A DNA stretch of 64,000 nucleotides, taken from NCBI GenBank assembly GCA_018303325.1, contig JAGVYH010000002.1, positions 17,246 to 81,245 of the forward strand, given 5' to 3'. The DNA is from Candidatus Woesearchaeota archaeon. GTDB lineage: Archaea > Nanobdellota > Nanobdellia > Woesearchaeales > DSVV01. Below the pieces are notes generated by a model that was not told where the DNA came from, ran no database searches, and worked only from the letters and a program-made list of their open reading frames with translations. Shown here piece after piece: positions 1 to 64,000 of the stretch. Made by a program: the position numbers and the translations under genes. How positions within the stretch are numbered: position 1 is the first letter of the stretch; every line of letters begins with the position of its first letter.

Positions 1-504
1 ATTTTTTCAATGTTATTAACTAATGGTTTTGTAATAAGTATGCTTGATTTCACTCAAAACTCAACGCTTAATAGTTTGTCAAACACTTTTATTAAGAGGT
101 CTTTTCAGCGTAGTATGGCAATTGAGTGGGCAAATAATAATCTACCTAACAGTTCAAAATTGCTTGTTTATTTTAACGAAGATAAATATGGTATGCAGGG
201 AATTGAGGTGTTTTATGATTATTATTTTAACCCTGCATTCGAAGTAGTATCACTCAAAGAAACAAATGATAAGGTGTTGTTTCCTGATATTATTTCTTTT
301 AAGGAAATTGATGGTTTAACTTATTTTGGAAAAGAGGTTTATATAATCTCCGACGTTGAGATAGAAGACATAAAAAAAGAAATAAGTTTATTAACTCTTA
401 AAAATAATGCCACACTTAACTTAGAAAAATTTGAACAAAAAGAGATTTATTCAACACTAGTATCGCCAAATGTAAAAATAATTAAGTTATGGATAAAATC
501 ATAG
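1..504 (+). CDS. hypothetical protein, possibly the 3' part of a gene that begins upstream of the window
   Basis: Reading frame is open from nt 1 and the first ATG is at 10. No recognisable motifs. Confidence 0.35.
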   Translation: MFSMLLTNGFVISMLDFTQNSTLNSLSNTFIKRSFQRSMAIEWANNNLPNSSKLLVYFNEDKYGMQGIEVFYDYYFNPAFEVVSLKETNDKVLFPDIISFKEIDGLTYFGKEVYIISDVEIEDIKKEISLLTLKNNATLNLEKFEQKEIYSTLVSPNVKIIKLWIKS

Positions 505-557
505 TTAAAATATGCAGAATAATTAAATGAAGAACTAAACTAAAAAGATGAGATAAA

Positions 558-1361
558 ATGGAACCAAAAAAACATACTGAAGATGAAACACAAAGATTTA
601 AAAGTGAGATTAGTATAAATCAAAACCCACTTAGGTATAATATAAGCACTTGTTTTCGTCTAAAGCTAATAAATAGAAGTATATCTCCAAAACCAAACGA
701 AAAATTATTAGATGTTGGTTGTGGTATGGGTTTTATGGCTTGGTTTTTTAGTAAAAAATGTAATGTTTATGCAATAGACATTTCATTTGACTCAATTAAG
801 TTTGCTTCACAAAACAAGAAAGTGAAATGGGTAAATGGTAATGGGTTAATGCTTCCGTTTAAAGATAATTCTTTTGATTATGTAATTACATCAGAAGTAA
901 TGGAGCATGTTGAAGATGGGTATGGCTTTGTTGCAGAACTTAAAAGAATTATTAAACCTGGTGGCACAATTATATTAAGTACACCATCTATTGACGGCAT
1001 TTTGCGTGTTTCAAAAATTTGCCACATGCATGGCAATGAAACACATCATAAAATAGGTTATTCAAAAAATGAATTATTGCCTATGTTCAAGAAAAATAGA
1101 TTAAAAGTATTAAACGTAAAATATGGCCTTAATTTTTTTACACAGATTTTTATGGAAATAATAAAAATAGGTTATACTATTAAAAATCCTCACTTTGAAG
1201 ATCAAGCAGAATTAGAAAAAGATAAGAACACATTATTGTTTAAAATTTATAAATGTATCTTTTTAGCAATTGCACCTTTTTTAATAAGAATAGACCAGAA
1301 ACTTGAAAAATATATTCGTGGCAACAACATTATGATTGTTGCAAAAAGATTAAACAAATAA
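558..1361 (+). CDS. class I SAM-dependent methyltransferase
   Basis: Motif I LLDVGCGMGF and post-I acidic residue. IKPGGTIILSTP motif. Confidence 0.8.
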   Translation: MEPKKHTEDETQRFKSEISINQNPLRYNISTCFRLKLINRSISPKPNEKLLDVGCGMGFMAWFFSKKCNVYAIDISFDSIKFASQNKKVKWVNGNGLMLPFKDNSFDYVITSEVMEHVEDGYGFVAELKRIIKPGGTIILSTPSIDGILRVSKICHMHGNETHHKIGYSKNELLPMFKKNRLKVLNVKYGLNFFTQIFMEIIKIGYTIKNPHFEDQAELEKDKNTLLFKIYKCIFLAIAPFLIRIDQKLEKYIRGNNIMIVAKRLNK

Positions 1362-1670
1362 GCTTTAAATCAAAAAACCTGCCTCAAATTTGCTTACCCA
1401 GCCACAGCAAACTGTGTGGCACTATTTGAACCAAGCACCACGGCAACTTAATTATAAAACATTATTGTCGTCGATGTAATGTATCAAAACTAATATGTCA
1501 AGCTACTAGCTCAAATGTATAAGCATGGGCGTTGATAATTAAATTATATTTCCACGGCTATATTTATTTAACAATATTTATACAATTATTAAAGTCCATC
1601 GCTATACACAAAGTGCGTGACATATTGTTGTATTAAACTTGGTTTGTAATAAAAAGAATATAAAATACAA

Positions 1671-2600
1671 CTATTTACTTATATATTCTCTTAAAAAAGG
1701 TAGTGCTATAAGTGAAGCAACCCAATATCTTGTAGATAATAAAACACCAATGCCTGCCATTAAGCTTGGGGATGCATAATCTAAGAAAAGGAATATTAAC
1801 GCTGAATCTCGTATACCCATCCCACCGATAGTTAAAGGAGCCAAACCAGCTAAAATTGCTGCAGGCACAAGACTAAATATTAATTTTATTGGAACAAAAT
1901 AGTTTAAAGATAAAAATAAAAAATAGATTTGAGAAAGTTGGACTAGCCAAGACAATAAAGACAGTAAAAATATAGCCGCTAGCCTTATTTTATTCTGTTT
2001 AAGCTCAAAAACAAATCCTTGCATGTTTATTATCATATTTTCTATCTTTTTATGTTTAAATAAGAACCAAAACAATCTTTTTGAAAGAGGTGAATTTAAA
2101 AAATCAATTTTAAAATAAAGTATAGTAAACATTATAATGATAAGACAGAAGAAGATGAGCAAGCCAAACACATAATTAAATTTATTTACAGTTAATAAAC
2201 CAAGCAAAAATAAAACACATAAGGTAAAAATATCTAGAACTTTTTCAAAGACAACGCAATTTATAGCTCTCTTTATATCAACCCCTTCTTTTTTTAAAAA
2301 ATATGCTTTTGAGAGCTCACCTAGTTTTGATGGGACAAATGAATTAAGACCAATGCCTGCTAAACACATTTTTATTGAGTCCCACATGCTAATTTTATAA
2401 TCATAATTAATAATAACTTTCCATCGTATACTTATGACTAAATACAATGGCACATAAAATAAAAAAGATATTAAAAAAAATAACAAATTTAATTCGTAAA
2501 AATAATTTAGAAACTCAGTTGTATTAATATTAAATAAGATTACTACAAATATTGCAATTGTAAGTAACAATGCAACAATCTTTTTTAGTGTTATTTTCAT
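1671..2600 (-). CDS. polytopic membrane protein, UPF0104 / lysyl-phosphatidylglycerol-synthase-TM-like (flippase-like)
   Basis: About 8 predicted TM helices. N-terminal architecture typical of the flippase-like family that co-occurs with glycosyltransferases. Confidence 0.55.
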   Translation of the reverse strand: MKITLKKIVALLLTIAIFVVILFNINTTEFLNYFYELNLLFFLISFLFYVPLYLVISIRWKVIINYDYKISMWDSIKMCLAGIGLNSFVPSKLGELSKAYFLKKEGVDIKRAINCVVFEKVLDIFTLCVLFLLGLLTVNKFNYVFGLLIFFCLIIIMFTILYFKIDFLNSPLSKRLFWFLFKHKKIENMIINMQGFVFELKQNKIRLAAIFLLSLLSWLVQLSQIYFLFLSLNYFVPIKLIFSLVPAAILAGLAPLTIGGMGIRDSALIFLFLDYASPSLMAGIGVLLSTRYWVASLIALPFLREYISK

Positions 2601-2622
2601 TTACATTTCCTTCATTTAATTA

Positions 2623-3885
2623 TTAAATTGTTTTTTTTAGTAGTTTCCTTCTCAATTTTGCTGCTAAACCCATAATTGACAAAGGAATAAGTTCTGCAAA
2701 CATGTGAAATGTCTTGGATGTTGCAATTTTAAAAATAAAGGATTCGAGTTTTATTCGTCTTCCTTCAGCATTTGTATGTTTCAGTGGACTTATACCATAA
2801 ATTGGCTTTTGGTTATACTCATCCATTCTCATAAATGCACCAATTTTTTTATGTTTAATATTATGTTCATGAGAATTGATAAGTTTTTCTAATGGAAGTT
2901 GTTTAAGATTGATACTGTTTTTTACAAGCTCAAGAAGAGTTTTCCCTCTTTCTGTTCTTATAATCATTGTACCCCATGGTTCCCGATTAAGCTCATCTAA
3001 CCAAATATCACCAAATGAAATATCACTAAATTCAGCCATATAGTCTATGCATATTAAACATCTTTTAGGAACAAACATTGTATCAACAATGTCATAATAA
3101 TATTTAGGTAAGAAATGGGTTTTGCTTATTTTTGGGTTTTTTGTTTTAATTAAAAAACCACCTGGCCATTTTCCACCTCTGTATTCAATACTCAGGATAT
3201 CTTTAAACTTAATGCCCTGTTTTCTTATCAGGAACTTTGTTGCATTATTTGAAACATTAAATCCACAAAATAATCCTAAAATATATTTAATGTTACTTAC
3301 ATTTTTATGTTTATTTTTTTGTAATTTTCTTATACCATGTATATGGCATGGCAGTCCGACAAAAGCTATTTTTTTGAACTGCCTTGTCTTTTTCAAAATA
3401 CTATTTAAGGAAATAAGTGTATACTTTGATCCCTTAGCATGATTAATATCGGAAAGATTGTCTACTATTGTTGCTGTACACATCCATGGTTTACTCTCAG
3501 ACATTGAAACTACAATAGCGCCGTCTATCAATTTTTTTTTGAATGCCTTTGAAAGAATCGTTGTGATTGCTCCGCCGGAAGATGCGCCATTTCTTGTGCC
3601 TAATTGTTTAGACTGCACTAAATACAATGAGCTATAACATCCTATTTTTTTGTTTACTATGCTATTATCACCAAATACAAGTTTGTTCATTTGCGGATAA
3701 TTAAATTCAATCCCTGGACAATTATTGTAGCATTGACTACATGAAATACATTTATCATTATCAAAAAGAATTTCCTCATTATTTGTATTTAATGCTTCAA
3801 CAGGACAAATCCCAACACATGTTCCACATTTATTGCATAACTCAGGATTAATATTTTTAAAATTTAATTTTTTCAAATTTTGCAT
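2623..3885 (-). CDS. 4Fe-4S ferredoxin-domain / coenzyme F420 hydrogenase beta-subunit (FrhB)-like protein
   Basis: N-terminal 2x CxxCxxCxxxCP clusters. Central GASSGGAITT and VGLPCHIHG motifs of the FrhB family. Confidence 0.6.
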   Translation of the reverse strand: MQNLKKLNFKNINPELCNKCGTCVGICPVEALNTNNEEILFDNDKCISCSQCYNNCPGIEFNYPQMNKLVFGDNSIVNKKIGCYSSLYLVQSKQLGTRNGASSGGAITTILSKAFKKKLIDGAIVVSMSESKPWMCTATIVDNLSDINHAKGSKYTLISLNSILKKTRQFKKIAFVGLPCHIHGIRKLQKNKHKNVSNIKYILGLFCGFNVSNNATKFLIRKQGIKFKDILSIEYRGGKWPGGFLIKTKNPKISKTHFLPKYYYDIVDTMFVPKRCLICIDYMAEFSDISFGDIWLDELNREPWGTMIIRTERGKTLLELVKNSINLKQLPLEKLINSHEHNIKHKKIGAFMRMDEYNQKPIYGISPLKHTNAEGRRIKLESFIFKIATSKTFHMFAELIPLSIMGLAAKLRRKLLKKTI

Positions 3886-4036
3886 ATAACTATGAACGCT
3901 GTTTGCTTTATATGTTTTGTGAAGTTGCCATATTCAAGTTAAATACGTGATTTTTAATAATTTTAATAATAATAAATACTGCCAACCATAATTAATAGAT
4001 GATAAAACTATTTATTTTTTTGTTATTCTTTAAATT

Positions 4037-5869
4037 TTAAGAAGGATTCACATATTCTCTGACTCTAAAATAAGGATTATTTGCAGTTAAACCGGTTTTT
4101 TCAGTTACATCAATAGTATTATTCATTATCCATTCATATTGAGCGGGATATGATTTAGAGATATCAGCTAAAGTTTCTATTCCAATTCCCACTTTTTTTT
4201 GATAAAGATTAAATATAAAAAATTTAAGATTATTATTTTTTACTTGTTTTTCTATCCATGAAACATTAACAATTTTATAGTTTGCGCATATTTTTTGTGT
4301 ATAAAATGTCAGAGATTTGTCTTCGTTATATGCTAGGCAAGAATAATTAATACCTTCTGTATTTTTTTTCAGAAAATCACCAACTATTTTTATTGCTTCT
4401 GGCCTTTTGAAGATTCCAACACCAGATAATACTAAAAAACTAGCTGAAAGTATATTGATTGTGAGAAATATAATAATGAATATTGTTGCAATCTTTCTTA
4501 ATTGTTCTTTACGAAGATTTGTTCTTGAAATGTAAATTATTAAAATAACCGCCAAAAAAACAATAAACATAATAAATAAATAAAAGTACTGATTTGTGGT
4601 TTTTAGCATTGTTTCTATTACATAGTTCCCTTTAATATCAACAGAAAACAAAAAAGGGAAGAATTTTAATATTATAATCCAATAAATTGTAGTTAAGCCA
4701 ATTAACAATGGAAGTAACAGCTTATTCTGTCGGATAAATGAGATATATACTATATATATGCCTATTGCTGCAAATGTTACATATGCCGGACTAAACACAG
4801 TCTGTCTTTCTACATAAGGTTGTTTGTTGATATAATAAAGCAATGACACAGCTAAATAAGATAACCACAACAGATAATGTACATTTCTAACTCTTTTTGC
4901 AAGAGTTACAATTTTCGTTAAGGAGTAAATTAACCCAAATAATAATGGAATAAATATTAGCCCGATAAATGGAGTTAGAATTAAATACTTACCCATTAAA
5001 AGAATATTCTCAGTAAATGGCTTATAATTCATATATGCCTTGTTTATTCCTAAACTATGTATTAATATTATCTTGAACCAGTTTAAATATGAAGTATCGT
5101 TCCATAGAATCCAAGGCAGCAGCATATATAAAAAATAGATAAATAGTGCTATAATTGTTGCTATAATAAAATGCTTGTACTTACATAATAATTGTCTGCT
5201 TATTTGAGATGGGCTTTTGTTGTTGTTTAATCCTGTTTTAGCTGAAAAATAAATTTTTATTGCTATATAAGGAATTAAAGATAATATGGGTAAGATTCCT
5301 CTGAAATCTGTTGTTAATAGATTAACTAAACAAACAAATGCCGCTAAATAAGTATAATGTGGTTTGTTTTCTTCAATACTTTTGATCACTAAAAAAATAG
5401 TTAATACTACATAGAAAGTTAAAGCACTGTGCAAAAATCCGCTTCTTGAAAAAGCAATATGAAATGGAAGAAATGCAAACAAAATAGTGGCAAGATATGC
5501 TATCTTTGTATTAAACTGTCTTTTTAATAAATAATATAGAACAATAACTGTTAAACATGCAAAAATTATGCTTGGCAGCTTAACAGCAGTGTTAGTATAG
5601 CCAAATATAAAAATAAATGGAACAATAGGTGTTGCTGCAAATGGCCGATTATACTTATAACCACCATATGAAGTAGGTTCATCTGGAAAAGAAGGATAAA
5701 TCGCTCTTGAAGGATTTTCGATTATATGCATAGCAAGCTGGGCATACTCGGAATCATCTCCACCACTAAGTTCACCAGAATTATAAAATCTAACAGAAAA
5801 TGTTGAAACGACCAATATTAACAAAAAAAATAATTCAATTGTTTTTTGGTTAATCCTTTTTTTTTCCAT
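4037..5869 (-). CDS. GT-C fold glycosyltransferase (ArnT/PMT-like, GT39/GT83 family)
   Basis: 610 aa with more than 10 TM helices. First-loop acidic DDSEY motif. C-terminal soluble domain. Confidence 0.55.
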   Translation of the reverse strand: MEKKRINQKTIELFFLLILVVSTFSVRFYNSGELSGGDDSEYAQLAMHIIENPSRAIYPSFPDEPTSYGGYKYNRPFAATPIVPFIFIFGYTNTAVKLPSIIFACLTVIVLYYLLKRQFNTKIAYLATILFAFLPFHIAFSRSGFLHSALTFYVVLTIFLVIKSIEENKPHYTYLAAFVCLVNLLTTDFRGILPILSLIPYIAIKIYFSAKTGLNNNKSPSQISRQLLCKYKHFIIATIIALFIYFLYMLLPWILWNDTSYLNWFKIILIHSLGINKAYMNYKPFTENILLMGKYLILTPFIGLIFIPLLFGLIYSLTKIVTLAKRVRNVHYLLWLSYLAVSLLYYINKQPYVERQTVFSPAYVTFAAIGIYIVYISFIRQNKLLLPLLIGLTTIYWIIILKFFPFLFSVDIKGNYVIETMLKTTNQYFYLFIMFIVFLAVILIIYISRTNLRKEQLRKIATIFIIIFLTINILSASFLVLSGVGIFKRPEAIKIVGDFLKKNTEGINYSCLAYNEDKSLTFYTQKICANYKIVNVSWIEKQVKNNNLKFFIFNLYQKKVGIGIETLADISKSYPAQYEWIMNNTIDVTEKTGLTANNPYFRVREYVNPS

Positions 5870-6152
5870 AGTTTGTTTTAAATTTGTCAGGATTGTTCAT
5901 TTTTTAGATAAACTTAAGAAGTGATTAATAGTTTAAAAAGTTTCTGCACTTAAAATATTAAATTATAATTGAAAAAAAGTTAATATGAACAGAACAATGA
6001 ATTATTCAAAATTGAAATTTATGAATATAGCTTATAGATTTAAAAGTTCCGCAAACTATTTAAACCATTTGTCTTTTTTGAAGTTAGATAAAGCAATTTT
6101 TATTTTAAGGCAAAATGATATCACAGAAATCTAAAAAAATTTAGAGAAAAAA

Positions 6153-7523
6153 ATGAAAATTTTATTTGTTTATCCACCACCATTTGAAGATAAGATTTTT
6201 TCCAATTTAGTCTATCCTCCCCTAGGTATATTATTTCTTGCAAGCGTTGTTAGAGAAATGGGGCATGATGTAAAAGTATTTGATGCGAATGTGTTGCGTG
6301 CAAGTTTTGAAGAAACAGTTAATTATATAAAAGAAATTAAGCCAGACATAGTTGGAATAACAGCAGCAACTGCAAATGGACCAAGTACATTTAAGCTTGC
6401 AGCAAAGATAAAGGAAATCGAACCGTCTGTCAAAATTATTTCTGGTGGGCCACATATTACTGTCGCACCAGAAGAGTGCCTAAATGATGAAAATATTGAT
6501 TATATTCTTGTTGGTGAAGGTGAGGCAACAATTAAAGAGTTAATTGAAGCATTAGAATCAGGTAGTGACCCAAATAAAGTAAAAGGAATTGGTTTTAGAA
6601 AAGGAAAAAAAATAATTATAACACCAAAACGTGAATTAATTCATGATTTGGACTTATTGCCAATGCCGGCATATGATCTTATTCCTATCGACAAATATTG
6701 GTCACCACAAATTACTGAATTTCCGTTTACAAGCATGATAACAAGCAGAGGCTGCCCTTATCACTGCATATTTTGTGGTGTTCAAGCAATATTTGGCTAC
6801 CAATATCGTTTTATGAGTGCAGAAAAAATGTTTTTTCAGGTTCAGGAATTACAAAAAAAGTTTGATGTTAAGACAATCATATTTAAAGACAGCGAATTTG
6901 CTTTAAGAAAAGATAGAATAGAAAAATTTTGTGATTTAATCATTAAAAATAATGTTAAAGTAAAATGGCTTTGTAATGCACGCGTTAATAATATGACTAA
7001 TGAACTTCTAACAAAAATGAAAAATGCTGGATGTTATTCAATAACATATGGTGTTGAATCTGGTTCTGAAAGGATTCTTACTGTGCTTAAGAAAAATATT
7101 ACGTTGAACCAAGCACGAGAAACAATAAAACTCACAAAAGAAGTTGGTATTGAATGTGCAGCCAATTTTATATTAGGAAATCCGACAGAAACAAAAGAAG
7201 ATATCGAAAAAACAATAAACTTTGCGATTGAATTAAATCCAGATTATGCAATGTTTTCATATTTAGTTCCTTATCCTGGGACTGAGATTCATGAAATGGC
7301 AGCACATAATAGTTGGGTTATCAATGATTTAGATAATGTATATAAAAACAGCTCTGTGGTTATGAATGCTACGGCTTTAACAACAAAAGAGTTATCTAAA
7401 TATATGAAAAAAGCTTATTTTAAATTTTACTTTAGACCACGATTTATTTGGAAAACAATTAAAAACTTAAAATTCTCTGACTTAAAAACAAAACTGCCTG
7501 CTTTAATTGATATATTAAAGTAG
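6153..7523 (+). CDS. B12-binding domain radical SAM protein
   Basis: N-terminal cobalamin-binding Rossmann domain (PPLGILFLASV...DANV). CPYHCIFC radical SAM CxxxCxxC cluster. Confidence 0.85.
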   Translation: MKILFVYPPPFEDKIFSNLVYPPLGILFLASVVREMGHDVKVFDANVLRASFEETVNYIKEIKPDIVGITAATANGPSTFKLAAKIKEIEPSVKIISGGPHITVAPEECLNDENIDYILVGEGEATIKELIEALESGSDPNKVKGIGFRKGKKIIITPKRELIHDLDLLPMPAYDLIPIDKYWSPQITEFPFTSMITSRGCPYHCIFCGVQAIFGYQYRFMSAEKMFFQVQELQKKFDVKTIIFKDSEFALRKDRIEKFCDLIIKNNVKVKWLCNARVNNMTNELLTKMKNAGCYSITYGVESGSERILTVLKKNITLNQARETIKLTKEVGIECAANFILGNPTETKEDIEKTINFAIELNPDYAMFSYLVPYPGTEIHEMAAHNSWVINDLDNVYKNSSVVMNATALTTKELSKYMKKAYFKFYFRPRFIWKTIKNLKFSDLKTKLPALIDILK

Positions 7524-7646
7524 TTTATTTTCTCTTTAAATTTTATTATTTGAAATAAAGATTATTTTTTTATTTATAAAATATTACTCAAAAGCAATAA
7601 AACTTCATTAACTTTTTAAATTAATAATTATTCCTTAACAATAGTT

Positions 7647-9299
7647 ATGACTAAAAATAACATATCTAATCCCTACCTTAATTTTGTAATGAACAATATA
7701 GTTCCTAGAATCTTAACAAAGCTTGATAGAGATTACACTTCTCAAACATACGGCTGTTTTGACAGAAAATACTGGCATTACCGCATTAATGATTTTCCTT
7801 CACTTATAGAACAACAGCCTATGCTTGCTCTGGCGCAGTTATATACATGGAAAGATAAATCAAATATTTATTATAAAAATGAAAAAATAAGAGAATATAT
7901 TCTTGCTGCATTAAATTTTTGGAAAAATAAGCTGCATTCTGATGGAAGCGGAGATGAATATTGGCCAAATGAACATAGTTACCCACCAACAGTATTCCCT
8001 TTATTTGCTGCTTGTGAAAGTTATAAATTATTAAATCTCAACGATGATTCTTTAAAAAGAGCTATGCTTAAATCTGTAAACTTTATCTCGAAATGGAAAG
8101 AGAAGGGTGCTGTTAATCAAGAAATTGCATCTATTGCCGCTTTATACAGCGCTTATACAATCCTTAAGAAAAAAAGCATTTTGATTATAATTGATAATAA
8201 ATTAAAGAAAATAATTCCTCTTCAAACAAAAGAAGGCTGGTTTCCTGAGTATGGTGGTGCAGATTTAGGTTATTTAAGCGTAGCATTAGATTATGCAGCA
8301 AACTATTATCATTTAAGTAAAGATTCAAGAATTCTGCCACTTATTGAAAATATGATTGGATTTATAAAATATTTTGTTCATCCTGATGGAACATTTGGCG
8401 GCGATTATGGCAGCAGGAATACAGAATATTTTCTTTTGCATGGTTTAGAATTATTATCACAAAAGTATCCCCTTGCAAGAAGAATAGCTGACAAACTCTT
8501 AGAAAATATTAATACTGCTTATTATTTGCATAATGGAATTGATGACAGATATCTATGTGATTATTGCGGAAGATCTTTTGTTGGAGCAATGATTTCTTAT
8601 TCTCCTCAATCAGTAAATATAAAGTTGCCTTATGAACTGGAATTTGAGAAATGGTTTGCTTATTCAAAAATTTACATTAAAAGTACAAAATCAGTTTATA
8701 TTATTGTTAATCTCTTAAAAGGCGGAATAGTAAAGGTTTATAGTAAACAGAGCAACAAACACATAGAAAATAAAGAAGGTTTGCTCTTTAGTGATTGTGG
8801 ATATAATATTATTAATAGCAAAAATATTTTGACGACAAATTGGTTGGAATATGAATATAATATATTGATTAATAAGAATAATTTATTCGTCGACGGAGTT
8901 TTTCACAAACAATCTTTGTTTGTACTTACACCATTAACAAGTATCTTGTTAAGGTTTGCTGCCAAATTATTGGGTAAATTATTAATACCATTTGCAAAAA
9001 GAATAATGATCTCTTCTCAATCCATTTCATTAGTTACATTCAAAAGGAGTATATCATTATCAGATGAAAGCTTAATTATTCATGATTTCATTAGCTCACC
9101 ATTTATAATAAAAAAGTTATGTTCAATAAACCGCTTTTCTTTAAGATATGTTCCCTCTTCGCGCTTTTTTCAAATTAATGACTTGTTTATAATTAATAAA
9201 GAGCGAAAATATTTTAATATTAAAAAATTAGAATTAAAAAAAAGATTTGATTTTTTTAAGAAAGAAGAGAAAATACTAAATGTAAAAATAATTAATTAA
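7647..9299 (+). CDS. hypothetical protein (550 aa) in glycan locus
   Basis: Long ORF with ATG start and coding-like composition. No motif I can name with confidence. Confidence 0.5.
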   Translation: MTKNNISNPYLNFVMNNIVPRILTKLDRDYTSQTYGCFDRKYWHYRINDFPSLIEQQPMLALAQLYTWKDKSNIYYKNEKIREYILAALNFWKNKLHSDGSGDEYWPNEHSYPPTVFPLFAACESYKLLNLNDDSLKRAMLKSVNFISKWKEKGAVNQEIASIAALYSAYTILKKKSILIIIDNKLKKIIPLQTKEGWFPEYGGADLGYLSVALDYAANYYHLSKDSRILPLIENMIGFIKYFVHPDGTFGGDYGSRNTEYFLLHGLELLSQKYPLARRIADKLLENINTAYYLHNGIDDRYLCDYCGRSFVGAMISYSPQSVNIKLPYELEFEKWFAYSKIYIKSTKSVYIIVNLLKGGIVKVYSKQSNKHIENKEGLLFSDCGYNIINSKNILTTNWLEYEYNILINKNNLFVDGVFHKQSLFVLTPLTSILLRFAAKLLGKLLIPFAKRIMISSQSISLVTFKRSISLSDESLIIHDFISSPFIIKKLCSINRFSLRYVPSSRFFQINDLFIINKERKYFNIKKLELKKRFDFFKKEEKILNVKIIN

Positions 9300-9354
9300 T
9301 TAATTTAGGTTATAAGAACAAGAGGGTTAAAAATTAGTTATTTTTTATTAAATT

Positions 9355-10701
9355 TCATTTTGAATACATTTTCTCTTTCCATCCTCTTGCCACATTAGAA
9401 ATAGTATCATGATAAACATCTTCTTTTTTTGAAATATAATGAAGTAATCTTTCATAAACTCTCAAATATCTTTCATTTCCTGTGAGATAATCATCTGGAT
9501 GGGTAAGTATATTAATAATTCCACCAACATTATAAATATAATTTACTTTTTCTTTCCAAAGTTTAAGCATTTTGTTTGGGTTTAAATTTAAAGTATAGAT
9601 TAACCTGTAATCCTGCGGCAAAGTTAGTGGCACTTCAACCATATTATTAATCATAAAAGGAAACACCGTGCAACAACCGCTTCTTTTAGCTAATGGTGAA
9701 AGAATATCTGTGTCTGGAACAGAAGAATCACATTCAAAATAATTGCTTAGCTCTTTTAAAAAAGACTCATTTCTCATTAAAATAGGTGACCTGAAAGAGG
9801 TTGGCTTAAATCTTGCAAATGTAGTTTTTGCATGATTTAATCTTTTAGCAACACCTTTTTTATTCAAAAAAGACAATTTTCCGTCGTGATTATACCCATG
9901 TATACCAATCTCACAGCCATCTTTTACAAGTATATTTAGTTTCTTAAAGTTTAGATTATACTTATTTGAAAGAACATTCCAAGATGAATTGAAATTATAC
10001 CTTTTTTCAATTTCTCTGATAACAGAAATATTTCTGAATGATGTTTCAGTTTCCATGTCATGTGTAGCAATAAAACAGCATTTATTATTGTTTGGCCAAT
10101 GGTTAGATTTTCTGCCAGTCTTAATTTCAAGAGCCTTTTCCAACAAATACCTTAACACATCAACGCTAGGTTCAACCGGCCATGTCGGAAACCTAAACTT
10201 GTTTTTTAATGCTTTATTTGAATTAGTATTTATACTTGTGTTTATATCATTATCAATATCAATTTTCTTTTTTAAATTTGTTTTACGAATCATATTTCTA
10301 AAAAAAGGCGGGATTAAATTATATGAAAAAGGCAGTCGTGTAAATAATGCCCTTTTATGCAAAAAATATCTTTCAAAAAGAAGGTAATTAATTATATTTT
10401 CAAAATTATTAAGCTCAATATTTTTGCTGGTATTACTGAGGTTGAGAAAATCAAACTCCTTACCACCTACAATGATAGAAACATCTGGATTATTTGTGTT
10501 TTTATTGCAGATATTTTGGATTGGAAACATAATTAGTTGTTTACACCAATGTGGCAAAAGTTTTTTATTATTAATTTTAAGAGTTGCAATCTGTTTTTTA
10601 ATATGTGAATCAGTTGAGGAAGTTGATAGCGACTGCATCAACAGATGCTTTTTATATCTAATTGGAATATTTAAACTATTCAGCATGGTTTCTTCTGACA
10701 T
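9355..10701 (-). CDS. polysaccharide deacetylase family (CE4) protein, ArnD-like deformylase/deacetylase with N-terminal extension
   Basis: ATHDMETE and EIGIHGYNHD motifs resemble ArnD DVDTFRG and EVGLHAWDHH. Confidence 0.55.
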   Translation of the reverse strand: MSEETMLNSLNIPIRYKKHLLMQSLSTSSTDSHIKKQIATLKINNKKLLPHWCKQLIMFPIQNICNKNTNNPDVSIIVGGKEFDFLNLSNTSKNIELNNFENIINYLLFERYFLHKRALFTRLPFSYNLIPPFFRNMIRKTNLKKKIDIDNDINTSINTNSNKALKNKFRFPTWPVEPSVDVLRYLLEKALEIKTGRKSNHWPNNNKCCFIATHDMETETSFRNISVIREIEKRYNFNSSWNVLSNKYNLNFKKLNILVKDGCEIGIHGYNHDGKLSFLNKKGVAKRLNHAKTTFARFKPTSFRSPILMRNESFLKELSNYFECDSSVPDTDILSPLAKRSGCCTVFPFMINNMVEVPLTLPQDYRLIYTLNLNPNKMLKLWKEKVNYIYNVGGIINILTHPDDYLTGNERYLRVYERLLHYISKKEDVYHDTISNVARGWKEKMYSK

Positions 10702-10936
10702 GACATAAACAATTGCCAGAAGGTTAATAAATCTTATTAATTCGTGTTTCTTTTTTATAATAAAAGGTTAATAGTGAAAACAATGAAGAGATTAGAATAA
10801 AAGTAGGCAATAATGATAATATGGATTATAACCCTATTTTTGTTCTTATTTTCGTCTACAACTGGTGACAATTCTATTGCAATATAAGATTAATACAATA
10901 TAAACTTTTTTAAAGCAATCTGCATTCCTGCAATCT

Positions 10937-11929
10937 ATGTATAAAGGACTTAAAGTCGCATTGGTTATTCCTGCATATAATGAAGAGAAATTAATAAAGC
11001 CAACCTTAGAAACTGTTCCTAAAACAATTGACAAAATATTTGTTATTGATGACTGCAGCACAGATCATATGCCTTCTGTTGTAAAAGAATGTATGAAAAA
11101 TGATAAAAGAATAGTTGGCATAAGGCATAAAAAAAATAAGGGTGTTGGACAAGCAATTATCACTGGTTATAAAGAAGCTGTGATGCTTGGATATGATGTT
11201 GCTGTTGTGATTGGTGGGGACAATCAAATGGATTTAAATGACCTACCTAATTTTTTAGAGCCAATTGCCAGCAAGGAAGCTGATTATGTCAAAGGCAACA
11301 GGTTTATGTTTGATTATTCACAAAAATACAATAACACAGTTGAAGGTAGCGCTTTTAAGGTAATGCCAAGTCAACGTTTCTTTGGCAACTCAATTCTCTC
11401 ATTCATTGTCAAATGGGCATCTGGCTATTGGAAGATTTTTGATACACAAGATGGTTACACTGCAATTACAAGACAAGCAATTGAAAAAATTGATTGGAGA
11501 AAGGCGTGGAAAGGTTATGGTTATGTTGGAGATTGGCTGGCATTATTTAATGTTTATAATTTACGAGTTAAAGATGTTCCTAGACGAGCCATTTATCTGA
11601 AAGGAGAAAGGCAGTCACAAATAAAGATAGGAAGATATATTCTAAAAGTATTGCCTAGAATGATACGATGCTTTTTTTCGAGAATGAAACATAAGTATAT
11701 ATTTCAGGATTTCCATCCTTTAGTTTTATTTTATTTTTTAGGATTTAGTTTATTACCATTGGGTATTTTATTAGGAATTTACATATTTATTAAATGGATG
11801 ATTTATTTCCCAATTGATATTTCAGGAACAAAAGCAGTATTAGTAGCATTATTCATCATTACAGGCATACAAAGCCTTTTCTTTGCTATTTGGTTTGATA
11901 TGCAAGCAAATGAATATTTGCAGAAATAG
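10937..11929 (+). CDS. GT2 family polyprenyl-phosphate glycosyltransferase (ArnC/DPM1-like)
   Basis: VALVIPAYNEE...VIDDCSTD GT-A motifs and DxD region. Two C-terminal TM helices. Confidence 0.85.
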   Translation: MYKGLKVALVIPAYNEEKLIKPTLETVPKTIDKIFVIDDCSTDHMPSVVKECMKNDKRIVGIRHKKNKGVGQAIITGYKEAVMLGYDVAVVIGGDNQMDLNDLPNFLEPIASKEADYVKGNRFMFDYSQKYNNTVEGSAFKVMPSQRFFGNSILSFIVKWASGYWKIFDTQDGYTAITRQAIEKIDWRKAWKGYGYVGDWLALFNVYNLRVKDVPRRAIYLKGERQSQIKIGRYILKVLPRMIRCFFSRMKHKYIFQDFHPLVLFYFLGFSLLPLGILLGIYIFIKWMIYFPIDISGTKAVLVALFIITGIQSLFFAIWFDMQANEYLQK

Positions 11930-12006
11930 AATGAATAAGTAAAATTATTAACTAGATGTATTAAAAAACTTAAAACTAAACATAATTTCATTAAACATAT
12001 AAACAT

Positions 12007-13446
12007 TTGAGACTGAATAAACACAAAATGAAGATAATTTTTATTAATCCACCATTTACTAATTATGTTGGCGGCATAAAAGGGTATGGAGGAAAATCTA
12101 TGCCCTTAAACCTAACTTATTTAGCATCGTATTTAATAAGCAAAGGTTATGAAAATACTTCAATTCTAGATGCCGAAGCATTAGAATTAAGTTATGAACA
12201 AGTATTAGAACATATAAAGAAAGAAGACCCAGACATTATTGGTTTCACATCACCTACCCCTTCTTTTCAGCAGGTTGTTGATTTATCTAACTTGATAAAA
12301 CAACAAAACCCTCACGTGAAAATAATCATCGGTGGACCACATTCATCTGCTCTGCCACTAGACACAGCAAAAGAACCATCTTTAGATTTTGTTTGTTTTG
12401 GAGAAGGAGAATTAACAATGTTAGAGCTTGTTGAATTCATAGAAAAAGGCAGAACAGATTATGATAAAATTGATGGATTAATATATAAAGAAGGGGAAAA
12501 AATTATTCAAAACAAGCAAAGAAAATTAACAGAGAATTTAGATATTTTTCCTTTCCCTGTAAGAAATTTAGTGCCTAGACATCTTTATTATCCACCGCCA
12601 ACAAAAAGTGTAAGTGACAAAAAAGGAACTTCTATGGTAACTTCCAGAGGTTGTCCATTCAATTGTACATATTGTGTTGCAAAAGTAGTATGGACAAGAA
12701 GAGTGAGATATAGAAGTGTTAAAAATGTCGTCGATGAAATGGAAGAATGTGTTAACAAGTATAACCTTGGGGAATTTAATATTCATGACGAGCTGTTTAC
12801 AGCAAATGAAAAGAGAGTTATAGAATTATGCAAAGAGATAATTAATAGAAAACTTGATGTTGGATGGGTATGTATGGCAAGAGTAGATACAATTCATTCA
12901 AAAGAAATGCTGGAATATATGAAAAAAGCTGGATGCGGTAAAATTGTTTTTGGTTTTGAGTCTGGCTCACAAAAAATTTTAGATCTCATGAAAAAAGGTA
13001 CAACTGTTGAACAAGCAATACGTGCTGTAAAACTTGTTAAAGAATCTGGAATCAAAACATCTGGAAATTTCATGTTAGGGAACATTGGTGAAACGCTAGA
13101 AACAATGAGAGAAACAATTGATATGGCTAAAAAACTAAATACAGATACTATTGCTTTTTTTCAGACAAGCCCGTATCCTGGCACAGAGATTTATTATACT
13201 GCACTTGAAAAAGGGTATTTAAGAAAAGATATACAATGGAAGGATTTTGCACTATTATCTAAGACTGCCCCAGCTTTAAATCTTCCAAACTTACCGCCAG
13301 AAGAAGTAGCAAAATGGGTAAAAAAAGGATATAAAGAATTTTATTTAAGGCCCAGTTATATATTAAATCAGATAGCATGTATAAAAAATTGGCGTGATGC
13401 CAAAAGAATGTGGCAGGGAATAAAACTTCTTGTTCAGGTTAGTTAA
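12007..13446 (+). CDS. B12-binding domain radical SAM protein
   Basis: B12-binding N-domain. TSRGCPFNCTYC radical SAM cluster. Confidence 0.85.
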   Translation: MRLNKHKMKIIFINPPFTNYVGGIKGYGGKSMPLNLTYLASYLISKGYENTSILDAEALELSYEQVLEHIKKEDPDIIGFTSPTPSFQQVVDLSNLIKQQNPHVKIIIGGPHSSALPLDTAKEPSLDFVCFGEGELTMLELVEFIEKGRTDYDKIDGLIYKEGEKIIQNKQRKLTENLDIFPFPVRNLVPRHLYYPPPTKSVSDKKGTSMVTSRGCPFNCTYCVAKVVWTRRVRYRSVKNVVDEMEECVNKYNLGEFNIHDELFTANEKRVIELCKEIINRKLDVGWVCMARVDTIHSKEMLEYMKKAGCGKIVFGFESGSQKILDLMKKGTTVEQAIRAVKLVKESGIKTSGNFMLGNIGETLETMRETIDMAKKLNTDTIAFFQTSPYPGTEIYYTALEKGYLRKDIQWKDFALLSKTAPALNLPNLPPEEVAKWVKKGYKEFYLRPSYILNQIACIKNWRDAKRMWQGIKLLVQVS

Positions 13447-13460
13447 ATTTTGAGAAATTA

Positions 13461-14240
13461 TCAACTCTCTTGCTTTTCATATTTCTTGCAAATAAGCATA
13501 CCTCTAAAAAATAATAATTTAGGTATCTTTATGTTTTCAATCTGCTTTAAAAGATTAAACAAAAAAGAAGGTAAGAATTTCTTTACGGATGATGAACACT
13601 CAATAAAACTCATTATTTCAATTTGGGAAGTTAGGCTTAATTTTTTGCAGAAAGCAATAAGTTTAAATGGAAAAGAACCATATGAATTTATACTTATTAT
13701 TATATTAAGCATCCTTCTTAATATTACAAATGGATGAAATCCATTATAAAACTCGATGTATGCAACACCATCTGGCTTTAAGACTCGACTAATTTCTCTT
13801 AATGCATTTTTTTGATTTTCAAAATGGTAAAATGAGTTGAAACAAAAAATCACATCAAAACAATTATCTGGATATGGCAATCTTTCTGCTGATGCTATCT
13901 TAAATTTAACATATTTGTTTTCCTTTTTTGCATGAGTTATCATCAAAGAAGAAAGGTCGCATGCATGCAATTCTTTAGCTATAAGATTCATATGCTTTAA
14001 ATATAACCCTGGACCACAACCCAAATCCAAGACATTTAAGTTTTTTTTGTCTTTTTCTCTGTCTATATATTCATGCCTCTGAGTAGTAATAATCCTCTCA
14101 AATTTGTCAGAATCTCCAAATCGCTCGCCGTAATAAGGTATTATTTTACTATAATGTTTATTAAGCTTTTTCATAGAATTAACTTCGCGATTGTTTAAGA
14201 GATCATCCATTGTAATATACCTTAATCTTCTCAACAACAT
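13461..14240 (-). CDS. class I SAM-dependent methyltransferase
   Basis: VLDLGCGPGLY motif I and LKPDGVAYIEF. Alternative start at MDDLL (about 14210) would remove the overlap with the upstream gene. Confidence 0.75.
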   Translation of the reverse strand: MLLRRLRYITMDDLLNNREVNSMKKLNKHYSKIIPYYGERFGDSDKFERIITTQRHEYIDREKDKKNLNVLDLGCGPGLYLKHMNLIAKELHACDLSSLMITHAKKENKYVKFKIASAERLPYPDNCFDVIFCFNSFYHFENQKNALREISRVLKPDGVAYIEFYNGFHPFVILRRMLNIIISINSYGSFPFKLIAFCKKLSLTSQIEIMSFIECSSSVKKFLPSFLFNLLKQIENIKIPKLLFFRGMLICKKYEKQES

Positions 14241-15333
14241 ATCTTATCTGCTCTTCTGTCATTTCAGGGAACATAGGCAAACTTAACATTGTATTTGCAG
14301 CTTCCTCTGTTACAGGGAAACTTTCTTCATTCAGATTCATGTATCTATAAGCTGACTGAAGATGTAATGGTATTGGATAATGAACACCACATTCTATCTT
14401 GTTGTCTTTCAGGAATTGTTGAAGTTTATCTCTTTTCTCCCTGTTTTTTGTTTTTATAACATAAAGATGATAAACATGTTTTGCATAATCAGCTTCAAAA
14501 GGCGTTATAACATCATCAACATTTGAAAGCAATTCATTGTATAATCTTGCGTTTCTTCGTCTAGCTTCAGTCCACTTGTCAAGATACTTTAACTTAACTT
14601 TCAATACTGCTGCCTGCAATGCATCTAACCTTTCATTCAATCCTTCGAAATCATGCTCGTATTTTGAGCCATGTTTTCTGCCATGGTTTCTCCAAGCATC
14701 AACTTTTTTAGCAATCTCATCGTTATTAGTTACAACCGCTCCGCCATCACCATAACACCCTAAATTTTTTCCAGGGAAAAAACTAAAACAACCTATATCA
14801 CCAACAGGCACTTTTTTATTGTTAAACTCTGCACCATGGGCTTGAGCGCAGTCTTCAATGACTATTAAATCATTTTCTTCTGCAATCTCCTTTATTGGTT
14901 TCATATTGCAAGATTGGCCAAATAAGTGTACAGGTATTATTGCTTTTGTTTGGGGAGTGATAGCATTTTTGATTTTGTCGACATTAATAGTGTATATTTT
15001 AGGATCAATATCAACAAATTTAACTTTTGCACCACAATGAGTGATTACTTCTGCTGTAGCAATAAATGTGTTAGGAACAGTTATAACTTCATCATCATGC
15101 TTTATGCCTGCTGATTTTAATGCTAGGAACAAAGCGCTTGTGCCATTGCTTACACCAACACAATGTTTTGCATTGCAATATGCAGCAAATTCTTTTTCAA
15201 AGTTAGTTACGTTTTCTCCCATAATAAATGCAGTATTATCTATTACATTTTTGATAGCATTATCTATTTCATCTTTTATTGAAAAGTATTGAGCTTTTAA
15301 GTCAACAAATTTTATTGTTTGATTATCATTCAT
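14203..15333 (-). CDS. DegT/DnrJ/EryC1/StrS family sugar aminotransferase (WbpE/ArnB-like)
   Basis: Fold-type I PLP aminotransferase signature and VGVSNGTSAL motif, full length. Confidence 0.9.
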   Translation of the reverse strand: MNDNQTIKFVDLKAQYFSIKDEIDNAIKNVIDNTAFIMGENVTNFEKEFAAYCNAKHCVGVSNGTSALFLALKSAGIKHDDEVITVPNTFIATAEVITHCGAKVKFVDIDPKIYTINVDKIKNAITPQTKAIIPVHLFGQSCNMKPIKEIAEENDLIVIEDCAQAHGAEFNNKKVPVGDIGCFSFFPGKNLGCYGDGGAVVTNNDEIAKKVDAWRNHGRKHGSKYEHDFEGLNERLDALQAAVLKVKLKYLDKWTEARRRNARLYNELLSNVDDVITPFEADYAKHVYHLYVIKTKNREKRDKLQQFLKDNKIECGVHYPIPLHLQSAYRYMNLNEESFPVTEEAANTMLSLPMFPEMTEEQIRYVVEKIKVYYNG

Positions 15334-15422
15334 GAATTACATCTCCGTTATTATTAATTATAATTTGTCAAATTATTGTCACGGAATAATTTGTATAAAA
15401 ATCAATCAATGTTAATAGATTA

Positions 15423-16046
15423 TTATTCATAAACCATACTTCCATCTTCCCACTTTAAATCTTTAATATCTTTTATGATTTTTGCAGGATTGCCTGCAAC
15501 AACTTTTTCAGCAGGCACATCTTTTGTGACGACACTTCCTGCGCCAATTAATGCATTCTTCCCAATTTTTATTCCTGGCAGAATAGTTGAATTTGCGCCA
15601 ATTTTGGCATTCTCTTCGACAACTGCTCCATCAAGAAACTCTTTTGTTCTTTTTGCACTTGGATACGGCGCATTTGTAAACACAACCTTCGGGCCAATCC
15701 AGCATCCTTTTTTTAGTATTGTAAACTCTGGAATAAAGCATTGGCAATGAATTCTGACATCATCCTCTATTGTTACATGATGCTCAATAACTGTTTTTGT
15801 TCCAATGCTTACATTGTTACCAATAATATTTTCTTCTCGGATAAACACATCATGACCTGTCTGAAAATTATCGCCGATTTTGTTGCCTGCATAGATAATT
15901 GTGTGTGAACGAATAACTGAGTTTCCACCAATAACTATTTCAAGCTCACCATCATTTCTTCCTCGTGGTAGGATACCAATTATACAGAATTCTCCAACTA
16001 AGATATCTTTTGTTAATTTTACATTTTTATGAATAATAGTGGACAT
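15423..16046 (-). CDS. hexapeptide-repeat (left-handed beta-helix) sugar N-acetyltransferase (WbpD/PglD-like)
   Basis: Repeated [LIV]GxxxxI hexapeptides. Confidence 0.85.
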   Translation of the reverse strand: MSTIIHKNVKLTKDILVGEFCIIGILPRGRNDGELEIVIGGNSVIRSHTIIYAGNKIGDNFQTGHDVFIREENIIGNNVSIGTKTVIEHHVTIEDDVRIHCQCFIPEFTILKKGCWIGPKVVFTNAPYPSAKRTKEFLDGAVVEENAKIGANSTILPGIKIGKNALIGAGSVVTKDVPAEKVVAGNPAKIIKDIKDLKWEDGSMVYE

Positions 16047-16342
16047 AATTAAACCTTGTTAATTAATAAAACATTATTAAAACAAGCAGAAGAAAAGTGT
16101 TTATATTGTTTGTGAAAGTGAGAATTTATTGAATAAACTTAGTATAATTATTGTAGAACTAAATAAAAAAATGCAAACAATCTGCAGCATAAATGTTGCA
16201 GTATTGACTGTTAGCATTTTTAAATTTGAAAAAGACTTCATCTGTGACTTAAATGCTCAGAAATCAAAGAGGTCTGGCATGCGAGGAATGCTTTAGCATT
16301 TCAAATAGGTCATAGTATTCGCTTTTCCAAATAAAAAAAACA

Positions 16343-17335
16343 TTATTTTAATTCTAACTCATCACCAAATTCATCAGATTGCATAGCAAGCTCACAAGTT
16401 CTTGTAGTGTAATACTCTTCTTCGCCAATATTCTGCACTTCAGCTATGTTTTTATCAGAATTCTTAACACATGTTATAAAATGCGAGAGCTGTTCTTTTA
16501 ATGGCTCATTTTTTCTTATTTCTATATTTAGAGGAATTTCTTTGACAACTTCGCCATCCTTTATATAAAGCGGGTATACTGTCATGATTTGATCGAAAAA
16601 ATCCACATAAATTTTTTCATTTTCAGCAATAATCCACATATCTCTTTTTTTCAATGGATGACAACAGCTTACATCAATTGTTGCAAAAAAATCATTATAA
16701 TTTAAGACAATAACAGCACTATCTTCATTTCTGTCGTCGAGAAAATTTGTGCATTTACAGTACACTTTTTTTGGTTTTTGTTCTAAGACAAAGTTAAGTA
16801 TGTCAATCATGTGAATACCTAAGTTAAACACAACACCTGAGTCTGCTCTTGGCGGTTTGCTTGAGTGAACATACCTCGAAGTAATATACTGTATTTTACC
16901 GCTTTTTTCCTTAAGCCTTTTCTTAAGTTCAATTACTGCTGGGTTAAACCTGAATAAATAACCCACAGACAATATCAGCTTTTTCTTTTTTGCCAGTTCA
17001 ACAAGCTCTTTTGCTTTTTCTGAACTTAAGGTAATTGGTTTTTCAACAAGAACATGTTTGCCTGCATTCAAACATTCTTTAACAATTTCGTAATGATAGT
17101 TTGTTGGAACAACTACTGAAACTGCATCTACTAAAGGCAACATTTTTTTATAGTCTGTAAAGAATTGTGTGCTGTATTGTTTTGCTAGTGTTTCTTTGTT
17201 TTGGTCAATATCTGACAAGCCAATTAAATTACAATAATTAGATGAAACAGATGAAGATAGCTCTGAAAATATTCTTAAATGGTTTATACCCCATTTTCCT
17301 GCTCCGATAATTCCTATTTTTGTCATGTTTAACAC
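16343..17335 (-). CDS. Gfo/Idh/MocA family NAD-dependent oxidoreductase (UDP-sugar 3-dehydrogenase, WbpB-like)
   Basis: N-terminal GIIGAGKWG Rossmann motif and family-typical length. Confidence 0.85.
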   Translation of the reverse strand: MLNMTKIGIIGAGKWGINHLRIFSELSSSVSSNYCNLIGLSDIDQNKETLAKQYSTQFFTDYKKMLPLVDAVSVVVPTNYHYEIVKECLNAGKHVLVEKPITLSSEKAKELVELAKKKKLILSVGYLFRFNPAVIELKKRLKEKSGKIQYITSRYVHSSKPPRADSGVVFNLGIHMIDILNFVLEQKPKKVYCKCTNFLDDRNEDSAVIVLNYNDFFATIDVSCCHPLKKRDMWIIAENEKIYVDFFDQIMTVYPLYIKDGEVVKEIPLNIEIRKNEPLKEQLSHFITCVKNSDKNIAEVQNIGEEEYYTTRTCELAMQSDEFGDELELK

Positions 17336-17490
17336 TTACAGATGCATGATGAGTAATATTAAAATTATATGGAACAATCTCAATATTAAATGTTTTTTCA
17401 TTTAAAAAAATGTGTTAAGTAATATATTTTACTGTGAAATACATTAAAATACATAATATTTAAAAATGATTGAAGATTCTATGTAATGGG

Positions 17491-18348
17491 ATGAATGCTA
17501 TCACAAGTATTGAAGAAAGATTACACAAAGCAATAAGTTTATCTTCTGACGCTGCTGAAATAAATACAGCATATGATACATTTAAATCTTTGGAAGAAGA
17601 ATTGAAAAAAGAAGATATAACTAATTCTGATGTTTTAAATTTGTTGTCTGTATTATATTCTAATATGGCGTATGTAAACAGGCAGCAAAGTAAAAGAAAA
17701 GATGCTCTTGAGCTATTAAGTAAAGCCAGATATTATGCAAAAGATAATTTTTCAGTAGCCAGGTGTTTTGAAGAGCTTGGATTGGTGTACCGATTATTAG
17801 AGCCTAAAGAATCAGACAGCGCAGTTGTTGTATTGATAGAAGCAATCGACAGATATTCTTGCTCTGACAATAAGGAAGCTGAGGCTAGAAAGGCACGTGT
17901 TCATGGTATTTTAGGGAATGTTTATTTGGAAAGAAACATAAATGATGATTTGGATTTGGCAATGGTTCATCTTCAAAAAGATTATGAATACCAAACAATA
18001 CACGGAACAGAATATGGGAAAGGCAATTCCATACATGGTCTACTGCGTGCTTGTAACAAAAAGCATGATTATCAAAACGCATTAGATTATGCAAAAGAGG
18101 TACTTGAAATTTACAGAAGAATTGGTTTTAAAAGAGGGGTTGTTAATATTTTAATTGAAAAAGCTGAAACAGAGATAGGGCTTGGTAGTGTAGATCAGGC
18201 TAAGAACTCAATTGGTTATGCACTTGAGCATATTGATGATTTTTTTAAAGGTGACTTGGTTTTTAGAAGAGAGCAAATAGAGAAAATTGCAAAGGCATTA
18301 AATGTTGAAAAACTTAATCTAATTGTTCAACAATTATATTCAAACTAA
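17491..18348 (+). CDS. TPR-like repeat protein, hypothetical
   Basis: Helical repeat pattern. The track ORF starts at TTG 17470, so I prefer the ATG at 17491. Confidence 0.45.
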   Translation: MNAITSIEERLHKAISLSSDAAEINTAYDTFKSLEEELKKEDITNSDVLNLLSVLYSNMAYVNRQQSKRKDALELLSKARYYAKDNFSVARCFEELGLVYRLLEPKESDSAVVVLIEAIDRYSCSDNKEAEARKARVHGILGNVYLERNINDDLDLAMVHLQKDYEYQTIHGTEYGKGNSIHGLLRACNKKHDYQNALDYAKEVLEIYRRIGFKRGVVNILIEKAETEIGLGSVDQAKNSIGYALEHIDDFFKGDLVFRREQIEKIAKALNVEKLNLIVQQLYSN

Positions 18349-18553
18349 CAAGAAATCATTATTATTAGTGTTATCAAGTTCAACCCAAACATACAAATAT
18401 TTTACTTACCTTCTAAAGAAAAACAAGTATACCCTTCATATATAAGTGAATATTGATTACAATATCATAACTTTTTTAAAGCATTTATATATATTTAGCT
18501 TCTAATTAATTATTATTATAATTTTAAATAGTAGAGAATAGAGGATTTCAAAA

Positions 18554-20281
18554 ATGAATATTATTGCAATAATACCTGCAAGGGGTGGCTCTAAAGGGAT
18601 ACCTAAAAAAAATATTGCTTTGTTAGCTGGTAAACCATTGATTGCTTATACTATTGAGGAGGCAAAGAAATCAAAATATATTAATAGAATAATTGTGTCT
18701 ACTGATTCAGAAGAGATTGCAAATGTTTCTAGAGAATATGGGGCAGAGGTGATAATTAGACCTAAAGAACTGGCGCAAGATACAACACCAACTTTGCCGG
18801 TTTTAAAGCATGTATTGGAGAATGTTGAAAAAGAATATTGTGTGAATTTGATTGTTGTATTACAGCCTACTTCTCCCTTAAGAAAAGTTGAGTATATAGA
18901 TTTAGCAATTAAAAAATTAATGGATGAAAATTGTGATTCTGTTGTTTCTGTTTGCAAATTTGACCATTCCCCTGCTGCAATTGTTTCAGTTGAAGATGAT
19001 AAGCTTCAAATGACAAGTACAAACAGTAATAAATTTAGACGACAAGACTCAAATCTTTACTTGATTAATGGTGCGGTTTATGTAGTAAAGAGAGATATAA
19101 TGATGAAACTGGATAATTATATTGTTGGTGGTGATATAAGGATTATAGTTATGCCAAAGGAAGCTTCTGTTGATATAGATGAGCCAATTGATTTAAAATT
19201 AGCTGAATCTTTTTTAAAAGAAGATAAGGATAATATTACACATATAAAAATTGGAGATAAATTAATAGGAAAAGACCAGCCATGTTTTATCATCGCAGAA
19301 GCAGGCGTAAATCACAATGGTAATATAGAAATCGCAAAAAGGTTAATTGATGCTGCAATTGAAGCTAAAGCTGACGCAGTTAAATTTCAAACATTTAAGT
19401 CTGAGAATTTAGTGACTCAAAAAGCAGATATGGCAAGTTATCAGGAGAAGAATATTGGAAAAATAGAAACACAATTTGAAATGCTAAAAAAGTTGGAAAT
19501 GAAGTATTCAGATTTTGAAAGATTAAAAAAATATTGCGATGATAAAGGAATAATATTTCTTTCAACACCACACACTGAAGATGCATCTGAAGCATTAGTC
19601 GATTTAGTTCCTGCATTTAAACTTGGCTCTGGTGATTTAAACAATCTTCCTTTTCTTAAAAAAATTGCAAAATATGAAAAACCGATTATTCTTCCTACAG
19701 GAATGTCAACAATGAACGAAGTAAAAGAAGCATTGAAAACAATCTATAAAGAAGGAAATAAACAAGTGATTGCACTTCACTGCACAACAAATTATCCCTG
19801 CCCATATGAAGAAGTAAATTTAAAGGCAATGCAAGCAATGCAAAATGAGCTAGACTGTCTTGTTGGTTATTCTGACCACACCTTAGGTATAATTGTTCCT
19901 GTAATGGCAGTAACTTCAGGTGCTGTATTAATTGAAAAACATTTCACGCTTGATAAAAACATGGAAGGTCCAGATCATAAAGCGTCTCTTAATGCTAAAG
20001 AATTAAAAGAGATGGTTCAGCAAATACGCATAGCTGAAAAGTCCTTTGGCTCAAATGTAAAAGAACCAACAAAATCAGAATTAAGCATAATGAAGGTTGT
20101 AAGAAAAAGCATTGTTGCAAAAATAGATATTAAAAAAGGCAGTGTTATTACAGAATATATGCTAATTATTAAAAGGCCTGGCACAGGCATTGAACCGAAA
20201 TATATTAATACAATTGTTGGAAAAACAGCAAAAAAAGATATTACTAAAGATAAATTGATAAAAAGGGAGGATATAAAATGA
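18554..20281 (+). CDS. bifunctional CMP-nonulosonic acid synthetase (NeuA/LegF-like, N-terminal) and nonulosonic acid synthase (NeuB/LegI/PseI-like, C-terminal)
   Basis: N-terminal IIPARGGSKGIPKKN cytidylyltransferase motif. C-terminal NeuB TIM barrel (CFIIAEAGVNHNG) plus SAF domain. Confidence 0.9.
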   Translation: MNIIAIIPARGGSKGIPKKNIALLAGKPLIAYTIEEAKKSKYINRIIVSTDSEEIANVSREYGAEVIIRPKELAQDTTPTLPVLKHVLENVEKEYCVNLIVVLQPTSPLRKVEYIDLAIKKLMDENCDSVVSVCKFDHSPAAIVSVEDDKLQMTSTNSNKFRRQDSNLYLINGAVYVVKRDIMMKLDNYIVGGDIRIIVMPKEASVDIDEPIDLKLAESFLKEDKDNITHIKIGDKLIGKDQPCFIIAEAGVNHNGNIEIAKRLIDAAIEAKADAVKFQTFKSENLVTQKADMASYQEKNIGKIETQFEMLKKLEMKYSDFERLKKYCDDKGIIFLSTPHTEDASEALVDLVPAFKLGSGDLNNLPFLKKIAKYEKPIILPTGMSTMNEVKEALKTIYKEGNKQVIALHCTTNYPCPYEEVNLKAMQAMQNELDCLVGYSDHTLGIIVPVMAVTSGAVLIEKHFTLDKNMEGPDHKASLNAKELKEMVQQIRIAEKSFGSNVKEPTKSELSIMKVVRKSIVAKIDIKKGSVITEYMLIIKRPGTGIEPKYINTIVGKTAKKDITKDKLIKREDIK

Positions 20282-20919
20282 ATGTTCTTGTCGTAGCAGC
20301 ACATCCTGACGATGAAATATTGGGTGTTGGCGGAACTTTGTTAAAACACAGGCAAAAAGGAGATACTATTTATGTGTGCATTGTTACAAAGGCATATGAG
20401 CCACAATGGACAAAAGAATATATTGAGCAAAAAATTGTTGAGCAGAAGAAAGTTGATGAAGTGTTAGGTGTAAAAAAAAGATTTAATTTAAATCTTCTAA
20501 CAGTTAAGTTGAACACTTTGCCACATGGTGAGATTAATAAAAGAGTGGCTGATGTTATAGAAGAGGTCAATCCAGATATAGTGTATACCCATTTTGAAGG
20601 TGATATAAATTACGATCATACCATTGTTTTTAGGGCGTGTATGGTTGCCACAAGACCACCTAAACAAGTTAGATTATTATGTTTTGAAACGCCTTCTGAA
20701 ACAGAATGGAACAATAAGCCATTCAATCCTAATTTATGGATAAATATAAATGAATTCATAAACCAAAAGATAGAAGCATTTAAAATATATGAATTAGAAC
20801 TAAAAAAATATCCACACCCAAGAAGTTTAGAGGGTGTTAGAATTCTAGCAAAAAAAAGAGGATTAGAAATTTGTAAAGAATATGCAGAAGCATTTATTGT
20901 AGTGAGGGATTTTGGATAA
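20278..20919 (+). CDS. PIG-L/LmbE family de-N-acetylase
   Basis: AHPDDE zinc-binding motif at the N-terminus. ATGA overlap with the upstream gene. Confidence 0.8.
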   Translation: MNVLVVAAHPDDEILGVGGTLLKHRQKGDTIYVCIVTKAYEPQWTKEYIEQKIVEQKKVDEVLGVKKRFNLNLLTVKLNTLPHGEINKRVADVIEEVNPDIVYTHFEGDINYDHTIVFRACMVATRPPKQVRLLCFETPSETEWNNKPFNPNLWININEFINQKIEAFKIYELELKKYPHPRSLEGVRILAKKRGLEICKEYAEAFIVVRDFG

Positions 20920-21685
20920 AATGAACGTAATTTGGCTGTCAGCAAATAAATTGGGGTATGAACTATTAAAAGAAGCAGTTAAAATAAAAGAGGTTAATAT
21001 TATGGGCATTGTAACTTTAGATAAAGATGCTTCTACTGTTATGTATGATGCAGTTCCCGAAAAAGTGTGGAGTCAATTTGGTATTCCGATACATAAAATA
21101 AAGCGGTTAAATGAAGAAAAAGAATTAATTACAAAATTATCTCCTGATTTAATAATTATGTGTGGTTGGAGACAAATTGTTGATAAAGAGATAATAAACC
21201 TGCCTAAAGAAGGGTTTATAGGATTTCACCCAACATTGCTTCCTATCGGCAGAGGCCCAGCGCCAATAATAAATACCTTATTAAATGAGTTTAAGGAATC
21301 TGGATTGACTATGTTTTATGTAACAGAAGGATTAGACAATGGTGATATTATTGGGCAAGAGAAATTTGTTATTTATGAAGAAGATCATGCTCAAGAAGTA
21401 TATAATAAAGTAATACTTGCTGGACGAAAGTTAATACAAAAATATCTTCCTTTGTTAATAAAAGGTAAAGCACAAAGAAACCTACAAGATGAATCTAAGG
21501 CAACATTTTTTGAAAAATTAAGCTTAAAAGATAATGAAATAGATTTGAATAAAGAATCCCTTGAAATAATTTATAAAAAAATACGTGCCTTTTCTAAACC
21601 GTACAAAGGGGCATATATTAAAAGGAATGGTAAAAAATTAATAATATGGTCAGCAGAATTAATAGAAACAGATGGTGCAAAATGA
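20912..21685 (+). CDS. formyltransferase family protein (sugar N-formyltransferase, Fmt/ArnA-N-like)
   Basis: GFHPTLLPIGRG and DNGDII catalytic motifs of 10-formyl-THF-dependent formyltransferases. Confidence 0.8.
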   Translation: MDKMNVIWLSANKLGYELLKEAVKIKEVNIMGIVTLDKDASTVMYDAVPEKVWSQFGIPIHKIKRLNEEKELITKLSPDLIIMCGWRQIVDKEIINLPKEGFIGFHPTLLPIGRGPAPIINTLLNEFKESGLTMFYVTEGLDNGDIIGQEKFVIYEEDHAQEVYNKVILAGRKLIQKYLPLLIKGKAQRNLQDESKATFFEKLSLKDNEIDLNKESLEIIYKKIRAFSKPYKGAYIKRNGKKLIIWSAELIETDGAK

Positions 21686-22830
21686 GAAAAATTTGTGTTT
21701 TAACTGGAACTAGAGCAGAATATGGCTTGTTAAAACCAATTATACGAGCAATAAGAAATAATCCAGAATTAGAGCTTATTCTTATAGTAAGTGGGATGCA
21801 TTTATCAAGGAAATTTGGTGAGACAATTAATATAATTAAAGAAGATAATTTTGATATTAATTATACTTTTGAAATGAATCCTAAAGACGATAGTAACGAT
21901 GCTATGGCAATGGCAATAGGGATAGGAATACAAAAAATAGTTGATTGTTTTAAGAATTCTAATCCTGATATTCTTTTAATTTTAGGGGATAGAATTGAAG
22001 TTTTGGCTGGAGTTATTGCCGCTGCTTACATGAATATTGTGATTGCACATATACATGGCGGGGACATTACAAGAGCGGGGTTAGATGAATCGGCAAGGCA
22101 TGCTATTACTAAATTTGCCCATATTCATTTTCCTGCAACACAAAAAAGTGCTGAGAGAATTTTAAAAATGGGTGAAGATAAATGGAGAGTTCATGTTGTT
22201 GGTGCACCTGCGTTAGATACTATATTAAACACCCCACTACTAGAAAAAAAAGCATTAGAAAAGGAATTAAACCTTAAATTAAAAAAACCATTTATATTGA
22301 TGATACAACATTCGGTATCGACACAGCATAAAGATGCTGAGAAACAAATAAAGGAAACATTAGAAACAGTAAAAGAATTAAAATATCAAACATTGATAAT
22401 ATATCCTAATTCTGATACTGGCGGAAGGAAGATAATTAATCAGATTGAGTTATACGCAAAGGAGTTTCAGTTTATCAAAATATATAAAAATTTGCCGTAT
22501 ACTGTTTATTTAAGCTTAATGAAATATGCAGATGTAATGGTTGGAAACTCCAGCAGTGGAATCATTGAATCATCTTCTTTCAAATTGCCCGTAGTTAATA
22601 TTGGAATAAGACAAGAAGGAAGAGAAAGGTCAAATAATATAATTAATGTTGAACATAACAAAGAAAAGATAATCTTAGCTATTAAAAAAGCATTGTCTAT
22701 TACGTTTAGAAATTCCTTAAGAGACTGTAAAAACCCGTATGGAAATGGAAAAACTGCGCAAGAAGTAGTTAATGTTTTATCAAGTATTAAAATAAACAGC
22801 AAATTATTACAAAAAAAGATTACTTATTAA
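21682..22830 (+). CDS. UDP-N-acetylglucosamine 2-epimerase, hydrolysing type (NeuC/LegG-like)
   Basis: KICVLTGTRAEYGLL N-terminus typical of NeuC. ATG 21682 overlaps the upstream stop as ATGA. Confidence 0.85.
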   Translation: MRKICVLTGTRAEYGLLKPIIRAIRNNPELELILIVSGMHLSRKFGETINIIKEDNFDINYTFEMNPKDDSNDAMAMAIGIGIQKIVDCFKNSNPDILLILGDRIEVLAGVIAAAYMNIVIAHIHGGDITRAGLDESARHAITKFAHIHFPATQKSAERILKMGEDKWRVHVVGAPALDTILNTPLLEKKALEKELNLKLKKPFILMIQHSVSTQHKDAEKQIKETLETVKELKYQTLIIYPNSDTGGRKIINQIELYAKEFQFIKIYKNLPYTVYLSLMKYADVMVGNSSSGIIESSSFKLPVVNIGIRQEGRERSNNIINVEHNKEKIILAIKKALSITFRNSLRDCKNPYGNGKTAQEVVNVLSSIKINSKLLQKKITY

Positions 22831-22831
22831 C

Positions 22832-23392
22832 ATGAAATTAACAATTAGAAAGAAAATCTCTCCTATAAGAGATGGCTTAACAAAAAAAACAATTGAAAAA
22901 AAAAGCAGATTAATTTTAATTAATCTTATTAAGATGAGTATATTTAAAAATTCAAAAAATATAAGTTGTTATGTATCACAAGATTCTGAAGTAGATACCC
23001 ATCGGTTGATTAAACTAATAATACAAAGTAAAAGAAAAGTAATTGTACCTTTTGTTGACAAGGAGATGAATTGTGCGGAATTATTTGATTTTAATAAATT
23101 AATGAGAGGTAAATTTGGGATATTAGAACCAAAAGAAAAAAAGAGATTTAACAAAGACATGTTGGACTTAATAATTATTCCTGGTGTTGTTTTTGACAGG
23201 AAAGGTAATCGGATTGGAAGAGGCAAAGGATATTATGATAAATTTTAAAAAAAAGTTAAATCAAAAAAAATTGCTCTTGCTTATGATTTACAAGTGTTTG
23301 AAAATATCCCATTTGAACATCATGATATAAAAATGGATTATATAATAACAGAATCAAAGATAATAAATTGTGAAGAGATTAGGGCAAAATGA
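22832..23392 (+). CDS. 5-formyltetrahydrofolate cyclo-ligase (MTHFS family), interrupted by an in-frame TAA at 23246-23248
   Basis: GRGKGYYD motif occurs before the stop. The conserved C-terminal ...IALAYDLQVF...HDIKMDYIITE continues in the same frame after the stop and ends in an ATGA overlap with folD. Confidence 0.6.
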
Positions 23393-24261
23393 CAGCTAAA
23401 ATTATTGACGGAAAAAAAATAGCAGAAGGTATTAAGGAAAAGTTAAAATTTCAGATTGAAGGATTAACTATTAAACCATGCCTTGCTGTTATTTTAGTAG
23501 GCAATAATCCCGCTTCAAATGTTTATGTTAATATGAAGGAAATTGAATGCACAAAATTAGGTATAATATTAAAAAAATATTGTCTAAAAGAGAATTTATT
23601 GGAAGAGAAATTGTTAAATTTAATCAAAGCTCTTAATAACGATGTTCATGTTCATGGCATATTGGTTCAGTTGCCTTTACCATCACATATTGATGAATTT
23701 AACATTATTGAAGCCATTGAACCAAAAAAAGATGTAGATGGATTTCATGCAATTAATATGGGTTGTTTGTTTATTGGAACTCCTAAATTTGAGCCTTGTA
23801 CACCTAAAGCAATAATAGAAATGATTAACTCAACAAATATAACAATTGAGGGAAAACATGCAGTAATTGTTGGAAGAAGCAAGATTGTTGGTAATCCAGT
23901 AGCACAGCTACTCCTACAACATAATACGACAGTAACAATTTGTCACTCCAAAACACACGATCTTAAAGAATATACAAAGCAAGCAGACATTTTGGTTGTA
24001 GCTGTGGGTATACCACATCTCATAAAAGAGGATATGATTAAAGAAGGCGCAATTGTAATTGATGTAGGTGTTAATAGAATAGAGGATATTACATATAAAA
24101 AAGGATATTATTTATGCGGAGATGTTGATTTTGAGAAAGTTATAAATAAGGCATCATACATCTCTCCTGTACCTGGTGGCGTTGGTCCAGTAACAATAGC
24201 GATGTTAATGTCAAATACCTTAAAAGCGTATCATCTAATTGAAAATGGAAAAGCGATTTAA
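23389..24261 (+). CDS. folD: bifunctional methylene-THF dehydrogenase / methenyl-THF cyclohydrolase
   Basis: Full-length FolD with HGILVQLPLP and GRSKIVG motifs. Confidence 0.9.
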   Translation: MTAKIIDGKKIAEGIKEKLKFQIEGLTIKPCLAVILVGNNPASNVYVNMKEIECTKLGIILKKYCLKENLLEEKLLNLIKALNNDVHVHGILVQLPLPSHIDEFNIIEAIEPKKDVDGFHAINMGCLFIGTPKFEPCTPKAIIEMINSTNITIEGKHAVIVGRSKIVGNPVAQLLLQHNTTVTICHSKTHDLKEYTKQADILVVAVGIPHLIKEDMIKEGAIVIDVGVNRIEDITYKKGYYLCGDVDFEKVINKASYISPVPGGVGPVTIAMLMSNTLKAYHLIENGKAI

Positions 24262-24652
24262 AGAGTGGAAAAAGCCTGAAATTAAAGATGGAGAATTGAC
24301 TAAATGGAATTGGGTTGTGCAACATATTAATGGGCTTAAACTTGGAGAATATACAGATATAGGCGCATTTACTTATATCAATGCAAAGTATGGTGTTGAA
24401 ATTCAAGATGATGTTCAAATTGGAAGCCATTGCTCAATATACAGCCACAGCACAATTGATAATAAACAAGGTAAGATAACTCTTAAAAAAAATTGCAGAA
24501 TTGGTTCACATTGTGTTATAATGCCAGGAGTAACTATTGGAGAAAATTCAGTTATAGGTGCGTTTAGTTTTGTAAATAAAAATATTCCTGATAATGTAAT
24601 TGCTTATGGTGTTCCTGTTAAGATTAAAGAAAACAGCAACAATAATAAGTAA
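24239..24652 (+). CDS. hexapeptide-repeat acetyltransferase (LegH/PseH-position N-acetyltransferase)
   Basis: Left-handed beta-helix hexapeptide repeats. Confidence 0.8.
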   Translation: MKMEKRFKEWKKPEIKDGELTKWNWVVQHINGLKLGEYTDIGAFTYINAKYGVEIQDDVQIGSHCSIYSHSTIDNKQGKITLKKNCRIGSHCVIMPGVTIGENSVIGAFSFVNKNIPDNVIAYGVPVKIKENSNNNK

Positions 24653-24703
24653 TAAGTCAACCTTGAAATGAAGCTCGTTTTAGCTGCGGTTTAGGTAAAA
24701 TCA

Positions 24704-24798
24704 AAGTTTTGTTTATACTAAAAGCACAAAATAATCGAACATTATTTTGTGCTTTTGTATATACAAAAGCAATTAATTTGTTCGAAAATTAATTGCTT
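24704..24798. repeat. Family A double-hairpin intergenic repeat, copy A1
   Basis: Two adjacent roughly 18-bp-stem hairpins: TACTAAAAGCACAAAATAAT...ATTATTTTGTGCTTTTGTATA and TACAAAAGCAATTAATTT...AAATTAATTGCTTTTAGTATA. Confidence 0.7.
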
Positions 24799-24893
24799 TT
24801 AGTATATAAACAAAAGTTGCGGACTTATTACATACAACAATAAGAGATAGTATTTGTAGATTTATAATACAATTATCGTTAGAGGATATTAAA

Positions 24894-26018
24894 ATGGAGA
24901 TTATACCATTAGCAAAACCATATATAGGAAACGAAGAGATTGAAGCAGTTTGTGAGGTTTTAAAATCCGGATGCTTAAGCCTAGGTCCAAAGTTAGAAGA
25001 ATTTGAAGAAAGATTTGCAAAATTTGTGGGTGTTAGATATGCTATTGCAGTCAGCTCTGGCACAACAGGGTTGCACTTGTGTATGGCAAATTTAAACTTA
25101 AAACAAGGGGATGAAGTAATTACAACACCATTATCGTTTGTTGCATCTGCAAATTGCATTTTGTATATGAATGCTAAACCAGTCTTTGTTGATATTGATC
25201 CATTGACATTGAACATTGATCCAAAAAAGATAGAAAATGCAATTACATCCAAAACAAAAGCAATTTTGATTGTTCATATATTTGGAATGCCATGTGATAT
25301 GGATCCAATTATAGAAATTGCAAAGAAGTACAATCTCCTAATTATAGAAGATGCTTGTGAAGCATTGGGAGCAGAATACAAAGGCAAGAAGGTTGGTACT
25401 TTTGGTTTGGCATCAGTGTTTGCATTCTATCCAAACAAACAAATTACAACTGGTGAAGGTGGGATGATATGTACAAATAGTCAAGAAATTTATACTCTTT
25501 GTAAAAGTTTAAGGAATCAAGGAAGACCTGTTGACTCAAGTTGGTTAGTTCATGAAAGAGTTGGATTTAATTATAGATTAAACGAAATAAGCTGTAGTTT
25601 AGGAATTGAACAGTTAAAAAAAGTTGAGTTAATTCTTAAAAAAAGAGAAATTGTTGCAGAAACGTATAACCAATTACTTGATGGAACAGATGGAGTCGTT
25701 ATTCCATATAAATCAGATATTGCAAAACGAAGTTGGTTTATTTACTTTATCATTCTTTCAGAATATTTAAAAAGAGATGAACTATCCCAGAAATTAGATA
25801 AAAAAGGGATTAAAACAAAACCATACTTACCTTGTATACATCTACAACCAGCATATGTTAGATTATTTGGGTATAAAAAAGGAGATTTTCCAGTATGTGA
25901 AAAAATTAGTGAACATACACTAGCATTACCTTTTTTTACAGATATGAATAAAGAGACTATTGAGAAAGTTTGTAGTGAACTAAAGAGAGAGATTAAAGAT
26001 GTTTTTTCAACTAACTAA
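24894..26018 (+). CDS. DegT family aminotransferase (LegC/PseC-like UDP-4-keto-6-deoxy sugar aminotransferase)
   Basis: PLP aminotransferase fold and position next to the 4,6-dehydratase. Confidence 0.9.
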   Translation: MEIIPLAKPYIGNEEIEAVCEVLKSGCLSLGPKLEEFEERFAKFVGVRYAIAVSSGTTGLHLCMANLNLKQGDEVITTPLSFVASANCILYMNAKPVFVDIDPLTLNIDPKKIENAITSKTKAILIVHIFGMPCDMDPIIEIAKKYNLLIIEDACEALGAEYKGKKVGTFGLASVFAFYPNKQITTGEGGMICTNSQEIYTLCKSLRNQGRPVDSSWLVHERVGFNYRLNEISCSLGIEQLKKVELILKKREIVAETYNQLLDGTDGVVIPYKSDIAKRSWFIYFIILSEYLKRDELSQKLDKKGIKTKPYLPCIHLQPAYVRLFGYKKGDFPVCEKISEHTLALPFFTDMNKETIEKVCSELKREIKDVFSTN

Positions 26019-27042
26019 AAGATCAACATTCGGTGGTAAGATTATTCTTGTTACTGGTGGCTTAGGTTCTATTGGCTCAGAAATTGTAAGGCAATTGCTG
26101 AAATATAACCCTAAACAGGTACGAATATTTGACAATAGAGAAACTGAAACTTTTTTTATGCAACATGAGCTTAAACAGCACTCAAATCTTCGCTTTTTAG
26201 TCGGTGATGTAAGAGATAAAGATAGGCTTAATATGGCAATGGAACATGTAAACATTGTTTTTCATGCTGCTGCTTTAAAACATGTTCCGCTTTGCGAATA
26301 CAATCCATTCGAAGCTGTTAAAACTAATGTTTATGGTACCCAAAATATAATTGATACTGCTTTAACAAACAATGTAGAGAAAGTAGTAAATATTAGTACA
26401 GACAAAGTAACTAATACTATAAATACCATGGGTGCTACTAAGTTACTGGCTGAAAGGCTTATTTCGTCAGCTCAATATTTTAAAGGCAATAAAAAAACAA
26501 TTTTTTCATCAGTCAGATTTGGAAATGTGATAGATTCTAGAGGATCAATTATTGACCTTTTTAAAAAACAAATTAAACATGGTGGACCGGTTACAATTAC
26601 AAATCCAGATATGACTAGATTTGTTATGTCAACTAAACAGGCAGTTAATCTTGTTTTGAAAACTGCTGAAGAAATGCATGGGGGAGAAATTTTTATTTTG
26701 AAGATGCCGATATTTAAATTAAATGATTTAGTGGAAGTGGTTATAGAAGAGTTATCTTATAAAGAGGGATATGACTCAAAGAACATAAAAATAAAAAATA
26801 TAGGTATTAGAGAAGGTGAAAAATTATATGAAGACCTTATGACAGAGGTTGAAGCACAGAATTCATTAGAAACACAGACTAAATTTATTGTCCTATCAAA
26901 ATTAGGACTGCCAAATTATAAAGGACACCAGAAAAATTATAAAGCAATTAAAACAATAAAAGAACGATATTCTTCAAGGGATATCAAACCATTATCAAAA
27001 GAATTGTTAAAGAGGATACTTGTAAATGAAAAGATAATTTAA
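25999..27042 (+). CDS. UDP-GlcNAc 4,6-dehydratase, polysaccharide biosynthesis CapD/PseB/LegB family
   Basis: KIILVTGGLGSIGSEI Rossmann motif and SDR-extended fold. Confidence 0.85.
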   Translation: MFFQLTKRSTFGGKIILVTGGLGSIGSEIVRQLLKYNPKQVRIFDNRETETFFMQHELKQHSNLRFLVGDVRDKDRLNMAMEHVNIVFHAAALKHVPLCEYNPFEAVKTNVYGTQNIIDTALTNNVEKVVNISTDKVTNTINTMGATKLLAERLISSAQYFKGNKKTIFSSVRFGNVIDSRGSIIDLFKKQIKHGGPVTITNPDMTRFVMSTKQAVNLVLKTAEEMHGGEIFILKMPIFKLNDLVEVVIEELSYKEGYDSKNIKIKNIGIREGEKLYEDLMTEVEAQNSLETQTKFIVLSKLGLPNYKGHQKNYKAIKTIKERYSSRDIKPLSKELLKRILVNEKII

Positions 27043-27059
27043 TTTAAAGTTATTTTTTA

Positions 27060-28694
27060 CTACGTTTTTATTGTTTTATTGTAGTATTTGTGTTTTAGCA
27101 TGTCTAAAGCCAAATCTGAAATTCTTTCATTAACTTTACCGTCAATCTTATACACTTGATCTTTGACAAATAAATTTCTTTTTTCTTTTAACTTTTTTTG
27201 TAAATTAATGTTATTATTAACATCTTCTAATATGGTCATTAAATTATCGATATTATCTATTAATAGAACAGCACCAGAATCAACATAGGGTTTAAATGGT
27301 AAAAAATTGTTTATTTCCTTAGGTATCAAACCCATAACTGTTTTATTTAAGATGAGAGCTTCAAGAATAACTGTGCAATTAGAGAAAGCAACTACGTAAT
27401 CTGACAATGTTATTGCGTCATAAATATTAAACTCTTTTTTTATAAAGACATTATCTACACCCCTTATCATTTTAACGTATTCACTTATGTAACTGTCGCG
27501 TGGGTGTGGTTTAATGAAAAGTGCAAATTCTTTTTTATCTTTGAAGCTGTTCACTATCCTACTTAATATAGATAATGCAACCTCTTTTGTAAGATCTGCA
27601 ACAGTTGCATACAATACTATTTTTTTTCCAGATAATTTTAATAAGTATATATCTGGATCCCTATTTTCTATATTTTTATCTTCAATTTTTCTAAACAAAA
27701 AATCAGTATTTGGCTGTCCAACAATCTCAATGTTTTTTTCATCGTATCCGTCATAACCAATAAGTTTCTTCTTTGTAAATTCGCCATAAACTGCAATTTT
27801 GTCAGGCATTGGACAGCCTCTTAAAACATCTTCTTTTGAATGTACATAATATAATGTGTCATCTATCAGCCCTTCTTGTATCTCTAACACAGGCACATTT
27901 AAAGAGTGAGCAGCAGCAGTTATTGCCTTGCCTTGTAATGTTGATCCTGACATCTGTATTACTAATTTTGGTTTCATTAATTTTATAGCTTTTTTTGTTG
28001 TTTCTATATAGAATATTGCTTCACCAATCATTTTTTTTAAAACAAAATCAAGCCTGTCTTTTAATAAATGGTATGCATTTTCATTATTAATAATAAATGC
28101 AGAAGTAAAGTCTATACTTTTCATCATCCTATTGTATAAACTAAGAAATTTTTTTCTTTGCTGTTGAATTATTTTAGTTGTTTCATAATCATAAAAAAGT
28201 TCAATAGGATTTACAAAAGTATACCTTTTTCTTTGTTCTCTTGTCTTTAACCCAAAAGAAGCAAGATCATCATAATACAAAACATTTATTTCTGTTTGCT
28301 TGTTTAAATCATCAATTATACTGCCTATTCTTACGTTCCTTCCACTTTGAAGAAAAGAAGGGTGTGTAGTAACCAGTATATTACATGGATAAATATTATT
28401 TCTGCCAATGGTTCTTTTTCTCAGACGAGTCTTTAAATCAAAAGAATAGTTCATCAGAAGTGTACCCAACCTATGCTTTATTTCTTCTGTTTTTTTAATT
28501 TTTTCATTTCTTTTGTAAAAAATATCAGAGACGGATGGAAAATATTTGCTATCTCGATCCAACCATGGCTCAACAAGCCACCATAAAGAGATATTATCAT
28601 ACTTAAATAGCTCAGCAATATCTTTATGGTAATATACTTTTTTTTTTGAAAATTGTTTAACCCAAATTATTACTTTGTCCATTTTTAACAACAT
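27060..28694 (-). CDS. GT-B-like glycosyl/glycerophospho-transferase (TagB/TagF or capsule-biosynthesis-like), putative nonulosonic-acid transferase
   Basis: C-terminal KIVLYATV...KPHPRD resembles CDP-glycerol glycerophosphotransferases. Function is uncertain. Confidence 0.45.
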   Translation of the reverse strand: MLLKMDKVIIWVKQFSKKKVYYHKDIAELFKYDNISLWWLVEPWLDRDSKYFPSVSDIFYKRNEKIKKTEEIKHRLGTLLMNYSFDLKTRLRKRTIGRNNIYPCNILVTTHPSFLQSGRNVRIGSIIDDLNKQTEINVLYYDDLASFGLKTREQRKRYTFVNPIELFYDYETTKIIQQQRKKFLSLYNRMMKSIDFTSAFIINNENAYHLLKDRLDFVLKKMIGEAIFYIETTKKAIKLMKPKLVIQMSGSTLQGKAITAAAHSLNVPVLEIQEGLIDDTLYYVHSKEDVLRGCPMPDKIAVYGEFTKKKLIGYDGYDEKNIEIVGQPNTDFLFRKIEDKNIENRDPDIYLLKLSGKKIVLYATVADLTKEVALSILSRIVNSFKDKKEFALFIKPHPRDSYISEYVKMIRGVDNVFIKKEFNIYDAITLSDYVVAFSNCTVILEALILNKTVMGLIPKEINNFLPFKPYVDSGAVLLIDNIDNLMTILEDVNNNINLQKKLKEKRNLFVKDQVYKIDGKVNERISDLALDMLKHKYYNKTIKT

Positions 28695-30183
28695 CTATTC
28701 GTTTACAAATATCCTTTATTTCAGTTATAGTGACAACCTTAAGCACAAAAAGAGAAAGTATATAAAATATCAGTGCAACAATAATTGCAATTAATGCATT
28801 TAGTTCATTTAAGCCAAACAATAATATTGTTAAGTTTACAACTATTAAAAATACCGCCCCTGCAATAATGGTCTTAAGCCAGATTATAAATGGTATATTT
28901 AACTGAATTTTTGATTTAATATTTTTAAATGATGCAATAAACATGAACAAATAGCAGATTAATGTTGCTAAAGCAGCACCGATTATATTAAAAAAAGGAA
29001 TAAGTATCGCATTAAGCACAATATTAAGAAGTGCAGCAATAAAACTAGTTTTTGTGTTTAGTTCTGGCTTTCCAATACCTGCAAGCACAGCATAGTTTAT
29101 TTGAGCAACTGAAAGAATAAATATGCCTATTGATAATATTTTTAAAGTATTATTTGCTCCTATATATTCTTGCCCAAACAGAGTTTTAATGATTATTTCT
29201 GAAAAAAAGATCAAAATAATAAGAATAGGTATAAAAATAATGAATGAATATTTATATATCAAAACAATTCCCTGGCTTAAGTGTTCCATGTGTTTTTTTG
29301 ACCAAAGCTCTGAGCTCAAAGGATAGATTACATTTCTAAAACCAATTGTAATATAAGCTAAAAAATTAGCAGTTGGTAATGCAATATTATATAATCCTAC
29401 ATAAAAAACACCTGAAAAAAGCGTAAGCATTATTATGTCTGTGTAGGTTATAATAACACCAAAACCAACACCTAAAAAAGTGGGTATGGCAAATCTAAAT
29501 AGCCTTTTTAATAGTGGTTTATTATAATTTATTTTTATTAAGAAGAAATTAGGAAATACTTTTTTAAAGAAAATAAAAGAATAAATTGTTATTGTCAGAA
29601 CAGGCGCAAGTATGTAAGCATAACTTATACCAATCAATCCTAAGCCAAGCTTAAGAAATACATATGTAAGTGCAAATATAAATACTGACTTGAAAAGACC
29701 AATTGTTGAAAAAAGAATCATTTCTTGGTAGCCTTGGAATGTTTGTTTTAATAATAACTCTCCACCATAAAGAATAAAAGAAATCGCAACTAAAATAATT
29801 AAAGGCATTGATGCTACATCATGAATATAATTTTTTGCTAAAAATCCAGAGAATATAATGAATAGAATAAATATAATTATTGACATTATAAATCCGATAA
29901 TAGTAACATAAACAAAAGACTCTTTGATGGATTTTTCGTCTTTATTTACTTTAAATTCCGGGATAAATTTTGTAAGACTTTCATAGAAGCTTATATCACG
30001 AAAACTGTATATTAATGCAACAAGTGAAAATACAGAGAAAAAAAGTCCATACTCTTCTACTGTAAGGCTCCTTGCAAGAAATATTCTGTAAATATAACTT
30101 ACAAGTGCTGCTGATAAAGTAAATATTGTTATTATAATAAAATTTTTTATTGCTTTTTTAGTGTAATTTTGTGTTTCCATCAC
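28657..30183 (-). CDS. Wzx-like oligosaccharide flippase (MOP superfamily polysaccharide biosynthesis protein)
   Basis: About 14 TM helices and N-terminal RIFLARSLTVEEYG motif. Confidence 0.75.
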   Translation of the reverse strand: MMETQNYTKKAIKNFIIITIFTLSAALVSYIYRIFLARSLTVEEYGLFFSVFSLVALIYSFRDISFYESLTKFIPEFKVNKDEKSIKESFVYVTIIGFIMSIIIFILFIIFSGFLAKNYIHDVASMPLIILVAISFILYGGELLLKQTFQGYQEMILFSTIGLFKSVFIFALTYVFLKLGLGLIGISYAYILAPVLTITIYSFIFFKKVFPNFFLIKINYNKPLLKRLFRFAIPTFLGVGFGVIITYTDIIMLTLFSGVFYVGLYNIALPTANFLAYITIGFRNVIYPLSSELWSKKHMEHLSQGIVLIYKYSFIIFIPILIILIFFSEIIIKTLFGQEYIGANNTLKILSIGIFILSVAQINYAVLAGIGKPELNTKTSFIAALLNIVLNAILIPFFNIIGAALATLICYLFMFIASFKNIKSKIQLNIPFIIWLKTIIAGAVFLIVVNLTILLFGLNELNALIAIIVALIFYILSLFVLKVVTITEIKDICKRIDVVKNGQSNNLG

Positions 30184-30368
30184 TTAACGCCGTACCACTA
30201 TGTTTTAAATGTTTTATGGAATGAAAATATAGTGAACCTACTTATAGTGCAACAACTTAATCTTTAGGTGATGGTTATATGTAAACCACCAGAATTATTA
30301 AGTTGGTTGACCATATTAATTAGGCGTATACAAGTTAGTTGACTATATTACCTTGGTGGTTTGTGATA

Positions 30369-31853
30369 CTAAGAACTGGTTATTATTTTTGGATTATTTT
30401 TAATTATTTGAACTGCTTTTTTCATTGTTTTTTTAAGACCGTGTTTTTTTGTAGCATAATAAACCATTTTGAATTTTGTTTTGATATCTTCCATCATTCT
30501 TCTCGGATGCAACAATCTATATTTATTTATATCATTTCTTATATCATTTTCAAGCCGCCTTAATTTTTTGATAAATTCCTCATTATTAAAATCAGTACAA
30601 TTAAGGTATAAATCATTAACACCTTCTAACCCCATTAAATAATTTAATTCATCGCTTATTAATCCTTGCTCTTTTGCCCATTCATAAAGCTTTGTTCCTG
30701 GTAAAGGAGTAGTTACAGCAAATCCTGACGTTGGTTCAACATGAAGGCTTTTACAAAATTCTCTTGTTTCTTTTATTGAGTTTTCATCCTCACCAGGGTA
30801 TCCAAACATCATTTGCACTATTGGCTTCATTCCTGCATTTAATGTCTCTTGTATAGCATATTTATTTAATTCAACTGTGCTCTTTTTGTTCATATTATCT
30901 AATATTCTTTGGCTTCCTGATTCAATCCCATATCCTACATAAACACAACCCGCCTCTTTCATTTTCTTTAACAAAGAAGGAGTTATACAATTAACTCTGC
31001 CTTGGCACATCCAAGATATATTTAATGGTTTAATTTTGCCACATAACTCTAACATTCGGCTTTCACTAATCATTACCAATTCTTCTGCAAATTGTATCTG
31101 TGTGACATTGTACTTTTTTCTTAGTATACTAATTTCTTCGATTATCTTGTCTATTGATCTTAATCTTACACCATTAAAAGTTTTTGAGCAGAAATAACAA
31201 TTCCATGGACAGCCTCTTGCAGTTATTACATTCATACTGTTTGGATATTCTGGCTCAAAGAAAAAAGGGGTCTTTAAATATGATTCGATTGAAAATAAAT
31301 TCCATGCAGGCAATTCAATTGAATCTATGTCCTTGAGTTGAGTTTCATTAGTGGTTCGGATATATATCCCATTCTTCATAAAAGTAATGCCCTTTACGGT
31401 TTTTAGTTGTTCAAAATAGTTATCAGCATTACTCTTTTCTATTGTTTTAAGAATATTAGGCAGGATGATTTCTCCCTCCCCCATAACACAAATATCTACT
31501 TTTGTATTTTTTAACACAATTTCGCTGCTATGCATGGCCAATGCACCACCCAGAATAATCAAAGGGGAATTTGCTTTTGATTTAATATGCGTACTAATCC
31601 ACTTTACATATTTAAATTCTGGAGACATAGCAGAAATTCCAACACAATCAAAATTCTTTTTTTGTATAATTGATAAAACTTCTTCGTCAGTATACATCAT
31701 AACATCTATATCCAGTATATCTACTTGATAACCATCTTTAATAAGATGGGATGCGATATATGCTAATCCCAAAGGCAACCAAGCTGCATATCTTCGTTTA
31801 CCATTATATATCTGCGGTAGATGTATTAATAATATTTTTTTCATTTGAAACAC
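30369..31853 (-). CDS. B12-binding domain radical SAM protein
   Basis: B12-binding N-domain and ARGCPWNCYFC cluster. Confidence 0.85.
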   Translation of the reverse strand: MFQMKKILLIHLPQIYNGKRRYAAWLPLGLAYIASHLIKDGYQVDILDIDVMMYTDEEVLSIIQKKNFDCVGISAMSPEFKYVKWISTHIKSKANSPLIILGGALAMHSSEIVLKNTKVDICVMGEGEIILPNILKTIEKSNADNYFEQLKTVKGITFMKNGIYIRTTNETQLKDIDSIELPAWNLFSIESYLKTPFFFEPEYPNSMNVITARGCPWNCYFCSKTFNGVRLRSIDKIIEEISILRKKYNVTQIQFAEELVMISESRMLELCGKIKPLNISWMCQGRVNCITPSLLKKMKEAGCVYVGYGIESGSQRILDNMNKKSTVELNKYAIQETLNAGMKPIVQMMFGYPGEDENSIKETREFCKSLHVEPTSGFAVTTPLPGTKLYEWAKEQGLISDELNYLMGLEGVNDLYLNCTDFNNEEFIKKLRRLENDIRNDINKYRLLHPRRMMEDIKTKFKMVYYATKKHGLKKTMKKAVQIIKNNPKIITSS

Positions 31854-31855
31854 TC

Positions 31856-33139
31856 TTAAATACCAACAATTTTTTTGTGAAATTTAAGTATATTTATAAT
31901 TCTTTTGATATCATGATAATTCATATCTGAGTGTGTTGGCAGATTAATCATTTCTTTACTTATTTTATCTGCATTTGGGCAATTACCTTTATCATATCCA
32001 TAGAGACTCATATTTTCTTTAAGAGGATAAATTGGCGAGTCAAACCAGCAACCAACATCAACCTGATTTCTTCTAAATAAATTTATTAGTTTCTGCCTTT
32101 CTTTAAAACACAAAGCATATCTTAAATAAATATGTTTAACATTTTTTATAATGTGCGGTGTTTCAATATTCAACTTTTTCAATTCTTCATCTAATCTCAT
32201 CGCATTATTTATCCTAACTTTATTAAACAAATCAATCTTTTTTAACTGTTCAAGCCCAATTTTAGCAAATATATTATGCATTTTTATCATAAAACAGTTT
32301 GGTTTTTCAGCATTTAATTCATCTTTTGTGATAGTTGTGTTAAATAATCCTATCATTTTACATACAAGATCTATTAAATATATAAGAGGTAAACCAAAAA
32401 AATAAACGCTTTGATTAAGAAACAGGCGATACCTGATTATGTTTAATAAATGCCAAAAAACAAATAAGTTAGATGGTTTTTTACAGCATTGTTGTATTGC
32501 TTTCATCTTTTCAAAGTTTTTTTTGTCTTTTACTACAACTATGCCTCCTTGGCCAGTTGTAATATTTTTAGTATAATCAAAAGAGAAAAACCCAAAATCA
32601 AAAAAAGTGCCTACCTTTTTGCCTTTGTATTCTGCACCTAACGCTTGTGCACAATCTTCAATTACAGGGATATGATATAGGTCTGATACTTTTTTAATTT
32701 CATCAATTTCTGCTGGCTGCCCAAACAAATGATGAATAATTATTGCTTTAGTCTTAAAAGTTATTTTCTTTTTCATATCTGAAACAAGCGGATTAAACGT
32801 GTTGATACCAACATCATAATAAACTGGCTTAGCACCTGTATAAATTATTGCATTTGGAACCACAACACAAGTATAACCTGGAACTAAAACTTCATCACCT
32901 TGTTTTATTCCTAAACTTGTTAAAATGGCATATAATCCTATTCTGCCTTTTCCAAAGCTTAAAGAATACTTAACACCAAGATAGTTTGAAAATCTATTCT
33001 CAAATAGATTACAATAATCTTTTTTTTCTTCTTTGAATAATCCAATTATGGCTATTTTTATTTCATCCAAACCAATAGTTGGGTAAGGATTTATAGTGAT
33101 TTGTCGGATATATTTTCTAAGAAGATAAGTGAATATCAT
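31856..33139 (-). CDS. DegT family aminotransferase-like protein with internal hydrophobic insertion
   Basis: DegT N-terminal half (GDEVLVPGYTCVV...IEDCAQALGA), then a roughly 60-aa hydrophobic insert. Confidence 0.75.
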   Translation of the reverse strand: MIFTYLLRKYIRQITINPYPTIGLDEIKIAIIGLFKEEKKDYCNLFENRFSNYLGVKYSLSFGKGRIGLYAILTSLGIKQGDEVLVPGYTCVVVPNAIIYTGAKPVYYDVGINTFNPLVSDMKKKITFKTKAIIIHHLFGQPAEIDEIKKVSDLYHIPVIEDCAQALGAEYKGKKVGTFFDFGFFSFDYTKNITTGQGGIVVVKDKKNFEKMKAIQQCCKKPSNLFVFWHLLNIIRYRLFLNQSVYFFGLPLIYLIDLVCKMIGLFNTTITKDELNAEKPNCFMIKMHNIFAKIGLEQLKKIDLFNKVRINNAMRLDEELKKLNIETPHIIKNVKHIYLRYALCFKERQKLINLFRRNQVDVGCWFDSPIYPLKENMSLYGYDKGNCPNADKISKEMINLPTHSDMNYHDIKRIINILKFHKKIVGI

Positions 33140-33199
33140 ACAACCTCTGCTTTAAATAAGATTATAATTATTTAACTTCTACATTATTTCTTATTGAAA

Positions 33200-33730
33200 T
33201 TATTTATTCTTAATAATTTTCATCTCAAAAATTATTTGTTTATACATTTCGCCAAATATCATCCCAATATAGTTCCTGTACTTTTTTGGTATTAATTGAG
33301 CAATTAAATTATTTGGCACTAGTTCACGCTTTGTTATTTTATAAAGAATTGGTTTCATTCGTGATGTATGAACTCTATTCACATCTGAAAAAACACTAAA
33401 TGTATCTAAATGAAAAAACATTTTGTGGTATGGGTTAAATGCTGTTCTGCAATGATAATAAGGCACAATTATACTCCACACAGCATTAGGCTTAGAAATT
33501 CGATATAATTCCAAAATTATTTCTTCCCATTTGTCAAGTTCTTCAAACACCATATTCATTACAATGCAATCAAAAGTGTTATCTTGAAAAGGGTAAGGCA
33601 CCTCATTTAAATTATGAATTACATCTACACCTTCATGAAAATTAAAATCTAAATTAATCCATCCTTCTTTTATATCATTTCCACAACCCGCATTAAGCTT
33701 CATTATATTAGACCGGTTATTATTATTCAT
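33200..33730 (-). CDS. small class I SAM-dependent methyltransferase
   Basis: LNAGCGND motif I-like and DCIVMNMV motif. Confidence 0.7.
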   Translation of the reverse strand: MNNNNRSNIMKLNAGCGNDIKEGWINLDFNFHEGVDVIHNLNEVPYPFQDNTFDCIVMNMVFEELDKWEEIILELYRISKPNAVWSIIVPYYHCRTAFNPYHKMFFHLDTFSVFSDVNRVHTSRMKPILYKITKRELVPNNLIAQLIPKKYRNYIGMIFGEMYKQIIFEMKIIKNK

Positions 33731-33804
33731 GTTTATTCAGATTGTTCAATTAATTTTGTTAAATATGGTTATTTATTTGATTATATTTAATGATTAATTG
33801 ATTG

Positions 33805-33854
33805 TATACTAACATCACAAAACAATGTCGATTATTTTGCGCTTTTAGTATACA
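33805..33854. repeat. Family A-like degenerate single hairpin
   Basis: GTATACTAA...ATTATTTTGCGCTTTTAGTATAC. Confidence 0.4.
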
Positions 33855-34948
33855 TTAATAATAGAGAGGCAATTAGTTATTATTTCTATTTCTTTTTCTT
33901 TCAACTCAATATACGTCGGCAAATTAATCCCCTGCTCTGAAAGTTTTTTAGATATTGGAAAAGAGGAGTTATCTTTATAAGGGGACATTTCATTCAATGG
34001 ATAAAAAAATCTTCTTGTATCAATGCCTTTTTCTTTTAGTATATCTATCAAGTTATCCCTATTGACTGAAAACTTGTCATTTATCAAAATTGAATATAAC
34101 CAATCTACTTTCTTTGCCCATGGTTTGTTAGGCGGCAAAGTAATGTCTTTGACAGATTTTAATAAACGATTATAGGTTTCAGCAATAGCTCTTCTTTTTT
34201 CAATGAATTCATTTATTCGTTCTAATTGAGCCAAACCGACTGCTGCCTGAAGATTGGTCATACGATAATTGTAACCAATTACATCATGCCAATATCTTTT
34301 TTCTTTACTCATACCATGATCTTTTAATAATCGCATTTTTTCAGCTAATTGTTTATCGTTTGTGACACACATACCACCTTCTCCTGTCGTGATAATCTTA
34401 TTCCCATAAAAAGAAAAACAACCAATATCACCTATTGAGCCTACTTTTTTGCCTTTGTACTCTGCGCCATGTGCTTCAGCACAATCTTCAATGACAACTA
34501 AGTTATTTTCTTTGGCAATTTTCATGATTGAATCCATGTCACAAGGCATTCCATATAAATGTACAGGGATTATTGCCTTTGTTCTTTTAGTAATTTTTTT
34601 CTTTATTTCTTCTGAATCAATGCACCATGTATCTTCTTGGACATCTACAAGAACAGGCTTGGCACCAGTATAAATAACCACATTGGCTGTTGCTGCAAAA
34701 GTAAGATTAGGAACAATAACTTCATCACCTTTACCAATTCCTAATGCTAAAAGTGCAAGATGCAAGGCAACAGTTCCATTACTGCAAGAAACGCTGTGTT
34801 TCACACCACAAAAATCTGCAAATTTTTTTTCAAAAAGCTCAATAAATTTGCCTGATGATGAAATCCAGCCAGATGTAATGCATTCTGTCAAATATTTCAA
34901 TTCATTACCCTTTAAATTAGGTTTAGCAATTGGTATAAACTGCTCCAT
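33845..34948 (-). CDS. DegT family aminotransferase, GDP-perosamine synthase (Per)-like
   Basis: PLP aminotransferase immediately downstream of gmd in the same operon. Confidence 0.85.
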   Translation of the reverse strand: MEQFIPIAKPNLKGNELKYLTECITSGWISSSGKFIELFEKKFADFCGVKHSVSCSNGTVALHLALLALGIGKGDEVIVPNLTFAATANVVIYTGAKPVLVDVQEDTWCIDSEEIKKKITKRTKAIIPVHLYGMPCDMDSIMKIAKENNLVVIEDCAEAHGAEYKGKKVGSIGDIGCFSFYGNKIITTGEGGMCVTNDKQLAEKMRLLKDHGMSKEKRYWHDVIGYNYRMTNLQAAVGLAQLERINEFIEKRRAIAETYNRLLKSVKDITLPPNKPWAKKVDWLYSILINDKFSVNRDNLIDILKEKGIDTRRFFYPLNEMSPYKDNSSFPISKKLSEQGINLPTYIELKEKEIEIITNCLSIINVY

Positions 34949-35033
34949 TTTTATTATTGAATTTCATTAATTTTAACTAGCCAATTATTAGTCTATTACT
35001 TTATTGATAAGACAATTTGATTAATAATACAAG

Positions 35034-36092
35034 CTATAATCTTATTTTTTTTATATGTCTTTTAAGCACAGAAATTTCATTAGGATAATTCGGCGCATCC
35101 CATGGGAACAGCTCGCCTTTTGAAAACTTATCCCATCTTTCCATATCTGCTTTAATCATAATTTTAACTAATTCTTTAAACTTAACTTTTGGTTCCCATC
35201 CTATCTGTTCTTTTATCTTTCTTGCATCTCCTCTTAATAAATCAACGTCTTTTGGCCTCATAAATAATTTATCTGTCTTAACAAAATCTTTATAATTTAA
35301 GTTTGCAAGAGAAAATGCCTCTTCAGCAAACTCTTTGACTGAATGAGTTTCTCCTGTTGCGCAAACAAAATCATCTGGCTTGTCATGCTGAAGAATCATC
35401 CACATGGCTTCAACATATTCAGGAGCAAAACCCCAGTCCCGTTTTGCCTCTAAATTGCCAAGAACAAGCTCTTTTTGCAGATTATGTTTAATTCTTGCAA
35501 CGCCATTTGTTATTTTTCTTGTTACAAACTCAAGTCCTCTTAACGGCGATTCATGATTAAACAAAATTCCGTTTGAAGCAAAAAGGTTGTATGCCTCTCT
35601 GTAAATTCTTGTATTATGAAATGCAAGTAACTTTGCTGTTGCATAAGGTGAGTTTGGCTTAAATTGTGTTTTTTCTGTTTGGGGTGTTTCTTGTATTGTT
35701 CCGTACAACTCGCTTGTTGATGCTTGATATAACTTTATATCTTTTTTAAGATGCCTTATTATTTCCAAAAGCCTTGTTGCGCCGCTGCCATCTATCTCTG
35801 TTGTCAACAAAGGCTGGTCAAAACTGGCACCTACATAACTTTGCGCAGCAAGATTATATATTTCATCAGGCTCTGAAATGGTAACAGCTTCAAGCAAAGA
35901 AGCCATGTCTGCCATATCAGCAGGAACAAGTGTTATTTTATTTAGAAGATTAAGATACTGAAGCCTCCAAAAATTCGGTGTTGAACTTCTTCTGTATGTA
36001 CCATAAACTTTGTAGCCTTTCCTGAGAAGAAAGTCTGCAAGATATGCTCCGTCCTGTCCTGTGATGCCTGTGATTAATGCTTTTTTAGCCAT
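35034..36092 (-). CDS. gmd: GDP-mannose 4,6-dehydratase
   Basis: ALITGITGQDGAYLADFLL N-terminus and full-length Gmd signature. Confidence 0.9.
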   Translation of the reverse strand: MAKKALITGITGQDGAYLADFLLRKGYKVYGTYRRSSTPNFWRLQYLNLLNKITLVPADMADMASLLEAVTISEPDEIYNLAAQSYVGASFDQPLLTTEIDGSGATRLLEIIRHLKKDIKLYQASTSELYGTIQETPQTEKTQFKPNSPYATAKLLAFHNTRIYREAYNLFASNGILFNHESPLRGLEFVTRKITNGVARIKHNLQKELVLGNLEAKRDWGFAPEYVEAMWMILQHDKPDDFVCATGETHSVKEFAEEAFSLANLNYKDFVKTDKLFMRPKDVDLLRGDARKIKEQIGWEPKVKFKELVKIMIKADMERWDKFSKGELFPWDAPNYPNEISVLKRHIKKIRL

Positions 36093-36334
36093 ATCTATAA
36101 ACCCCTCATTTTAATAAAAGTAAGTAAATAATAATCTAATAATCTACACAAAGATAATAGCGATGAAATAGCTCGTTACTCTTTTTAAACTTTATGAATA
36201 ATATGTAATAAAACTTTATAAAGCAAAATTCACTCTTTTTTATTTTTGAATATATGATGCAATGAACTAATAAAAATTTAGAAGACGAACAAAGATAAAA
36301 AAGATATTACAAAGAGATTACGAAAAATAGAATT

Positions 36335-37525
36335 ATGAAAAAAGTTATTTTTTTTACAAATGGAATTACAGGGTTTGGCGGAGCAGAGAGGGTTCTGTTA
36401 GAGGCAGCTGCATATTTTCAGCAAAAGAAGGTTAAGTTAGTAATAATCACCTTTTTGCTTAATGAGAAAGTTGTTGAAAAGTATAAAGACAAGATTAAAT
36501 TTATTAATTTTGATACAACAAATTACTTCAAAAGAATAATTAGATTAAGAGATTTAATAAAAAAAATTAATCCTGATTTAATAATCGGCCAAAGCAGTTT
36601 GGACTGTTTATATCTTTACCTCTCAACAAAATTTACAAGATATAATTATATTAGTTATGTTCACGGCTCATTATTTTGGCTGGAAAATGAGAATTTAAAA
36701 TATGCATTGATTCACAAAAGTGTTTTTAACAAAATTAGGAATTCTGTTATTGGACATAAAGAGTTTGTTCAAAAAAAATCACCTTTGCCATTTTTCAAAA
36801 ACCTATTTTTTAATATTGTTGCATTTCTTGAGTATCTTGCAGTCAGAAAAGCAAAAGCAATAGTTGTATTGACAAAACAAATTCAATGGGAAGTGAAAAA
36901 GCTGTATAATAAGAATGCAATTATTATAAGAGGATGTATAGACAAGCAGTTATTATATTACAAACCAAAATTAGATATACGAAAAAGACACAGCTTGAAA
37001 AATAAAACAATCATACTTAATATTGGGCGCTTAGATCATAGAAAAAGGATTGATGTATTAATTAAATCGTTCTTTAATCTTTGCCCAAAATACAAAAATA
37101 TTGTTTTAATGATTGGCGGCAAGGGTCCTGATAAAGAAAGGTTAGACCAAATAATCAATGATGAAAAGTATAAAGCGTATAAAAACAGAGTAATCATGCT
37201 TGGTTTTGTTCCAGATAATGAATATTTTGATTATTTGGCAGGATGCGATATTTTTGCATTTCCAAGCTGGACAACATCTGGAATCCCAACATATGAAGCA
37301 TTAGCATTAGGCAAGAAAGTTATCTGGAGCAGTGAAGCAGAAGAGCCAGTGTTAACACATCCTAATGTTTATGTTGCTGAGCCTAATGTTGAAGAATTCA
37401 CAAAAGCAATAGAGAAAGCATTAAATTCAAAAATTTATCCAAAACCCAACTTAAAAGAGCATACTTGGGAAAGATATTTTGAAAAGTTGTACAATGTAGC
37501 AAGTAATGTTGTTAACAAGTGCTGA
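36335..37525 (+). CDS. GT4 family (GT-B) glycosyltransferase
   Basis: C-terminal glycos_transf_1 motif region. Confidence 0.8.
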   Translation: MKKVIFFTNGITGFGGAERVLLEAAAYFQQKKVKLVIITFLLNEKVVEKYKDKIKFINFDTTNYFKRIIRLRDLIKKINPDLIIGQSSLDCLYLYLSTKFTRYNYISYVHGSLFWLENENLKYALIHKSVFNKIRNSVIGHKEFVQKKSPLPFFKNLFFNIVAFLEYLAVRKAKAIVVLTKQIQWEVKKLYNKNAIIIRGCIDKQLLYYKPKLDIRKRHSLKNKTIILNIGRLDHRKRIDVLIKSFFNLCPKYKNIVLMIGGKGPDKERLDQIINDEKYKAYKNRVIMLGFVPDNEYFDYLAGCDIFAFPSWTTSGIPTYEALALGKKVIWSSEAEEPVLTHPNVYVAEPNVEEFTKAIEKALNSKIYPKPNLKEHTWERYFEKLYNVASNVVNKC

Positions 37526-37608
37526 ATTAATATTAAAAAGAGAAAATAGTCTGCATAGTTTAAACTTCTCAAACAAAAAATAATCAAAAAAGTTAAAAAA
37601 TAAAAAAA

Positions 37609-38802
37609 CTAAGTGTATTTACAACCATCTACATTAAGATTATTATAGATTATACCACACTTTCCATTTGGTAAACTGCCACCTGATGTACAATCTTGTG
37701 AATAATCATTAACCACTTCATTTGTACAAGGATTAATTGTTTGATTTATAACATAACTACCTGTCTTGCATTTTATAACTTTTTGTGGTGTACAATCTGA
37801 TGGAATCGTTTGACATTTACCGTCTGAATCGTAGCAGGTTGCGCCTGATGGACAGGTTGGTTCATAAGAGAGAGGATAACCCATCTTATCATAACCAACC
37901 CATTTATCATTAATTTTACAAATATACTTAGCATATTGATAAATCTCACTTGAATAATAATTTGTGCATGCGTACATTATATCACCCTCATTACAATTAA
38001 TAGTACATTTTGCTGAACCTGAACTTGAATCTGAACAAACGTAAGGTTCTTTTGTGTACCAATCTTTTGTAGTTGTACAATCTATATAATTATCCTTTAA
38101 CTCACCAGTACAACTATTTTTTGTCTGATTGTATAAAACATTACCTTGACATTCTGATTTAACAATTTCATTATTACAGCATCCAACATTGTCTTTACAG
38201 AGGGAATTATCATTCCATCCACAATATTTTTGATCATTGTTATTCAAATAAGTTGTGCAATCTGCATTTTGATATTCTTTTCTGTATTCGATATAATTAT
38301 ATTCATTCACACATTTGCCATTCCCTGTTGGACCTGGTTCGCATGTAACTGGGTTTGGTGGAACGCATGCACCATTTTCACAATGATAATTACCCATTAT
38401 TTTATTGCATGCGAATTTAGTCGATGTAATCTTCATTTTGCCACCAATAGCTGTGGTACATTTATATTCGATAAGATTTAATATACTAGCGCAATAATCT
38501 GTTTGAGACTGTGATTTATATGTAACTGTTGATGCTTTTTTATATTGTTCACTTACAGGACTAAAAGAACCATCAGGATCATTACATCCTAGTTTAGAAT
38601 ACGCTCCTCTAAACGCCTGTCCAGCCAATCCAACACTTTCGCTTGTTTCTCCTTCATCACTTGTTAGAACATCTTCTTCTGTTGTCCCGCTAAACCCACC
38701 ATAATTAGTCGTCATCACAACAATACCAACAACTGCCACGATTGCAACAATCGCAATTAAATACAAAGAATACTTTTTCACGTCTTTTTCCAAATTAATC
38801 AC
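37609..38802 (-). CDS. cysteine-rich extracellular protein with N-terminal signal anchor
   Basis: One N-terminal TM helix followed by 30 Cys in about 330 aa, rich in N/Y/T/K. Confidence 0.55.
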   Translation of the reverse strand: MINLEKDVKKYSLYLIAIVAIVAVVGIVVMTTNYGGFSGTTEEDVLTSDEGETSESVGLAGQAFRGAYSKLGCNDPDGSFSPVSEQYKKASTVTYKSQSQTDYCASILNLIEYKCTTAIGGKMKITSTKFACNKIMGNYHCENGACVPPNPVTCEPGPTGNGKCVNEYNYIEYRKEYQNADCTTYLNNNDQKYCGWNDNSLCKDNVGCCNNEIVKSECQGNVLYNQTKNSCTGELKDNYIDCTTTKDWYTKEPYVCSDSSSGSAKCTINCNEGDIMYACTNYYSSEIYQYAKYICKINDKWVGYDKMGYPLSYEPTCPSGATCYDSDGKCQTIPSDCTPQKVIKCKTGSYVINQTINPCTNEVVNDYSQDCTSGGSLPNGKCGIIYNNLNVDGCKYT

Positions 38803-38884
38803 CTTTTTTGTTTTAAATTGTTTAAAATTATCTATAGGAAATAACTTTAATTTTCGGATAAACTGAAATTAATATAAAGTTATA

Positions 38885-39040
38885 ATGTCGGACATAAATA
38901 CTTATACAAATAGTTATGTCCGATAAATATAGTAAGTGACACGATTTGTATAAAAATTTAGGTCACTTACTATATTTCCTAATAATCAAATCACTTTCTG
39001 TTAGTCCTAATGTTCCGATTATTAAAGTGATTTGATATAA
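38885..39040. repeat. cluster of three unique long-spacer dyad symmetries in a divergent promoter region
   Basis: TCGGACATA-n18-TATGTCCGA. AGTAAGTGAC-n21-GTCACTTACT. ATCAAATCACTTT-n26-AAAGTGATTTGAT. Confidence 0.55.
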
Positions 39041-39132
39041 TTTACTTATTTCTGAATGAAGTAATATATAAATGTTTTTTTTTGACGAGCTAACGTCGAC
39101 AACTTTTCTTCAAAATATTTATAAACCACACA

Positions 39133-39519
39133 ATGATAGTACTGCCAATGGAACAATCTGAAAAAGCTAAAAACAAAACATATATTGGATTATATGAAAA
39201 AGTAACATTAATGGGCAACAATACGCCAAACAAAGAAGTTATCGCTAAAATAGACACAGGTGCAACAAGGAGTTCTATTGATGTCAAACTTGCAGCAGGC
39301 TTGAAATTAGGGCCTGTATTGACATCAAGAATGATTAAGAGCGCGCAAGGCTCGACATTAAGACCGATTGTTGAAGGCGAAATTATTATCGCTGGAAAAC
39401 AATTAAAGGTTCATTTCACGATTGCCAACAGATCAAAAATGAAATATTCCATGCTGATTGGACAGGATGTTTTAAAAGAAGGTGAGTTTTTGATTGATCC
39501 GAGTAAGATATTAAATTAG
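39133..39519 (+). CDS. retropepsin-like aspartic peptidase (RimK-associated, DUF785-type)
   Basis: IDTGATRSSID catalytic DTG(A) motif. Adjacent to the RimK homologue. Confidence 0.7.
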   Translation: MIVLPMEQSEKAKNKTYIGLYEKVTLMGNNTPNKEVIAKIDTGATRSSIDVKLAAGLKLGPVLTSRMIKSAQGSTLRPIVEGEIIIAGKQLKVHFTIANRSKMKYSMLIGQDVLKEGEFLIDPSKILN

Positions 39520-39567
39520 GAAAAGGAGTATTTGTTTATCTGATATTATCTTTTTAGCATATAAAAC

Positions 39568-39756
39568 ACGTTTGTGGGACGCAGTCAATGTCATTAAGTT
39601 AAGCAATTCCAAACCACCAGACGCTTTAAATCATGGGCATCTGCTCAGATTTCCAGCAAGACATTATCGCGTCATTTTGTCGTACCTTCAGACCATCAAA
39701 CCATATCACCATCTTACCTTTTTTCGTGAACGTGTCCAATCAGGTAGGAACTAAAC
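39568..39756 (-). repeat. Family B MITE-like intergenic element, copy B1 (minus orientation)
   Basis: Minus strand starts with GTTTAGTTCC and ends with GACTGCGTCCCACAAAC. The 60-aa track ORF 39572-39754 lies wholly inside it. Confidence 0.65.
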
Positions 39757-39778
39757 AAATATAAAAAAAAGATATAAT

Positions 39779-39912
39779 TATACTAAAAGCACAAAATAAT
39801 CAAACATTATTTTGTGCTTTTGTATATACAAAAGCAATTAATTACAAACTGGGTATTATGCCCCGCAGCTTGCTGCGACACCCAGTTTGTAATTAATTGC
39901 TTTTAGTATATA
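39779..39912. repeat. Family A copy A2, with a 47-bp GC-rich nested hairpin inserted in the second hairpin loop
   Basis: Same two stems as A1. Insert is ACAAACTGGGT...GCAGCTTGCTGC...ACCCAGTTTGT. Confidence 0.7.
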
Positions 39913-39948
39913 ACAATAAAACAAAGAATAAATCGTGAATAAACAAAA

Positions 39949-41031
39949 ATGAAAGCCGCAGTTATAAGTTTAGGAAGTGTAAGTTCGCAATGGACAATTG
40001 AAGCTATGAAAACCTATTTTAAGGTTGTTGATGCTATTGATATAAGGGGATTAGAGGTAAAGTTAGGAAAAAAAAATATTGAAATTCTTTACAACAGCAA
40101 ACAGTTAGGTGAATATGACTGTATTTACGCAAAAGGCTCGTTTAGGTATGCGCAAATATTAAGGGTTTTAACAACTGCATATTCTCATAAATGTTATCTT
40201 CCATTAAAAGCAGAAACATTTACTTTAGGCCATAACAAGCTTCTGACACAATTAAAACTGCAGGAAGCTGGAATTCCTATGCCAAAAACTTATCTTACAT
40301 CAACAACAATATCTGCTAAAAATCTTTTAGAAAGTATTACTTACCCTATTATTATGAAATTCCCAGAAGGTTCACATGGCAAGGGCGTGATGTATGCTGA
40401 CAGTTATGCTGGTGCAAACTCAATCCTTGATGCATTAACAACCCTTAACCAGCCGTTTATTATCCAAGAATATATTGAAACAGAGGGAACAGATATACGT
40501 GCATTTGTTGTCGGCAATAAAGTTGTTGCATCAATGAAAAGAAAGGCAGCGAAAGAAGAAAAAAGGTCAAATATCCATGCTGGCGGCACAGGAGAAGCAA
40601 TTGAATTAGACAGCCAAACAAAAAAGATTGCGATAAAAACAGCGAAAGCACTTGGGTGTGATATTTGCGGTGTAGATATTCTGGAAAGCGGTTTAGGGCC
40701 TTTGGTTATAGAAGTTAATTTAAGCCCAGGGCTGCAAGGGATTACTAAATCAACAAAAATTAATATTGCTGACAAGATTGCAAAGTTTTTGTTTGAGAAA
40801 GCATCTGAATTCAAAAATTATATGGAAGGAAAGGTTAAAACATCTGAAATATTGAATGAGTGCGGGATTGACAGAGAAAAGCATAATGATAAAGAAATTA
40901 TAGCCAACTTATCTTTGAGAGGAAAAAAGATAGTTCTGCCTGAAATTATTACAGAGATTAGTGATTTTGACGAGAACCAAGAAGTAACTATTTCTGCCAG
41001 CAAAGGCAAGGTTGTTATTAAGAAGTTTTGA
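39949..41031 (+). CDS. RimK-family ATP-grasp peptide ligase with C-terminal extension
   Basis: Pre-ATP-grasp and ATP-grasp motifs. Confidence 0.8.
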   Translation: MKAAVISLGSVSSQWTIEAMKTYFKVVDAIDIRGLEVKLGKKNIEILYNSKQLGEYDCIYAKGSFRYAQILRVLTTAYSHKCYLPLKAETFTLGHNKLLTQLKLQEAGIPMPKTYLTSTTISAKNLLESITYPIIMKFPEGSHGKGVMYADSYAGANSILDALTTLNQPFIIQEYIETEGTDIRAFVVGNKVVASMKRKAAKEEKRSNIHAGGTGEAIELDSQTKKIAIKTAKALGCDICGVDILESGLGPLVIEVNLSPGLQGITKSTKINIADKIAKFLFEKASEFKNYMEGKVKTSEILNECGIDREKHNDKEIIANLSLRGKKIVLPEIITEISDFDENQEVTISASKGKVVIKKF

Positions 41032-41062
41032 GTATTGTTTTAGAGTGTTGTTTTATATTGAT

Positions 41063-41158
41063 TATATACTAAAAGTGATTAATTTCCGAACAAATTAATC
41101 ACTTTTGTATATACAAAAGTGCAAAATAATGTTCGATTATTTTGCACTTTTAGTATAT
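41063..41158. repeat. Family A copy A3, inverted orientation with compensatory stem substitutions
   Basis: GCAATTAATT/AATTAATTGC in A1 is GTGATTAATT/AATTAATCAC here. GCACAAAATAAT/ATTATTTTGTGC is GTGCAAAATAAT/ATTATTTTGCAC. Confidence 0.7.
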
Positions 41159-41185
41159 TATAAACGTATAAAATTAAAAGATACT

Positions 41186-41266
41186 ATGAATTTATTCTTC
41201 ATGAGACTGTGGACTGCGTCCCACAAACTGGTTGAGAGCGGATTTACCATTAAGGTTAGTGGGTAC
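41186..41266 (+). repeat. Family B 3' module only (B5)
   Basis: TTCATGAGACTGTGGACTGCGTCCCACAAACTGGTTGAGAGCGG...GGTTAGTGGGTAC. Confidence 0.6.
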
Positions 41267-41423
41267 TAAACAATAAAAGACCTATTTTATATAAATTATA
41301 AGCATAAGACTTATATATGTGTTAAACACACATGATAATCAATAGTGTTTAGCATTGTGTTGTTCCTTTCCTTTCACAATGGAAATACTATGAACATTAT
41401 TCTATTTTAAAGGAGGGATATGT

Positions 41424-41807
41424 ATGGAAGAGCAACTAAAGAACGTGCTCATTGTTGATGATGAGCCGCATATTGTGAATTTGATTAAGCTTAGCTTAAA
41501 CAAAGACAAGTATAGTGTGATTGGCGCTTATTCTGCGAGAGAAGCATTGATGCACATTAATAAGACAACACCGGATATTGTTGTTTTAGACTTGATGATG
41601 CCTGGTGTAAATGGGTATGAACTATGCAAAGCATTAAGAGAAAACCCTAAAACACAGAATATACCTATTTTAATATTAAGCGCTAAGAGCCAGATGAATG
41701 ACAAACTGCATGCAATTGATGTAGGTGCAGATGATTACATGACAAAACCATTTGATCCGATGGAGCTTATTAAAAGAATCAAGCTAAACCTAAACATGGC
41801 ACAATAA
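41424..41807 (+). CDS. stand-alone response regulator receiver (CheY-like)
   Basis: VLIVDDEP, phospho-acceptor VVLDLMMPG and MTKPF motifs. Confidence 0.85.
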   Translation: MEEQLKNVLIVDDEPHIVNLIKLSLNKDKYSVIGAYSAREALMHINKTTPDIVVLDLMMPGVNGYELCKALRENPKTQNIPILILSAKSQMNDKLHAIDVGADDYMTKPFDPMELIKRIKLNLNMAQ

Positions 41808-41904
41808 ACAAAAAAAGGGATTGTTCGACATATAAAATTTTACATATGTTTTACGTTATCTCCAACGATATTTTACGTCTAACATTAAACATTCAATTAA
41901 ACAG

Positions 41905-42924
41905 GTGATTACCATAAAAAACAATAATGATGAAATAAAAGATAAAATAATTGAATTCCTGAAAACAACAACTATTGGAGAGCCATCTACTGAGATTTCC
42001 AAACAGATAGGGCATAACAGGTTAACTATCTCAAAATATCTGGAGGTTCTTCAGGCACAGGGCATTGTCACAAACCAGGAGATGGCACAGGCAAAACTGT
42101 GGAAACTTGCAGAGGAAGAAAAAATTCCCAGCATATTAATAGTCGACGATGAACCTCATGTAGTTAATCTTATCAAGCTAAGCCTAAACCCCGACAAATT
42201 CAAGGTATTTGAGGCATATTCAGGAAATGAAGCATTGGAAATAATAAGAAGCAACAAGATTGATTTAGTTGTTTTAGATTTAATGATGCCAGGAATGACT
42301 GGCTTTCAGGTCTGTAAAATTTTAAAACAAAACCCATTGACGTCAAATATTCACGTGATTATTTTAAGTGCAAAAGGCGAAATAAAAGATAAGATTAATG
42401 GTATAGAGCATGGCGCAGATGATTACATCACCAAACCATTTGATCCGCTGGAATTAGAAGCGAGGATAAGCTTAAGCCTAAAACATCCTGCAACTAATGA
42501 CTCCAAACATCCTGTAACAAAACTTCCAACAAAAAAAAATATCGAGGAGCAGCTGCATAATTTTATGTTTGAGAACAAGGATTTTCATGTATACAGCTTT
42601 AACTTAACTGGTCTTGACAAATTTGCAGAAAAGAAAGGGCATAAGAAAGTAAATGAGCTGCTTGTTTTGTTTACAAGACTGCTTAATAATAATATCTTGG
42701 AAAAAGAGTGTTTTTTAGGGCATACAATTTCAAACAGTTTTGTTGTTATCGGAGATATTAAAGGGCTTGACGACGAAATATCTAAAGAATTCAGGAAAAT
42801 ACTGCCGTACATCGATGAGCAGTCTCAAAGCTTAAAGCTGGATGTTAACAAGCTCAGCAATAAAGAGATACTGCAAAGAAATATTCATGCAACAGATGTG
42901 CTAAAAGAGATAAAAGTATCATAA
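41905..42924 (+). CDS. response regulator: winged-HTH, receiver and degenerate GGDEF-like domain
   Basis: N-terminal HTH (TISKYLEVL). REC domain (ILIVDDEP...VVLDLMMPG). C-terminal GGDEF fold start (LTGLDKFAEKKGHKKVNELL) with GGDEF replaced by ISNSF. GTG start. Confidence 0.7.
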   Translation: MITIKNNNDEIKDKIIEFLKTTTIGEPSTEISKQIGHNRLTISKYLEVLQAQGIVTNQEMAQAKLWKLAEEEKIPSILIVDDEPHVVNLIKLSLNPDKFKVFEAYSGNEALEIIRSNKIDLVVLDLMMPGMTGFQVCKILKQNPLTSNIHVIILSAKGEIKDKINGIEHGADDYITKPFDPLELEARISLSLKHPATNDSKHPVTKLPTKKNIEEQLHNFMFENKDFHVYSFNLTGLDKFAEKKGHKKVNELLVLFTRLLNNNILEKECFLGHTISNSFVVIGDIKGLDDEISKEFRKILPYIDEQSQSLKLDVNKLSNKEILQRNIHATDVLKEIKVS

Positions 42925-42943
42925 TTTTTTAGATTAAAAACAG

Positions 42944-44563
42944 TTGAGTTTAAAGTATATGGCACTTTCAGTAAAAAATAAACTGCTGGCAATGATTATG
43001 TTTTTAGTAGCTATGGCAGTATTTCTTTTTGGGGTTTATCTTCTTTATTTTTTTAATATAACACAATTTAATGCCACCGGCAATATTGTATTGGAAACTT
43101 CGCAAGAAAATACAAATGATAATAATAATAACCTAAAAAATATCAACAGTATCAACAACAATATAGGATTAGAAAATCTAATTATTGTAGGATTAGGAAT
43201 TATTGTGAGTTTGGCATTGGTTGGGTTAGCACTGATACAAATAATGATAAGACCATTGGATAAAGTGATTATTGGAACGCAGCTTGTTGCAAAAGGCGAG
43301 TTTCCTCAAATAGAAAAAACCAGCAACGACGAATTTGGAAGATTGGTTACTTCATTCAATCAAATGGTTGATAAGCTAAAAGAAGGAGAAAAAGAAGAAA
43401 AAAAAGCAAAAGGCATTGCAACAAAAGAAAAGACCAAGTCAGAACTGATTATAGAATCTATGGCTGAAGGGGTAATTGTCACAAACAAAGAACACAAGAT
43501 AAGCGTGTTCAACAAAGCAGCAGAGAATATATTTAACATTGAACAGAAAAAGGCATTAGGCCGGCACATACTGCAGCTAAACAAGTATGGAATTAATAAT
43601 ATTTATCTTGATCCGAAAAAGATTTGTGAAATTGATGAAAGTGTTGATGGGAAAATAAGCAAAGTATACAAAAATATTGAGTTTAAGATAAAACATCTTG
43701 ACAAAATCGTTGGCGCTACAATTTCTCCATTAACAGACGAGAAAGATAAGTTTTGCGGGTCTGTATGTGTGTTAAGAGATATAACAAACACAAAAAGAAC
43801 GGACAATATGAAGTCAGAGTTTATCAGCACAGTAAGCCATGAATTAAGAACCCCATTGACAAGCATAAAAGGCTACGCATCACTGCTTAATCTTGAGAAG
43901 CTTGGCAATATTAATTATCAGCAGTCAAATGCAATCAAAGTAATAAACCAAGAATCTGACAGGTTAATGGCAATAATAGACCAGCTGTTGGACATATCTA
44001 AATTAGAGGAAGGTTATAAGCTTAATATTCAAAAAACAAAGATTGGCGAATGCATAGATAATTCTCCTGCGCTTGAAACTGCAAAGAAAAAGAATATTTC
44101 TGTACAGAAAAACCTGCAAAATCTGCCTGAAATAGAAATCGACAAAAACAGGATAACAGATGTGTTTACCAATTTAATATGCAATGCGGTGAAATACAGT
44201 AAAGAAGGCAGCAGTATAAGGATTACAGCAAAAAAAAGAAATAAGAACATTCAATTCGATGTGATTGATAAGGGAATAGGAATAAAAAAAGATGATTTAA
44301 ATAAAGTATTTGAAAAATTTTATCAGGCAGAAGATCCTATGATAAGGCAGCAGGGCGGCTCTGGATTAGGGTTATCTATCGTCAAAAAAATCATAGAACT
44401 GCATAACGGCACAATAAATATACAAAGTGAATTTGGTTATGGGACAACTATTAGTTTTACGCTGCCATTGAAGTTCAATAATAATAAGATTAATGATGAT
44501 AATAAAAATAGTAAGTATAATAATTATAATTATATTAATAATCAAAGGGATAATAAGCTTTAA
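42944..44563 (+). CDS. sensor histidine kinase (TM-HAMP-PAS-HisKA-HATPase)
   Basis: H-box SHELRTPLTSIKGY and G-box GGSGLGLSIV. Asn-rich low-complexity tail. Confidence 0.9.
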   Translation: MSLKYMALSVKNKLLAMIMFLVAMAVFLFGVYLLYFFNITQFNATGNIVLETSQENTNDNNNNLKNINSINNNIGLENLIIVGLGIIVSLALVGLALIQIMIRPLDKVIIGTQLVAKGEFPQIEKTSNDEFGRLVTSFNQMVDKLKEGEKEEKKAKGIATKEKTKSELIIESMAEGVIVTNKEHKISVFNKAAENIFNIEQKKALGRHILQLNKYGINNIYLDPKKICEIDESVDGKISKVYKNIEFKIKHLDKIVGATISPLTDEKDKFCGSVCVLRDITNTKRTDNMKSEFISTVSHELRTPLTSIKGYASLLNLEKLGNINYQQSNAIKVINQESDRLMAIIDQLLDISKLEEGYKLNIQKTKIGECIDNSPALETAKKKNISVQKNLQNLPEIEIDKNRITDVFTNLICNAVKYSKEGSSIRITAKKRNKNIQFDVIDKGIGIKKDDLNKVFEKFYQAEDPMIRQQGGSGLGLSIVKKIIELHNGTINIQSEFGYGTTISFTLPLKFNNNKINDDNKNSKYNNYNYINNQRDNKL

Positions 44564-44577
44564 GAGGGAGGCAAAAA

Positions 44578-44952
44578 ATGGTTAAGACCCTTAAGATTCT
44601 TATTGCAGAGGATGAAGAAAATATAGTGAATCTTATCAGACTGATATTGGGCGATAAATATGAATTAGTTGTAGTAAATGACGGCGAGGAAGCAATTAAG
44701 CTGGCAGAGAACTTAAAACCTGATTTAATCATACTGGATGTAATGATGCCTAAGATAAACGGATTTCAGGTTTGTGAAACATTAAAGAAAGATAAAAGAA
44801 CTAACCAAATTAAAATAATCTTCCTCAGCGCAAAAGTGATGAAAAATGATGTCAGTAAAGGATTAAGCTGCGGCGCAATTGATTACATAAAAAAACCATT
44901 TGAGCCCGAAGAGTTTGAGAGGAGAATAAAATCTGCTATAGAACTAAGGTGA
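44578..44952 (+). CDS. stand-alone response regulator receiver
   Basis: ILIAEDEE, LIILDVMMP and IKKPF motifs. Confidence 0.85.
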   Translation: MVKTLKILIAEDEENIVNLIRLILGDKYELVVVNDGEEAIKLAENLKPDLIILDVMMPKINGFQVCETLKKDKRTNQIKIIFLSAKVMKNDVSKGLSCGAIDYIKKPFEPEEFERRIKSAIELR

Positions 44953-45080
44953 AATGAAAATTGACTGAAGAAATAAAGAGAATTGAAGAAAAAATTGAAG
45001 AGGCGAAAATATAGAGAAAATAGCAGATTACAACAATAGAGATTTGAACTTGTTTTGCTATTAATACAAATGGTGGGAAT

Positions 45081-48000
45081 ATGGAATATAAATTAAATAC
45101 TTGCTGTTTAATGTCAATTAATGAAATTATAGATATAATGAACCATGAAAAAGGCCATAAACAGCAATTATTAGAATTGGCAAAACACATTAATAGTATT
45201 ATACCCAATGATCATTTATCTTTTTCAACAGTTGATGAAGATAAAAGAATAGGTTCTCTTTACAATGTGCAAAGTGATATACACAGTAATAGCAAAAAAA
45301 AAGAACCTATAACAGAATATAATATTACTTATAAAAAAGAATCAAGAGAAGAGAATAACGAAACATTCAAGCAGGTTAATTCTATATTTTCATCACATGA
45401 AATAATTAATCATATATTGACAGAGAAAAAACCATTCATAATCCCATTTAATGAAAGTATATCAGATACACATATTAACAAAAAAAGAGCAGATAAGCAA
45501 ATAAAAGAATTATTAATCTGCCCTATTTTATACAATGATAAAATTATAGGGACTATTAATTTTACAAGTTATGAAGAAGAGGTATACAACAAAGGACATA
45601 TAGACTTTCTGAAAAGCATAACTGATTTATTAAACAGCTACACAACAAATATTTGGACCATACATAAATTAGAGGAAACTATTGAAAGATACAATGTATT
45701 ATTTGACACGTCTTCAAAAGGGATTATTATATGTGATGAAAAAGGATTAATAAAAACAATAAATGAGAAGTTTACAGAAATCGTCGAGATTTCAAAAGAG
45801 GAGCTGAAAGAAAAACAAGATGTAAAAGATGTATTTGGAGACGCAGTCAATAATGCTATTAACAAAGCAATAGAAAACAAGGATAAAAAAGAGAGCAGAC
45901 AAAAGGTAGTAAGGCTAAAAAAAATATATTTTGAGACAAGAAATGGTGAGAAGAAATTTATTGAGCTGAGCATTATTTTCTTAGCAAAAACAAAGGAGAT
46001 GCTGATTTCTGTATATGATGTTACCGCATTGTACGAAACAGAGAATAAACTAGAAGAACAGAATGCAATCTTCAAAAATTTGTACAGCATAAGCAAAGCT
46101 CTGCAAAATACTGATGACATGGAAGAAATATTTCAAATTACTATTAAGGCATTTAGAAATGAAGGTTATGACAGGGTAAGAATATATACTTATGACGAGG
46201 ATGAAAAGATTCTTATTGGAAAAAAAGCGTCTGATATAGATGATTCAGATATGGCAGATATAAAATTAAGAATTGAAGAAAAACACGAAAAGGTTTATCA
46301 CTGTTTTACTAAAAAGGAACCAATTATAACAAAAAACAAACAAACAACAACATTTTATAAGCTGTTAAAAAAAGAGGATGTTTTAGAGACAGCTAGCATT
46401 CCATTATTAAGCGGGGATAAGGTTCTTGGAATGGTAAGTCTCGACAACAAACAAAGCAAAAAACCGCTGCATATCGATGAATTAAATACACTTATACCTA
46501 TTGCCAATCAAATTGCAATTGCAATTGAAAATGCAATACTTCATCAGGAAGACAGAAAAAAATTAAAGAAGCTTACTGCAATGTATGATGTATCAATGTC
46601 TTTAAGCAAGATATTTGATTTGGAGAAGATTCTAAATCTGGTAATTATAAAGATTGTTAAAATTATAGGATGTGATATGTGCACTATTAACTTTCTTGAT
46701 GCGACCAAAGAATATTTTATTCCCAAATCAATATACAGCCACTCGCATGAATATTTTAAAAAAGGAAGAGTTTCAGTTAACCAAAGTGTTTGTGGCTTAG
46801 CAATAAAAACAAACCAGACAATCTTTATTGAGAATGTAATAAAAGAGCCATTATATGCCAATAAACTATTTGCGAAAAAAGAGCAGTTAAGAAGTATGTT
46901 AAGTATACCATTGATTACACAAGATGAAGCGATAGGAACAATCAATATTTATACAAAGAAGACAAAAAAATATTCAAAGGATGAGATAGACCTGCTTAAA
47001 GGCCTTGCAAACCAGGCTGCATTAAGTATAAGGAACTGCGAATTATACGACAACCTTAACAAAGAAATGGATGTTCTTTCAAATATATTAGAAACAAGCC
47101 AAAGCATAAATGCACAGCTTAACCTGGACAATTTACTTAAAATAACATTTGAAAAAACAATTGAATTAACTAAAGCAGATTCCGGCATTTTATTGCTCTT
47201 AAAGGATGATTTTCTCGAGATTAAATTAACAAAAGGATATGCAAAAGAAAAGGCAAGCATTATTAGAATCAAGAAAGATGAAGGAATATCCGGCTGGGTT
47301 GCAAGAAACGGAAAGCCTTTGATTATTGCAAATGTAAAAGATGACAAGCGATATGTAGAGATAAACAAGAAAACTGTTTCTGAGGCGGCAATACCACTGA
47401 TTAAGGCAGGAAAAGTTATTGGTGTCCTTAATTTTGAAAGCAGTAATTATGATAATTTCAGAAGGTTTGAGAAGCCATTAGAAATATTGACCAACCAAAT
47501 AGCTATTGCAATTGAAAATGCAAAGCTGTATCATGAAATCAGCCTGTTTAATGAAACCCTGAAAAACGAAGTTTACATGGCAACTAAAGAGCTCGTCGAG
47601 AAAAATAAAGAGCTTGAAAGAATGGCACAGCTCAAGTCTGATTTTGTCAGCAATGTAAGCCATGAATTAAGGACGCCATTGACAAGCATAAAAGGATACA
47701 GCAAATTACTGCTGGAAGGAAGGTTAGGTGAAGTTCCAGAGAAACAGGTTCAATGTTTAAAGATTATTCTTGAAGAAACTGACAGGCTGACAAGACTGAT
47801 TAATGAGATATTGGATCTTGCTAAGCTGGAGAAAGGAAAGGTTAAATTCAAAAAAGAAAAGATAAATATTGAAGAGGTTGCTCAAAAAGTGATTGAAACA
47901 TTAACTACATTGGCTGACGACAAGGATATTAAGATACATTTCACCCCAACAGGGAAGATATTTAATATTGCTGCCAGCCAAGATCTGATAAAACAGGTGT

Positions 48001-48329
48001 TTTTCAACCTTATCGGCAATGCAATCAAATTTACACCAAAGAAAGGCAGCATTTATGTGAATATTGAAAATATAGAAAATGAAATAAAAGTAACAATAAA
48101 AGACACAGGCATAGGAATAAAAAAAGAAATTGTACCAAAGATATTTGATAAGTTCTTTCAAGTTGACAGCTCAATGACAAGAGAGCATGGAGGCACAGGT
48201 TTAGGGCTGCCCATCTCGAAACATATCATTGATGCGCATAAAGGGAAGATTTTTGTCGAGAGCGAGGTAGGAAAAGGAAGCAGTTTTATATTTACACTGC
48301 CGATACAGAAAAAGATAGAAGAAGATTGA
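45081..48329 (+). CDS. large multi-sensor (GAF/PAS-rich) histidine kinase, 1082 aa
   Basis: Repeated GAF-like blocks. H-box SHELRTPLTSIKGY and HATPase GGTGLGLPISK at the C-terminus. Confidence 0.9.
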   Translation: MEYKLNTCCLMSINEIIDIMNHEKGHKQQLLELAKHINSIIPNDHLSFSTVDEDKRIGSLYNVQSDIHSNSKKKEPITEYNITYKKESREENNETFKQVNSIFSSHEIINHILTEKKPFIIPFNESISDTHINKKRADKQIKELLICPILYNDKIIGTINFTSYEEEVYNKGHIDFLKSITDLLNSYTTNIWTIHKLEETIERYNVLFDTSSKGIIICDEKGLIKTINEKFTEIVEISKEELKEKQDVKDVFGDAVNNAINKAIENKDKKESRQKVVRLKKIYFETRNGEKKFIELSIIFLAKTKEMLISVYDVTALYETENKLEEQNAIFKNLYSISKALQNTDDMEEIFQITIKAFRNEGYDRVRIYTYDEDEKILIGKKASDIDDSDMADIKLRIEEKHEKVYHCFTKKEPIITKNKQTTTFYKLLKKEDVLETASIPLLSGDKVLGMVSLDNKQSKKPLHIDELNTLIPIANQIAIAIENAILHQEDRKKLKKLTAMYDVSMSLSKIFDLEKILNLVIIKIVKIIGCDMCTINFLDATKEYFIPKSIYSHSHEYFKKGRVSVNQSVCGLAIKTNQTIFIENVIKEPLYANKLFAKKEQLRSMLSIPLITQDEAIGTINIYTKKTKKYSKDEIDLLKGLANQAALSIRNCELYDNLNKEMDVLSNILETSQSINAQLNLDNLLKITFEKTIELTKADSGILLLLKDDFLEIKLTKGYAKEKASIIRIKKDEGISGWVARNGKPLIIANVKDDKRYVEINKKTVSEAAIPLIKAGKVIGVLNFESSNYDNFRRFEKPLEILTNQIAIAIENAKLYHEISLFNETLKNEVYMATKELVEKNKELERMAQLKSDFVSNVSHELRTPLTSIKGYSKLLLEGRLGEVPEKQVQCLKIILEETDRLTRLINEILDLAKLEKGKVKFKKEKINIEEVAQKVIETLTTLADDKDIKIHFTPTGKIFNIAASQDLIKQVFFNLIGNAIKFTPKKGSIYVNIENIENEIKVTIKDTGIGIKKEIVPKIFDKFFQVDSSMTREHGGTGLGLPISKHIIDAHKGKIFVESEVGKGSSFIFTLPIQKKIEED

Positions 48330-48335
48330 GTAAGT

Positions 48336-50273
48336 TTATAGCTGTTCAACCAATCCTTTAAATTTATCCAAACCAATAGTCAGAATAAACTTAGCCAGTA
48401 ATGGACCTCTCTCTTTGCCAATTAATAGTTTATAAGCGCCTTTAAAAAATTCTTTTGGTTCTAGTTCCAAACTTTTACAAATATTATAAAATTCATCATG
48501 CAGTTCTTTGTCTGTCCATGATTTTTGGTGCAGTTTTTTGACGACAATATCTAACGCTTTTTTGATTCTATGATCAAGCTTTAACTCTTCAGGATTGATG
48601 GTTTCATTGAGTTTAAACTTGTATTCATCGCTTGCAAAATTATTTATCCATTGTCTGGCATCATGCATTCTCTGAAGAACAGAGTGTAATTCTGCGCCTG
48701 ACAAGTTGTTTGGTAAATGGCCAAGCATTCTTAATGTATCTAAAGCACGTTCATCATTGTCCATTACAGTCTGATTAACTATGGCAGCAAACTTCAAAGG
48801 AATTTGTACAGGCATCTGTTTAGGAAGCTCGCCAACATGGCTAAGCTCATAAATTCTAGTCTGCATCTTCTTTTCTTTTTCATCTGCCTCTTCTGCGCCA
48901 AAATAAATTCTTTCTGTCTTGTCAAATCTGTCGTAAAGAAATATGATGTTATTGTCCTGTGACGGGTCAAAGTCTATAACAGAATTAGGCCTTGATTTTA
49001 TTAATAGATATCTTACCATATGCGCTGGCAGGATATTAGTTATGTCTACAAACGCAATACCCTGGCCTTTAGAAGTTGACATCTTCTTTCCGCCAATATT
49101 AAAAAATTCATAGCCATTGCCTGTGAACTGCCTTGTTGAAGGATATGGTGGTGTGTAATCAAACAATTTATTTGCTAGTTCAACACCAAAAGTTCTTGAA
49201 CCGCCTTTAGTGAAATGATCTTTGCCGGCATACTCGCAAATTACTCCTTTAGAGAACCATTTTGCAGGCCATTCTACCTTCCATGGAAACTTGCCGTTGC
49301 CGTTGTAAGGAGAAATTTTGCCGTGATGACCGCATCCTTTTGCCCATTTGACAACATCATCCCTGCATTCATAAGTTAATAATTCTGTTTCAGTATCCCA
49401 TTCTGTTGCCATGGTTGTAGCAATCCTTCCGCATTTTTCGCAGATAACATTGAAAGGTATTTTTTTAGCAGCGGCAACATCATCACCATACAATTGCCTG
49501 TAAACATCCTGAACTTTAGGATAATTGTCGAGTACAAGCTTTATTGCTTTATTAAAAGTTCCATTTTCATAATCCATGCCTGTGCTTGTTATTTCTGCTT
49601 TTATACCCAATTCTTCAAACTTTTCTACACACTGCATAAAATAATAATCTCCAAAACTTTCATATCCTTTAACTGGAGAAGGAATGTTTCTAAACGGCAT
49701 GCCTAAATACTTGTCCCATGAATTATCTAATTCCTGATTAGGCTTGTCATAAGGATCTATATCATCGCTGCTGAGAACAAATTTGGCATTTAAACCAATA
49801 CTACGCATTGCTTTGGCAATTGCATCATGAATAATCCAGCCTCTGCCAGAGCCTACATGGATTGAACCAGAAGGTGTTTTCTCGTCGTAAACAAGATAAT
49901 AACCTACTTTGTCTACTACCGCCTTTAACTTTTTATCTTTTTCTACACGCTCTTTTATATCCAATGCTATCTGGTCAGCCCAATGATTGTGTTCTTCAGA
50001 ATCCTCATTATGTTTATGCTGCATTTTAGCCTTTTCTTTATGTTCTTTAGTTAGCTCTTTATGTTCTTTATCTGATTTTTGTGTGATATTTTGTTTAATA
50101 TCTTGGTTGGTATCTAGTTTAATATCTTGTTTAAGGTCTTGTTTAAGGTCTTGTTTAGGGTCTTGCTTAATGTTTTGTTTAATGCCTTGTTGAAGGTTTT
50201 GTTTAGTGTTTTGTTTAATATTTGGGTTAGAATTTTGTTTAATGTTTTGTTTAACAGATGAGTTAGTGTTCAT
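48336..50273 (-). CDS. lysK: lysyl-tRNA synthetase, class I (archaeal type), with N-terminal tetrapeptide-repeat extension
   Basis: HWAD...TPSGSIHVGSGRG class I HIGH region and KMSTSKG (KMSKS) motif. About 95 aa of [IL]KQ[ND] repeats precede the core. Confidence 0.9.
   Translation of the reverse strand: MNTNSSVKQNIKQNSNPNIKQNTKQNLQQGIKQNIKQDPKQDLKQDLKQDIKLDTNQDIKQNITQKSDKEHKELTKEHKEKAKMQHKHNEDSEEHNHWADQIALDIKERVEKDKKLKAVVDKVGYYLVYDEKTPSGSIHVGSGRGWIIHDAIAKAMRSIGLNAKFVLSSDDIDPYDKPNQELDNSWDKYLGMPFRNIPSPVKGYESFGDYYFMQCVEKFEELGIKAEITSTGMDYENGTFNKAIKLVLDNYPKVQDVYRQLYGDDVAAAKKIPFNVICEKCGRIATTMATEWDTETELLTYECRDDVVKWAKGCGHHGKISPYNGNGKFPWKVEWPAKWFSKGVICEYAGKDHFTKGGSRTFGVELANKLFDYTPPYPSTRQFTGNGYEFFNIGGKKMSTSKGQGIAFVDITNILPAHMVRYLLIKSRPNSVIDFDPSQDNNIIFLYDRFDKTERIYFGAEEADEKEKKMQTRIYELSHVGELPKQMPVQIPLKFAAIVNQTVMDNDERALDTLRMLGHLPNNLSGAELHSVLQRMHDARQWINNFASDEYKFKLNETINPEELKLDHRIKKALDIVVKKLHQKSWTDKELHDEFYNICKSLELEPKEFFKGAYKLLIGKERGPLLAKFILTIGLDKFKGLVEQL
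50089..50256. repeat. 12-bp tandem repeat, about 14 copies, consensus (C/T)TTGTTTAA(G/T)(G/A)T, inside the 5' end of the lysK ORF
   Basis: Consecutive 12-mers CTTGTTTAAGGT, CTTGTTTAAGGT, CTTGTTTAGGGT, CTTGCTTAATGT, TTTGTTTAATGC and so on. The period of 12 keeps the reading frame. Coordinates are within about 2 bp. Confidence 0.75.
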
Positions 50274-50352
50274 ACAGAATAAGTACTAAGTTGTGTTATA
50301 TAAATATTTTGATTAATTGATTTATTGTATGTAAAAAATCTACTTCAGTTTA

Positions 50353-51924
50353 CTATACCTCTGGTTCATAATGAATTTTTAACTCTTCTGCGCGCGAAGG
50401 AAGTCTTAATTTTCTTAATGCTTTTGCCTCTATTTGTCTTATTCTTTCTCTTGTTAAACCAAAATCATTCCCAACCTCATCTAAAGTATAATTTCTTTGT
50501 TCATCTATGCCAAACCTTTTTTTTAAGACTGTTTCTTCTCTAGCTGTCAATGTTGCCAAACCTTTTCTTACTGCCATGTTTTGATCAGTTTTTTCTGCTC
50601 CTGATAATGGGCTTGGTGTTGTGTTATCAGGTATAAAATCCTCTAATGTTGAATGCCCATCTTCATCTTTCCCAATAATTATGCTTAAACTGATTGGCTC
50701 TAATCTTTCTATTCTTAATATTTTATTTACTCGTTCCAATGGAAGTTCAGATGCTTCAGCAATTTCTTCTGGTGTTGGTTTAGGAATTCCTTTTGCTATT
50801 AAATGCTGTTTTATGCGGAGAATTTTATTATATTGCTCAGTCATATGAACAGGAATTCTTATAGTCTTGCCCTCATCGGCAATGCCCCTTATAATCGCTT
50901 GTCTTATCCACCATGTTGCATATGTGCTGAATTTATTGCCTGTTCTGTAATCAAAATGCTCAGCAGATTTAATTAATCCTTCATTACCTAAACCAACAAG
51001 ATCAGATAGTTCTAAGCCTCGGTTTCTATATTTTTTTGCAATTGAGATTACTAATCTTAAATTTGCATTGACAAATGCATTTTTTAAACCCGTGATTTGA
51101 TTACTATAATATCTCACATCAGATATCACCCTTGCCAAATAAGTTTTACCTTTTTCAGTTGTTAATACTTTAGGAGAGATTGTTTCTTTAAGAAGAGTCG
51201 GAAATCTATGCTTTGAGCCATTATCACTAATTTCCAGAGTTAGAATGTCTTTACTAACTCTTCCAATTACATTATCAAAATAAGCAGGTGTAAGGTGTAT
51301 GCTTGCCAAATAAGACAAAACCCTGTCCTGATATTTCAATTTAGTTTTGTTGTTCCATTTAATACTCGATTGCTCTTTTAACTCTTCTTTTAACTCTTCT
51401 TCAAATTCAAATAAATCCATAACTGTTTTATAAAAAAATGAGACATAATCTTCTTTCTGTAATGTATAACTATTCTCATTTAATTTATCACTTTCTGTTG
51501 GATTATCGTCTTGTAATGATTTATATTGTCTTGATTGTTTTGATTGTTTTGGTTGTCTTCTTGTTTTTTTTTCTGGCAGTTGGCCATTTCTTTGCACAAT
51601 ATACTCTAAAAAAGCAGGCTCTTCATTATAATTAGGGGTTGAGATAAAATCATTATGCCTGAAACTAGGAATGGTTAAAGACATCATTAAATTAACCAAC
51701 TCGTCCATAAAATAACCATGAAGATTAAAATAACATAGCAGGGATAATTGGTTCCAAGCTTTTTCCTGCACCTGACCTAATTCTTGTTCTCCTTCCCTTG
51801 TTAAAAGAACTGAGCCTGTTCCAACTTCTTTAAGATACAATCTTAGCGGGTCGTACCTTTCCTTAGCTTCTGTTTCCTGTTCTTTTTTGCGGTAATGATC
51901 GACCATAAAAACAGGTAACAGCAT
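50353..51924 (-). CDS. rpoD: RNA polymerase sigma-70 factor (primary sigma, RpoD/SigA)
   Basis: Region 1.2 (DPLRLYLKEVG). Region 2 (YATWWIRQAI). Region 4 (LTRERIRQIEAKALRKLR). Likely start at MVDH. Confidence 0.9.
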   Translation of the reverse strand: MLLPVFMVDHYRKKEQETEAKERYDPLRLYLKEVGTGSVLLTREGEQELGQVQEKAWNQLSLLCYFNLHGYFMDELVNLMMSLTIPSFRHNDFISTPNYNEEPAFLEYIVQRNGQLPEKKTRRQPKQSKQSRQYKSLQDDNPTESDKLNENSYTLQKEDYVSFFYKTVMDLFEFEEELKEELKEQSSIKWNNKTKLKYQDRVLSYLASIHLTPAYFDNVIGRVSKDILTLEISDNGSKHRFPTLLKETISPKVLTTEKGKTYLARVISDVRYYSNQITGLKNAFVNANLRLVISIAKKYRNRGLELSDLVGLGNEGLIKSAEHFDYRTGNKFSTYATWWIRQAIIRGIADEGKTIRIPVHMTEQYNKILRIKQHLIAKGIPKPTPEEIAEASELPLERVNKILRIERLEPISLSIIIGKDEDGHSTLEDFIPDNTTPSPLSGAEKTDQNMAVRKGLATLTAREETVLKKRFGIDEQRNYTLDEVGNDFGLTRERIRQIEAKALRKLRLPSRAEELKIHYEPEV

Positions 51925-52008
51925 GAGATTTAAAAAGGTTTCTTACCTTAGAGTAAGGAGAAAAATGGTTCTTAAACAATCAGCGGTTCAGAGTGAAAAA
52001 TGTAAAAA

Positions 52009-53373
52009 TTATGATGCTTGTTTTACCACATAAACCATATCATTTTTTCTTACTTTCTCTGTTACTTTTATGGTTATTTTATTACCTTGAATCGCAGAGT
52101 TAATTGGTTTATTTGTGACAGCATTGAGAATTTTGTCAACTTTACATCTGCAATAGCCTGTAGTTGGACCTGTAATAACAATAATACTGCCTTTTTTTAA
52201 TATTTCATTGCCCTCAATTAAAATTTCAGCAACTTTCTGCTTTGCAAAATAATTAGTAACCTTGCCAAGAACCCTTTTCTGTTCTGTTGCTTTGTTGCCA
52301 TAGACATTTGACCATTCGTTTAATGGAACACCCATGTAAAAACCTGTGCTAAAACCTTTATTATAGACTTTTCTGACTTCTTCAATTAATTCTTTCTTTA
52401 GTTTATTATATTTTCCAGAATTTTCTTTTTTACTCTTCTTTTTATTTTTCTTAATGCCCATAACAGTATCAATTGCTCGCCTGTAAGCCTTGGTTACTGT
52501 ATAAACATAGTCAGCATTTCTTCCTCTGCCTTCTATTTTGAAGACGTCAATATTTGCATCGATTAATTGTTCTATAATTTCTAACGTGCATAAATCTTTT
52601 GGGCTCAGTATGTAGCCTTTGCCTAATTTCAGCTCGTGGCCTTCTTCTGCATCCTTGATTATGTATTCTTGCGAGCAATCATCATCGTTTGTATTCTCTG
52701 TTGTATTCTCGTTTGAATTTTGAGTTGTATTCGCTTTTATGTTTGCCATGATATATTCTCGTCTGCAAGGCTGCAAACATTGTCCTCTGTTGGCGCTGCA
52801 GTTATGAATAAACTGGCTCAAGAAACATCTTCCGCTAATGCTTATACACATTGCGCCATGGCAAAATGCTTCTATTTCTATTAACTTTCCTGAAGGGCTT
52901 TTTAGGTTATGTTTTTTTATTTGTTGGATTATATTTTTTATTTGATCAAGAGAAAGTTCTCTAGCAAGAACAATTCTGTCAGCATAAGCTGAAAAAAGCA
53001 TTAACGCTTCAAAATTACTGCAGCTCTGCTGTGTTGTTAAATGGACTGAAATTTCTCTTTTTCTTGCTTTAAGGATAACTGCCCAATCACTTGCAATAAC
53101 TGCATCGATTTTATGAGTTTTAACCTCGTCGAGAATATTGTCAATAAGGGTAAGCTCATTATCATAAACTATTGAATTCATTGTGAGGTAACATTTAATC
53201 TTATTTTTTGCGCAGAGGTCCTTAATTTTTGGTAAATCAGAAAGCTCAAAATTTTTAGCTCTCCCTACCCTTAGATTAAACTGTTTAATGCCGAAATATA
53301 CACTGTCACATCCTGCTTTTATTGCTGCCTGTAATGTTTCAAAGCTTCCGCAAGGGCTCATTAGTTCTACCAT
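52009..53373 (-). CDS. peptidase U32 family protein with acidic/Asn-rich insertion
   Basis: N-terminal LMSPCGSFETLQAAIKAGCDSVYFG and E/C motifs of U32. Confidence 0.8.
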   Translation of the reverse strand: MVELMSPCGSFETLQAAIKAGCDSVYFGIKQFNLRVGRAKNFELSDLPKIKDLCAKNKIKCYLTMNSIVYDNELTLIDNILDEVKTHKIDAVIASDWAVILKARKREISVHLTTQQSCSNFEALMLFSAYADRIVLARELSLDQIKNIIQQIKKHNLKSPSGKLIEIEAFCHGAMCISISGRCFLSQFIHNCSANRGQCLQPCRREYIMANIKANTTQNSNENTTENTNDDDCSQEYIIKDAEEGHELKLGKGYILSPKDLCTLEIIEQLIDANIDVFKIEGRGRNADYVYTVTKAYRRAIDTVMGIKKNKKKSKKENSGKYNKLKKELIEEVRKVYNKGFSTGFYMGVPLNEWSNVYGNKATEQKRVLGKVTNYFAKQKVAEILIEGNEILKKGSIIVITGPTTGYCRCKVDKILNAVTNKPINSAIQGNKITIKVTEKVRKNDMVYVVKQAS

Positions 53374-53441
53374 ACTACAACGTAAAGAAGAATAGAATAT
53401 AAAGTTAATGATTGAGTTTGGTTTATTAGAACTTATGTTTT

Positions 53442-53587
53442 TTTAGTTCCTGAGCGCAGCCACCTGTCTCATGATTATTTTTAGTTTATTTTATTTTATA
53501 CAACTATTTTAAAAAAATTAATTTTTCATGTGACTGTAGACTGCGTCCCACATGCGGATTGGGAGCGGGAAACAGGGTTGTGAGCAG
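53442..53587 (+). repeat. Family B copy B2
   Basis: TTTAGTTCC...GAGCGCAGCCACCTGTCTCATGA...TCATGTGACTGTAGACTGCGTCCCAC...ATTGGGAGCGGG...GTTGTGAGCAG. About 23-bp TIRs. Confidence 0.7.
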
Positions 53588-53621
53588 AAAAAAGATAGAA
53601 AAATCATATACTAAGAACTTA

Positions 53622-54170
53622 TCAATGATTATAATTCAAAAGATTCTCGTTCCTTCCTTTAACATAATGTATACTTTTGCTGTATTTGAACACTCTTCTT
53701 TCAATCTTTGTGTTTAATTGAAAATAAGCTCCAACCCTTTTTCTTAACATTTCAGGCTCAAACGGTTTAGTAATATATTCGTCTGCTTCTACGTCAACTG
53801 CTTTTCTTACATCCTCGTTTTGATGTTTTGCAGTAAGCATGATGATTGGTATCATTTTTGTTTCCTTGTTCGTCTTTAACAGCCTGCAAACTTGGTATCC
53901 ATCCATGTTTGGCATCATAATGTCAAGTATGATTAAATCAGGAGCTGAGTTTATTTTATTCAAAGCATTCTGTATTTTATTTAAAGCATCCTGTCCAGAT
54001 TCTGCCTTGATTACATCATACTCCTGCTCAAGTGTTAAAGCTATTAATTCTCTGATTGCATATTCATCATCAACAACCATGACCTTTTTTTTCTGATTCT
54101 TTGTGTCCATAATTGTAGGAAAGTAAATTGAATATATATAACTTGTTAAGCTGATACTATTAAGTACCAA
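53622..54170 (-). CDS. response regulator receiver protein (single domain, N-terminal extension)
   Basis: VMVVDDE and LIILDIMMP motifs. Probable true start at MDTKN. Confidence 0.8.
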   Translation of the reverse strand: MVLNSISLTSYIYSIYFPTIMDTKNQKKKVMVVDDEYAIRELIALTLEQEYDVIKAESGQDALNKIQNALNKINSAPDLIILDIMMPNMDGYQVCRLLKTNKETKMIPIIMLTAKHQNEDVRKAVDVEADEYITKPFEPEMLRKRVGAYFQLNTKIERRVFKYSKSIHYVKGRNENLLNYNH

Positions 54171-54219
54171 TATGGAGATTTATAACATGATAGTTTATTA
54201 TTTTGGGTTGTTTATACTA

Positions 54220-54303
54220 CTTTAAAAAAAACTTTAAATTCATGAGACGGGTGGACTTCGTCCTTAGTACGTGTTGTGAGCGGTAGACGAGATTGTGGGT
54301 AAG
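54220..54303 (+). repeat. Family B 3' module only (B6), more diverged
   Basis: TTCATGAGACGGGTGGACTTCGTCC...GTTGTGAGCGG...GATTGTGGGTAAG. Confidence 0.55.
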
Positions 54304-54367
54304 AAAAAGAGATAAATAAGATTAGAAAACAAAAAATCTAACTAAACAACTTCTTATTAATAATTAA

Positions 54368-55099
54368 TCAAATAAGCATCAAAGCAAATAAAATTCCAAC
54401 AAGAACTATGAATAATAATATCGCTAAAGGGATTATAATGATTGCAAAGAAGGCTTTTAGTTTAGTGAGCTGCTGGTAAATTCCTAAACCGATTATTTCT
54501 GTATAAAACACATGAACTAAACCTATCAAGCCAATTATGCCTGCCACAATTAGTTGGGGCATCATGTCTGTTATTGTCTCAAAAGTGGGATTTAATATAA
54601 TATTAAGAATCTCTATAATAATCAATGACACAAAATTATAAACAGCTGCTAAAAACATTGAATAAGTTATTGTTTTAAATGTGTTAAAGAAAGGCTGTTT
54701 GCCTCCAAACATTAAAACACCAAGATGTGTAATTCCTGAGGAGAAAAAAGGCATTATAAAACTAAAGGTAATACTTAAAATCATAATGATAAAAGAGAAT
54801 AACACCATATATGCTCCTTCTCTTAAATCACCATAAATACCAACAAGGAACATGATCACCTGCAAAACAGCCATAAAAATGACGTACTTAAGAATAATCG
54901 GAAAAACATCTGTTTCTGATTTAACTGAATTGTAAAACACAGAAGGATTAGTGAACAATAATTTGAATTGTGAGTAATATTTCAATAAATTAGAGGTTAA
55001 TGAATTAATTTTAGATGATGTTAAGAGATTATAGGAGTTAGATGATTTAGAAGATGAAGCAACTGTTACAGGTGGTTTAGGTAATTTTGGAGCTGGCAT
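54368..55099 (-). CDS. Yip1-domain-like membrane protein
   Basis: Ser-rich N-terminus followed by 5 TM helices. Resemblance to Yip1 is weak. Confidence 0.45.
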   Translation of the reverse strand: MPAPKLPKPPVTVASSSKSSNSYNLLTSSKINSLTSNLLKYYSQFKLLFTNPSVFYNSVKSETDVFPIILKYVIFMAVLQVIMFLVGIYGDLREGAYMVLFSFIIMILSITFSFIMPFFSSGITHLGVLMFGGKQPFFNTFKTITYSMFLAAVYNFVSLIIIEILNIILNPTFETITDMMPQLIVAGIIGLIGLVHVFYTEIIGLGIYQQLTKLKAFFAIIIIPLAILLFIVLVGILFALMLI

Positions 55100-55177
55100 T
55101 TTAATTTACTCTATTATTGCTGTATTGGATTTTCGTGTTTAAATATAATAAAATTTAAAGAAAAATAAAGAAAAAGA

Positions 55178-55843
55178 TTAAAACATCTTTTTCCATTTAT
55201 TGATTCCTTCTTTGGCAGTGTCTTTCAAAGCTAAGCCATAACCAAGGCCTAATGCGATTCCAACACCTAACATTAATCCACCCACTATTACTAAAAAGGT
55301 GTTTTGTGCTAGTCCTAAATGAATACCAATTTGGTCTAATGCTAGTAATGTTGCAAAAATCAATACTACTACTTTTGCAATATATCCTATACCTACTGCA
55401 TTCTTAATCTTGACGTGCTCGATTTTTGAGCTTACATAATCAGCTACTAAAACACCAAACAATACTAACAACAAACCAGCTATCAAGTTTGGAATCCAAA
55501 AACTTAGCTCAATCAAGAAGGTAGATAATGTAGTTAATTTTATTAATCCTGCTGCGGGTGACAAGAACAACACAAAGATATACCATTTAGATATAACAGC
55601 TAAAACATGCCCTAGCTTTAAATCACCAACTCTTTTCTTTAATCCTGTTTTTTGTATTAGATAGTCGTCAAACTTTATCTTAATGAAAAGTTTGTCTAAT
55701 ACTTTATAGATAATCCATCCAATAATATAACCGACAAGCAATACTATCAATGCTGCGATTAATCCTGGGATTACACTCAAAATCCCTAACAAAAGATTAC
55801 CTAATGCGTCTACTATAGATATTCCCAATTGTTCTAATACCAA
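55178..55843 (-). CDS. membrane protein with conserved-TM-helix repeats (MscS-associated type)
   Basis: Repeated TM helices and Gly/Leu-rich segments. Confidence 0.45.
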   Translation of the reverse strand: MVLEQLGISIVDALGNLLLGILSVIPGLIAALIVLLVGYIIGWIIYKVLDKLFIKIKFDDYLIQKTGLKKRVGDLKLGHVLAVISKWYIFVLFLSPAAGLIKLTTLSTFLIELSFWIPNLIAGLLLVLFGVLVADYVSSKIEHVKIKNAVGIGYIAKVVVLIFATLLALDQIGIHLGLAQNTFLVIVGGLMLGVGIALGLGYGLALKDTAKEGINKWKKMF

Positions 55844-56109
55844 TTTAATTCACCTCTTTCTCCCTAACTATTGATTATTCTCTCAAATTCCCCCTTCACC
55901 ATGATTTTTGAGATTAATTAGTAGTAATTAAACAAATAATATATAAAGTTTTATCACCATCATGGTGTGATAAACTGGGTTTTTGATTGCTTTGAATGAA
56001 AAGGTGGTTAACTAATATACCAAAAGTGAACATAAATAGTGTAGGAAAGAATAATAAAAAATCAAAAGTGCAATAAAAAGCAAAAATAGTATTTAACTAA
56101 GGGGTTTGA

Positions 56110-56490
56110 CTACAGCACTTTCAGCTTACCAGTAATCTTATCTATTTCTTCAATAACATCTGGACCTATTGCGCCGCAGGTTACAGTGCCAGACTCAACA
56201 AATGTATGTCCAGCGTCGGTTATTACAGAAGTTATCATTCCTTCATCTTTTGCCTGCTGGATATAATTAAATAATTCCTTCTCGTCAACAACCTTGACAA
56301 CAATCTTCATCATACCTTGGTTATGCCATTCTTTGACAAGTTGTTCGCTTTTCTTTGATTTCAAGCTTTTTAGAACGCATTCCACACTAGCGTGGCTGGC
56401 TTGGGCAGCTATCTTGCCTTTTGACATATTTAAATCTGTTCTCATTAAGATTACTTGTTTTAGTTCTTTTGAAGCCATAAGTAACACCAT
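56110..56490 (-). CDS. pth2: peptidyl-tRNA hydrolase, Pth2 (archaeal/eukaryotic type)
   Basis: MRTDLNMSKGKIAAQASHA motif is diagnostic of Pth2. Likely start at MASKE. Confidence 0.85.
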   Translation of the reverse strand: MVLLMASKELKQVILMRTDLNMSKGKIAAQASHASVECVLKSLKSKKSEQLVKEWHNQGMMKIVVKVVDEKELFNYIQQAKDEGMITSVITDAGHTFVESGTVTCGAIGPDVIEEIDKITGKLKVL

Positions 56491-56623
56491 AAGATATAGA
56501 AAATATAAAGTTTGTGATTAAAATTATTCAAAGCCTTATGTTTCAGTGCAAAAGCTTAACAAATTTCAGGAAATCGATTAAATTAATGAAACTGATTAAT
56601 CCGAAACATATTTAAATAAAACC

Positions 56624-59248
56624 ATGTTCATGAGAGCTATGGAAAAGGATAAAAACAGCGACGAGAAAATCATTCCTGAAAAAACTGAAAAAACAAGCGA
56701 AGACTCAAATAAAGAAGCAGATAATAATGATAAGAATCTTGAAATTAATGATATTTCTGCGCCAGAAATAGAGAATGTTGAGAAAGGAATTACACCAATA
56801 GTAATAGAAGATGAGATGAAGACCTCTTATATAGATTATGCTATGAGTGTTATTGTAGGAAGGGCATTGCCTGATGTTAGAGACGGCTTAAAACCTGTCC
56901 ACAGAAGGATTTTGTTTGCGATGAATGAGATGGGGATGGCGCATAATAAACCTTATAAAAAATCAGCAAGAATAGTGGGGGACTGCCTCGGGAAATATCA
57001 TCCGCATGGTGATCTGGCTGTTTATGATTCAATGGTAAGAATGGCGCAAAACTTCTCATTAAGATATACATTAATTGACGGCCACGGCAACTGGGGCAGC
57101 ATTGATGGAGACTCTGCAGCGGCAATGAGATATACAGAATGTCGTCTGCAAAAAATCGCAGAAGACATATTAGAAGATATTGACAAAGAAACAGTAAATT
57201 TTGTTGATAATTTCGACGGAACATTAAAGGAACCAGTAGTATTACCTTCAAAGGTTCCTAACTTATTAATCAATGGCTCATCTGGAATCGCTGTAGGTAT
57301 GGCAACAAATATTCCGCCACATAATATTCAAGAGGTATGCAGCGCAGCCATTAATGTTATAGACAATCCAGAAATGCCAATAAAAGAATTAATGAATATA
57401 GTTAAAGGCCCTGATTTTCCAACCGGCGGCATTATATGCGGAAAACTTGGTATAAGCTATGCATACGGCACAGGAAGAGGAAAAATTCTTGTAAAAGGAA
57501 AAACACACATTGAAAAGCATAAAGAAAGAGAAGCAATCATTATAGATGAAATACCTTATATGGTCAACAAATCCACGTTAGTTGAAGAGATTGCTGACAA
57601 TGTCAAATCAAAAATGATAGAGGGAATCAGCGATATAAGGGATGAGAGTGACAAAAGCGGAATGCGTGTTGTTATCGAACTGAAGAAAGATTCCAATACT
57701 GATGTTGTATTGAATCAATTATATAAACATTCAAAATTACAGAATACATTTGGAATTATTATGCTTGCATTGGTTGATAACGAGCCAAGAATTCTTAATC
57801 TTAAAGAGATGCTTGAAGAATTTATAAAACACAGAAAAATCGTTGTCATAAGAAGAACACAGTTTGAACTGAAAAAAGCAGAGGAAAGGGCGCATATTCT
57901 TGAAGGCTTAAAAATTGCATTAAGCGATATAGACAATGCAATAAGAATCATAAAGGCAGCAAAAGATGTTAATATCGCCAGAACTGGTTTAGTCACAACT
58001 TACACATTAACAGAAATACAGGCACAGGCTATTCTCGACATGAAATTACAAAAATTAACTTCTCTGGAAACTGAAAAAATTCTTGAAGAATTAATAAATC
58101 TGATTGAAAAGATAAAGGATTTCAAGGAGATACTTGCTTCTGAAATAAGGATTAAGGATATCATAAAAAGTGAATTAGTTGAGATTAGCGAAAGGTATAA
58201 AGACGAGAGAAAAACAGAGATAAGCGAGAGCGAAGAAGAAGAGGAAATTGAAATTGAAGATCTTATCGAAGAAGAAGATGTTGTTGTTACAATCTCTCAT
58301 GGAGGTTATATCAAGAGAACACCTTTAAACGTCTACAAATCTCAGGGCAGAGGCGGCAGAGGTATAATCGCTGCAACAACAAAAGAAGAAGATTTTGTGG
58401 AGCATTTATTTATTGCCAATACTCATGATTATTTGCTGTTCTTTACTGACAAAGGCCAAGTGCACTGGCTGAAGGTATTCAGAATCCCTGAAGGCGCCAG
58501 ACAGGCAAAGGGCAAAGCAATTGTTAATTTGATTAATATTGAAGCAGGAAGTGAGAAAGGCAGCAATATAACTGCGTTTATACCAATAAAACAATTTGAA
58601 GCAACACAATATTTGGTGATGGTAACAAATAATGGAATTATTAAAAAAACCAGCTTAGCAGAATTTTCAAACCCAAGGCATGGCGGAATAAAAGCAATAA
58701 ACATTGAAGAAGGCGATGAGCTGGTCAATGTATTATTAACCGACGGCACTAAACAGATAATAATTGCTACAAAAGACGGTCTTGCTGTCAAATTCAACGA
58801 AGAAGATGTTAGAGAGATGGGAAGATCATCGATAGGTGTAATTGGGATAAGATTGAAAAGAAAAGTAAATGAAAAAGGGGAAATAACTGATAGTGATAAA
58901 GTTATCGGCGCAGTAATCGGCGATGATAACAAAACATTACTGACAATAACTGAAAATGGTTATGGAAAAAGAACTAGTATCGGTGAATACAGACTGATTA
59001 ACAGAGGCGGGCAAGGTGTTATCAACATAATCTGCAGCGAAAGAAACGGAAATGTTGTCGGAATAAAAAGTGTTTCAGAAGAAGATGAAATCATGCTGAT
59101 AAGCCAGAAAGGTATAATTATCAGAACAAGATGCAATTTAATATCAGTCATTGGAAGAAATACACAAGGAGTAAGATTAATGAAACTTGAAGAAGGCGAT
59201 AAAGTAGTAAGTGCTGCGAAGATAATTGGCGATGAAGGAAGCGAATAG
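56624..59248 (+). CDS. gyrA: DNA gyrase subunit A
   Basis: [28 protein letters not shown] and AAMRYTE active-site Tyr region. C-terminal beta-pinwheel repeats. Confidence 0.95.
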
Positions 59249-59277
59249 AATTATGTATTTAGTTTAATGATCTAATT

Positions 59278-60249
59278 TTGAATCTGGAGCAAAGTAAAAA
59301 TCCATGGGCAAAAATTTATATAGACAGCCAATTCATTAATATTATGAACAAAAAAGTATTAAATCATTATTTGGAATTTGGTACATTTACTAATCCTGGC
59401 TGTTATAAAGAATTTCTTAAACTTCTTCCAAATGATGTAAAAGAGCTTGGCAATTTAATATGCCATCAAGTCATTCACCGCAGAACTCTCAAAGAAGGCA
59501 ACACAAAAGCTAACAAAGATCTGCGCTATGGTGATATAAATAAATATCCGTGGTATAGATTAAGATGCGATGATGATATATTGCCTACTGCTGTTTCAAT
59601 GATTGCAGAATTATTAAGGCTTGATAACAGAGGATTTTTAGCAGAGAGAAAAGTAGAACATAAAATTGTCGTCACCTGCCGTTTTGTTGCAATTCTAATG
59701 GCTTCTATCTTAAAATCAAAAGGTATTCCATGCAGGGTTCGTTCAGGATTTGCCCCTTATTTTTTCAAAGGAAGCAGCGATCACTGGATTAATCAATATT
59801 GGGACAAAAGAAAACAAATGTGGATTACTTTTGACGCAGATGGATTCTTTGACAATACAATCGGGTTTGACCAATACAATATCCCTGAAACAAAATTTGA
59901 TTGGGCTGCGAATACTTGGATTGGGATCAGAATGGGGAAATTAGATGCCAACAATTTTATCAACGCAGGCGGATTCAAAGGATTAATACCTGTTCTTTGG
60001 GCAGTCTTTTATGATTTTCACAGTTTAATGAACAATGAAATTATTTATAATCAAATGCCAAGTTATATTTATTTTAAGTTTGATAAACTAAATGAAAAAG
60101 ATTTTAAAGAAATTGATGAATTAGCTAAATTAATGTTATACCCTGATAAAAATTTTGATAAATTAGTCAAAATTTGGAATACAAAAAAGAGATTTAGAAT
60201 ATTAAACAGTCCATTAGTCTGGGACAGCGATCATGTCAAATGGAAATGA
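59278..60249 (+). CDS. transglutaminase-like cysteine peptidase superfamily protein
   Basis: Cys (VVTCRFVA), His (DHWINQYW) and Asp (TFDADG) triad spacing typical of the transglutaminase-like core. Confidence 0.6.
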   Translation: MNLEQSKNPWAKIYIDSQFINIMNKKVLNHYLEFGTFTNPGCYKEFLKLLPNDVKELGNLICHQVIHRRTLKEGNTKANKDLRYGDINKYPWYRLRCDDDILPTAVSMIAELLRLDNRGFLAERKVEHKIVVTCRFVAILMASILKSKGIPCRVRSGFAPYFFKGSSDHWINQYWDKRKQMWITFDADGFFDNTIGFDQYNIPETKFDWAANTWIGIRMGKLDANNFINAGGFKGLIPVLWAVFYDFHSLMNNEIIYNQMPSYIYFKFDKLNEKDFKEIDELAKLMLYPDKNFDKLVKIWNTKKRFRILNSPLVWDSDHVKWK

Positions 60250-60297
60250 ATTGTTAATCATTTTTTTAAAAGAAATATATGTAAAATGAGGGATAAA

Positions 60298-60423
60298 ATG
60301 AGCGAATTAGACAAGTTCAGGAAAAAATTGAAAAAAGAGTTTAATGAGCATCTTGAAGTTGACGAAGACAGCGATCTGCCTGTACATGAAAAGTTTACTA
60401 AGGAAAAGAAGATAAAGAAGTAA
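60298..60423 (+). CDS. possible small protein (41 aa, Lys/Glu-rich)
   Basis: GAGGGA Shine-Dalgarno 4-5 nt upstream of ATG. Intergenic, with coding-like composition. Confidence 0.25.
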   Translation: MSELDKFRKKLKKEFNEHLEVDEDSDLPVHEKFTKEKKIKK

Positions 60424-60491
60424 AGCTCTTGCGAATGCTTGAATAAGCGACAAACCCAAGAAATAAGCTAAGAAATAAAAAGAAACCAAAA

Positions 60492-62036
60492 ATGAACAAT
60501 CTTACTGAAAGATTTAAAAAAATTCTTAATAAAAAATGGTACATTCAGGGGTTTAATGGCTGCCTGAATTTCTGTTTTGCTGCTCCGCAGTCTGGATTAG
60601 TTGGATGTCATAATAATCTTGGATATGGTTACACAGAAAAAGTATTTATTTTTAACAAAGATTATGTTGAATATCTTTATCTTGAAGATGATTTTAGAAA
60701 TATTGGGAATACGTTTCTTGAGAAATACAAGAAAAACAAGAATTATCTCAAAGAAGTGATGAAAAAGGATGCAGTAATTGTTGCTTCATCAAAAAAAACA
60801 ATGAGCAAGATAGACAACACAGAATTAACAAAATTAAACAAACAAGAGCTGGTTAAATTATATCAGGAAATGCAAACTGCCTATCATGGAATTCTGGATG
60901 TAAGCCATATTATTGAAGGCATTTCTTTTGTCGTCGAACCGCTCCTGAAAAAAAAGATTGAAGATGCATTAAAACTTGAAAGGCATGATCCTGAATTTAG
61001 AAATATATTCAATCTGCTTATGCAACCTGCAAAGCCATCCTTTGCGAATGAAGAGTACATTGATATACTTGAAATTGTAAAATTAGTGAAAAAAGACAAA
61101 GAATTGTTTTCTTTATTCAATAAGTTAACACTTCAAGAAACAGCTGAAAGATTAAACAAAAACATAAAAGAAAAAATTATTGCACACAGAAAAAGATTTT
61201 TGTACAACCAGCTAAATTATTATCACGGGAATCCTTTAAGTGAATTAGATTATATTTCTGAAATAAAAAAACTGCTTGAAGAAAATATCGATATTGACGA
61301 TAAGCTTAAGGCAGAAAAAGAGAGATACACTTTAAATGCTAAGATGAGAGGGGGGATTATACACAAATATAAGTTTAATGATGAGATTACTTCATTAATT
61401 AATATATCGATGATGGTTCTTCACTGGCAGGATAATAGAAAAAAGAATATTTTGACTGGTGTTTATTACATGAATCTTTTGCTTGGCGAGATTGGCAGGA
61501 GATATAACATTCCATTAGAAAAGATAAAAAGATATCTTCCAGAGGAGATAACTGAAGATAAGCTTGATAATTTTAGTATGGATGATGCTAATGAAAGGAT
61601 GAAGCGTTATATTATTTACAGCAAAAGAGAAAATGGAAAGCTGATATTTGAAATTTATACAAAAGAGGATTATGAAAAGATTATGGATATTTACAATAAA
61701 ACATATATAGAACAAAATGATATTCACGGCGCATCAGCATCACCAGGCAAGATAATTGGTGTTGCAAGGATATGCAAAACAAAAGAAGATCTTTTGAAAT
61801 TTAAGGTTGGTGAAATACTAGTTGCATCAATGACAAGGCCGGAATTTGTGCCTGCAATGAAAAAAGCATCAGCCATAGTAACTGATGAAGGCGGGTTAAC
61901 GTGCCATGCATCTATTGTTTCCAGAGAATTAGGCAAGCCATGCATTGTAGGAACAAAGATTGCCACAAAAGTGTTAAAAGACGGCGATATGGTAGAAGTG
62001 AATGCAAACCACGGCACTGTAAAGAAGATAAAATAA
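60492..62036 (+). CDS. PEP-utilising-enzyme mobile (swivel phospho-His) domain protein with uncharacterised 400-aa N-terminal region
   Basis: C-terminal GGLTCHASIVSRELGKPCIVG matches the swivel-domain catalytic His motif. Confidence 0.6.
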   Translation: MNNLTERFKKILNKKWYIQGFNGCLNFCFAAPQSGLVGCHNNLGYGYTEKVFIFNKDYVEYLYLEDDFRNIGNTFLEKYKKNKNYLKEVMKKDAVIVASSKKTMSKIDNTELTKLNKQELVKLYQEMQTAYHGILDVSHIIEGISFVVEPLLKKKIEDALKLERHDPEFRNIFNLLMQPAKPSFANEEYIDILEIVKLVKKDKELFSLFNKLTLQETAERLNKNIKEKIIAHRKRFLYNQLNYYHGNPLSELDYISEIKKLLEENIDIDDKLKAEKERYTLNAKMRGGIIHKYKFNDEITSLINISMMVLHWQDNRKKNILTGVYYMNLLLGEIGRRYNIPLEKIKRYLPEEITEDKLDNFSMDDANERMKRYIIYSKRENGKLIFEIYTKEDYEKIMDIYNKTYIEQNDIHGASASPGKIIGVARICKTKEDLLKFKVGEILVASMTRPEFVPAMKKASAIVTDEGGLTCHASIVSRELGKPCIVGTKIATKVLKDGDMVEVNANHGTVKKIK

Positions 62037-62113
62037 AAATCCCTGCCACCATAAGCGACGAAATATCCTCCAATAAACTAAAATTCCAACTGCCAAAAAA
62101 GAAGGTATTTAAA

Positions 62114-62386
62114 ATGAACTCTTACCAATTGTTTCAAGCTGGAATGTTTATCATATTTATAGGAATTATTGTATTAATAATTGCGTCATTTCTCAGCGCA
62201 AAAGATGAAACAAAAATCACAAGTGATAAAAGCAGTACTGCTAAATTCAGTGTCATCGGTATTTTCGGATTTATTCCGTTTGGATTTGGAAACGACAAAA
62301 AGATGCTGATAGTTACTTTAATCTTGGCAATAATTATTATGATTGTTTCTTTCTTTTTGTTTTATAGAAAGGTTGTATTTGTTTAG
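62114..62386 (+). CDS. small two-TM membrane protein
   Basis: GAAGG RBS before ATG 62114. Two hydrophobic helices. The upstream part of the track ORF overlaps the preceding gene, so I trimmed it. Confidence 0.45.
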   Translation: MNSYQLFQAGMFIIFIGIIVLIIASFLSAKDETKITSDKSSTAKFSVIGIFGFIPFGFGNDKKMLIVTLILAIIIMIVSFFLFYRKVVFV

Positions 62387-62534
62387 TTCCAAAGCGCAGC
62401 CACACATCTCATGAATTTTTAGTTTAGGATTTTTACTTTGTTCTTTTCGAATAGAATTCTTAAAAAAATATTCATGAGACGGTGGACTGCGTCCCTAGAA
62501 GGGATTGAGAGCAGAAAACAAGATTGAGGACGAG
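62382..62534 (+). repeat. Family B copy B3, begins at the stop codon of the small TM protein gene
   Basis: TTTAGTTCC...AGCGCAGCCACACATCTCATGA...TCATGAGACGGTGGACTGCGTCCC...ATTGAGAGCAG...ATTGAGGACGAG. Confidence 0.7.
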
Positions 62535-62586
62535 AAAAAGATAAAAGAATAAGAGAAACCAGTTAAACAAATAGATTAATCACATC

Positions 62587-63522
62587 TCAGCATATCATTT
62601 CAATCGCTTTCTCATACATTTTCAATTTGATTGGCGTTTTGCCGATGATTTCTGCGTCTGCATGCGCGATTACTGGCTCATCAGAGGTTATTTCCAATGA
62701 GGTTGCTTTAACGCATATAACATCTTTAAATTTATAGACTTGGGTTGTTGCAAAACCAAAAAGATATCTCAATATATCAGACAATTCTTTTTTCTGGAGA
62801 ATGAGAACATCGAAAAAACCGTCGTCATCTTTAGAATGCGGGATAATTTGAAATAAGTTCTGAAATTTTGCAATGTTGCATACAAGAACATAATATCCTG
62901 TATAAGTATTGCCATTTAGTCTTACACTGAGCAATTTTGGCTGATAATTGAATATTGCTTTCAGCAAACTTAAAGGATATGCAACTTCTCCAAACATCTT
63001 CTTTATCTTTGGCTCGACATTTTTGTACATTTCTGCGTCTATGCCTACGCCGCAGGCAATTGCAAAGTATCTGTTGTTTGCCCTGCCGATGTCTAAATCT
63101 TTTCTTCTGTTCTGGTGGATAATATTTATTGCTTTGTCAATCGATTTAGGAATGTTAAAGGCTCTTGCAATCATGTTAGATGTGCCGATAGGTATGATTG
63201 CTAGTCCTGGTGTCCTGTTCAATTTTGTTTTTATTGCATTATTTGGCTTTTTTAAAGTTCTGGCGAATTTCTTTTCCATCAAACCATTAATGGCTTCATT
63301 AATTGTACCGTCACCGCCAGCTACAATTACTACGTCTGCTTTAGAATTTTTTGCAAATGATGCTGCATCACCCTTCTTTTCAGTTATCTTAATATCAATG
63401 TCACCTTTAAAGAAACTTTGTATTTTATGAAGTATTAAATTGCAATCTTTATTTCCAGAGCATGGATTAATAATTAGTGTGTATTTTTGATGATTATAAT
63501 TAATTGGGGTTTCGCATTTCAT
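62587..63522 (-). CDS. diacylglycerol kinase catalytic domain (YegS/DgkA-like) lipid kinase
   Basis: VVIVAGGDGTINEAINGL DAGK_cat motif. Confidence 0.85.
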   Translation of the reverse strand: MKCETPINYNHQKYTLIINPCSGNKDCNLILHKIQSFFKGDIDIKITEKKGDAASFAKNSKADVVIVAGGDGTINEAINGLMEKKFARTLKKPNNAIKTKLNRTPGLAIIPIGTSNMIARAFNIPKSIDKAINIIHQNRRKDLDIGRANNRYFAIACGVGIDAEMYKNVEPKIKKMFGEVAYPLSLLKAIFNYQPKLLSVRLNGNTYTGYYVLVCNIAKFQNLFQIIPHSKDDDGFFDVLILQKKELSDILRYLFGFATTQVYKFKDVICVKATSLEITSDEPVIAHADAEIIGKTPIKLKMYEKAIEMIC

Positions 63523-63547
63523 TGTGTTTGTTTATTATTTGTATTTA

Positions 63548-63746
63548 TTTAGTTCCTGGCATGTCCAACCCGTTCACTAAGATAAATTAGTAAGTCGTTA
63601 GTCGTAGGTCGTTTGTCGTCAGCTGTTTTTTATGTTTTTCCGTTTACAACTAACGGCAAACGACTTACGACAAACAGTTTAATTAGTGAGACGGTGGACT
63701 GCGTCCCACAAACGGAAGGAGAGCTCAATAACGGGTTGTGAGCAAT
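63548..63746 (+). repeat. Family B copy B4, longer internal palindromic GTCGTT-rich segment
   Basis: TTTAGTTCC...degenerate left TIR...GTGAGACGGTGGACTGCGTCCCACAAACGG...GAGAGC...GTTGTGAGCAAT. Confidence 0.65.
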
Positions 63747-63767
63747 AAAAAATATTAATTATAGTGG

Positions 63768-63960
63768 CGAACTTTAATATTTGATTAATTTTGTTAAAGT
63801 TCGCGTATAGCGAACGAACTAAATCACATTATTTTATTAGTTTAGTTCGTTCAATGTAACAAACCCATAAAACTTTATTATTAAAATTTAGTGTGTTTGT
63901 TACATATAGGCACGAAATTTTATGCTCAATTATTAATGTTCGTGCCTATAGCTAAACAAA
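63768..63960. repeat. cluster of four unique long-spacer dyad symmetries
   Basis: GCGAACTTTAA-n16-TTAAAGTTCGC. GAACGAACTAAA-n17-TTTAGTTCGTTC. TGTAACAAAC-n30-GTTTGTTACA. TATAGGCACGAA-n22-TTCGTGCCTATA. Confidence 0.55.
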
Positions 63961-64000
63961 TACAATTATTTTATGCCAGCCACAACACTATTCTCAAACA

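Follow-up and report, generated by a model that had tools for sequence, protein, structure and literature searches.

A double-hairpin repeat of groundwater Woesearchaeota is a short mobile DNA element with covarying stems

Mobile repeats that are short and palindromic are familiar from bacteria and from a number of archaea, and the repeat described here, Family A, is no new category. The Correia/NEMIS elements of Neisseria and the RUP elements of Streptococcus pneumoniae are IS630-related, TA-duplicating MITEs of about 100-150 bp that are non-coding, form long hairpins and carry terminal inverted repeats right after the duplicated TA, so that their ends read TATA. They are intergenic, often near gene ends, and they occur as sublineages and as internal-deletion or insertion variants. 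Archaeal MITEs include SM1-SM4 of Sulfolobus and the haloarchaeal PATEs, which are derived from IS200/IS605 and have end hairpins; these families have been defined by their likeness to the ends of known IS. Y1 enzymes, such as those of IS608 and the REP/RAYT systems, read hairpins that have one bulged base and are conserved in sequence at the loop and the foot. Bacterial REP doublets, or REPINs, which are mobilised by RAYT (TnpA-REP), are short extragenic palindromes present in high copy number, as is Family A (PMC3116915; PMC6006769). At census level, a high density of MITEs has already been documented for Woesearchaeota: a count of archaeal MITEs lists a genome of this group with 105 MITEs per Mb (PMC11602168).

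Family A has the size, TA-adjacent repeats, hairpins, placement and variants of Correia/NEMIS/RUP in common, but it differs in its two separate polar hairpins, its conserved loop motif and its systematic stem covariation, and no IS630/Tc1-like transposase with matching ends was found. Like the archaeal MITEs it is a small non-autonomous element of intergenic DNA, whereas it has no identified parent and its hairpins are unlike the resident IS200-like element. With REPINs it shares the extragenic location, the high copy number and the organization of an imperfect palindrome mostly into inverted doublets, next to which single units persist as decayed remnants, and also a hairpin kept by compensatory change and a short conserved head at the foot of the stem, which reads TATAC(T)AAAAG in all units of Family A, as opposed to GTAG or CGTC in REPs. 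It departs from REPINs in its longer (48-nt), AT-rich units, its apparent TA/TATA duplication and its DPANN host; also, no RAYT was found with it, and RAYT classes are unreported from Archaea (PMC6006769).

The window analysed here is a stretch of 64,000 nucleotides of a Woesearchaeota contig. The limits of the copies in it were set by a frame search, a repeat finder and a covariance model (CM), with the following result:

24714-24806, plus strand: A1, a 93-nt doublet of GCA type; CM scores of 69.3 and 71.8 bits
24714-24761: unit 1 of A1, stem CACAAAATAAT, loop CGAAC
24752-24769: central palindrome of A1, CTTTTGTATATACAAAAG, the meeting point of both units
24760-24806: unit 2 of A1, stem CAATTAATT, loop TGTTCGAA
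33805-33852, minus strand: solo decayed unit of the AAAATAAT stem type; CM scores of 32.1 bits (minus) and 26.8 bits (plus)
39779-39910, plus strand: A2, a GCA-type doublet of 132 nt, with unit 1 at 39779-39826
39844-39890, no strand: nested palindrome of another repeat family, ACAAACTGGGT...CCCCGCAGCTTGCTGCG...ACCCAGTTTGT, which replaces the loop of A2 hairpin 2
41065-41157, minus strand: A3, a 93-nt doublet of GTG type, with units at 41065-41111 and 41110-41157; CM scores of 71.6 and 70.9 bits

Each unit forms a polar hairpin, about 48 nt long, in which TAC(T)AAAAG is followed by a 10-12 bp stem, the TCGAACA loop, the other side of the stem and CTTTT(A)GTA. Its usual form is an inverted doublet, in which two units are joined at a central TA, with the layout TATACTAAAAG-[stem/loop/stem]-CTTTTGTATATACAAAAG-[stem/loop/stem]-CTTTTAGTATA. 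Either strand of a doublet therefore reads, 5' to 3', a hairpin with a TCGAACA loop and then a hairpin with a TGTTCGA loop. This two-fold symmetric arrangement is fixed (33 FR, 0 RF). In A3 the two stem types stand in inverted order relative to A1, and the repeat finder reported it as 100 nt that are 90% complementary to A1. A2 equals A1 save for one loop base and for the 8-nt loop of hairpin 2, which is swapped for the 47-nt palindrome; the unit that holds this foreign insert still scores 47.5 bits. Within the window the frame TATACTAAAAG occurs 14 times at one mismatch or fewer, against 3.85 expected (0 of 100 shuffles), and the 18-nt centre three times, against 0.2 expected. Folding of the window doublets is far more stable than that of shuffled sequences on both strands (z = -9.3 to -13.8; 0 of 200 shuffles equally stable), and the minus strand of the solo unit has a z of -7.0. 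With its filters switched off, the covariance model detected no additional Family A copies in the window.

The original prediction, of which all quoted sequences are present, had described the copies as two adjacent hairpins with 18-bp stems. The layout holds, while the stems measure 15-17 bp, or about 22 bp with the frame included. Its limits for A2, A3 and the single hairpin were right to within about 2 nt, those for A1 (24704-24798) were off by about 10 nt, and the degenerate single-hairpin relative that it reported is indeed present.

Family A extends well past this locus. In related contigs that total 0.73 Mb, the covariance model returned 240 matches, which correspond to about 200 distinct units. 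Strict pattern scans matched two MAGs labelled Woesearchaeota, one labelled Methanosarcinales and more than 100 contigs from metagenomes, with five JGI data sets as the main sources; the same type of scan gave zero matches in viral contigs. Perfect palindromes with the Family A frame in gut, marine and soil contigs were taken as chance matches, because the search pattern is itself palindromic. Copies 100% identical to A1 are present in L002, L007, L013, L085 and L126, and the A2 sequence is found in ten other assemblies of the same population. Proteins of the window are also encoded on a 99.9-kb groundwater-metagenome scaffold (record ANAN16). The host is Woesearchaeota (DPANN) of Rifle-aquifer groundwater. 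The window holds a sigma-70-like gene and no tRNA genes, and an overlapping contig encodes PCNA. A bacterial (CPR) host was rejected despite the sigma-70-like gene, given PCNA, the exosome and proteasome genes of related contigs, and published reports that sigma-70 genes are typical of Woesearchaeota (PMC8204110).

The stems covary throughout the family. Between A1 and the reverse complement of A3, 9 of 93 positions differ; eight of these make up four compensatory pairs and the ninth lies in a loop. The four changes are transitions throughout, C-G to T-A and A-T to G-C in each hairpin. Among 80 distinct units, 11 of the 18 stem pairs have changed on both sides (pair 13-42, for example, occurs as GC (30 units), AU (22 units) or CG (17 units)), and 90.9% of cells are paired, whereas shuffles reach 77.4% and slid controls 38-45%. 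The units score 0.314 for covariation, versus 0.095, and none of 500 shuffles reaches 0.314. The frame covaries as well, with AAAAG/CTTTT replaced by AAATG/CATTT, AAACG/CGTTT, AAGAG/CTCTT or AAAGG/CCTTT. The paired changes inferred earlier from three copies are thus real and much more widespread. Two outcomes that had been named as speaking against them, random substitutions in further copies and a fragment of a larger IS, did not materialize, as the substitutions in further copies are paired and none of about 120 contigs shows Family A as part of a larger IS. The earlier view that selection acts on structure rather than on primary sequence is correct as to structure, but not as to the exclusion of sequence: the TATAC/AAAAG frame and the loop TCGAACA/TGTTCGA are conserved across sublineages with quite different stems. 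The arm differences of the solo unit are uncompensated.

On sequence grounds, A1 and A2 (GCA) and A3 (GTG) represent two sublineages of the element that coexist in the genome, and the four paired A1/A3 differences, which lie at the base of each of the four arms, mark these lineages. The swap from GCA to GTG affects all four arms together, and both hairpins are of matched type in 38 of 39 independent insertions. Elements of both types coexist in several genomes, and one half-converted intermediate with two G·T pairs was seen (L027 5414). Given that the two types are coexisting lineages, the A1/A3 difference did not evolve in place between these loci.

Family A is a mobile DNA element. All full copies have terminal inverted repeats, TA-TACTAAAAG(Y)(R)... 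and ...CTTTTAGTA-TA. Elements are 93-143 nt in length (singles 48 nt), too short and too rich in stop codons for a protein, and in being small (below about 300 bp), non-coding and bounded by inverted repeats they resemble MITEs. A site filled in L010 (3144-3236) is empty in L027 (9152-9168), with flanks 84-88% identical and one TA/TATA turned into two. Another orthologous site is empty in L123 and L051, is occupied by one unit in L057 and by a different one in L085, and carries a doublet in L081. In L025 a doublet interrupts a Family-B element at its central TATA; uninterrupted versions of that element occur in the window (38880-38975), L007 and L027. In L079 a doublet is nested within another Family A element and is flanked by TA at either end. 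Sources whose orthologous flanks share just 84-88% identity have copies that are 98-100% identical. Target-site duplication and empty sites, as known from MITEs, were thus seen at three informative junctions, two of which come from diverged or nested sequence, and TA duplication is the more parsimonious reading in two of the three. This is consistent with insertion at TA, usually within TATA, and duplication of that TA, although a TA duplication is not cleanly separable from TATA, or from an insertion of IS200 type, 3' of TATA, in which the element has TATA at its own end. A 50-nt two-hairpin module at the identical central point (GTATAT|AC) in three sublineages, without duplication, is left unexplained by a simple insertion model.

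As had been predicted, the copies are intergenic; the solo unit alone overlaps the last 8 nt of a DegT-like gene (33845-34948, minus strand), whose stop codon is the TAA in its frame TATAC-TAA-AAG. A1 is flanked by genes for a hexapeptide transferase (24239-24652) and a DegT aminotransferase (24894-26018). A2 ends 38 nt upstream of the start codon of the ATP-grasp ligase gene rimK (39949), and A3 begins 34 nt past its stop codon. A composite transposon A2-rimK-A3 was considered and set aside, the inverted arrangement being its sole support. Over the family, ORF overlap is 15 nt or less, or none, in 85 of 103 elements, and convergent, divergent and co-directional intergenic regions all carry copies: flanking genes of 78 copies are oriented ++ in 21, -- in 21, +- in 20 and -+ in 16 cases (background 211, 179, 104 and 100). 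For about one quarter of the copies, a stop codon is no more than 10 nt away. The spacing between the element end and the next start codon varies widely (38, 75, 88 and 267 nt in the window), and delivery of a promoter or TATA box was rejected on this ground.

We contend that Family A is probably a non-autonomous, MITE/REPIN-like mobile element of Woesearchaeota that is recognised as a hairpin. The element carries no gene, and therefore an enzyme encoded elsewhere would have to move it. Acting in trans, this enzyme would probably recognise the conserved sequences of frame and loop when an extruded hairpin exposes them, in ssDNA or in a cruciform. Only copies with arms that still pair would then proliferate, which would explain both the compensatory changes between active sublineages and the uncompensated decay of the solo unit. 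A difficulty is that a DDE transposase binding double-stranded terminal repeats would have no need, by itself, of complementary arms, so that the covariation would call for either structure-specific recognition or arm-to-arm templated correction. A secondary role at host level, for example as an RNA 3' hairpin, may exist as well.

No autonomous partner or cognate IS with Family A ends was found in about 1 Mb of fetched contigs and about 100 kb around the window, and no transposase domain among the genes called over those 100 kb. The multi-copy ORF clusters of the fetched contigs were rejected as partners; they are housekeeping genes (exosome and proteasome subunits) and a Bro-N-like protein. 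A derivative of IS200/IS605 type, PATE- or REP-like and moved as ssDNA by a Y1 HUH transposase, is an unlikely source. Here the hairpins would be the recognition structures of the enzyme, TATA(C) its cleavage or target site, and the apparent duplication a product of an element ending in the tetranucleotide of its own target. A regex for HUH/Y motifs, with Pfam confirmation (PF01797, E = 1e-13), did identify a Y1_Tnp gene as a multi-copy IS200-like IS of about 809 bp in L126, L025, L076, L105, L079, L038 and L085. By analogy, the Family A hairpins appear to have the features that Y1 enzymes read; insertions within or beside other hairpins also fit, and covariation would be expected of a structure read on ssDNA. 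However, the link to IS200 or REP recognition hairpins raised in the original prediction was not substantiated, as the ends of this IS are GC-rich hairpins, GCAGGTCT...AGACCTGC and GGGGTCGCTACCCC, without similarity to Family A, and it inserts after T-runs, not TATA. It is the only Y1 gene found in the fetched contigs and has its own ends, so that no RAYT gene flanked by the repeats was found there, and no Y1 gene occurs in the 100 kb around the window. PATEs have same-strand hairpins that match a resident IS, whereas the hairpins of Family A do not match this IS200-like element and are mutually inverted with terminal inverted repeats, untypical of one-strand IS200/IS605 ends. From Archaea, just IS200-type Y1 proteins have been reported (PMC6006769). 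In L076, a Family A doublet lies inside the IS200-like element, in what looks like an ordinary insertion.

We consider it quite improbable that Family A is an RNA-level element, that is, a symmetric bidirectional terminator, a 3'-end stabiliser or a small structured RNA whose stems are kept for RNA folding. The predicted RNA hairpins are very stable on both strands, CUUUU stands at the end of each stem, the proximity of many copies to stop codons would suit such a role, the symmetry would serve transcription from either side, and covariation is strong. RNA pairing would, however, tolerate G·U: a crude count gave 35 versus 16, whereas the model-based alignment gave 18 G·T versus 29 A·C among 1361 cells, which was taken as no bias, with no G·U excess on either strand. 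The 16 of 78 copies between divergent gene starts match the background rate, the T-run is just four bases, the solo unit decayed without compensation, and the presence/absence differences and nested insertions represent gains at arbitrary TA sites. Rfam 15 gave no match at gathering thresholds in the whole window, and a permissive search around A2 and A3 gave only sub-threshold matches to miRNA precursors (21-28 bits versus 70-88 required). Judged by sequence, the gene-3'-end placement and G·U tolerance of terminators or RNA 3' hairpins appear to be lacking. The absence of a G·U excess, the symmetry, the occurrence in all intergenic contexts and the presence/absence differences together argue for a mobile DNA element and against a dedicated RNA gene.

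A further reading takes the palindromes as duplex targets of a protein dimer, for example a regulator, a nucleoid protein, or TBP/TFB bound to the TATA-like frame. As the protein would have to fit either half-site, the arms would covary. This reading would agree with the conserved frame with its TATA-like ends and centre, the TTCGAA within the loop motif and the concerted change from GCA to GTG, but is very improbable, since a sequence-reading dimer would not tolerate stems that differ almost wholly between sublineages and yet pair, arms of 16-22 bp far exceed normal half-sites, and no fixed distance to a downstream start codon is kept.

Returning to a mobile element recognised as a hairpin, it can be speculated, though it remains doubtful, that Family A, Family B and other hairpin families that share TA/TATA are all propagated by a hairpin-reading enzyme, either an archaeal counterpart of the REPIN-RAYT system or an undescribed transposase. 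If so, the GCA and GTG sublineages would reflect two recognition specificities, and Archaea would then have their first REPIN-like replicator system, one that resides in DPANN symbionts with reduced genomes. The anatomy of Family A is clean (polar units, a fixed inversion, a conserved loop, stems that covary, and two sublineages that differ in all four arms), which makes the element well suited to a search for the mobilising enzyme in archaea, and it can also be exploited as a marker for strain-level insertion polymorphism in aquifer time-series data. It is a well-resolved DPANN example, in that these tiny genomes are thought to be streamlined and yet harbor several intergenic hairpin families, some of them nested. 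The palindrome that occupies hairpin 2 of A2 recurs in other settings, at L068 1896, L084 7774 and L115 7354.

Family A comprises mobile, non-coding palindromic repeats found in a DPANN archaeon; its kind, MITE/REP-like, is already known and the family itself is new, which makes it a tidy case more than a surprise. All sequences quoted in the original prediction for the doublets A1, A2 and A3 and for a solo unit were found in the window, with A1 lying about 10 nt higher than had been predicted.

Family-A copies in the window, exact limits by sequence search
24714-24806, doublet A1
33805-33852, solo unit
39779-39910, doublet A2
41065-41157, doublet A3, inverted

Each doublet runs in the order TATACTAAAAG, hairpin 1, CTTTTGTATATACAAAAG, hairpin 2, CTTTTAGTATA, and the outer ends of the family, with flanking TA, read TA-TACTAAAAG...CTTTTAGTA-TA. 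The doublets fold far better than shuffles on both strands (z = -9.3 to -13.8), and a family-derived covariance model revealed no further copies in the 64 kb. In an alignment of A1 with the reverse complement of A3, 9 of 93 positions differ, eight of them forming four compensatory transitions (two per hairpin) and the ninth being a loop base. A2 equals A1 apart from a single loop base and from hairpin 2, where a 47-nt palindrome stands in for the loop; the arm differences of the solo unit are uncompensated.

The central claim made for these copies, that both sides of a stem change together, is correct and statistically solid, and it generalizes to an alignment of 80 distinct units in a common polarity, so the observation holds beyond the window. 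Standard pairs fill 90.9% of cells in these units, compared with 77.4% in shuffles and 38-45% in slid controls, and 11 of 18 stem pairs have changed on both sides. The covariation score (0.314 vs 0.095) was matched by 0 of 500 shuffles, a control in which relatedness among units was left in. Several stem positions show three pair types, each in quantity; together with the slid controls, this number of pair types renders chance covariation implausible despite that relatedness. The frame also covaries, for instance from AAAAG/CTTTT to AAATG/CATTT or AAGAG/CTCTT.

Among species-representative genomes, 11 contigs matched a strict pattern, of which eight belong to one MAG labelled Candidatus Woesearchaeota, one to a second such MAG and two to a low-GC MAG labelled Methanosarcinales. 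With one framed hairpin as the pattern, at least 118 metagenome contigs were matched, the core family occurring mostly in five JGI data sets among the matches listed. A covariance model of the unit gave 240 matches, about 200 distinct units, in 0.73 Mb. The unit is polar: a loop that reads TCGAACA in one direction reads TGTTCGA from the opposite strand. Among the 33 doublets with callable polarity, TCGAACA precedes TGTTCGA in every case, on either strand, and the opposite arrangement was never seen. A doublet is thus an inverted pair of units with two-fold symmetry, and its halves differ in stem sequences only. Besides doublets, the family has singles, triples and a long form of 143 nt; the long form carries a 50-nt two-hairpin module in its centre, exactly at GTATAT|AC and without duplication.

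Modules at GTATAT|AC in related metagenome contigs (L-numbers)
50-nt module: L019, L027 (e.g. 7790-7932), L045, L063, L065, L066, L081, L098, L111, L112
Different two-hairpin module: L012 216-361, L088 4979-5128

No copy of the 50-nt module was found outside Family A; the module is present in three sublineages in a single orientation, and in L066 it shows a compensatory change of its own.

Among sublineages with entirely different stems, the outer TATAC, the loop motif and most of the AAAAG/CTTTT frame are constant. The earlier explanation, selection on secondary structure rather than on primary sequence, stands as regards the conserved structure and is incomplete as to its cause, given that frame and loop sequence are kept too and that the repeat is mobile. 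Of the AAAATAAT/ATTAATT group, 39 insertions, each at a site of its own, are of either the GTG or the GCA type, and in 38 of them both hairpins are of the same type. The exception (L027 5414) has one converted arm with two G·T pairs and is plausibly an intermediate or a recombinant. Both types are found together in one MAG and in the same metagenomes, and each has short and long forms. From the type matching and co-occurrence, A1/A2 (GCA) and A3 (GTG) belong to two coexisting sublineages, and the paired differences between A1 and A3 are inherited lineage markers.

Several other repeats accompany Family A, including a second double-hairpin family (Family B), which is multi-copy in L007, L025, L027, L035, L079 and L084 and is both flanked and split by TATA, in the layout TATA|ATGTCGGACATAA...TTATGTCCGATAAA|TATA|GTAAGTGAC...GTCACTTAC|TATA.

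Other repeats
Window 38880-38975, Family B, with a third hairpin at 38985-39040
Window 39844-39890, palindrome ACAAACTGGG...CCCAGTTTGT with core CCCCGCAGCTTGCTGCG, replacing the loop of A2 hairpin 2
L068 1896, L084 7774, L115 7354, the same palindrome in unrelated contexts
Window 41189-41273, 53516-53604, 62462-62550, 63674-63762, repeat family around GACTGCGTCCC (CATGAGACTGTGGACTGCGTCCCACAAAC...)
Window 39568-39600, partial copy of the GACTGCGTCCC repeat

In related contigs, the core CCCCGCAGCTTGCTGCG recurs in numerous further hairpins between genes. Seven other assemblies of the same population (L130-L134, L136, L137) have, upstream of A2, an additional 131 nt of the GACTGCGTCCC repeat that the window lacks; either differences in assembly or polymorphism within the population would account for this.

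Mobility is seen at orthologous sites. A doublet present in L010 is missing from the orthologous region of L027, where flanks are 84-88% identical; the empty site has one TATA, and the filled site has TATA at both sides of the element. At another intergenic site, empty, single and doublet states occur, and the single unit of L085 is of a sublineage other than that in L057.

States of one orthologous site
L081 3855-3947, occupied (doublet)
L057 5898-5946, occupied (single)
L085 5339-5387, occupied (single)
L123 ~4674-4689, empty
L051 ~2934-2949, empty

Different contigs carry different Family-A members here, at least three in all. Located in the loop of a further conserved hairpin (CCGAAAAC...GTTTTCGG), the site is an insertion hot spot, beside which some 60 nt (GTTTTCGGCGAAGAAAACTGGCAGTAGCATAATCCC...) are also conserved. 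In L025 the central TATA of one Family-B double hairpin holds a doublet, with a third small element beside the doublet and the pieces parted by TATA each time; no insertion interrupts this Family-B element in the window (38880-38975), in L007 or in L027. In L079 a doublet is nested within another Family-A element. Read with a TA duplication, this nested insert becomes symmetric (TAC...GTA), the L010/L027 junction needs no indel and the doublet becomes TA[unit]TA[unit]TA; on these grounds we prefer TA as the target duplication, with TATA as a possible alternative. Family-A copies are 98-100% identical across sources whose orthologous flanks share 84-88%, which fits recent activity or strong constraint.

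Whether the constraint works on DNA or on a dedicated RNA can be weighed from several observations. By flanking genes, 42 elements are co-directional, 20 convergent and 16 divergent, roughly like the background; one in four has a stop codon within 10 nt, and in seven cases, including the window solo unit, the frame TAA is itself the stop codon. Among the non-standard cells (18 G·T, 29 A·C and 39 others, of 1361 stem cells), G·U is not in excess for either strand, and Rfam gave no match to Family A at gathering thresholds. Based on these results and the uncompensated solo unit, we favour constraint on DNA, via transposition competence, over a dedicated RNA; a secondary RNA-level effect is possible.

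The main value of Family A lies in the question of which enzyme reads hairpin doublets in these archaea. Its conservation pattern suggests that a candidate mobilizing enzyme would read the hairpin structure. No transposase domain was found among the genes called over ~100 kb around the window. In L126, an IS200-like Y1 gene was picked out by a regular expression for HUH/Y motifs and confirmed with Pfam (PF01797, E = 1e-13); its IS of ~809 bp occurs in at least seven contigs and is a frequent assembly breakpoint.

IS200-like element
L126 3533..2725, minus strand, ~809 bp, divergent Y1 at 2775-3251 (HUH motif NHVH, Y motif YILEQQ)
Other sites: L025 ~5170-5475; L076 5031-5944; contig ends of L038, L085, L105, L079

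This IS ends in GC-rich hairpins and inserts after T-runs, so nothing ties it to Family A, and it is an unlikely source. The L076 copy of the IS contains a Family-A doublet, located after the tnpA stop codon and before the right end. Only IS200-type Y1 proteins, and not the REP transposase (RAYT) classes, have been reported in Archaea (PMC6006769), and in a prokaryotic MITE census one of the archaeal genomes richest in MITEs, with 105 per Mb, was from Woesearchaeota (PMC11602168).

The window's own proteins are also encoded on a 99.9-kb groundwater-metagenome scaffold (record ANAN16) and many sister assemblies. Genes called around the window include those for a sigma-70-like protein, gyrase A, PTH2 and a class I lysyl-tRNA synthetase (LysRS), an overlapping contig has a PCNA gene, and related contigs encode exosome and proteasome subunits; G+C is 31%. 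Sigma-70 genes are reported to be particularly prevalent in Woesearchaeota (PMC8204110), and from these genes and the MAG matches we conclude that the host is a DPANN archaeon of this group.

Host genes
Window 50353-51924, minus strand, sigma-70-like gene, Pfam regions 2, 3, 4
L144 4154-4897, overlapping contig with PCNA
Window 48336..50273, minus strand, LysRS ORF, PF01921

A sigma-70-like gene in an archaeal genome is an already published oddity of Woesearchaeota (PMC8204110). The 5' part of the LysRS ORF contains a tandem repeat (window 50065-50266) of about 17 copies with a 12-nt period, which would encode a four-residue repetitive N-terminal extension.

Follow-up and report, generated by a model that had tools for sequence, protein, structure and literature searches.

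The variant surface proteins (VSPs) of anaerobic parasites such as Giardia, which carry CXXC motifs and a C-terminal anchor, form the very cysteine-rich, membrane-anchored coat of a host-dependent organism. EGF-like, LNR/Notch and thrombospondin repeats are small eukaryotic-type modules of ∼40–75 amino acids with six cysteines, shuffled or arrayed in tandem in membrane-anchored extracellular proteins. Disulfide-rich repeats of surface proteins are also found in prokaryotes, e.g., DUF4215 and the myxococcal repeat TIGR02232 (myxo_disulf_rpt). As a class, cysteine-rich modular surface proteins are familiar; the four modules and the leader of the protein described here are undescribed in the resources searched. 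DPANN archaea are thought to be attached to other cells, but their contact molecules are almost unknown and their lineage-specific surface proteins are mostly unannotated. The lineage-specific families of DPANN archaea are largely membrane-bound or extracellular and lack annotation (Castelle et al., 2021; PMC8204110). Large extracellular murein-transglycosylase proteins are found in Woesearchaeota and Pacearchaeota (PMC8204110).

The gene is at 37609–38802 on the minus strand of a 64 kb window (the whole stretch of DNA analysed, ∼30% GC), and all coordinates within the gene given below are on that strand. A first-pass annotation took the genome to be bacterial, but homology and gene content identify the host as a Woesearchaeota-type DPANN archaeon. 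The closest named homologue, P0003 (52% identity), is a hypothetical protein from a Candidatus Woesearchaeota groundwater MAG. A cassette at 39133–48329, which encodes a RimB-like aspartyl protease, a RimK ATP-grasp ligase, two response regulators, a HAMP/PAS histidine kinase, a response regulator and a multi-GAF histidine kinase, is kept in the same order in the contig of that MAG (L001, 1–7605). The window also encodes a PTH2 of archaeal/eukaryotic type and a class I lysyl-tRNA synthetase (LysRS), and other family members are flanked by fibrillarin or, as read from translations, by RtcB and a transcription-factor-S-like zinc-ribbon open reading frame. It is because of this taxon and synteny, PTH2, the class I LysRS and the neighbours of the relatives that an archaeal host is assigned. 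Groundwater MAGs are the source of the related contigs.

Two open reading frames of the window, at 50353–51924 (minus strand) and 60492–62036 (plus strand), are related to sigma-70; one is a bacterial-looking homologue in which regions 2, 3 and 4 are present, and the second combines sigma-70 region 4 with a PEP-utilizers mobile domain. Sigma-70 is prevalent in Woesearchaeota (PMC8204110). Another feature of the locus is a series of three consecutive strong hairpins at 38880–39040, between the cysteine-rich gene and the rimB-like gene. Two are perfect inverted repeats, of 13 and 16 nt, and one is a 16-nt repeat with 88% complementarity; the RNA fold of the segment is −47.2 kcal/mol (z = −7.0 vs shuffled sequences). 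The element has no Rfam match, its 16-mer occurs just once in the window and it is not conserved at the orthologous locus L001. Operator sites are one possible explanation of the hairpins; a small RNA and a miniature mobile element are others.

Read from a GTG codon, the open reading frame comprises 397 amino acids, with the stop codon at 37609–37611. As read from the sequence, this GTG is within a Shine-Dalgarno-like GGTGAT motif (38798–38803), which is situated 4 nt upstream of a TTG codon at 38791–38793, three codons downstream of the GTG. An independent gene call, P0001, begins at the TTG and is 100% identical to the query from there on, and the initiator methionines of the orthologue P0003 and of P0007 align with it. 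Because of this gene call and these alignments, the TTG at 38793 is probably the start and the protein 394 amino acids long.

The open reading frame encodes 30 cysteines, at residues 73–394, with none in the first 72 residues. Cysteine makes up 7.6% of the protein, compared with a mean of 1.37% and a maximum of 3.3% in the 50 other open reading frames of the window (z = 7.0), an enrichment far beyond chance. Asparagine (9.1%), threonine (8.6%) and tyrosine (8.3%) are enriched as well. The first-pass annotation had described the gene in just these terms, with 30 cysteines and an Asn/Tyr/Thr-rich composition, and its picture of a single N-terminal anchor before an extracytoplasmic cysteine-rich domain agrees with the presence of one hydrophobic segment and the position of all cysteines downstream of it. 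The spacing of 8–15 residues that it gave for the cysteines holds for 17 of the 29 gaps between successive cysteines; the rest are outside this range, the shortest gap being 1 residue, the longest 31 and the median 10.

Relatives were collected by scanning all of 1.84 billion cluster representatives with HMMER (E ≤ 1e-3), which gave 55 proteins that were dissected by local jackhmmer; every one of the ∼55 representative proteins that could be placed is archaeal. A profile search of a 5.8-billion-protein index with alignment A3 found P0003 only, and the word index does not reach the family. The genomic context is kept among close relatives only, the neighbours of other members being unrelated, and therefore provides no functional clue. 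The paralogues that had been proposed as a check are not found within the window, nor is any other protein with the LAGQA leader described below.

Residues 12–32 (SLYLIAIVAIVAVVGIVVMTT; 38707–38769) form a predicted N-terminal transmembrane signal-anchor. Kyte-Doolittle hydropathy in 19-residue windows peaks at 2.93, for the window that begins at residue 13, and no comparable segment is present elsewhere in the protein. The N-terminal flank of the helix is lysine-rich and the C-terminal flank acidic. An acidic Ser/Thr-rich linker follows at residues 33–58 (38629–38706), with 7 D + E, 0 K + R and 8 S + T; its pLDDT is low in the single-sequence model. One hydrophobic helix, the lysine-rich N-terminus and the acidic linker together fit an uncleaved signal anchor of N-in/C-out orientation. 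The folded ectodomain begins at the motif LAGQA (residues 59–63; 38614–38628), and the leader as a whole, i.e., the transmembrane helix, the acidic linker and LAGQA, consists of residues 1–68.

The leader recurs in the family. A motif of the form [LIV][ASTV]G[QE]A opens the folded ectodomain in most relatives, whether the preceding leader is of transmembrane or of lipobox type. A near-identical leader, K-x-YSLYLIAIVAIVAVVGIVVM plus the acidic Ser/Thr linker (38614–38793 in the query), is common to 27 proteins (among P0002–P0055), some of which have unrelated ectodomains; other relatives have a lipobox-type signal peptide, followed by the acidic linker and the [LIV][ASTV]G[QE]A motif. A plain anchor is not usually so well conserved, and the leader may be a signal for sorting or processing that is specific to the lineage. 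Of the 55 relatives, 20 were flagged for a lipobox-like pattern, a few of the flags being in fragments without an N-terminus. The query itself does not qualify as a lipoprotein; it has no cysteine before residue 73, hence no lipobox. A class III signal peptide, as in type IV pilin-like proteins, was also considered. In such a peptide the N-terminus is short and charged, and [KR]-[GA] stands directly before the hydrophobic stretch, as in the true example MYKKGQVTIFMIIG in L012, but the query leader KDVKKYSLYLIAIV has no G or A at position −1.

The ectodomain is composed of five modules in the order A-B-C-D-C′, each with exactly six cysteines. Module A (residues 72–148; 38359–38589) has the signature C-x-D-x-D...D-x-C...L-x-E-Y-x-C...C...C-x-x-G-A-C, and 37 instances are found in 30 proteins, singly or in tandem (P0041, P0049, P0052). 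Module B (residues 152–208; 38179–38349), with TC-x-PG-x-TG-x-x-KC...EYQN-x-DC...CG...C-x-x-x-x-GC, has 38 instances in 32 proteins. The first copy of module C (residues 209–266; 38005–38178) bears a conserved sequon. With 57 instances in 39 proteins and a maximum of six per protein (P0032), this module can be highly repeated, and the B-C pair occurs four times over in P0015. Module D (residues 268–332; 37807–38001), ending in C-P-x-G-A-T-C-x-x-x-x-G-x-C, has 14 instances at a strict threshold, with further divergent versions in alignment A3, and in relatives it is mostly a C-terminal cap. The second C copy, C′ (residues 335–397; 37612–37800), is similar to the first by direct BLASTP (E = 1e-4) and by a jackhmmer cross-hit (5.6e-17).

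Judged by their distribution in the relatives, the modules behave as mobile units that are shuffled and duplicated. In pairwise alignments 93–100% of the cysteines are conserved at a non-cysteine identity of 31–50%, and the cysteine columns are near-invariant across relatives, too invariant for an analysis of co-loss to indicate disulfide partners. Additional domains in some relatives are TSP type 3, LNR/Notch, EGF, PEGA, DUF4215 and MopE. Modules A–D themselves match nothing in Pfam or NCBIfam, whether in the query (none at E ≤ 0.01) or among the 55 relatives. A literature search on cysteine-rich or disulfide surface proteins of DPANN archaea and Woesearchaeota found nothing on the A–D module family.

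An AlphaFold2 model from the single sequence was poor (pLDDT 38). With an 84-row alignment of module fragments (A4), the mean pLDDT is 83, with 214 of 330 residues at 90 or above and a pTM of 0.55. The predicted structure is all-beta, with long three-stranded sheets in B and C. By module, pLDDT values are 87–97 for A, 88–97 for B, which displays three long beta strands, 91–97 for C and 63–92 for D. C′ alone is poorly modelled and of low pLDDT, because only two alignment rows cover it. The first-pass annotation had suggested AlphaFold as a check and a disordered model as a sign against its proposal; the model is ordered instead. Foldseek, with the whole multi-module model as query, gave nothing at E ≤ 1e-3 in PDB or BFVD, and a sequence profile search of PDB gave noise only (E 0.15). 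Modules A–D are lineage-specific and match no described family or solved fold.

The protein is probably a surface stalk or attachment protein, a function that is inferred. In its full form the proposal, which is favoured with some reserve, is that of a disulfide-stiffened, N-glycosylated rod for attachment or spacing at the surface of a Woesearchaeota-type archaeon. The uncleaved N-terminal helix anchors the protein in the membrane, its N-terminus on the inner side, and the 26-residue acidic Ser/Thr linker and LAGQA lead into the all-beta ectodomain A-B-C-D-C′. Three disulfides might lock each module, 15 in total, such that a rigid, protease-resistant rod projects from the cell on a flexible acidic tether, with one N-glycan per C module at the conserved N-x-T. 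The rod could then serve the cell envelope in attachment or spacing. Most likely it would make contact with a host cell or a surface, which is what an episymbiotic DPANN archaeon is expected to need, and no catalytic function is implied. The attachment reading is based on the episymbiosis proposed for DPANN archaea (PMC8204110), the adhesive-type domains in relatives and a sequence without catalytic signature; 'adhesin' is a reasonable inference.

The same architecture might serve a structural envelope component, e.g., an S-layer-associated spacer or anchor that has no specific ligand and recognizes no host. A rigid rod of all-beta modules, held by a flexible acidic tether, is compatible with such a role, the number of modules varies freely among relatives, as in spacer proteins, and the searches found no recognizable lectin or binding domain. 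However, a core envelope component is expected to be more widespread than this small and patchy family, which numbers 55 representatives in 1.8 billion clusters. A scan of genomes (A5) detected two loci in species genomes, no viral locus and one metagenome locus with a degenerate pattern that reaches close relatives only. In addition, relatives join the modules to adhesive-type domains (TSP3, LNR, EGF). A purely structural role is thus possible but rather doubtful.

N-glycosylation enters the proposed rod through module C. The protein has only two N-x-S/T sequons, compared with 5.3 ± 2.0 expected from shuffling. Both are N-Q-T and occupy the same position of the two C copies: N225-Q-T227 in C (38122–38130), a conserved N-x-T/S position, and N353-Q-T355 at the equivalent position in C′ (37738–37746). 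Over 56 C instances, the first residue of this column is asparagine in 46, the second is variable and the third is threonine or serine in 52. That the sole two sequons share one conserved module position, with a variable middle residue and T/S alternation, suggests that the module C sites are N-glycosylated. A conserved extracytoplasmic sequon, as expected for an N-glycoprotein that is a substrate of AglB, is therefore present; no STT3/AglB match is found within the window. One sub-clade has S-x-T at this position, so that the sequon is not universal, and the conserved N-x-T could be structural instead of a glycosylation site.

A 27 kb glycan island (NeuB, DegT, glycosyltransferases, flippase) abuts the gene. 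The set of adjacent genes at 18554–24261 encodes a fused CMP-transferase/NeuB protein, a PIG-L deacetylase, a formyltransferase, a UDP-GlcNAc 2-epimerase, 5-formyl-THF cyclo-ligase and FolD; found side by side, these suggest synthesis of an N-formylated sugar of nonulosonic-acid type with its own folate supply. A PMT_2-type GT-C glycosyltransferase of 610 amino acids (4037–5869, minus strand), similar to dolichyl-phosphate-mannose protein mannosyltransferases, is a candidate modifier of Ser/Thr-rich linkers such as residues 33–58. Three paralogous B12-binding radical SAM enzymes are dispersed in the island (6153–7523, 12007–13446 and 30369–31853). A similar enzyme is found in L001 two genes from P0003, after a Hydrolase_like open reading frame.

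From this location the first-pass annotation had proposed the protein as a glycosylation target, and a stronger form would make it the dedicated substrate of the neighbouring nonulosonic-acid/glycan island, the two being a functionally linked pair. Besides the proximity, glycosyltransferases adjoin or are near three other family members, and a module carries the conserved sequon. The orthologous Woesearchaeota locus, however, keeps the RimK side and not the glycan side, the two GT4 neighbours that were compared are not orthologous to those of the window, with similarity by BLASTP at the family level only, and the neighbours of other members are unrelated. A conserved pair of GT4 and cysteine-rich genes was rejected, since the adjacent GT4 genes are not orthologues. 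With the glycan side not syntenic and the GT4 genes not orthologous, the neighbourhood argument fails, and a dedicated link to the island is improbable.

The stiffness of the proposed rod depends on the state of its cysteines, for which disulfides are favoured over metal binding. An even-cysteine criterion for exported disulfide-bonded proteins was reportedly introduced by Dutton and colleagues in 2008. Consistent with this type of protein, the anchor places the cysteines outside the cytoplasm, and 32 of 39 relatives have an even number of them in the ectodomain (binomial p = 3.5e-5), with several of the odd cases ending at contig edges. The earlier remark that an even number of cysteines would permit about 15 disulfides is thereby strengthened, the 30 residues being distributed as five modules of six. 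Even counts, six cysteines per module, the lack of CxxC, a single histidine and a location outside the cytoplasm are the reasons for favouring disulfides. No Dsb, VKOR or thioredoxin-like gene is found within the 64 kb window.

If the cysteines instead bound metal (Zn, Fe-S, Cu or sequestered heavy metals), this would be in line with the small archaeal cysteine-rich 'dark' domains, which are often interpreted as metal binding (PMC13607799), and in one relative a MopE-type metal-binding motif is present as an additional domain. Yet the 397 residues include a single histidine and neither CxxC nor CxxH, so the paired ligands of zinc ribbons and metal clusters are not seen. The cysteines are also spread over long beta strands, with a median gap of 10 residues, their counts are even, with six per module, and their location is extracytoplasmic, all of which make metal binding very unlikely. 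Finally, the first-pass suggestion of a toxin-like or defensin-like surface module, taken here as an antimicrobial domain that the cell either displays or releases, is scarcely credible: defensin-like peptides are cationic, released and under ∼50 amino acids, with three or four disulfides, whereas the query is membrane-anchored and 394–397 amino acids long, has modules of 57–77 residues and 35 acidic vs 30 basic residues in the ectodomain, and gave no sequence or fold match.

The disulfide-stiffened surface rod thus remains the preferred reading. A more far-reaching version, in which modules A–D are new disulfide-rich folds of a host-contact apparatus specific to the lineage of Woesearchaeota-type episymbionts, with a dedicated leader, an unknown sorting system and an as yet unnamed archaeal machinery for oxidative folding, is a speculative prospect and unlikely to hold in full. 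If it were true, the leader, with its transmembrane helix or lipobox, acidic tether and LAGQA, would be the recognition signal for a sorting or processing system. The family offers four compact modules, predicted with confidence and absent from domain databases, with a putative conserved glycosylation site. These lend themselves directly to expression and structure determination, and also to antibody labelling and host pull-downs. The question is also raised of how an archaeon with a reduced genome would make ∼15 extracellular disulfides in one protein.

Among solved structures, the best matches of the model are the cysteine-rich secreted fungal effectors Avr1/SIX4 and Avr3/SIX1 and the chitin-binding CBM14 domains of Avr4, Blo t 12 and Der p 23. 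These are likewise small disulfide-stabilized beta domains of secreted proteins, but the superposition is not significant and a CBM14 or fungal effector fold was rejected. The Giardia VSPs are similar in being membrane-anchored and very cysteine-rich surface proteins; the query differs in its N-terminal anchor and its lack of CXXC, and no homology was found. DUF4215 and TIGR02232 share with modules A–D the character of prokaryotic disulfide-rich surface-protein repeats and are found as extra domains in two or three relatives, but neither is detected in the query, and cysteine spacing and motifs differ; the myxococcal repeat was rejected, as its profile match is absent from the query.

The EGF-like, LNR/Notch and thrombospondin repeats are the nearest parallel in size, six-cysteine content and shuffled or tandem arrangement, and genuine EGF, LNR and TSP3 domains are found beside A–D modules in some relatives. 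Modules A–D differ from them in having no Pfam or NCBIfam match, in their long three-stranded beta sheets with no significant PDB match, and in their archaeal origin. An EGF-like domain, i.e., six cysteines in about 40 amino acids with EGF spacing, was rejected for the query, which has no Pfam match at E ≤ 0.01; EGF_2 matches are in two relatives only, outside the modules. Closest in lineage and in predicted location are the unannotated DPANN families, for which host attachment has been proposed (PMC8204110). From these the present family is distinguished by being cysteine-rich and without an enzymatic domain, and is defined by its four cysteine-rich modules.

Follow-up and report, generated by a model that had tools for sequence, protein, structure and literature searches.

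Introduction

The Correia elements (CREE) of Neisseria and the ERIC/IRU sequences are bacterial MITEs with internal hairpin potential. The repeat family that is the subject of this report, designated family B, resembles the Correia and ERIC elements (100-250 bp) in being non-coding, bounded by terminal inverted repeats (TIRs), intergenic and present in many copies per genome, as well as in its subtypes defined by internal segments, its folding into long hairpins and its frequent location beside gene ends. However, Correia elements have 26-bp TIRs and duplicate TA, whereas the TIRs of family B measure 12 bp and its duplication 8 bp, its sequence is unrelated and its host is archaeal (DPANN). 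The BOX elements of Streptococcus pneumoniae (boxA-boxB(n)-boxC) are likewise modular, a short internal repeat being present in varying numbers; its counterpart in family B is 1-3 copies of GGTTGTGAGCGG-AAAA; BOX lacks defined hallmarks of TIRs and target-site duplications (TSDs), and family B has both.

A further comparison is with REP sequences, which are imperfect palindromes of 20-40 nt with an unpaired GTAG or CGTC tag (PMC3733652). As in family B, the extragenic palindromic repeats of REP/REPIN-RAYT systems are found both singly and as inverted doublets, lie preferentially at gene 3' ends and are passed on vertically at syntenic sites (PMC3116915; PMC3733652). Yet REPINs lack both TIR and TSD and go together with a single-copy RAYT gene that they flank, whereas family B has TIRs and TSDs and flanks no Y1 gene.

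In archaea, the passages of a 2024 bulk MITE census that bear on this host place "a Woesearchaea genome", with 105 MITEs/Mb, among the most MITE-dense (PMC11602168). The elements counted are of the same kind as family B, from the same phylum-level host, and may include family B itself. Those passages give counts; anatomy, TSD length, subfamilies, distribution and any family description are absent from them. Thus, of the earlier assertion that family B was previously unnoticed, the part concerning a described family still stands against these passages, although the MITE density of Woesearchaea was already on record there. Family B is an ordinary sort of element, of which a detailed account is so far absent.

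We have analyzed a stretch of 64,000 nucleotides (the window) from a Candidatus Woesearchaeota (DPANN) archaeon with a G+C content of ~30%, together with related contigs. Our observations indicate that family B is very probably a genuine MITE, ie a non-coding, non-autonomous DNA transposon, confined to a narrow clade of Woesearchaeota.

Results

Direct reading of the sequence confirmed all six copies that the original prediction had placed in the window, and a core profile based on 48 copies detected exactly these six, with zero in positions 1-39,000. The core 17-mer GACTGCGTCCCACAAAC has 4 matches in the window at ≤3 mismatches, against 0.01 expected, and TTTAGTTCC has 7 matches against 0.73 expected. 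The boundaries reported earlier for four of the copies proved too narrow; their true ends are listed in Table 1.

Table 1. Positions of family-B copies and associated features in the window
Feature	Coordinates	Strand	Component parts	Basis
Complete copy, TIR to TIR	39528-39762	-	5' TIR 39751-39762; 3' TIR 39528-39539; core 17-mer 39570-39586	Sequence reading
Truncated copy without left TIR or left arm	41190-41277	+	Right arm + core (41212-41228); one TTGAGAGCGG repeat; TIR-R-like CTAAACAATAA 41266-41276	Core match, profile
Probable TSD AGAACTTAT, first copy	53428-53436			9/9 direct repeat abutting both ends of copy 53437-53613
Complete subfamily-B1 copy with degenerate ends	53437-53613	+	Left end GTTTTTTTAG 53437-53446; left arm 53447-53474; AT-rich interior with TTTTAAAAAAA 53475-53522; right arm + core 53523-53555; two GTTGTGAGC-type repeats 53556-53587; A-rich tail 53588-53613	Sequence reading, profile
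Probable TSD AGAACTTAT, second copy	53614-53622			Exact repeat of 53428-53436
Truncated copy without left arm	54222-54353	+	AT-rich TTAAAAAAAACTTTAAA segment; right arm with variant core (GGACTTCGTCCTTAG); two GTTGTGAGC/GTGGGT repeats; tail; TIR-R-like CTAAACAACTT 54342-54352	Weak profile match, E 0.074
Complete subfamily-B1 copy, 200 bp	62375-62574	+	TIR-L 62375-62386; left arm 62387-62414; AT-rich interior 62415-62469; right arm + core 62470-62500; repeats 62501-62534; tail + TIR-R 62535-62574	Sequence reading
Subfamily-B2 copy	63541-63827	+	TIR-L GTATTTATTTAG 63541-63552; type-ii left arm 63553-63580; long hairpin of GTCGTnn heptads 63581-63689; right arm + core 63690-63713; repeats 63714-63749; nested TATAG-bounded hairpin ~63759-63810; degenerate right end 63816-63827	Sequence reading
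Separate 128-bp element with the same TIRs (TATTAGTTTAG...CTAAACAAATA), without family-B core	63835-63962	+		

From end to end, a complete copy comprises a 12-bp TIR (GTATTTGTTTAG), the left arm, the interior, the right arm, in which the near-invariant core TCATGAGACGGTGGACTGCGTCCCACAAAC lies, then the 1-3 short repeats, a tail rich in A and the TIR again in inverted form (CTAAACAAATAC). Inverted TATTTGTTTAG/CTAAACAAATA pairs, spaced 173-263 bp apart around the core, were observed in ~36 of the 40 unique TIR-bounded units, and the bases flanking these pairs are mostly G and C, so that the TIR could be extended to 12 bp. Complete units of 173-263 bp have no coding capacity, and composites reach 438 bp, MITEs being in general shorter than ~500 bp. 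The 23-bp arms, which the original prediction had taken as the TIRs, are internal to the real TIRs, and its TTTAGTTCC corresponds to the inner edge of the latter.

Two subfamilies can be distinguished: in B1 the left arm is complementary and the interior AT-rich, and in B2 the left arm differs and sub-repeats of 7-8 nt make up a long hairpin. The inverted complementarity of left and right arms, claimed earlier for each full copy, holds for the copies first placed at 53442 and 62382 and fails for those at 63548 and 39568, in which a left arm of another type (GGCATGTCCAAC..GTTCAC, or a variant of it) pairs poorly with the right arm. Similarly, the interior is AT-rich in the former two copies, whereas it is a long hairpin of 7-nt sub-repeats at 63548 and ~150 nt of mixed sequence at 39568, half of which is a hairpin arm of the GGTAAGA/GGTTTGA type. 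Nor are the tail repeats common to all copies, as had been stated, since copy 39528-39762, which has the variant left arm CCTACCTGATTGGACACGTTCAC, is without GTTGTGAGC repeats. Family B is modular, with nested hairpin cassettes.

Insertion of the element could be followed through its target sites. Directly outside the 12-bp TIRs, a TSD of 8 bp was found with 7 or 8 of 8 positions matching in 14 of 40 unique elements, perfectly so in 8 of the 40, as compared with 0.8% expected from mismatched flank pairs (binomial p = 1.5e-19). We also observed an empty site: where L011 carries a 203-bp element between two copies of AAAATAATT, L135 has AAAATAATT once, and the flanks are 89-92% identical. This was the one clean empty site, and TSDs are decayed in most window copies; in addition, the element at L057:1795 is missing at the orthologous place in L127. 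Insertion is into AT-rich DNA between genes, with duplication of an 8-bp target, and the original description of family B as a MITE-like intergenic repeat family is borne out by the TIRs, the TSDs and the empty site. Around copy 63541-63827 and the 128-bp element next to it, (A)ATTATTT occurs at 63534-63540, 63828-63834 and 63965-63971 (outer pair 7/8), which is the pattern expected of two successive insertions into one target.

Many family-B insertions are old, as judged by four syntenic copies common to the window and L063. The orthologous copies have kept locus-specific variants, for example ACATGCGG in copy 53437-53613 and CCCTAG in copy 62375-62574, and their interiors have been swapped and their nested insertions differ. 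Elsewhere, a truncated solo module in L040 is orthologous to a full copy in L150. Copies decay by truncation, yielding solo 3' modules, by interior replacement and when other small hairpin elements insert within them.

Family B is not limited to this locus. In 1.19 Mb of contigs of 0.30-0.36 G+C, from one narrow clade, there were ~150 unique copies after deduplication, ie ~1 copy per 8 kb of sampled DNA, and the MAG JACQSP01 contains ~45 exact core 17-mers. The family was absent from relatives with DAGK 59-62% (L065, L067) or 86% (L066) identical, and the viral contigs showed no family B, just chance 17-mer matches (~19 bits). Copies are intergenic, with 1 of 149 located within an ORF, and are biased to gene 3' ends: 38 lie between convergent, 62 between tandem and 10 between divergent genes, against a background of 146/515/117 (p = 8e-5). 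This bias is most simply explained by selection against insertion into promoters and genes.

DPANN genomes are very small and streamlined, and family B together with at least 2 other hairpin repeat families indicates that selfish DNA still fills a visible part of their intergenic space. There are practical aspects as well. Assemblies break at family B, contig ends holding 38 of the 149 copies. Gene calling may be misled, the TAG stop of one ORF (DUF131/TIGR00304, 62114-62386) being contained in the TIR-L of the copy immediately downstream. Shared and polymorphic insertions can serve to mark lineages when populations of these uncultured archaea are studied at strain level.

Discussion

Family B is presumably moved in trans by a DDE-type transposase, which would recognize the 12-bp ends and act by cut-and-paste or by copying. 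Searches of the 1.19 Mb for TIR pairs with TSDs and for TIR pairs enclosing a long ORF revealed no autonomous element with family-B TIRs, and no multi-copy ORFs with unrelated flanks were found in the same DNA.

HUH transposition (IS200/IS605, RAYTs) makes neither TSDs nor TIRs of the kind described above, and this bears on a different route of movement, by which family B would be REP/REPIN-like and an HUH Y1 transposase (IS200/RAYT-type) would mobilize it in single-stranded form. In this case each arm would be a small palindrome (GTGGAC-TGC-GTCCCAC) and a full copy an inverted doublet. The doublet hairpin architecture of B1 copies and the resemblance of solo 3' modules to REP singlets would suit such a route, as would the IS200-like Y1 transposase gene of L034 (PF01797, E = 1.9e-30), which directly adjoins a family-B doublet. 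However, this gene is bounded by its own, different end hairpins (CCCAGCACTTTAGTGCTGGG), and its homologues in other genomes (74-88% identical) have matching IS200 ends and no family-B sequence; L034 therefore carries an ordinary IS200 that landed at a TTTAG^TTC junction. It was the only Y1 gene found, and none was flanked by family-B repeats. Also, although the core contains GGAC-TGC-GTCC, CGTC included, the stem supported across copies is just 3 bp, as is the consensus mini-palindrome. Because 8-bp TSDs are present next to 12-bp TIRs, a REP/REPIN origin is largely refuted and we regard it as very improbable. More improbable still is the reading of family B as structured RNA, whether non-coding genes or cis-regulatory leaders, which goes back to the original idea of the conserved tail as a small structured RNA. 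Copies of family B are G+C-rich islands in a 30% G+C genome and single copies fold strongly (z = -4.8, -6.0), yet copy 39568 folds no better than shuffled sequences, and RNAalifold on 36 copies of the 3' module gave -0.2 kcal/mol with an invariant 3-bp stem and 0 covarying pairs. In addition, there was no Rfam match at gathering or relaxed thresholds other than generic hairpin (miRNA) noise, a copy's own arms pair no better than arms exchanged among copies (permutation p = 0.29), the 2 strands are equally stable (15 vs 15 in a G-U asymmetry test), and both orientations relative to genes occur.

Archaeal RNA polymerase terminates at oligo-T, and T-runs are directed inward from both ends of family B (TATTTGTTTAG, CTTTTTT, GTTTTTTTAA) and are present in its AT-rich interior. 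It could be argued from this that copies have been exapted as host cis-elements between genes, acting as bidirectional terminators, 3'-end hairpins, insulators or protein-binding sites. The enrichment between convergent and depletion between divergent genes, the tails that abut stop codons 60-90 nt from the core, the four copies kept at syntenic sites in two species and the near-invariance of the core are all consistent with such a role. The location bias, however, is equally predicted by purifying selection on a selfish element, and the same junctions occur in related genomes without the element, with intergenic gaps of 4-12 nt. Purifying selection on the orthologous copies was considered and rejected, their arm identity of ~89% being not clearly above neutral (four-fold sites 0.71 overall and 0.72-0.89 in adjacent genes). 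Orientation in tandem contexts is unbiased (9 vs 8). A TIR serving as outward TATA box for leaderless genes was likewise rejected, as distances from TIR to the next ATG are scattered (19-155 nt), so that the TIR is no general promoter, and many genes downstream possess a TTTATA box of their own. We consider exaptation unlikely, and a MITE remains the reading that we adopt for family B.

We also compared the locus with 2 other systems. The attC sites of integrons have R'' RYYYAAC ... GTTRRRY R' at the stem base and accompany promoterless, one-orientation cassettes of variable gene content. In family B the stem base, GTT...AAC, is in the opposite order, and the neighbouring genes in the window (GyrA, LysRS, PTH2) have housekeeping roles and lie in conserved synteny, both of which speak against an integron. 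An archaeal replication origin (ORB/DUE) was dismissed by reasoning only, as there are far too many copies and ORB-like sequence is absent.

The core is far better conserved than the rest of the element, in a sample that is biased because loci were fetched via the exact core 17-mer, and common ancestry by itself need not suffice as an explanation of this conservation. It is conceivable, though in our estimation quite unlikely, that the near-invariant internal module (right arm, ACAAAC and GTTGTGAGCGG repeats) is a protein-recognition platform combined with a TCATGA landing pad. The module might then provide subterminal transposase sites or the site of a host factor, and the central TCATGA palindrome of the MITE might be the favoured insertion point of a further, independent class of small mobile hairpins, namely those with 7-8-nt periodicity. 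If true, this would constitute a nested "hairpin-in-MITE" system that is special to the streamlined genomes of these DPANN archaea; family B would pose a new mechanistic question only if the conserved core or the nested hairpins prove functional. The 7-8-nt-periodic hairpins occur in at least 6 sequence flavours and also stand alone between genes.

Occurrence and structure of the repeats

We found all 6 predicted family B copies by direct reading of the window, and a profile HMM of the core (a near-invariant 17-mer of the right arm/3' module), trained on 48 copies, recovered the same 6 and no others there, all between 39.5 and 63.8 kb, with the first 39 kb empty. The core GACTGCGTCCCACAAAC has 4 window matches at ≤3 mismatches versus 0.01 expected, and TTTAGTTCC has 7 versus 0.73 expected; a repeat finder run on the window returned the 3' module and 5' arm as families D2, D3, D15 and I22. 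The same profile detected 3 further copies in contig L001, which continues this genome beyond the window end. Copies are distributed very unevenly: none in positions 1-39000, where genes are tightly packed, then nine in ~35 kb (39500-64000 of the window plus 10 kb beyond, in L001), of which 8 share one orientation. NCBI assigns an identical DAGK protein to Candidatus Woesearchaeota archaeon. Host G+C is ~30%, genes near the window copies include those for class I LysRS, PTH2 and GyrA, and genes for PCNA and an RNase J/beta-CASP protein lie just outside the window.

Although the repeat itself is real, alignment of all copies showed that the boundaries first proposed for it enclose only the inner part of a bigger unit. 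This unit consists of GTATTTGTTTAG, a left arm, an interior, TTCATGAGACGGTGGACTGCGTCCCACAAAC, 1-3 iterations of GGTTGTGAGCGG-AAAA, an A-rich tail ending ...AAGAAACAGAACATCAG, and CTAAACAAATAC; the outer 12-mers, GTATTTGTTTAG and CTAAACAAATAC, are inverted repeats of each other (TIRs), and complete units measure 173-263 bp. The alignment also divided the family into 2 subfamilies. In B1 the left arm, TGGGCGAAGCCACCCGTCTCATGA, is complementary to the right arm, and the interior is AT-rich with a conserved TTAAAAAAAC(K)TAAA. In B2 the left arm, TGGCATGTCCAACnnGTTCACTATGA, pairs poorly with the right arm, and the interior is a long hairpin, each arm of which is built from 3-5 tandem units of 7-8 nt in at least 6 flavours (GTCGTnn, GACGTnn, AGGTGCT, GTTCTTC, GGTAAGA/GGTTTGA and GAAAGCTT). 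Longer composites, which enclose an additional left end or other small hairpins, were observed in contigs L032, L116 and L166 and once in the window. Each of the module coordinates in the window was verified.

Locations of family B copies and of other features
Feature	Location	Strand
Family B, subfamily B1	window 53437-53613 (copy 53442)	+
Family B, subfamily B1	window 62375-62574 (copy 62382)	+
Family B, subfamily B2	window 39528-39762 (copy 39568)	-
Family B, subfamily B2	window 63541-63827 (copy 63548)	+
Family B fragment	window 41190-41277 (copy 41186)	+
Family B fragment	window 54222-54353 (copy 54220)	+
Family B composite	window 63541-63962	
TATAC...GTATA hairpins (repeat-finder families D4, D8, I1-I2)	window 24714-24813, 33805-33852, 39779-39843, 41058-41157	
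TATAG...CTATA hairpins	window 63759-63810; L063 9085-9180	
Related 128-bp element	window 63835-63962	
Stand-alone heptad-type hairpins	L162:5307, L106:8124, L101:1635, L142:8741, L113:10438 (minus strand)	
IS200-like element	L034 945-1555	
DUF131/TIGR00304 ORF	window 62114-62386	+
DUF131/TIGR00304 orthologue	L063 1517-1738	
Sigma-70 ORF, 523 aa	window 50353-51924	-
Class I lysyl-tRNA synthetase ORF	window 48336-50273	-
12-nt repeat array	window 50065-50266	

Distribution

An exact scan for the 17-mer, with one genome per species, gave ~45 matches within one MAG, Candidatus Woesearchaeota JACQSP01 (GCA_016205905.1), and elsewhere only single chance matches in unrelated high-G+C bacteria. In metagenomes, every true copy (profile score >40 bits) lay in a contig of 0.30-0.36 G+C, and all of these contigs came from three JGI samples, of which one also contains the window organism; viral contigs gave chance-level matches only. 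After collapse of identical copies, ~150 were counted in 1.19 Mb. The relatives represented by contigs L065 and L067 (DAGK 59-62% identical) and L066 (86%) contained zero copies.

Target-site duplications and shared insertions

The suggestion that these repeats are MITE-like was upheld by an 8-bp target-site duplication (TSD). When the 8 bp directly outside the 12-bp ends were compared for 40 unique TIR-bounded units, the octamers were identical in 8 units and matched at 7/8 positions in 6 more (together 14/40), whereas only 0.8% of mismatched left/right flank pairs reached 7 of 8 (binomial p = 1.5e-19); the test was also run in an offset-tolerant version. The duplicated octamers are AT-rich and different for each copy (GATTTTTC, TTAGATTT, AAATAAAC, CAAATACT, TCTTAATC and others). 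Within the window, the unit at copy 53442 has a perfect 9-bp flanking repeat, AGAACTTAT, and the flanks of the composite match at 7/8; ATTATTT occurs three times around the 2 adjacent elements of this composite, as expected for successive insertions into one target.

A clean empty site, ...CTTAAAATAATTATAAC..., was found in L135, a contig from the window organism's sample. Its filled counterpart in L011, from the JACQSP MAG, reads ...CTT AAAATAATT-AG-TATTTGTTTAG...[203 bp]...CTAAACAAAT-AAAATAATT ATAAT..., and the flanks of the 2 contigs are 89-92% identical. In a second case, the element at L057:1795 has no counterpart in the orthologous intergenic region of L127, where divergence blurs the boundaries. 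Together, TIRs, TSDs and an empty site define a MITE of the kind that a DDE-type transposase would generate.

Window 53-64 kb has its syntenic orthologue in contig L063 (JACQSP010000139), with protein identities of 84-97% between the 2 genomes and a four-fold-site identity of 0.71. The same four intergenic regions are occupied in both, in the same orientation, and locus-specific variants (CCCTAG... at 62382, ACATGCGG at 53442) are common to both, which indicates that these insertions predate the window/JACQSP split. The copies have since been remodelled: in 2 of the 4 an AT-rich interior in the window corresponds to a GAAAGCTT-type hairpin in L063, and one family B arm in L063 is interrupted by 2 other TATAG-bounded hairpins. 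At one locus L150 has a full B2 copy whose orthologue in L040 is a solo 3' module, so the two window fragments (41186 and 54220) are most plausibly truncated copies. Orthologous copies are ~89% identical in arm and tail, which does not clearly exceed local neutral identity, and we therefore do not claim purifying selection.

Alternative readings and the source of mobility

The original prediction also suggested a small structured RNA, a reading that is not supported. The folds of some copies are much more stable than those of shuffled sequences (z = -4.8 and -6.0), which is not so for copy 39568; the 2 strands are equally stable (30 copies compared), arms from one copy pair with each other no better than arms exchanged among copies (p = 0.29), and RNAalifold on 36 aligned 3' modules gave only an invariant 3-bp stem of -0.2 kcal/mol with zero covariation. 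Rfam yielded no match at gathering thresholds and, at relaxed thresholds, only sub-threshold generic hairpin matches. Nor is family B a REPIN, an attC site or a known RNA. It works in the manner of the Correia and ERIC elements, which are bacterial MITEs, and BOX elements offer a parallel for its varying number of internal repeats. By the available text of a 2024 prokaryotic MITE census, one Woesearchaeal genome, at 105 MITEs per Mb, belongs with the archaea richest in these elements (PMC11602168); our literature search found MITEs linked to Woesearchaeota in no other report. We regard family B as a new, or at least uncharacterised, MITE. Two traits go beyond the routine for such elements: independent heptad-repeat hairpins are nested in it, and its core is strikingly conserved.

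One candidate for a partner enzyme was a 146-aa IS200-like Y1 transposase (PF01797, E = 1.9e-30) in L034, which adjoins a family B doublet, between TATTTTTTTAG and CTAAATAAATA. We rejected it, because the gene belongs to an IS200-like element with its own identical end hairpins (CCCAGCACTTTAGTGCTGGG), its homologues in other metagenomes (74-88% identical) have the same ends without family B sequence, and HUH transposition creates no TSD. It is thus an ordinary IS200, with its insertion point precisely at the junction of the TIR (...TTTAG) and the arm (TTC...) of a family B copy. The hairpin loops of this IS200 and of its homologues are all TTTAG. Searches of the 1.19 Mb for TIR pairs with TSD enclosing an ORF, for TIR pairs with an interval that is mostly one ORF, and for multi-copy ORFs with unrelated flanks found none. 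We infer mobilisation by a DDE-type transposase, which may belong to any of the several DDE families that generate 8-bp duplications (IS6, ISL3, IS66, IS1595 and some IS5 and IS256 members).

Genomic context

Of 149 unique copies, just 1 falls within a long ORF. Neighbouring genes are convergent for 38, tandem for 62 and divergent for 10, where the background counts are 146/515/117 (chi-square p = 8e-5), and another 38 copies are at contig ends; orientation in tandem contexts is unbiased (9 vs 8). Bacterial REPs and MITEs have the same pattern, which by itself is no proof of host function, since selection against promoter or gene disruption can yield it.

The DUF131/TIGR00304 membrane-protein ORF of the window ends in ...VVFV* encoded by GTATTTGTTTAG, so that its last codons and stop derive from the left TIR of a MITE. 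The JACQSP orthologue likewise takes its last codons and stop from the left TIR; in L066 gene and MITE are both missing, and the flanking genes end 4 nt apart.

Other repeats and genes

A second dispersed hairpin family, TATAC-TAAAAGCACAAAATAAT...ATTATTTTGTGCTTTT-GTATA (~48-100 nt), is also nested within family B elements of related contigs (L166, L149). Hairpins bounded by TATAG...CTATA (~48 nt) differ in stem sequence and keep their pairing; it is 2 of these that split the family B arm in L063. The 128-bp element has the family B 12-bp TIRs without the core. Long hairpins of 3-5 tandem 7-8-nt units also stand alone between genes, without family B sequence; their units (GTCGTnn, GAAAGCTT, AGGTGCT, GGTAAGA/GGTTTGA) represent several multicopy flavours of one architecture.

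The 523-aa ORF contains sigma-70 regions 1.2, 2, 3 and 4, and is matched best by RpoD (E = 7e-111, under the equivalog cut-off). The rest of the genome is archaeal in character (PCNA, PTH2, class I LysRS), and a bacterial-type sigma factor is odd in a DPANN archaeon; it was probably acquired horizontally. Finally, 13 tandem copies of a 12-nt unit, encoding a 4-residue repeat, are located N-terminally in the class I lysyl-tRNA synthetase ORF.

Follow-up and report, generated by a model that had tools for sequence, protein, structure and literature searches.

A gene at 48336-50273 on the reverse strand of a 64,000-nucleotide stretch of a Woesearchaeota contig (the window) opens with a tandem array of 12-bp repeats followed by the core of a lysyl-tRNA synthetase (LysRS). 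This raises the question of whether the array is translated as an N-terminal tail of the enzyme or lies in the 5' UTR, both of which had been put forward in an earlier note, and of what such a tail might do.

The LysRS gene and the layout of its N-terminus

A profile search with the 645-residue protein returned PF01921 (E=5e-90, residues 97-480) and TIGR00467 (lysS_arch), the latter at 373.7 bits over residues 97-640 and thus above the curated family cut-off of 147.55 bits. The class I signature motifs SIHVGSGRG (HIGH-like) and KMSTSK (KMSKS-like) were present in the translation, and residues 97-633 aligned to PDB 1irx_A (E=8.4e-70) with residue 3 of 1irx_A opposite residue 97. The class I catalytic core and anticodon-binding domain, comprising residues 97-645 and the stop codon, were therefore placed at 48336-49985 (reverse strand) from PF01921, TIGR00467, 1irx_A and an AlphaFold pLDDT above 90. 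The protein is exactly the same as NCBI MBS3121417.1, named as a Woesearchaeota LysRS, and the nearest genomes were without exception Woesearchaeota or DPANN MAGs. Judged by these matches, the gene encodes the housekeeping LysRS of a member of the Woesearchaeota (DPANN), and this LysRS is of class I. That class is the normal one in these archaea and was to be expected here because the host is an archaeon. The host is a tiny groundwater archaeon with a very small, compact genome, and the window has a GC content of 30.8% and is 87% coding. The conserved neighbourhood of the LysRS gene includes a sigma-70-like gene and a GAF histidine kinase, and no other synthetase was found among the 23 largest proteins of the window.

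The conserved core starts at H97 with the motif HWADQ and is preceded by a tail of 96 residues. The core had previously been said to begin near HWADQ at residue 95, of which the motif was right and the residue number was not. The tail opens with a non-repeat cap, MNTNSS (50256-50273, residues 1-6), which is identical in the related lineage L001. The 12-bp array follows at 50076-50255 (residues 7-66) and consists of fifteen in-frame units encoding x-K-Q-N/D tetrapeptides, as delimited by Tandem Repeats Finder, an in-frame unit table and phase-locked matches. Tandem Repeats Finder reported a period of 12 with 14.1 copies and 76% matches over 50086-50254, also scored periods of 24 and 36, and detected no second large array anywhere in the 64 kb. 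An array encoding [I/L]KQ[N/D]-type tetrapeptides upstream of the core was what the earlier note had described, and it was borne out; the estimate of about 14 repeats became 15 once units were counted in register. Units 1 to 8 read VKQN IKQN SNPN IKQN TKQN LQQG IKQN IKQD and units 9 to 15 read PKQD LKQD LKQD IKLD TNQD IKQN ITQK, so that seven of the fifteen fit the strict pattern [IL]KQ[ND] and ten fit the looser xKQ[ND]. ATTAAACAAAAC occurs in the window in just two exact copies, both of them in the array, where eight matches with at most two mismatches fall in exact 12-nt phase inside 168 nt, compared with about one per kb elsewhere. Units 9 to 11 are perfectly periodic over 32 nt (2.7 copies of AAACAAGACCTT), which marks a recent duplication. 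With its 12-nt units lying head to tail in a single open frame, the array is an in-frame coding minisatellite.

Downstream of the array is SDKEHKELTKEHKEKA (50028-50075, residues 67-82), which contains a 21-nt duplication and was given a low-confidence helix by AlphaFold over residues 67-84. A duplicated 14-mer had been pointed out in this region, and CTTTATGTTCTTTA does occur twice, at 50036 and 50057 on the forward strand with a spacing of 21 nt, so that KEHKE(L/K) is encoded twice. The internal methionine codon (Met84, 50022-50024, with its A at 50024) was also as described and opens an acidic, His-rich junction, MQHKHNEDSEEHN (49986-50024, residues 84-96), which adjoins the core and was moderately conserved in alignments of the clade.

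Promoter and start codon

An archaeal TATA box, TTTATATA, matching TTTAWATA at 8/8 positions, was located at 50297-50304 (reverse strand), -31 to -24 relative to the first ATG (counted from its A), and an A-rich BRE-like element, CAAAATA (50305-50311), lies directly upstream. The archaeal promoter elements that served as the leaderless criterion, an A-rich BRE next to a TATA box centred about 26-27 nt ahead of the start codon, have been described (PMC7289017). At the LysRS gene these elements precede the first ATG (50271-50273), which from the TATA spacing and a T/A pyrimidine-purine step at -1/+1 would itself be the transcription start site. As is typical of archaeal leaderless mRNAs, no Shine-Dalgarno-like (SD-like) 4-mer was found at -16 to -4 of this ATG, and clear GGAGG-type SD sites were found at nine other genes in the window. 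TATA boxes at -33 to -28 were present at 7 of 49 gene starts in the window versus 8 of 359 internal ATGs (p=7e-4), and the SD-like sites mark a separate set of gene starts, mostly without overlap with the TATA-marked set.

The same arrangement recurred in related LysRS loci. A TATA box matching at 7-8 of 8 positions was found 28-34 nt upstream of one in-frame ATG in L001-L006, L009, L011, L017, L081 and L088, giving tails of 22-56 residues, and was never found at the internal ATGs. When TATA-spaced ATGs upstream of LysRS cores were accepted in any frame as an unbiased control, 40 of 45 were in the LysRS frame (p=1.4e-14, 70 lineages). The 38 nt from BRE to ATG are the same letter for letter in the window and L001, two genes whose core third codon positions are only 77.5% identical. 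The whole promoter and start block matches exactly in L001 and almost exactly in L081 and L088. In the latter two, the stretch from the first ATG to HWADQ contains no further in-frame ATG, GTG or TTG. With a promoter of this kind, transcription would begin no more than a few bases from the first ATG (50273), if not exactly there, and the resulting leaderless mRNA would have the entire 96-residue tail translated. From promoter geometry and comparison with relatives, we consider it very likely that the first ATG is the start, that the mRNA is leaderless and that the whole tail is translated. Of the two readings in the earlier note, the translated Lys/Gln-rich tail is thus the one supported, by the TATA box at leaderless spacing, the conserved start block, the relatives L081 and L088 that lack an internal start, and the polar, Lys-rich tails of relatives.

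The other reading, in which translation starts at Met84 and the array forms a slippage-prone regulatory tract in a 5' UTR of about 250 nt, was considered very improbable. The ATG at 50024 is in frame, lies 13 codons before the core, is present in L001 too and has a weak AAGG 7-10 nt upstream; however, its best TATA-like match is 5/8, and the search for a ribosome-binding site that had been proposed as a check yielded this AAGG alone and no SD 4-mer, the corresponding position in L001 being AAAGC. The codon itself is ATA in L081 and TTA in L088, both without an alternative start. The only database protein that begins at Met84 (P0124, 562 aa) was examined as an internal-start or frameshifted strain and rejected, as its contig (L089) is a scaffolding artefact in which unrelated sequence and NNNNNNNNNN are inserted within the perfectly periodic part of the array; this database entry can be flagged as wrong. 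The first 284 nt folded no better than shuffled sequences (z=0.15), and Rfam at gathering thresholds returned nothing. A permissive Rfam match to sR52 (16.8 bits, E=0.41) was treated as chance. Because the unit is 12 nt and a multiple of three, slippage would be unable to switch frame, and the length differences between lineages are all in-frame. The array differs from phase-variable or 5'-UTR regulatory repeats in that its units come after the start that the promoter supports and are part of the translated frame, and the regulatory reading was rejected because promoter geometry and the relatives both favour the first ATG. Met84 is probably merely an internal methionine. With the LysRS start codon placed in this way, TATA-to-ATG spacing would be usable for start calling in Woesearchaeota genomes.

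Turnover, composition and predicted disorder of the tail

Tail lengths differed among lineages whose cores share 95-96% amino acid identity, being 37 residues in L001, 52 in L088, 56 in L081 and 96 in the window. The array accounts for about two units in L001, about six degenerate units in L081 and in L088 and fifteen in the window, so that copy number differs between close relatives, and every difference in tail length between lineages was in-frame. The flanks of the varying array (promoter, start block and pre-core junction) are kept among the four. The suggestion that copy number varies between strains therefore holds between close relatives; variation was not seen within the population, where six independent assemblies were 100% identical in DNA over the gene, with the qualification that consensus assemblies hide minor variants. 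The identical protein was encoded by at least 24 contigs. Two metagenome scans aimed at further strains, using the promoter and start block in one case and the tail/core junction in the other, gave no matches, and the comparison of copy number was thus confined to the loci already fetched. The array would have grown from the 12-nt unit ATT AAA CAA AAC (IKQN) through replication slippage or unequal recombination, with gains and losses keeping frame because the unit is four codons. The in-frame length differences are seen directly in the comparison, and their origin by expansion of the array through either process is highly probable.

F, Y, W, C and R are all missing from the tail, which is enriched relative to the window proteome in K (19.8% vs 10.4%), Q (15.6% vs 2.5%) and N (13.5% vs 6.6%). 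It is mildly basic, with a net charge of +4 and a pI of 9.3, and the repeat part alone has a net charge of +6 and a pI of 9.85; Lys charge is cancelled because six of the fifteen units end in Asp. AlphaFold gave a pLDDT of 31-46 over residues 1-92 as against more than 90 in the core, with 31-35 in the array region and no secondary structure over residues 1-66, and the tail is thus predicted to be disordered. A coiled coil or single alpha-helix, as might be read from the four-residue periodicity, was rejected since AlphaFold placed no helix in the repeats and the charges give no i/i+4 salt bridges. A Pfam search with the tail alone returned no family.

Tails of at least 20 residues were found in 14 of the 16 nearest homologues (57-96% identity), compared with a median of 11 residues over all 122 homologues, most of which have 5-14 residues ahead of HWADQ. 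The tails of the nearest homologues share a layout in which a Lys-rich stretch is followed by an acidic patch adjoining the core. By this comparison the tail is part of a clade-wide, fast-evolving, polar, Lys-rich N-terminal appendage, within which sequence and length are unconstrained between relatives. Across the relatives the pI of the tails ranges from 4.7 to 10.6 and the net charge from -4 to +9, so that the high pI by which tRNA-binding extensions in eukaryotes are recognised is not a constant feature of them. Polar low-complexity stretches were also seen in other proteins of the window, one of them coinciding with a 24-nt duplication.

Possible roles and comparison with known extensions

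The reading that we favour, by a little, is of a slippage-expanded stretch inside a clade-wide Lys-rich appendage that possibly helps in tRNA capture. The exact sequence and number of the repeats are probably near-neutral, and the feature that is retained would seem to be a flexible tether, rich in Lys, that leads into an acidic patch beside the core. Of the uses that such a tether might have, extra, non-specific affinity of LysRS for tRNA would be the most likely. It has been stated in PMC2034488 that amino-acid activation by class I LysRS requires tRNA, and the tails of eukaryotic LysRS are disordered and basic and bind tRNA non-specifically (PMC6213541). By analogy with the N-terminal tails of eukaryotic LysRS, AspRS and AsnRS, it is possible that the archaeal tail functions in this way, a proposal held at somewhat less than an even chance.

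The main rival, at distinctly lower odds than the favoured reading, is a tail that is made as protein yet serves no selected function, having arisen as a near-neutral low-complexity expansion from AT bias and slippage at an exposed N-terminus that tolerates it. The free turnover of length and sequence among lineages with cores 95-96% identical is consistent with this, as are the charge-neutral Asp-type units, the disorder predicted by AlphaFold and the lack of a Pfam family, and the polar stretches elsewhere in the window, including that at the 24-nt duplication, are a better fit to compositional drift than to selected function. The persistence of tails of at least 20 residues with a common layout in 14 of the 16 nearest homologues down to 57% identity argues against it, however, as do the expectation that compact DPANN genomes (87% coding here) would lose useless sequence and the attachment of true tRNA-related domains to LysRS in sister lineages.

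A complex of archaeal LysRS with LeuRS and ProRS has been reported, and the tail may be pictured instead as a handle for protein-protein contact or localisation that, in place of tRNA, would engage the ribosome, an elongation factor, a second synthetase or the cell envelope. The flexible polar tail and its short predicted helix at residues 67-84 would suit such a role, and passages in PMC8216282 and PMC4394549 describe complex assembly as a frequent function of eukaryotic synthetase extensions. This was judged improbable, as the tails of relatives share no common conserved motif, the tail has no hydrophobic or signal-like segment and the conserved neighbours, the sigma-70-like gene and the GAF histidine kinase, suggest no evident partner. 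A built-in sensor, in which ribosome speed over the Lys codons (19 in the first 96) reports the level of charged tRNA-Lys and tunes LysRS synthesis or mRNA stability, is pure speculation and extremely improbable. The Lys content of the tail, that of relatives' tails (9-39%, mostly above the 10.4% of the window proteome) and a putatively leaderless, unstructured mRNA would be compatible with it, but AT bias and RNA binding explain the richness in Lys equally well, and stalling for want of Lys-tRNA would reduce LysRS synthesis, the opposite of what a sensor should do unless another step were coupled to it.

Among known systems, the extensions of eukaryotic class II LysRS, AspRS and AsnRS resemble the tail in being N-terminal to the enzyme body, absent from the tail-less reference enzyme, Lys-rich and disordered (here by prediction), and that of LysRS further in belonging to the synthetase of the same amino acid. 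The window tail is likewise an N-terminal extension absent from tail-less orthologues, since both the profile and 1IRX begin at residue 97. In contrast to the eukaryotic extensions it is carried by an unrelated archaeal class I LysRS, was made from a DNA tandem repeat and has a net charge of only +4 with an acidic patch, and no sequence similarity between them has been established. Any likeness would be convergent, because the host enzymes are non-homologous and the tail has no Pfam family.

The low-complexity Asn/Lys-rich insertions of the Plasmodium type, which occur in housekeeping proteins that include synthetases, share with the array an AT-rich genome, polar N/K/Q stretches, repeat expansion at sites that the fold tolerates, variation among close relatives, doubtful function and the presence of several others in the same genome, and low-complexity regions are mentioned in Plasmodium synthetases (PMC10813123, PMC9136112). 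These insertions are internal and homopolymer-like, whereas the repeats of the LysRS gene form a clean series of tetrapeptides at the very start of the protein, in a compact archaeal genome. Other Woesearchaeota LysRSs carry N-terminal B3/4 (PF03483) or C-terminal tRNA_bind (PF01588) domains. Enzyme and archaeal order are the same, and again an extra module is found at a terminus; the N-terminal B3/4 fusions also show a Lys-rich linker to the core directly before HWADQ. The added domains are folded and recognisable, unlike the repetitive, familyless and predicted unstructured tail. The Pyrococcus horikoshii class I LysRS (1IRX) has a homologous catalytic core and anticodon-binding domain but begins two residues ahead of HWAD, without a tail.

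Appended disordered Lys-rich tails of synthetases are regarded as a eukaryotic innovation. Their presence in a clade of archaeal class I LysRS would amount to convergence, notably beside sister enzymes with folded tRNA-related domains. That DPANN class I LysRS independently evolved a eukaryote-like disordered Lys-rich tRNA-capture tail, made longer and shorter over brief evolutionary times by in-frame 12-nt slippage, is put forward tentatively and as rather unlikely. If true, it would contradict the textbook absence of such appended domains from prokaryotic LysRSs (PMC6213541) and would offer a natural length series of 37, 52, 56 and 96 residues on near-identical cores for studying how such tails tune the enzyme. 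As a fast-evolving add-on like those of eukaryotic synthetases, the tail is a tidy example rather than a surprise. Even if merely neutral, it would still show cleanly how slippage builds low complexity in a gene that is essential, within a streamlined and AT-rich genome. Convergence would hint that these reduced cells, which are probably symbiotic, face pressure to retain tRNA.

An in-frame repeat array ahead of the LysRS core

The ORF at 48336-50273 on the minus strand encodes a 645-aa class I lysyl-tRNA synthetase (LysRS) which matched the archaeal-type class I profiles PF01921 (E=5e-90) and TIGR00467 (373.7 bits against a cut-off of 147.55) within residues 97-640. The exact protein is in the database as the Woesearchaeota LysRS MBS3121417.1, and its close relatives were all from metagenome-assembled Woesearchaeota and other DPANN archaea. 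The enzyme type is unremarkable, since class I LysRS is the standard enzyme of archaea. Residue 97, where the universally conserved HWADQ starts the core, aligns to residue 3 (HWAD) of the solved Pyrococcus horikoshii enzyme (1irx_A). As the family profiles and this alignment both begin at residue 97, residues 1-96, referred to here as the tail, lie outside all family-conserved sequence.

Tandem Repeats Finder identified 14.1 copies of a 12-nt period at 50086-50254, with scores at periods 24 and 36 as well, and no other sizeable tandem array within the 64-kb window (GC 30.8%; about 87% coding). Read in the LysRS frame on the minus strand, the tail comprises a cap, MNTNSS (residues 1-6), followed by fifteen tetrapeptide units (residues 7-66, 50255-50076) in the order VKQN, IKQN, SNPN, IKQN, TKQN, LQQG, IKQN, IKQD, PKQD, LKQD, LKQD, IKLD, TNQD, IKQN and ITQK. 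Between the units and the internal ATG at Met84 (A of the codon at 50024) is SDKEHKELTKEHKEKAK, which holds a 21-nt duplication with a duplicated 14-mer at 50036 and 50057, and from Met84 an acidic, His-rich junction (QHKHNEDSEEHN) leads to the core. The whole window has two exact copies of the consensus 12-mer, both inside the array, and eight near-copies sit there in strict 12-nt phase. The scan, the unit table and the phase-locked near-copies confirm the 12-bp array that the earlier note described upstream of the core. The duplication it reported also stands, while its residue numbers and unit count were slightly off.

Directly upstream of LysRS is a bacterial-type sigma-70 family gene (50353-51924, minus strand) with regions 1.2, 2, 3 and 4, a gene order shared across the same population and probably also by the sister-lineage locus L088. 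Such genes are reported to be prevalent in Woesearchaeota (PMC8204110). A 514-aa protein (60492-62036, plus strand) joins a Sigma70 region-4 helix-turn-helix (residues 316-347) to a C-terminal PEP-utilising-enzyme mobile domain (residues 438-508), an unusual pairing. Convergent with LysRS, with stop codons 6 nt apart, is a bacterial-type sensor histidine kinase of 1082 aa (45081-48329, plus strand) with PAS and four GAF domains, which also adjoins LysRS in the sister-lineage locus L081; a second such kinase (42959-44563, plus strand) has HAMP and PAS domains. B12-binding radical-SAM proteins occur as three paralogues (6153-7523, 12028-13446 and 30369-31844; 14203-36092 generally) set within a large surface-sugar cluster including a NeuB-cytidylyltransferase fusion, four DegT-family aminotransferases, a UDP-GlcNAc 2-epimerase, glycosyltransferases and a flippase.

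Promoter and start codon

Leaderless and Shine-Dalgarno (SD)-led genes side by side are a classic archaeal pattern, and the centre of the archaeal TATA box lies about 26-27 nt ahead of the transcription start. The window genes showed two classes of start signal, a TATA-like box whose end lies about 22-25 nt from the ATG or a GGAGG-type site 6-12 nt before it. TTTAWATA was matched at 7/8 positions or better between -33 and -28 for 7 of 49 first ATGs, compared with 8 of 359 in-frame internal ATGs (Fisher p=7e-4), and SD-like 4-5-mers preceded 9/49 and 18/359, respectively (p=2e-3). In LysRS, a perfect TTTATATA spans -31 to -24 relative to the first ATG (50273), with an A-rich BRE-like CAAAATA just before the box, T/A at -1/+1 and no SD site ahead of the ATG (archaeal promoter elements are reviewed in PMC7289017). 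At the internal ATG (50024) the best TATA-like match was 5/8 and there was no SD 4-mer.

Related LysRS loci across the order carried a 7-8/8 TATA match 28-34 nt before exactly one in-frame ATG, which in the long-tailed loci (L001, L002-L006, L009, L011, L017, L081 and L088; tails of 22-56 aa) was the far-upstream one and never an internal one. Over 70 lineages, an unbiased count of TATA-spaced ATGs in all frames across the 330 nt upstream of HWADQ gave 45, of which 40 share the LysRS frame (binomial p=1.4e-14). The 38 nt from BRE to ATG are identical between the window and the sister-lineage locus L001 and almost unchanged in L081 and L088; upstream of this block the sequences are unrelated, and third codon positions of the core are only 72-78% identical. 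The codon at the position of the internal ATG is ATA in L081 and TTA in L088, and neither locus has an in-frame ATG, GTG or TTG between the first ATG and HWADQ, so the tail must be translated in both. From this comparison we conclude that the LysRS mRNA is probably leaderless, starting at 50273, and that the array is probably coding, as the TATA geometry, the conserved block and the lack of an internal start in L081 and L088 all indicate. A translated N-terminal tail, one of two alternatives in the earlier note, is the one supported.

Little is left of the other, in which translation begins at Met84 and the array forms a slippage-prone regulatory tract in the 5' UTR. Its ATG lacks both TATA and SD signals and is not kept in L081 or L088, and with a unit of four codons slippage cannot switch the frame. 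Folding of the first 284 nt gave -14.1 kcal/mol (z=0.15), no better than shuffled sequence, and an Rfam search gave no meaningful match. The only database protein beginning at Met84, P0124, was rejected as evidence for that start. It derives from a scaffold (L089; ENA ERZ28563591 scaffold_68659) with an insertion at 1580-1760 of about 160 nt of unrelated sequence plus NNNNNNNNNN within the perfectly periodic part of the array, which cuts LysRS in two, leaving a 63-aa stub and a 562-aa protein apparently starting at the internal Met. Because unrelated sequence and an N run interrupt the array, P0124 is an assembly artefact, a mis-scaffold at the repeat that spread into the protein database as a separate entry.

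The sigma-70 gene has a TATA-like TTTAAATC merely 2 nt upstream of its first ATG, so translation probably begins at Met7, from which the TATA start would lie at about -28. A promoter-like AAAATATTTATAAACCACACA, close to the LysRS promoter, lies merely 8 nt before the first ATG of the ORF at 39133-39519 (plus strand), which therefore probably starts at a downstream codon. DNA gyrase subunit A (56624-59248, plus strand) has about 45-80 polar Lys/Glu/Asp/Asn-rich residues before its conserved domain (from residue 80); its annotated start may be wrong, since a TATA-like box lies just about 12 nt before the first ATG. In Nanohaloarchaeota LysRS loci (L045-L053, L057, L061 and L079) the start follows a GGTGA/GGTGG Shine-Dalgarno site, and a TATA-like box lies farther upstream, a lineage difference from Woesearchaeota in LysRS gene initiation.

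Copy number among relatives

The array is in frame downstream of the conserved promoter-plus-start block, and its unit number differs between close relatives. Members of the 90%-identity protein cluster were 645, 605, 601, 586 and 562 aa long, the last being the artefact. L001 (core 96% aa identity) has a 37-aa tail, MNTNSSVKQNIKQETSNEHKNKAKMPHKHNEDSEEHN, which shares the window's cap and its first two units and runs directly into the pre-core segment, and L081 and L088 (core 95% identity) have tails of 56 and 52 aa with about six degenerate units (INQN, IKQS, NKQK, PTQN, PKQS, I..). The window, with 15 units and a KEHKE duplication, has the longest tail among 122 homologues examined. In the window's population, at least 24 contigs from several samples encode an identical LysRS protein, and promoter and whole gene were identical in DNA in six independent assemblies. 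Copy number therefore changes between species-level relatives (about 90% nucleotide identity) and not detectably between samples, and the variation anticipated in the earlier note holds for the former (about 2, about 6 and 15 units) and not within the population. Two metagenome scans to widen this sample returned no matches.

The window array contains 32 nt of perfect periodicity (AAACAAGACCTT x2.7), and its Asn-type and Asp-type units are clustered; together these would indicate recent local duplication, a signature of replication slippage or unequal recombination. Translation of the array from a leaderless mRNA and its origin by slippage are both strongly inferred. Small in-frame tandem duplications were also present in a U32 peptidase gene (24 nt x2 at 52685-52732; gene 52009-53373, minus strand), coinciding with an Asn/Thr-rich low-complexity insert (NTTQNSNENTTENTNDDD), and in the gene at 53622-54110 (minus strand; 21 nt x2 at 53952-53994), suggesting that this genome generally builds low-complexity sequence by slippage.

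Tail composition and possible role

AlphaFold, using a 49-sequence alignment, modelled the core with pLDDT above 90 (pTM 0.81) and predicted the tail to be unstructured (pLDDT 31-46, residues 1-92), with no secondary structure in the repeats and a low-confidence helix just at residues 67-84. The tail, extreme in composition, is enriched in K (19.8%), Q (15.6%) and N (13.5%) relative to the window proteome (10.4%, 2.5% and 6.6%), contains no F, Y, W, C or R and matched no Pfam family. Its net charge is just +4 (pI 9.3), with +6 in the repeat part, where Asp ends six units, and -2 in residues 83-96, the 14 adjoining the core.

Among the 16 nearest homologues (57-96% identity), 14 had tails 20 residues long or longer; the median tail across all 122 was 11 residues. 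These longer tails have no alignable sequence in common beyond the closest relatives and share a layout of a polar Lys-rich stretch followed by an acidic patch adjoining the core, with net charges of -4 to +9 in the clade. Those of homologues P0016 and P0028 have internal periodicities of their own, the P0016 start being without TATA support. Elsewhere in the order, LysRS proteins carry folded additions instead, N-terminal B3/4 domains (the PheRS-beta editing-type fold) via a Lys-rich linker (P0026, P0048) or a C-terminal tRNA_bind domain (Trbp111/EMAP-II-like; P0099). Woesearchaeota class I LysRS with N-terminal B3/4 included P0026, P0048, P0106 and P0109 (L013 and others), and these fused enzymes may merit their own study.

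With moderate confidence, we infer that tails of this class are selected as flexible Lys-rich appendages, the particular repeats being near-neutral filler. The most plausible use would be auxiliary, non-specific tRNA capture, because class I LysRS is one of four synthetases needing bound tRNA for amino-acid activation (PMC2034488), because sister lineages append tRNA-related domains, and because the disordered, basic N-terminal tail of eukaryotic class II LysRS captures tRNA non-specifically (PMC6213541). A purely neutral origin of the tail is less probable and still a serious rival, since the modest charge counts against tRNA capture and polar low-complexity stretches occur in other proteins of this AT-rich window (the GyrA N-terminus, histidine kinase and U32 peptidase).

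If the putative tRNA binding holds, the nearest analogue of the tail in function would be the appended N-terminal RNA-interaction domain of eukaryotic LysRS; by origin it is the low-complexity insertions of synthetases in AT-rich genomes such as that of Plasmodium. The host enzymes are unrelated, so by descent the tail is no member of the eukaryotic family, and it has the high pI of the eukaryotic extensions only in part. Appended domains of the eukaryotic type are stated to be absent from prokaryotic LysRS (PMC6213541), and the searchable literature yielded no description of appended tails on archaeal class I LysRS. A specialist would find the tail neat rather than startling. The practical yield is a corrected start codon and a flagged database artefact, and the relatives provide near-identical cores bearing tails of different natural length, a series that could serve in experiments.
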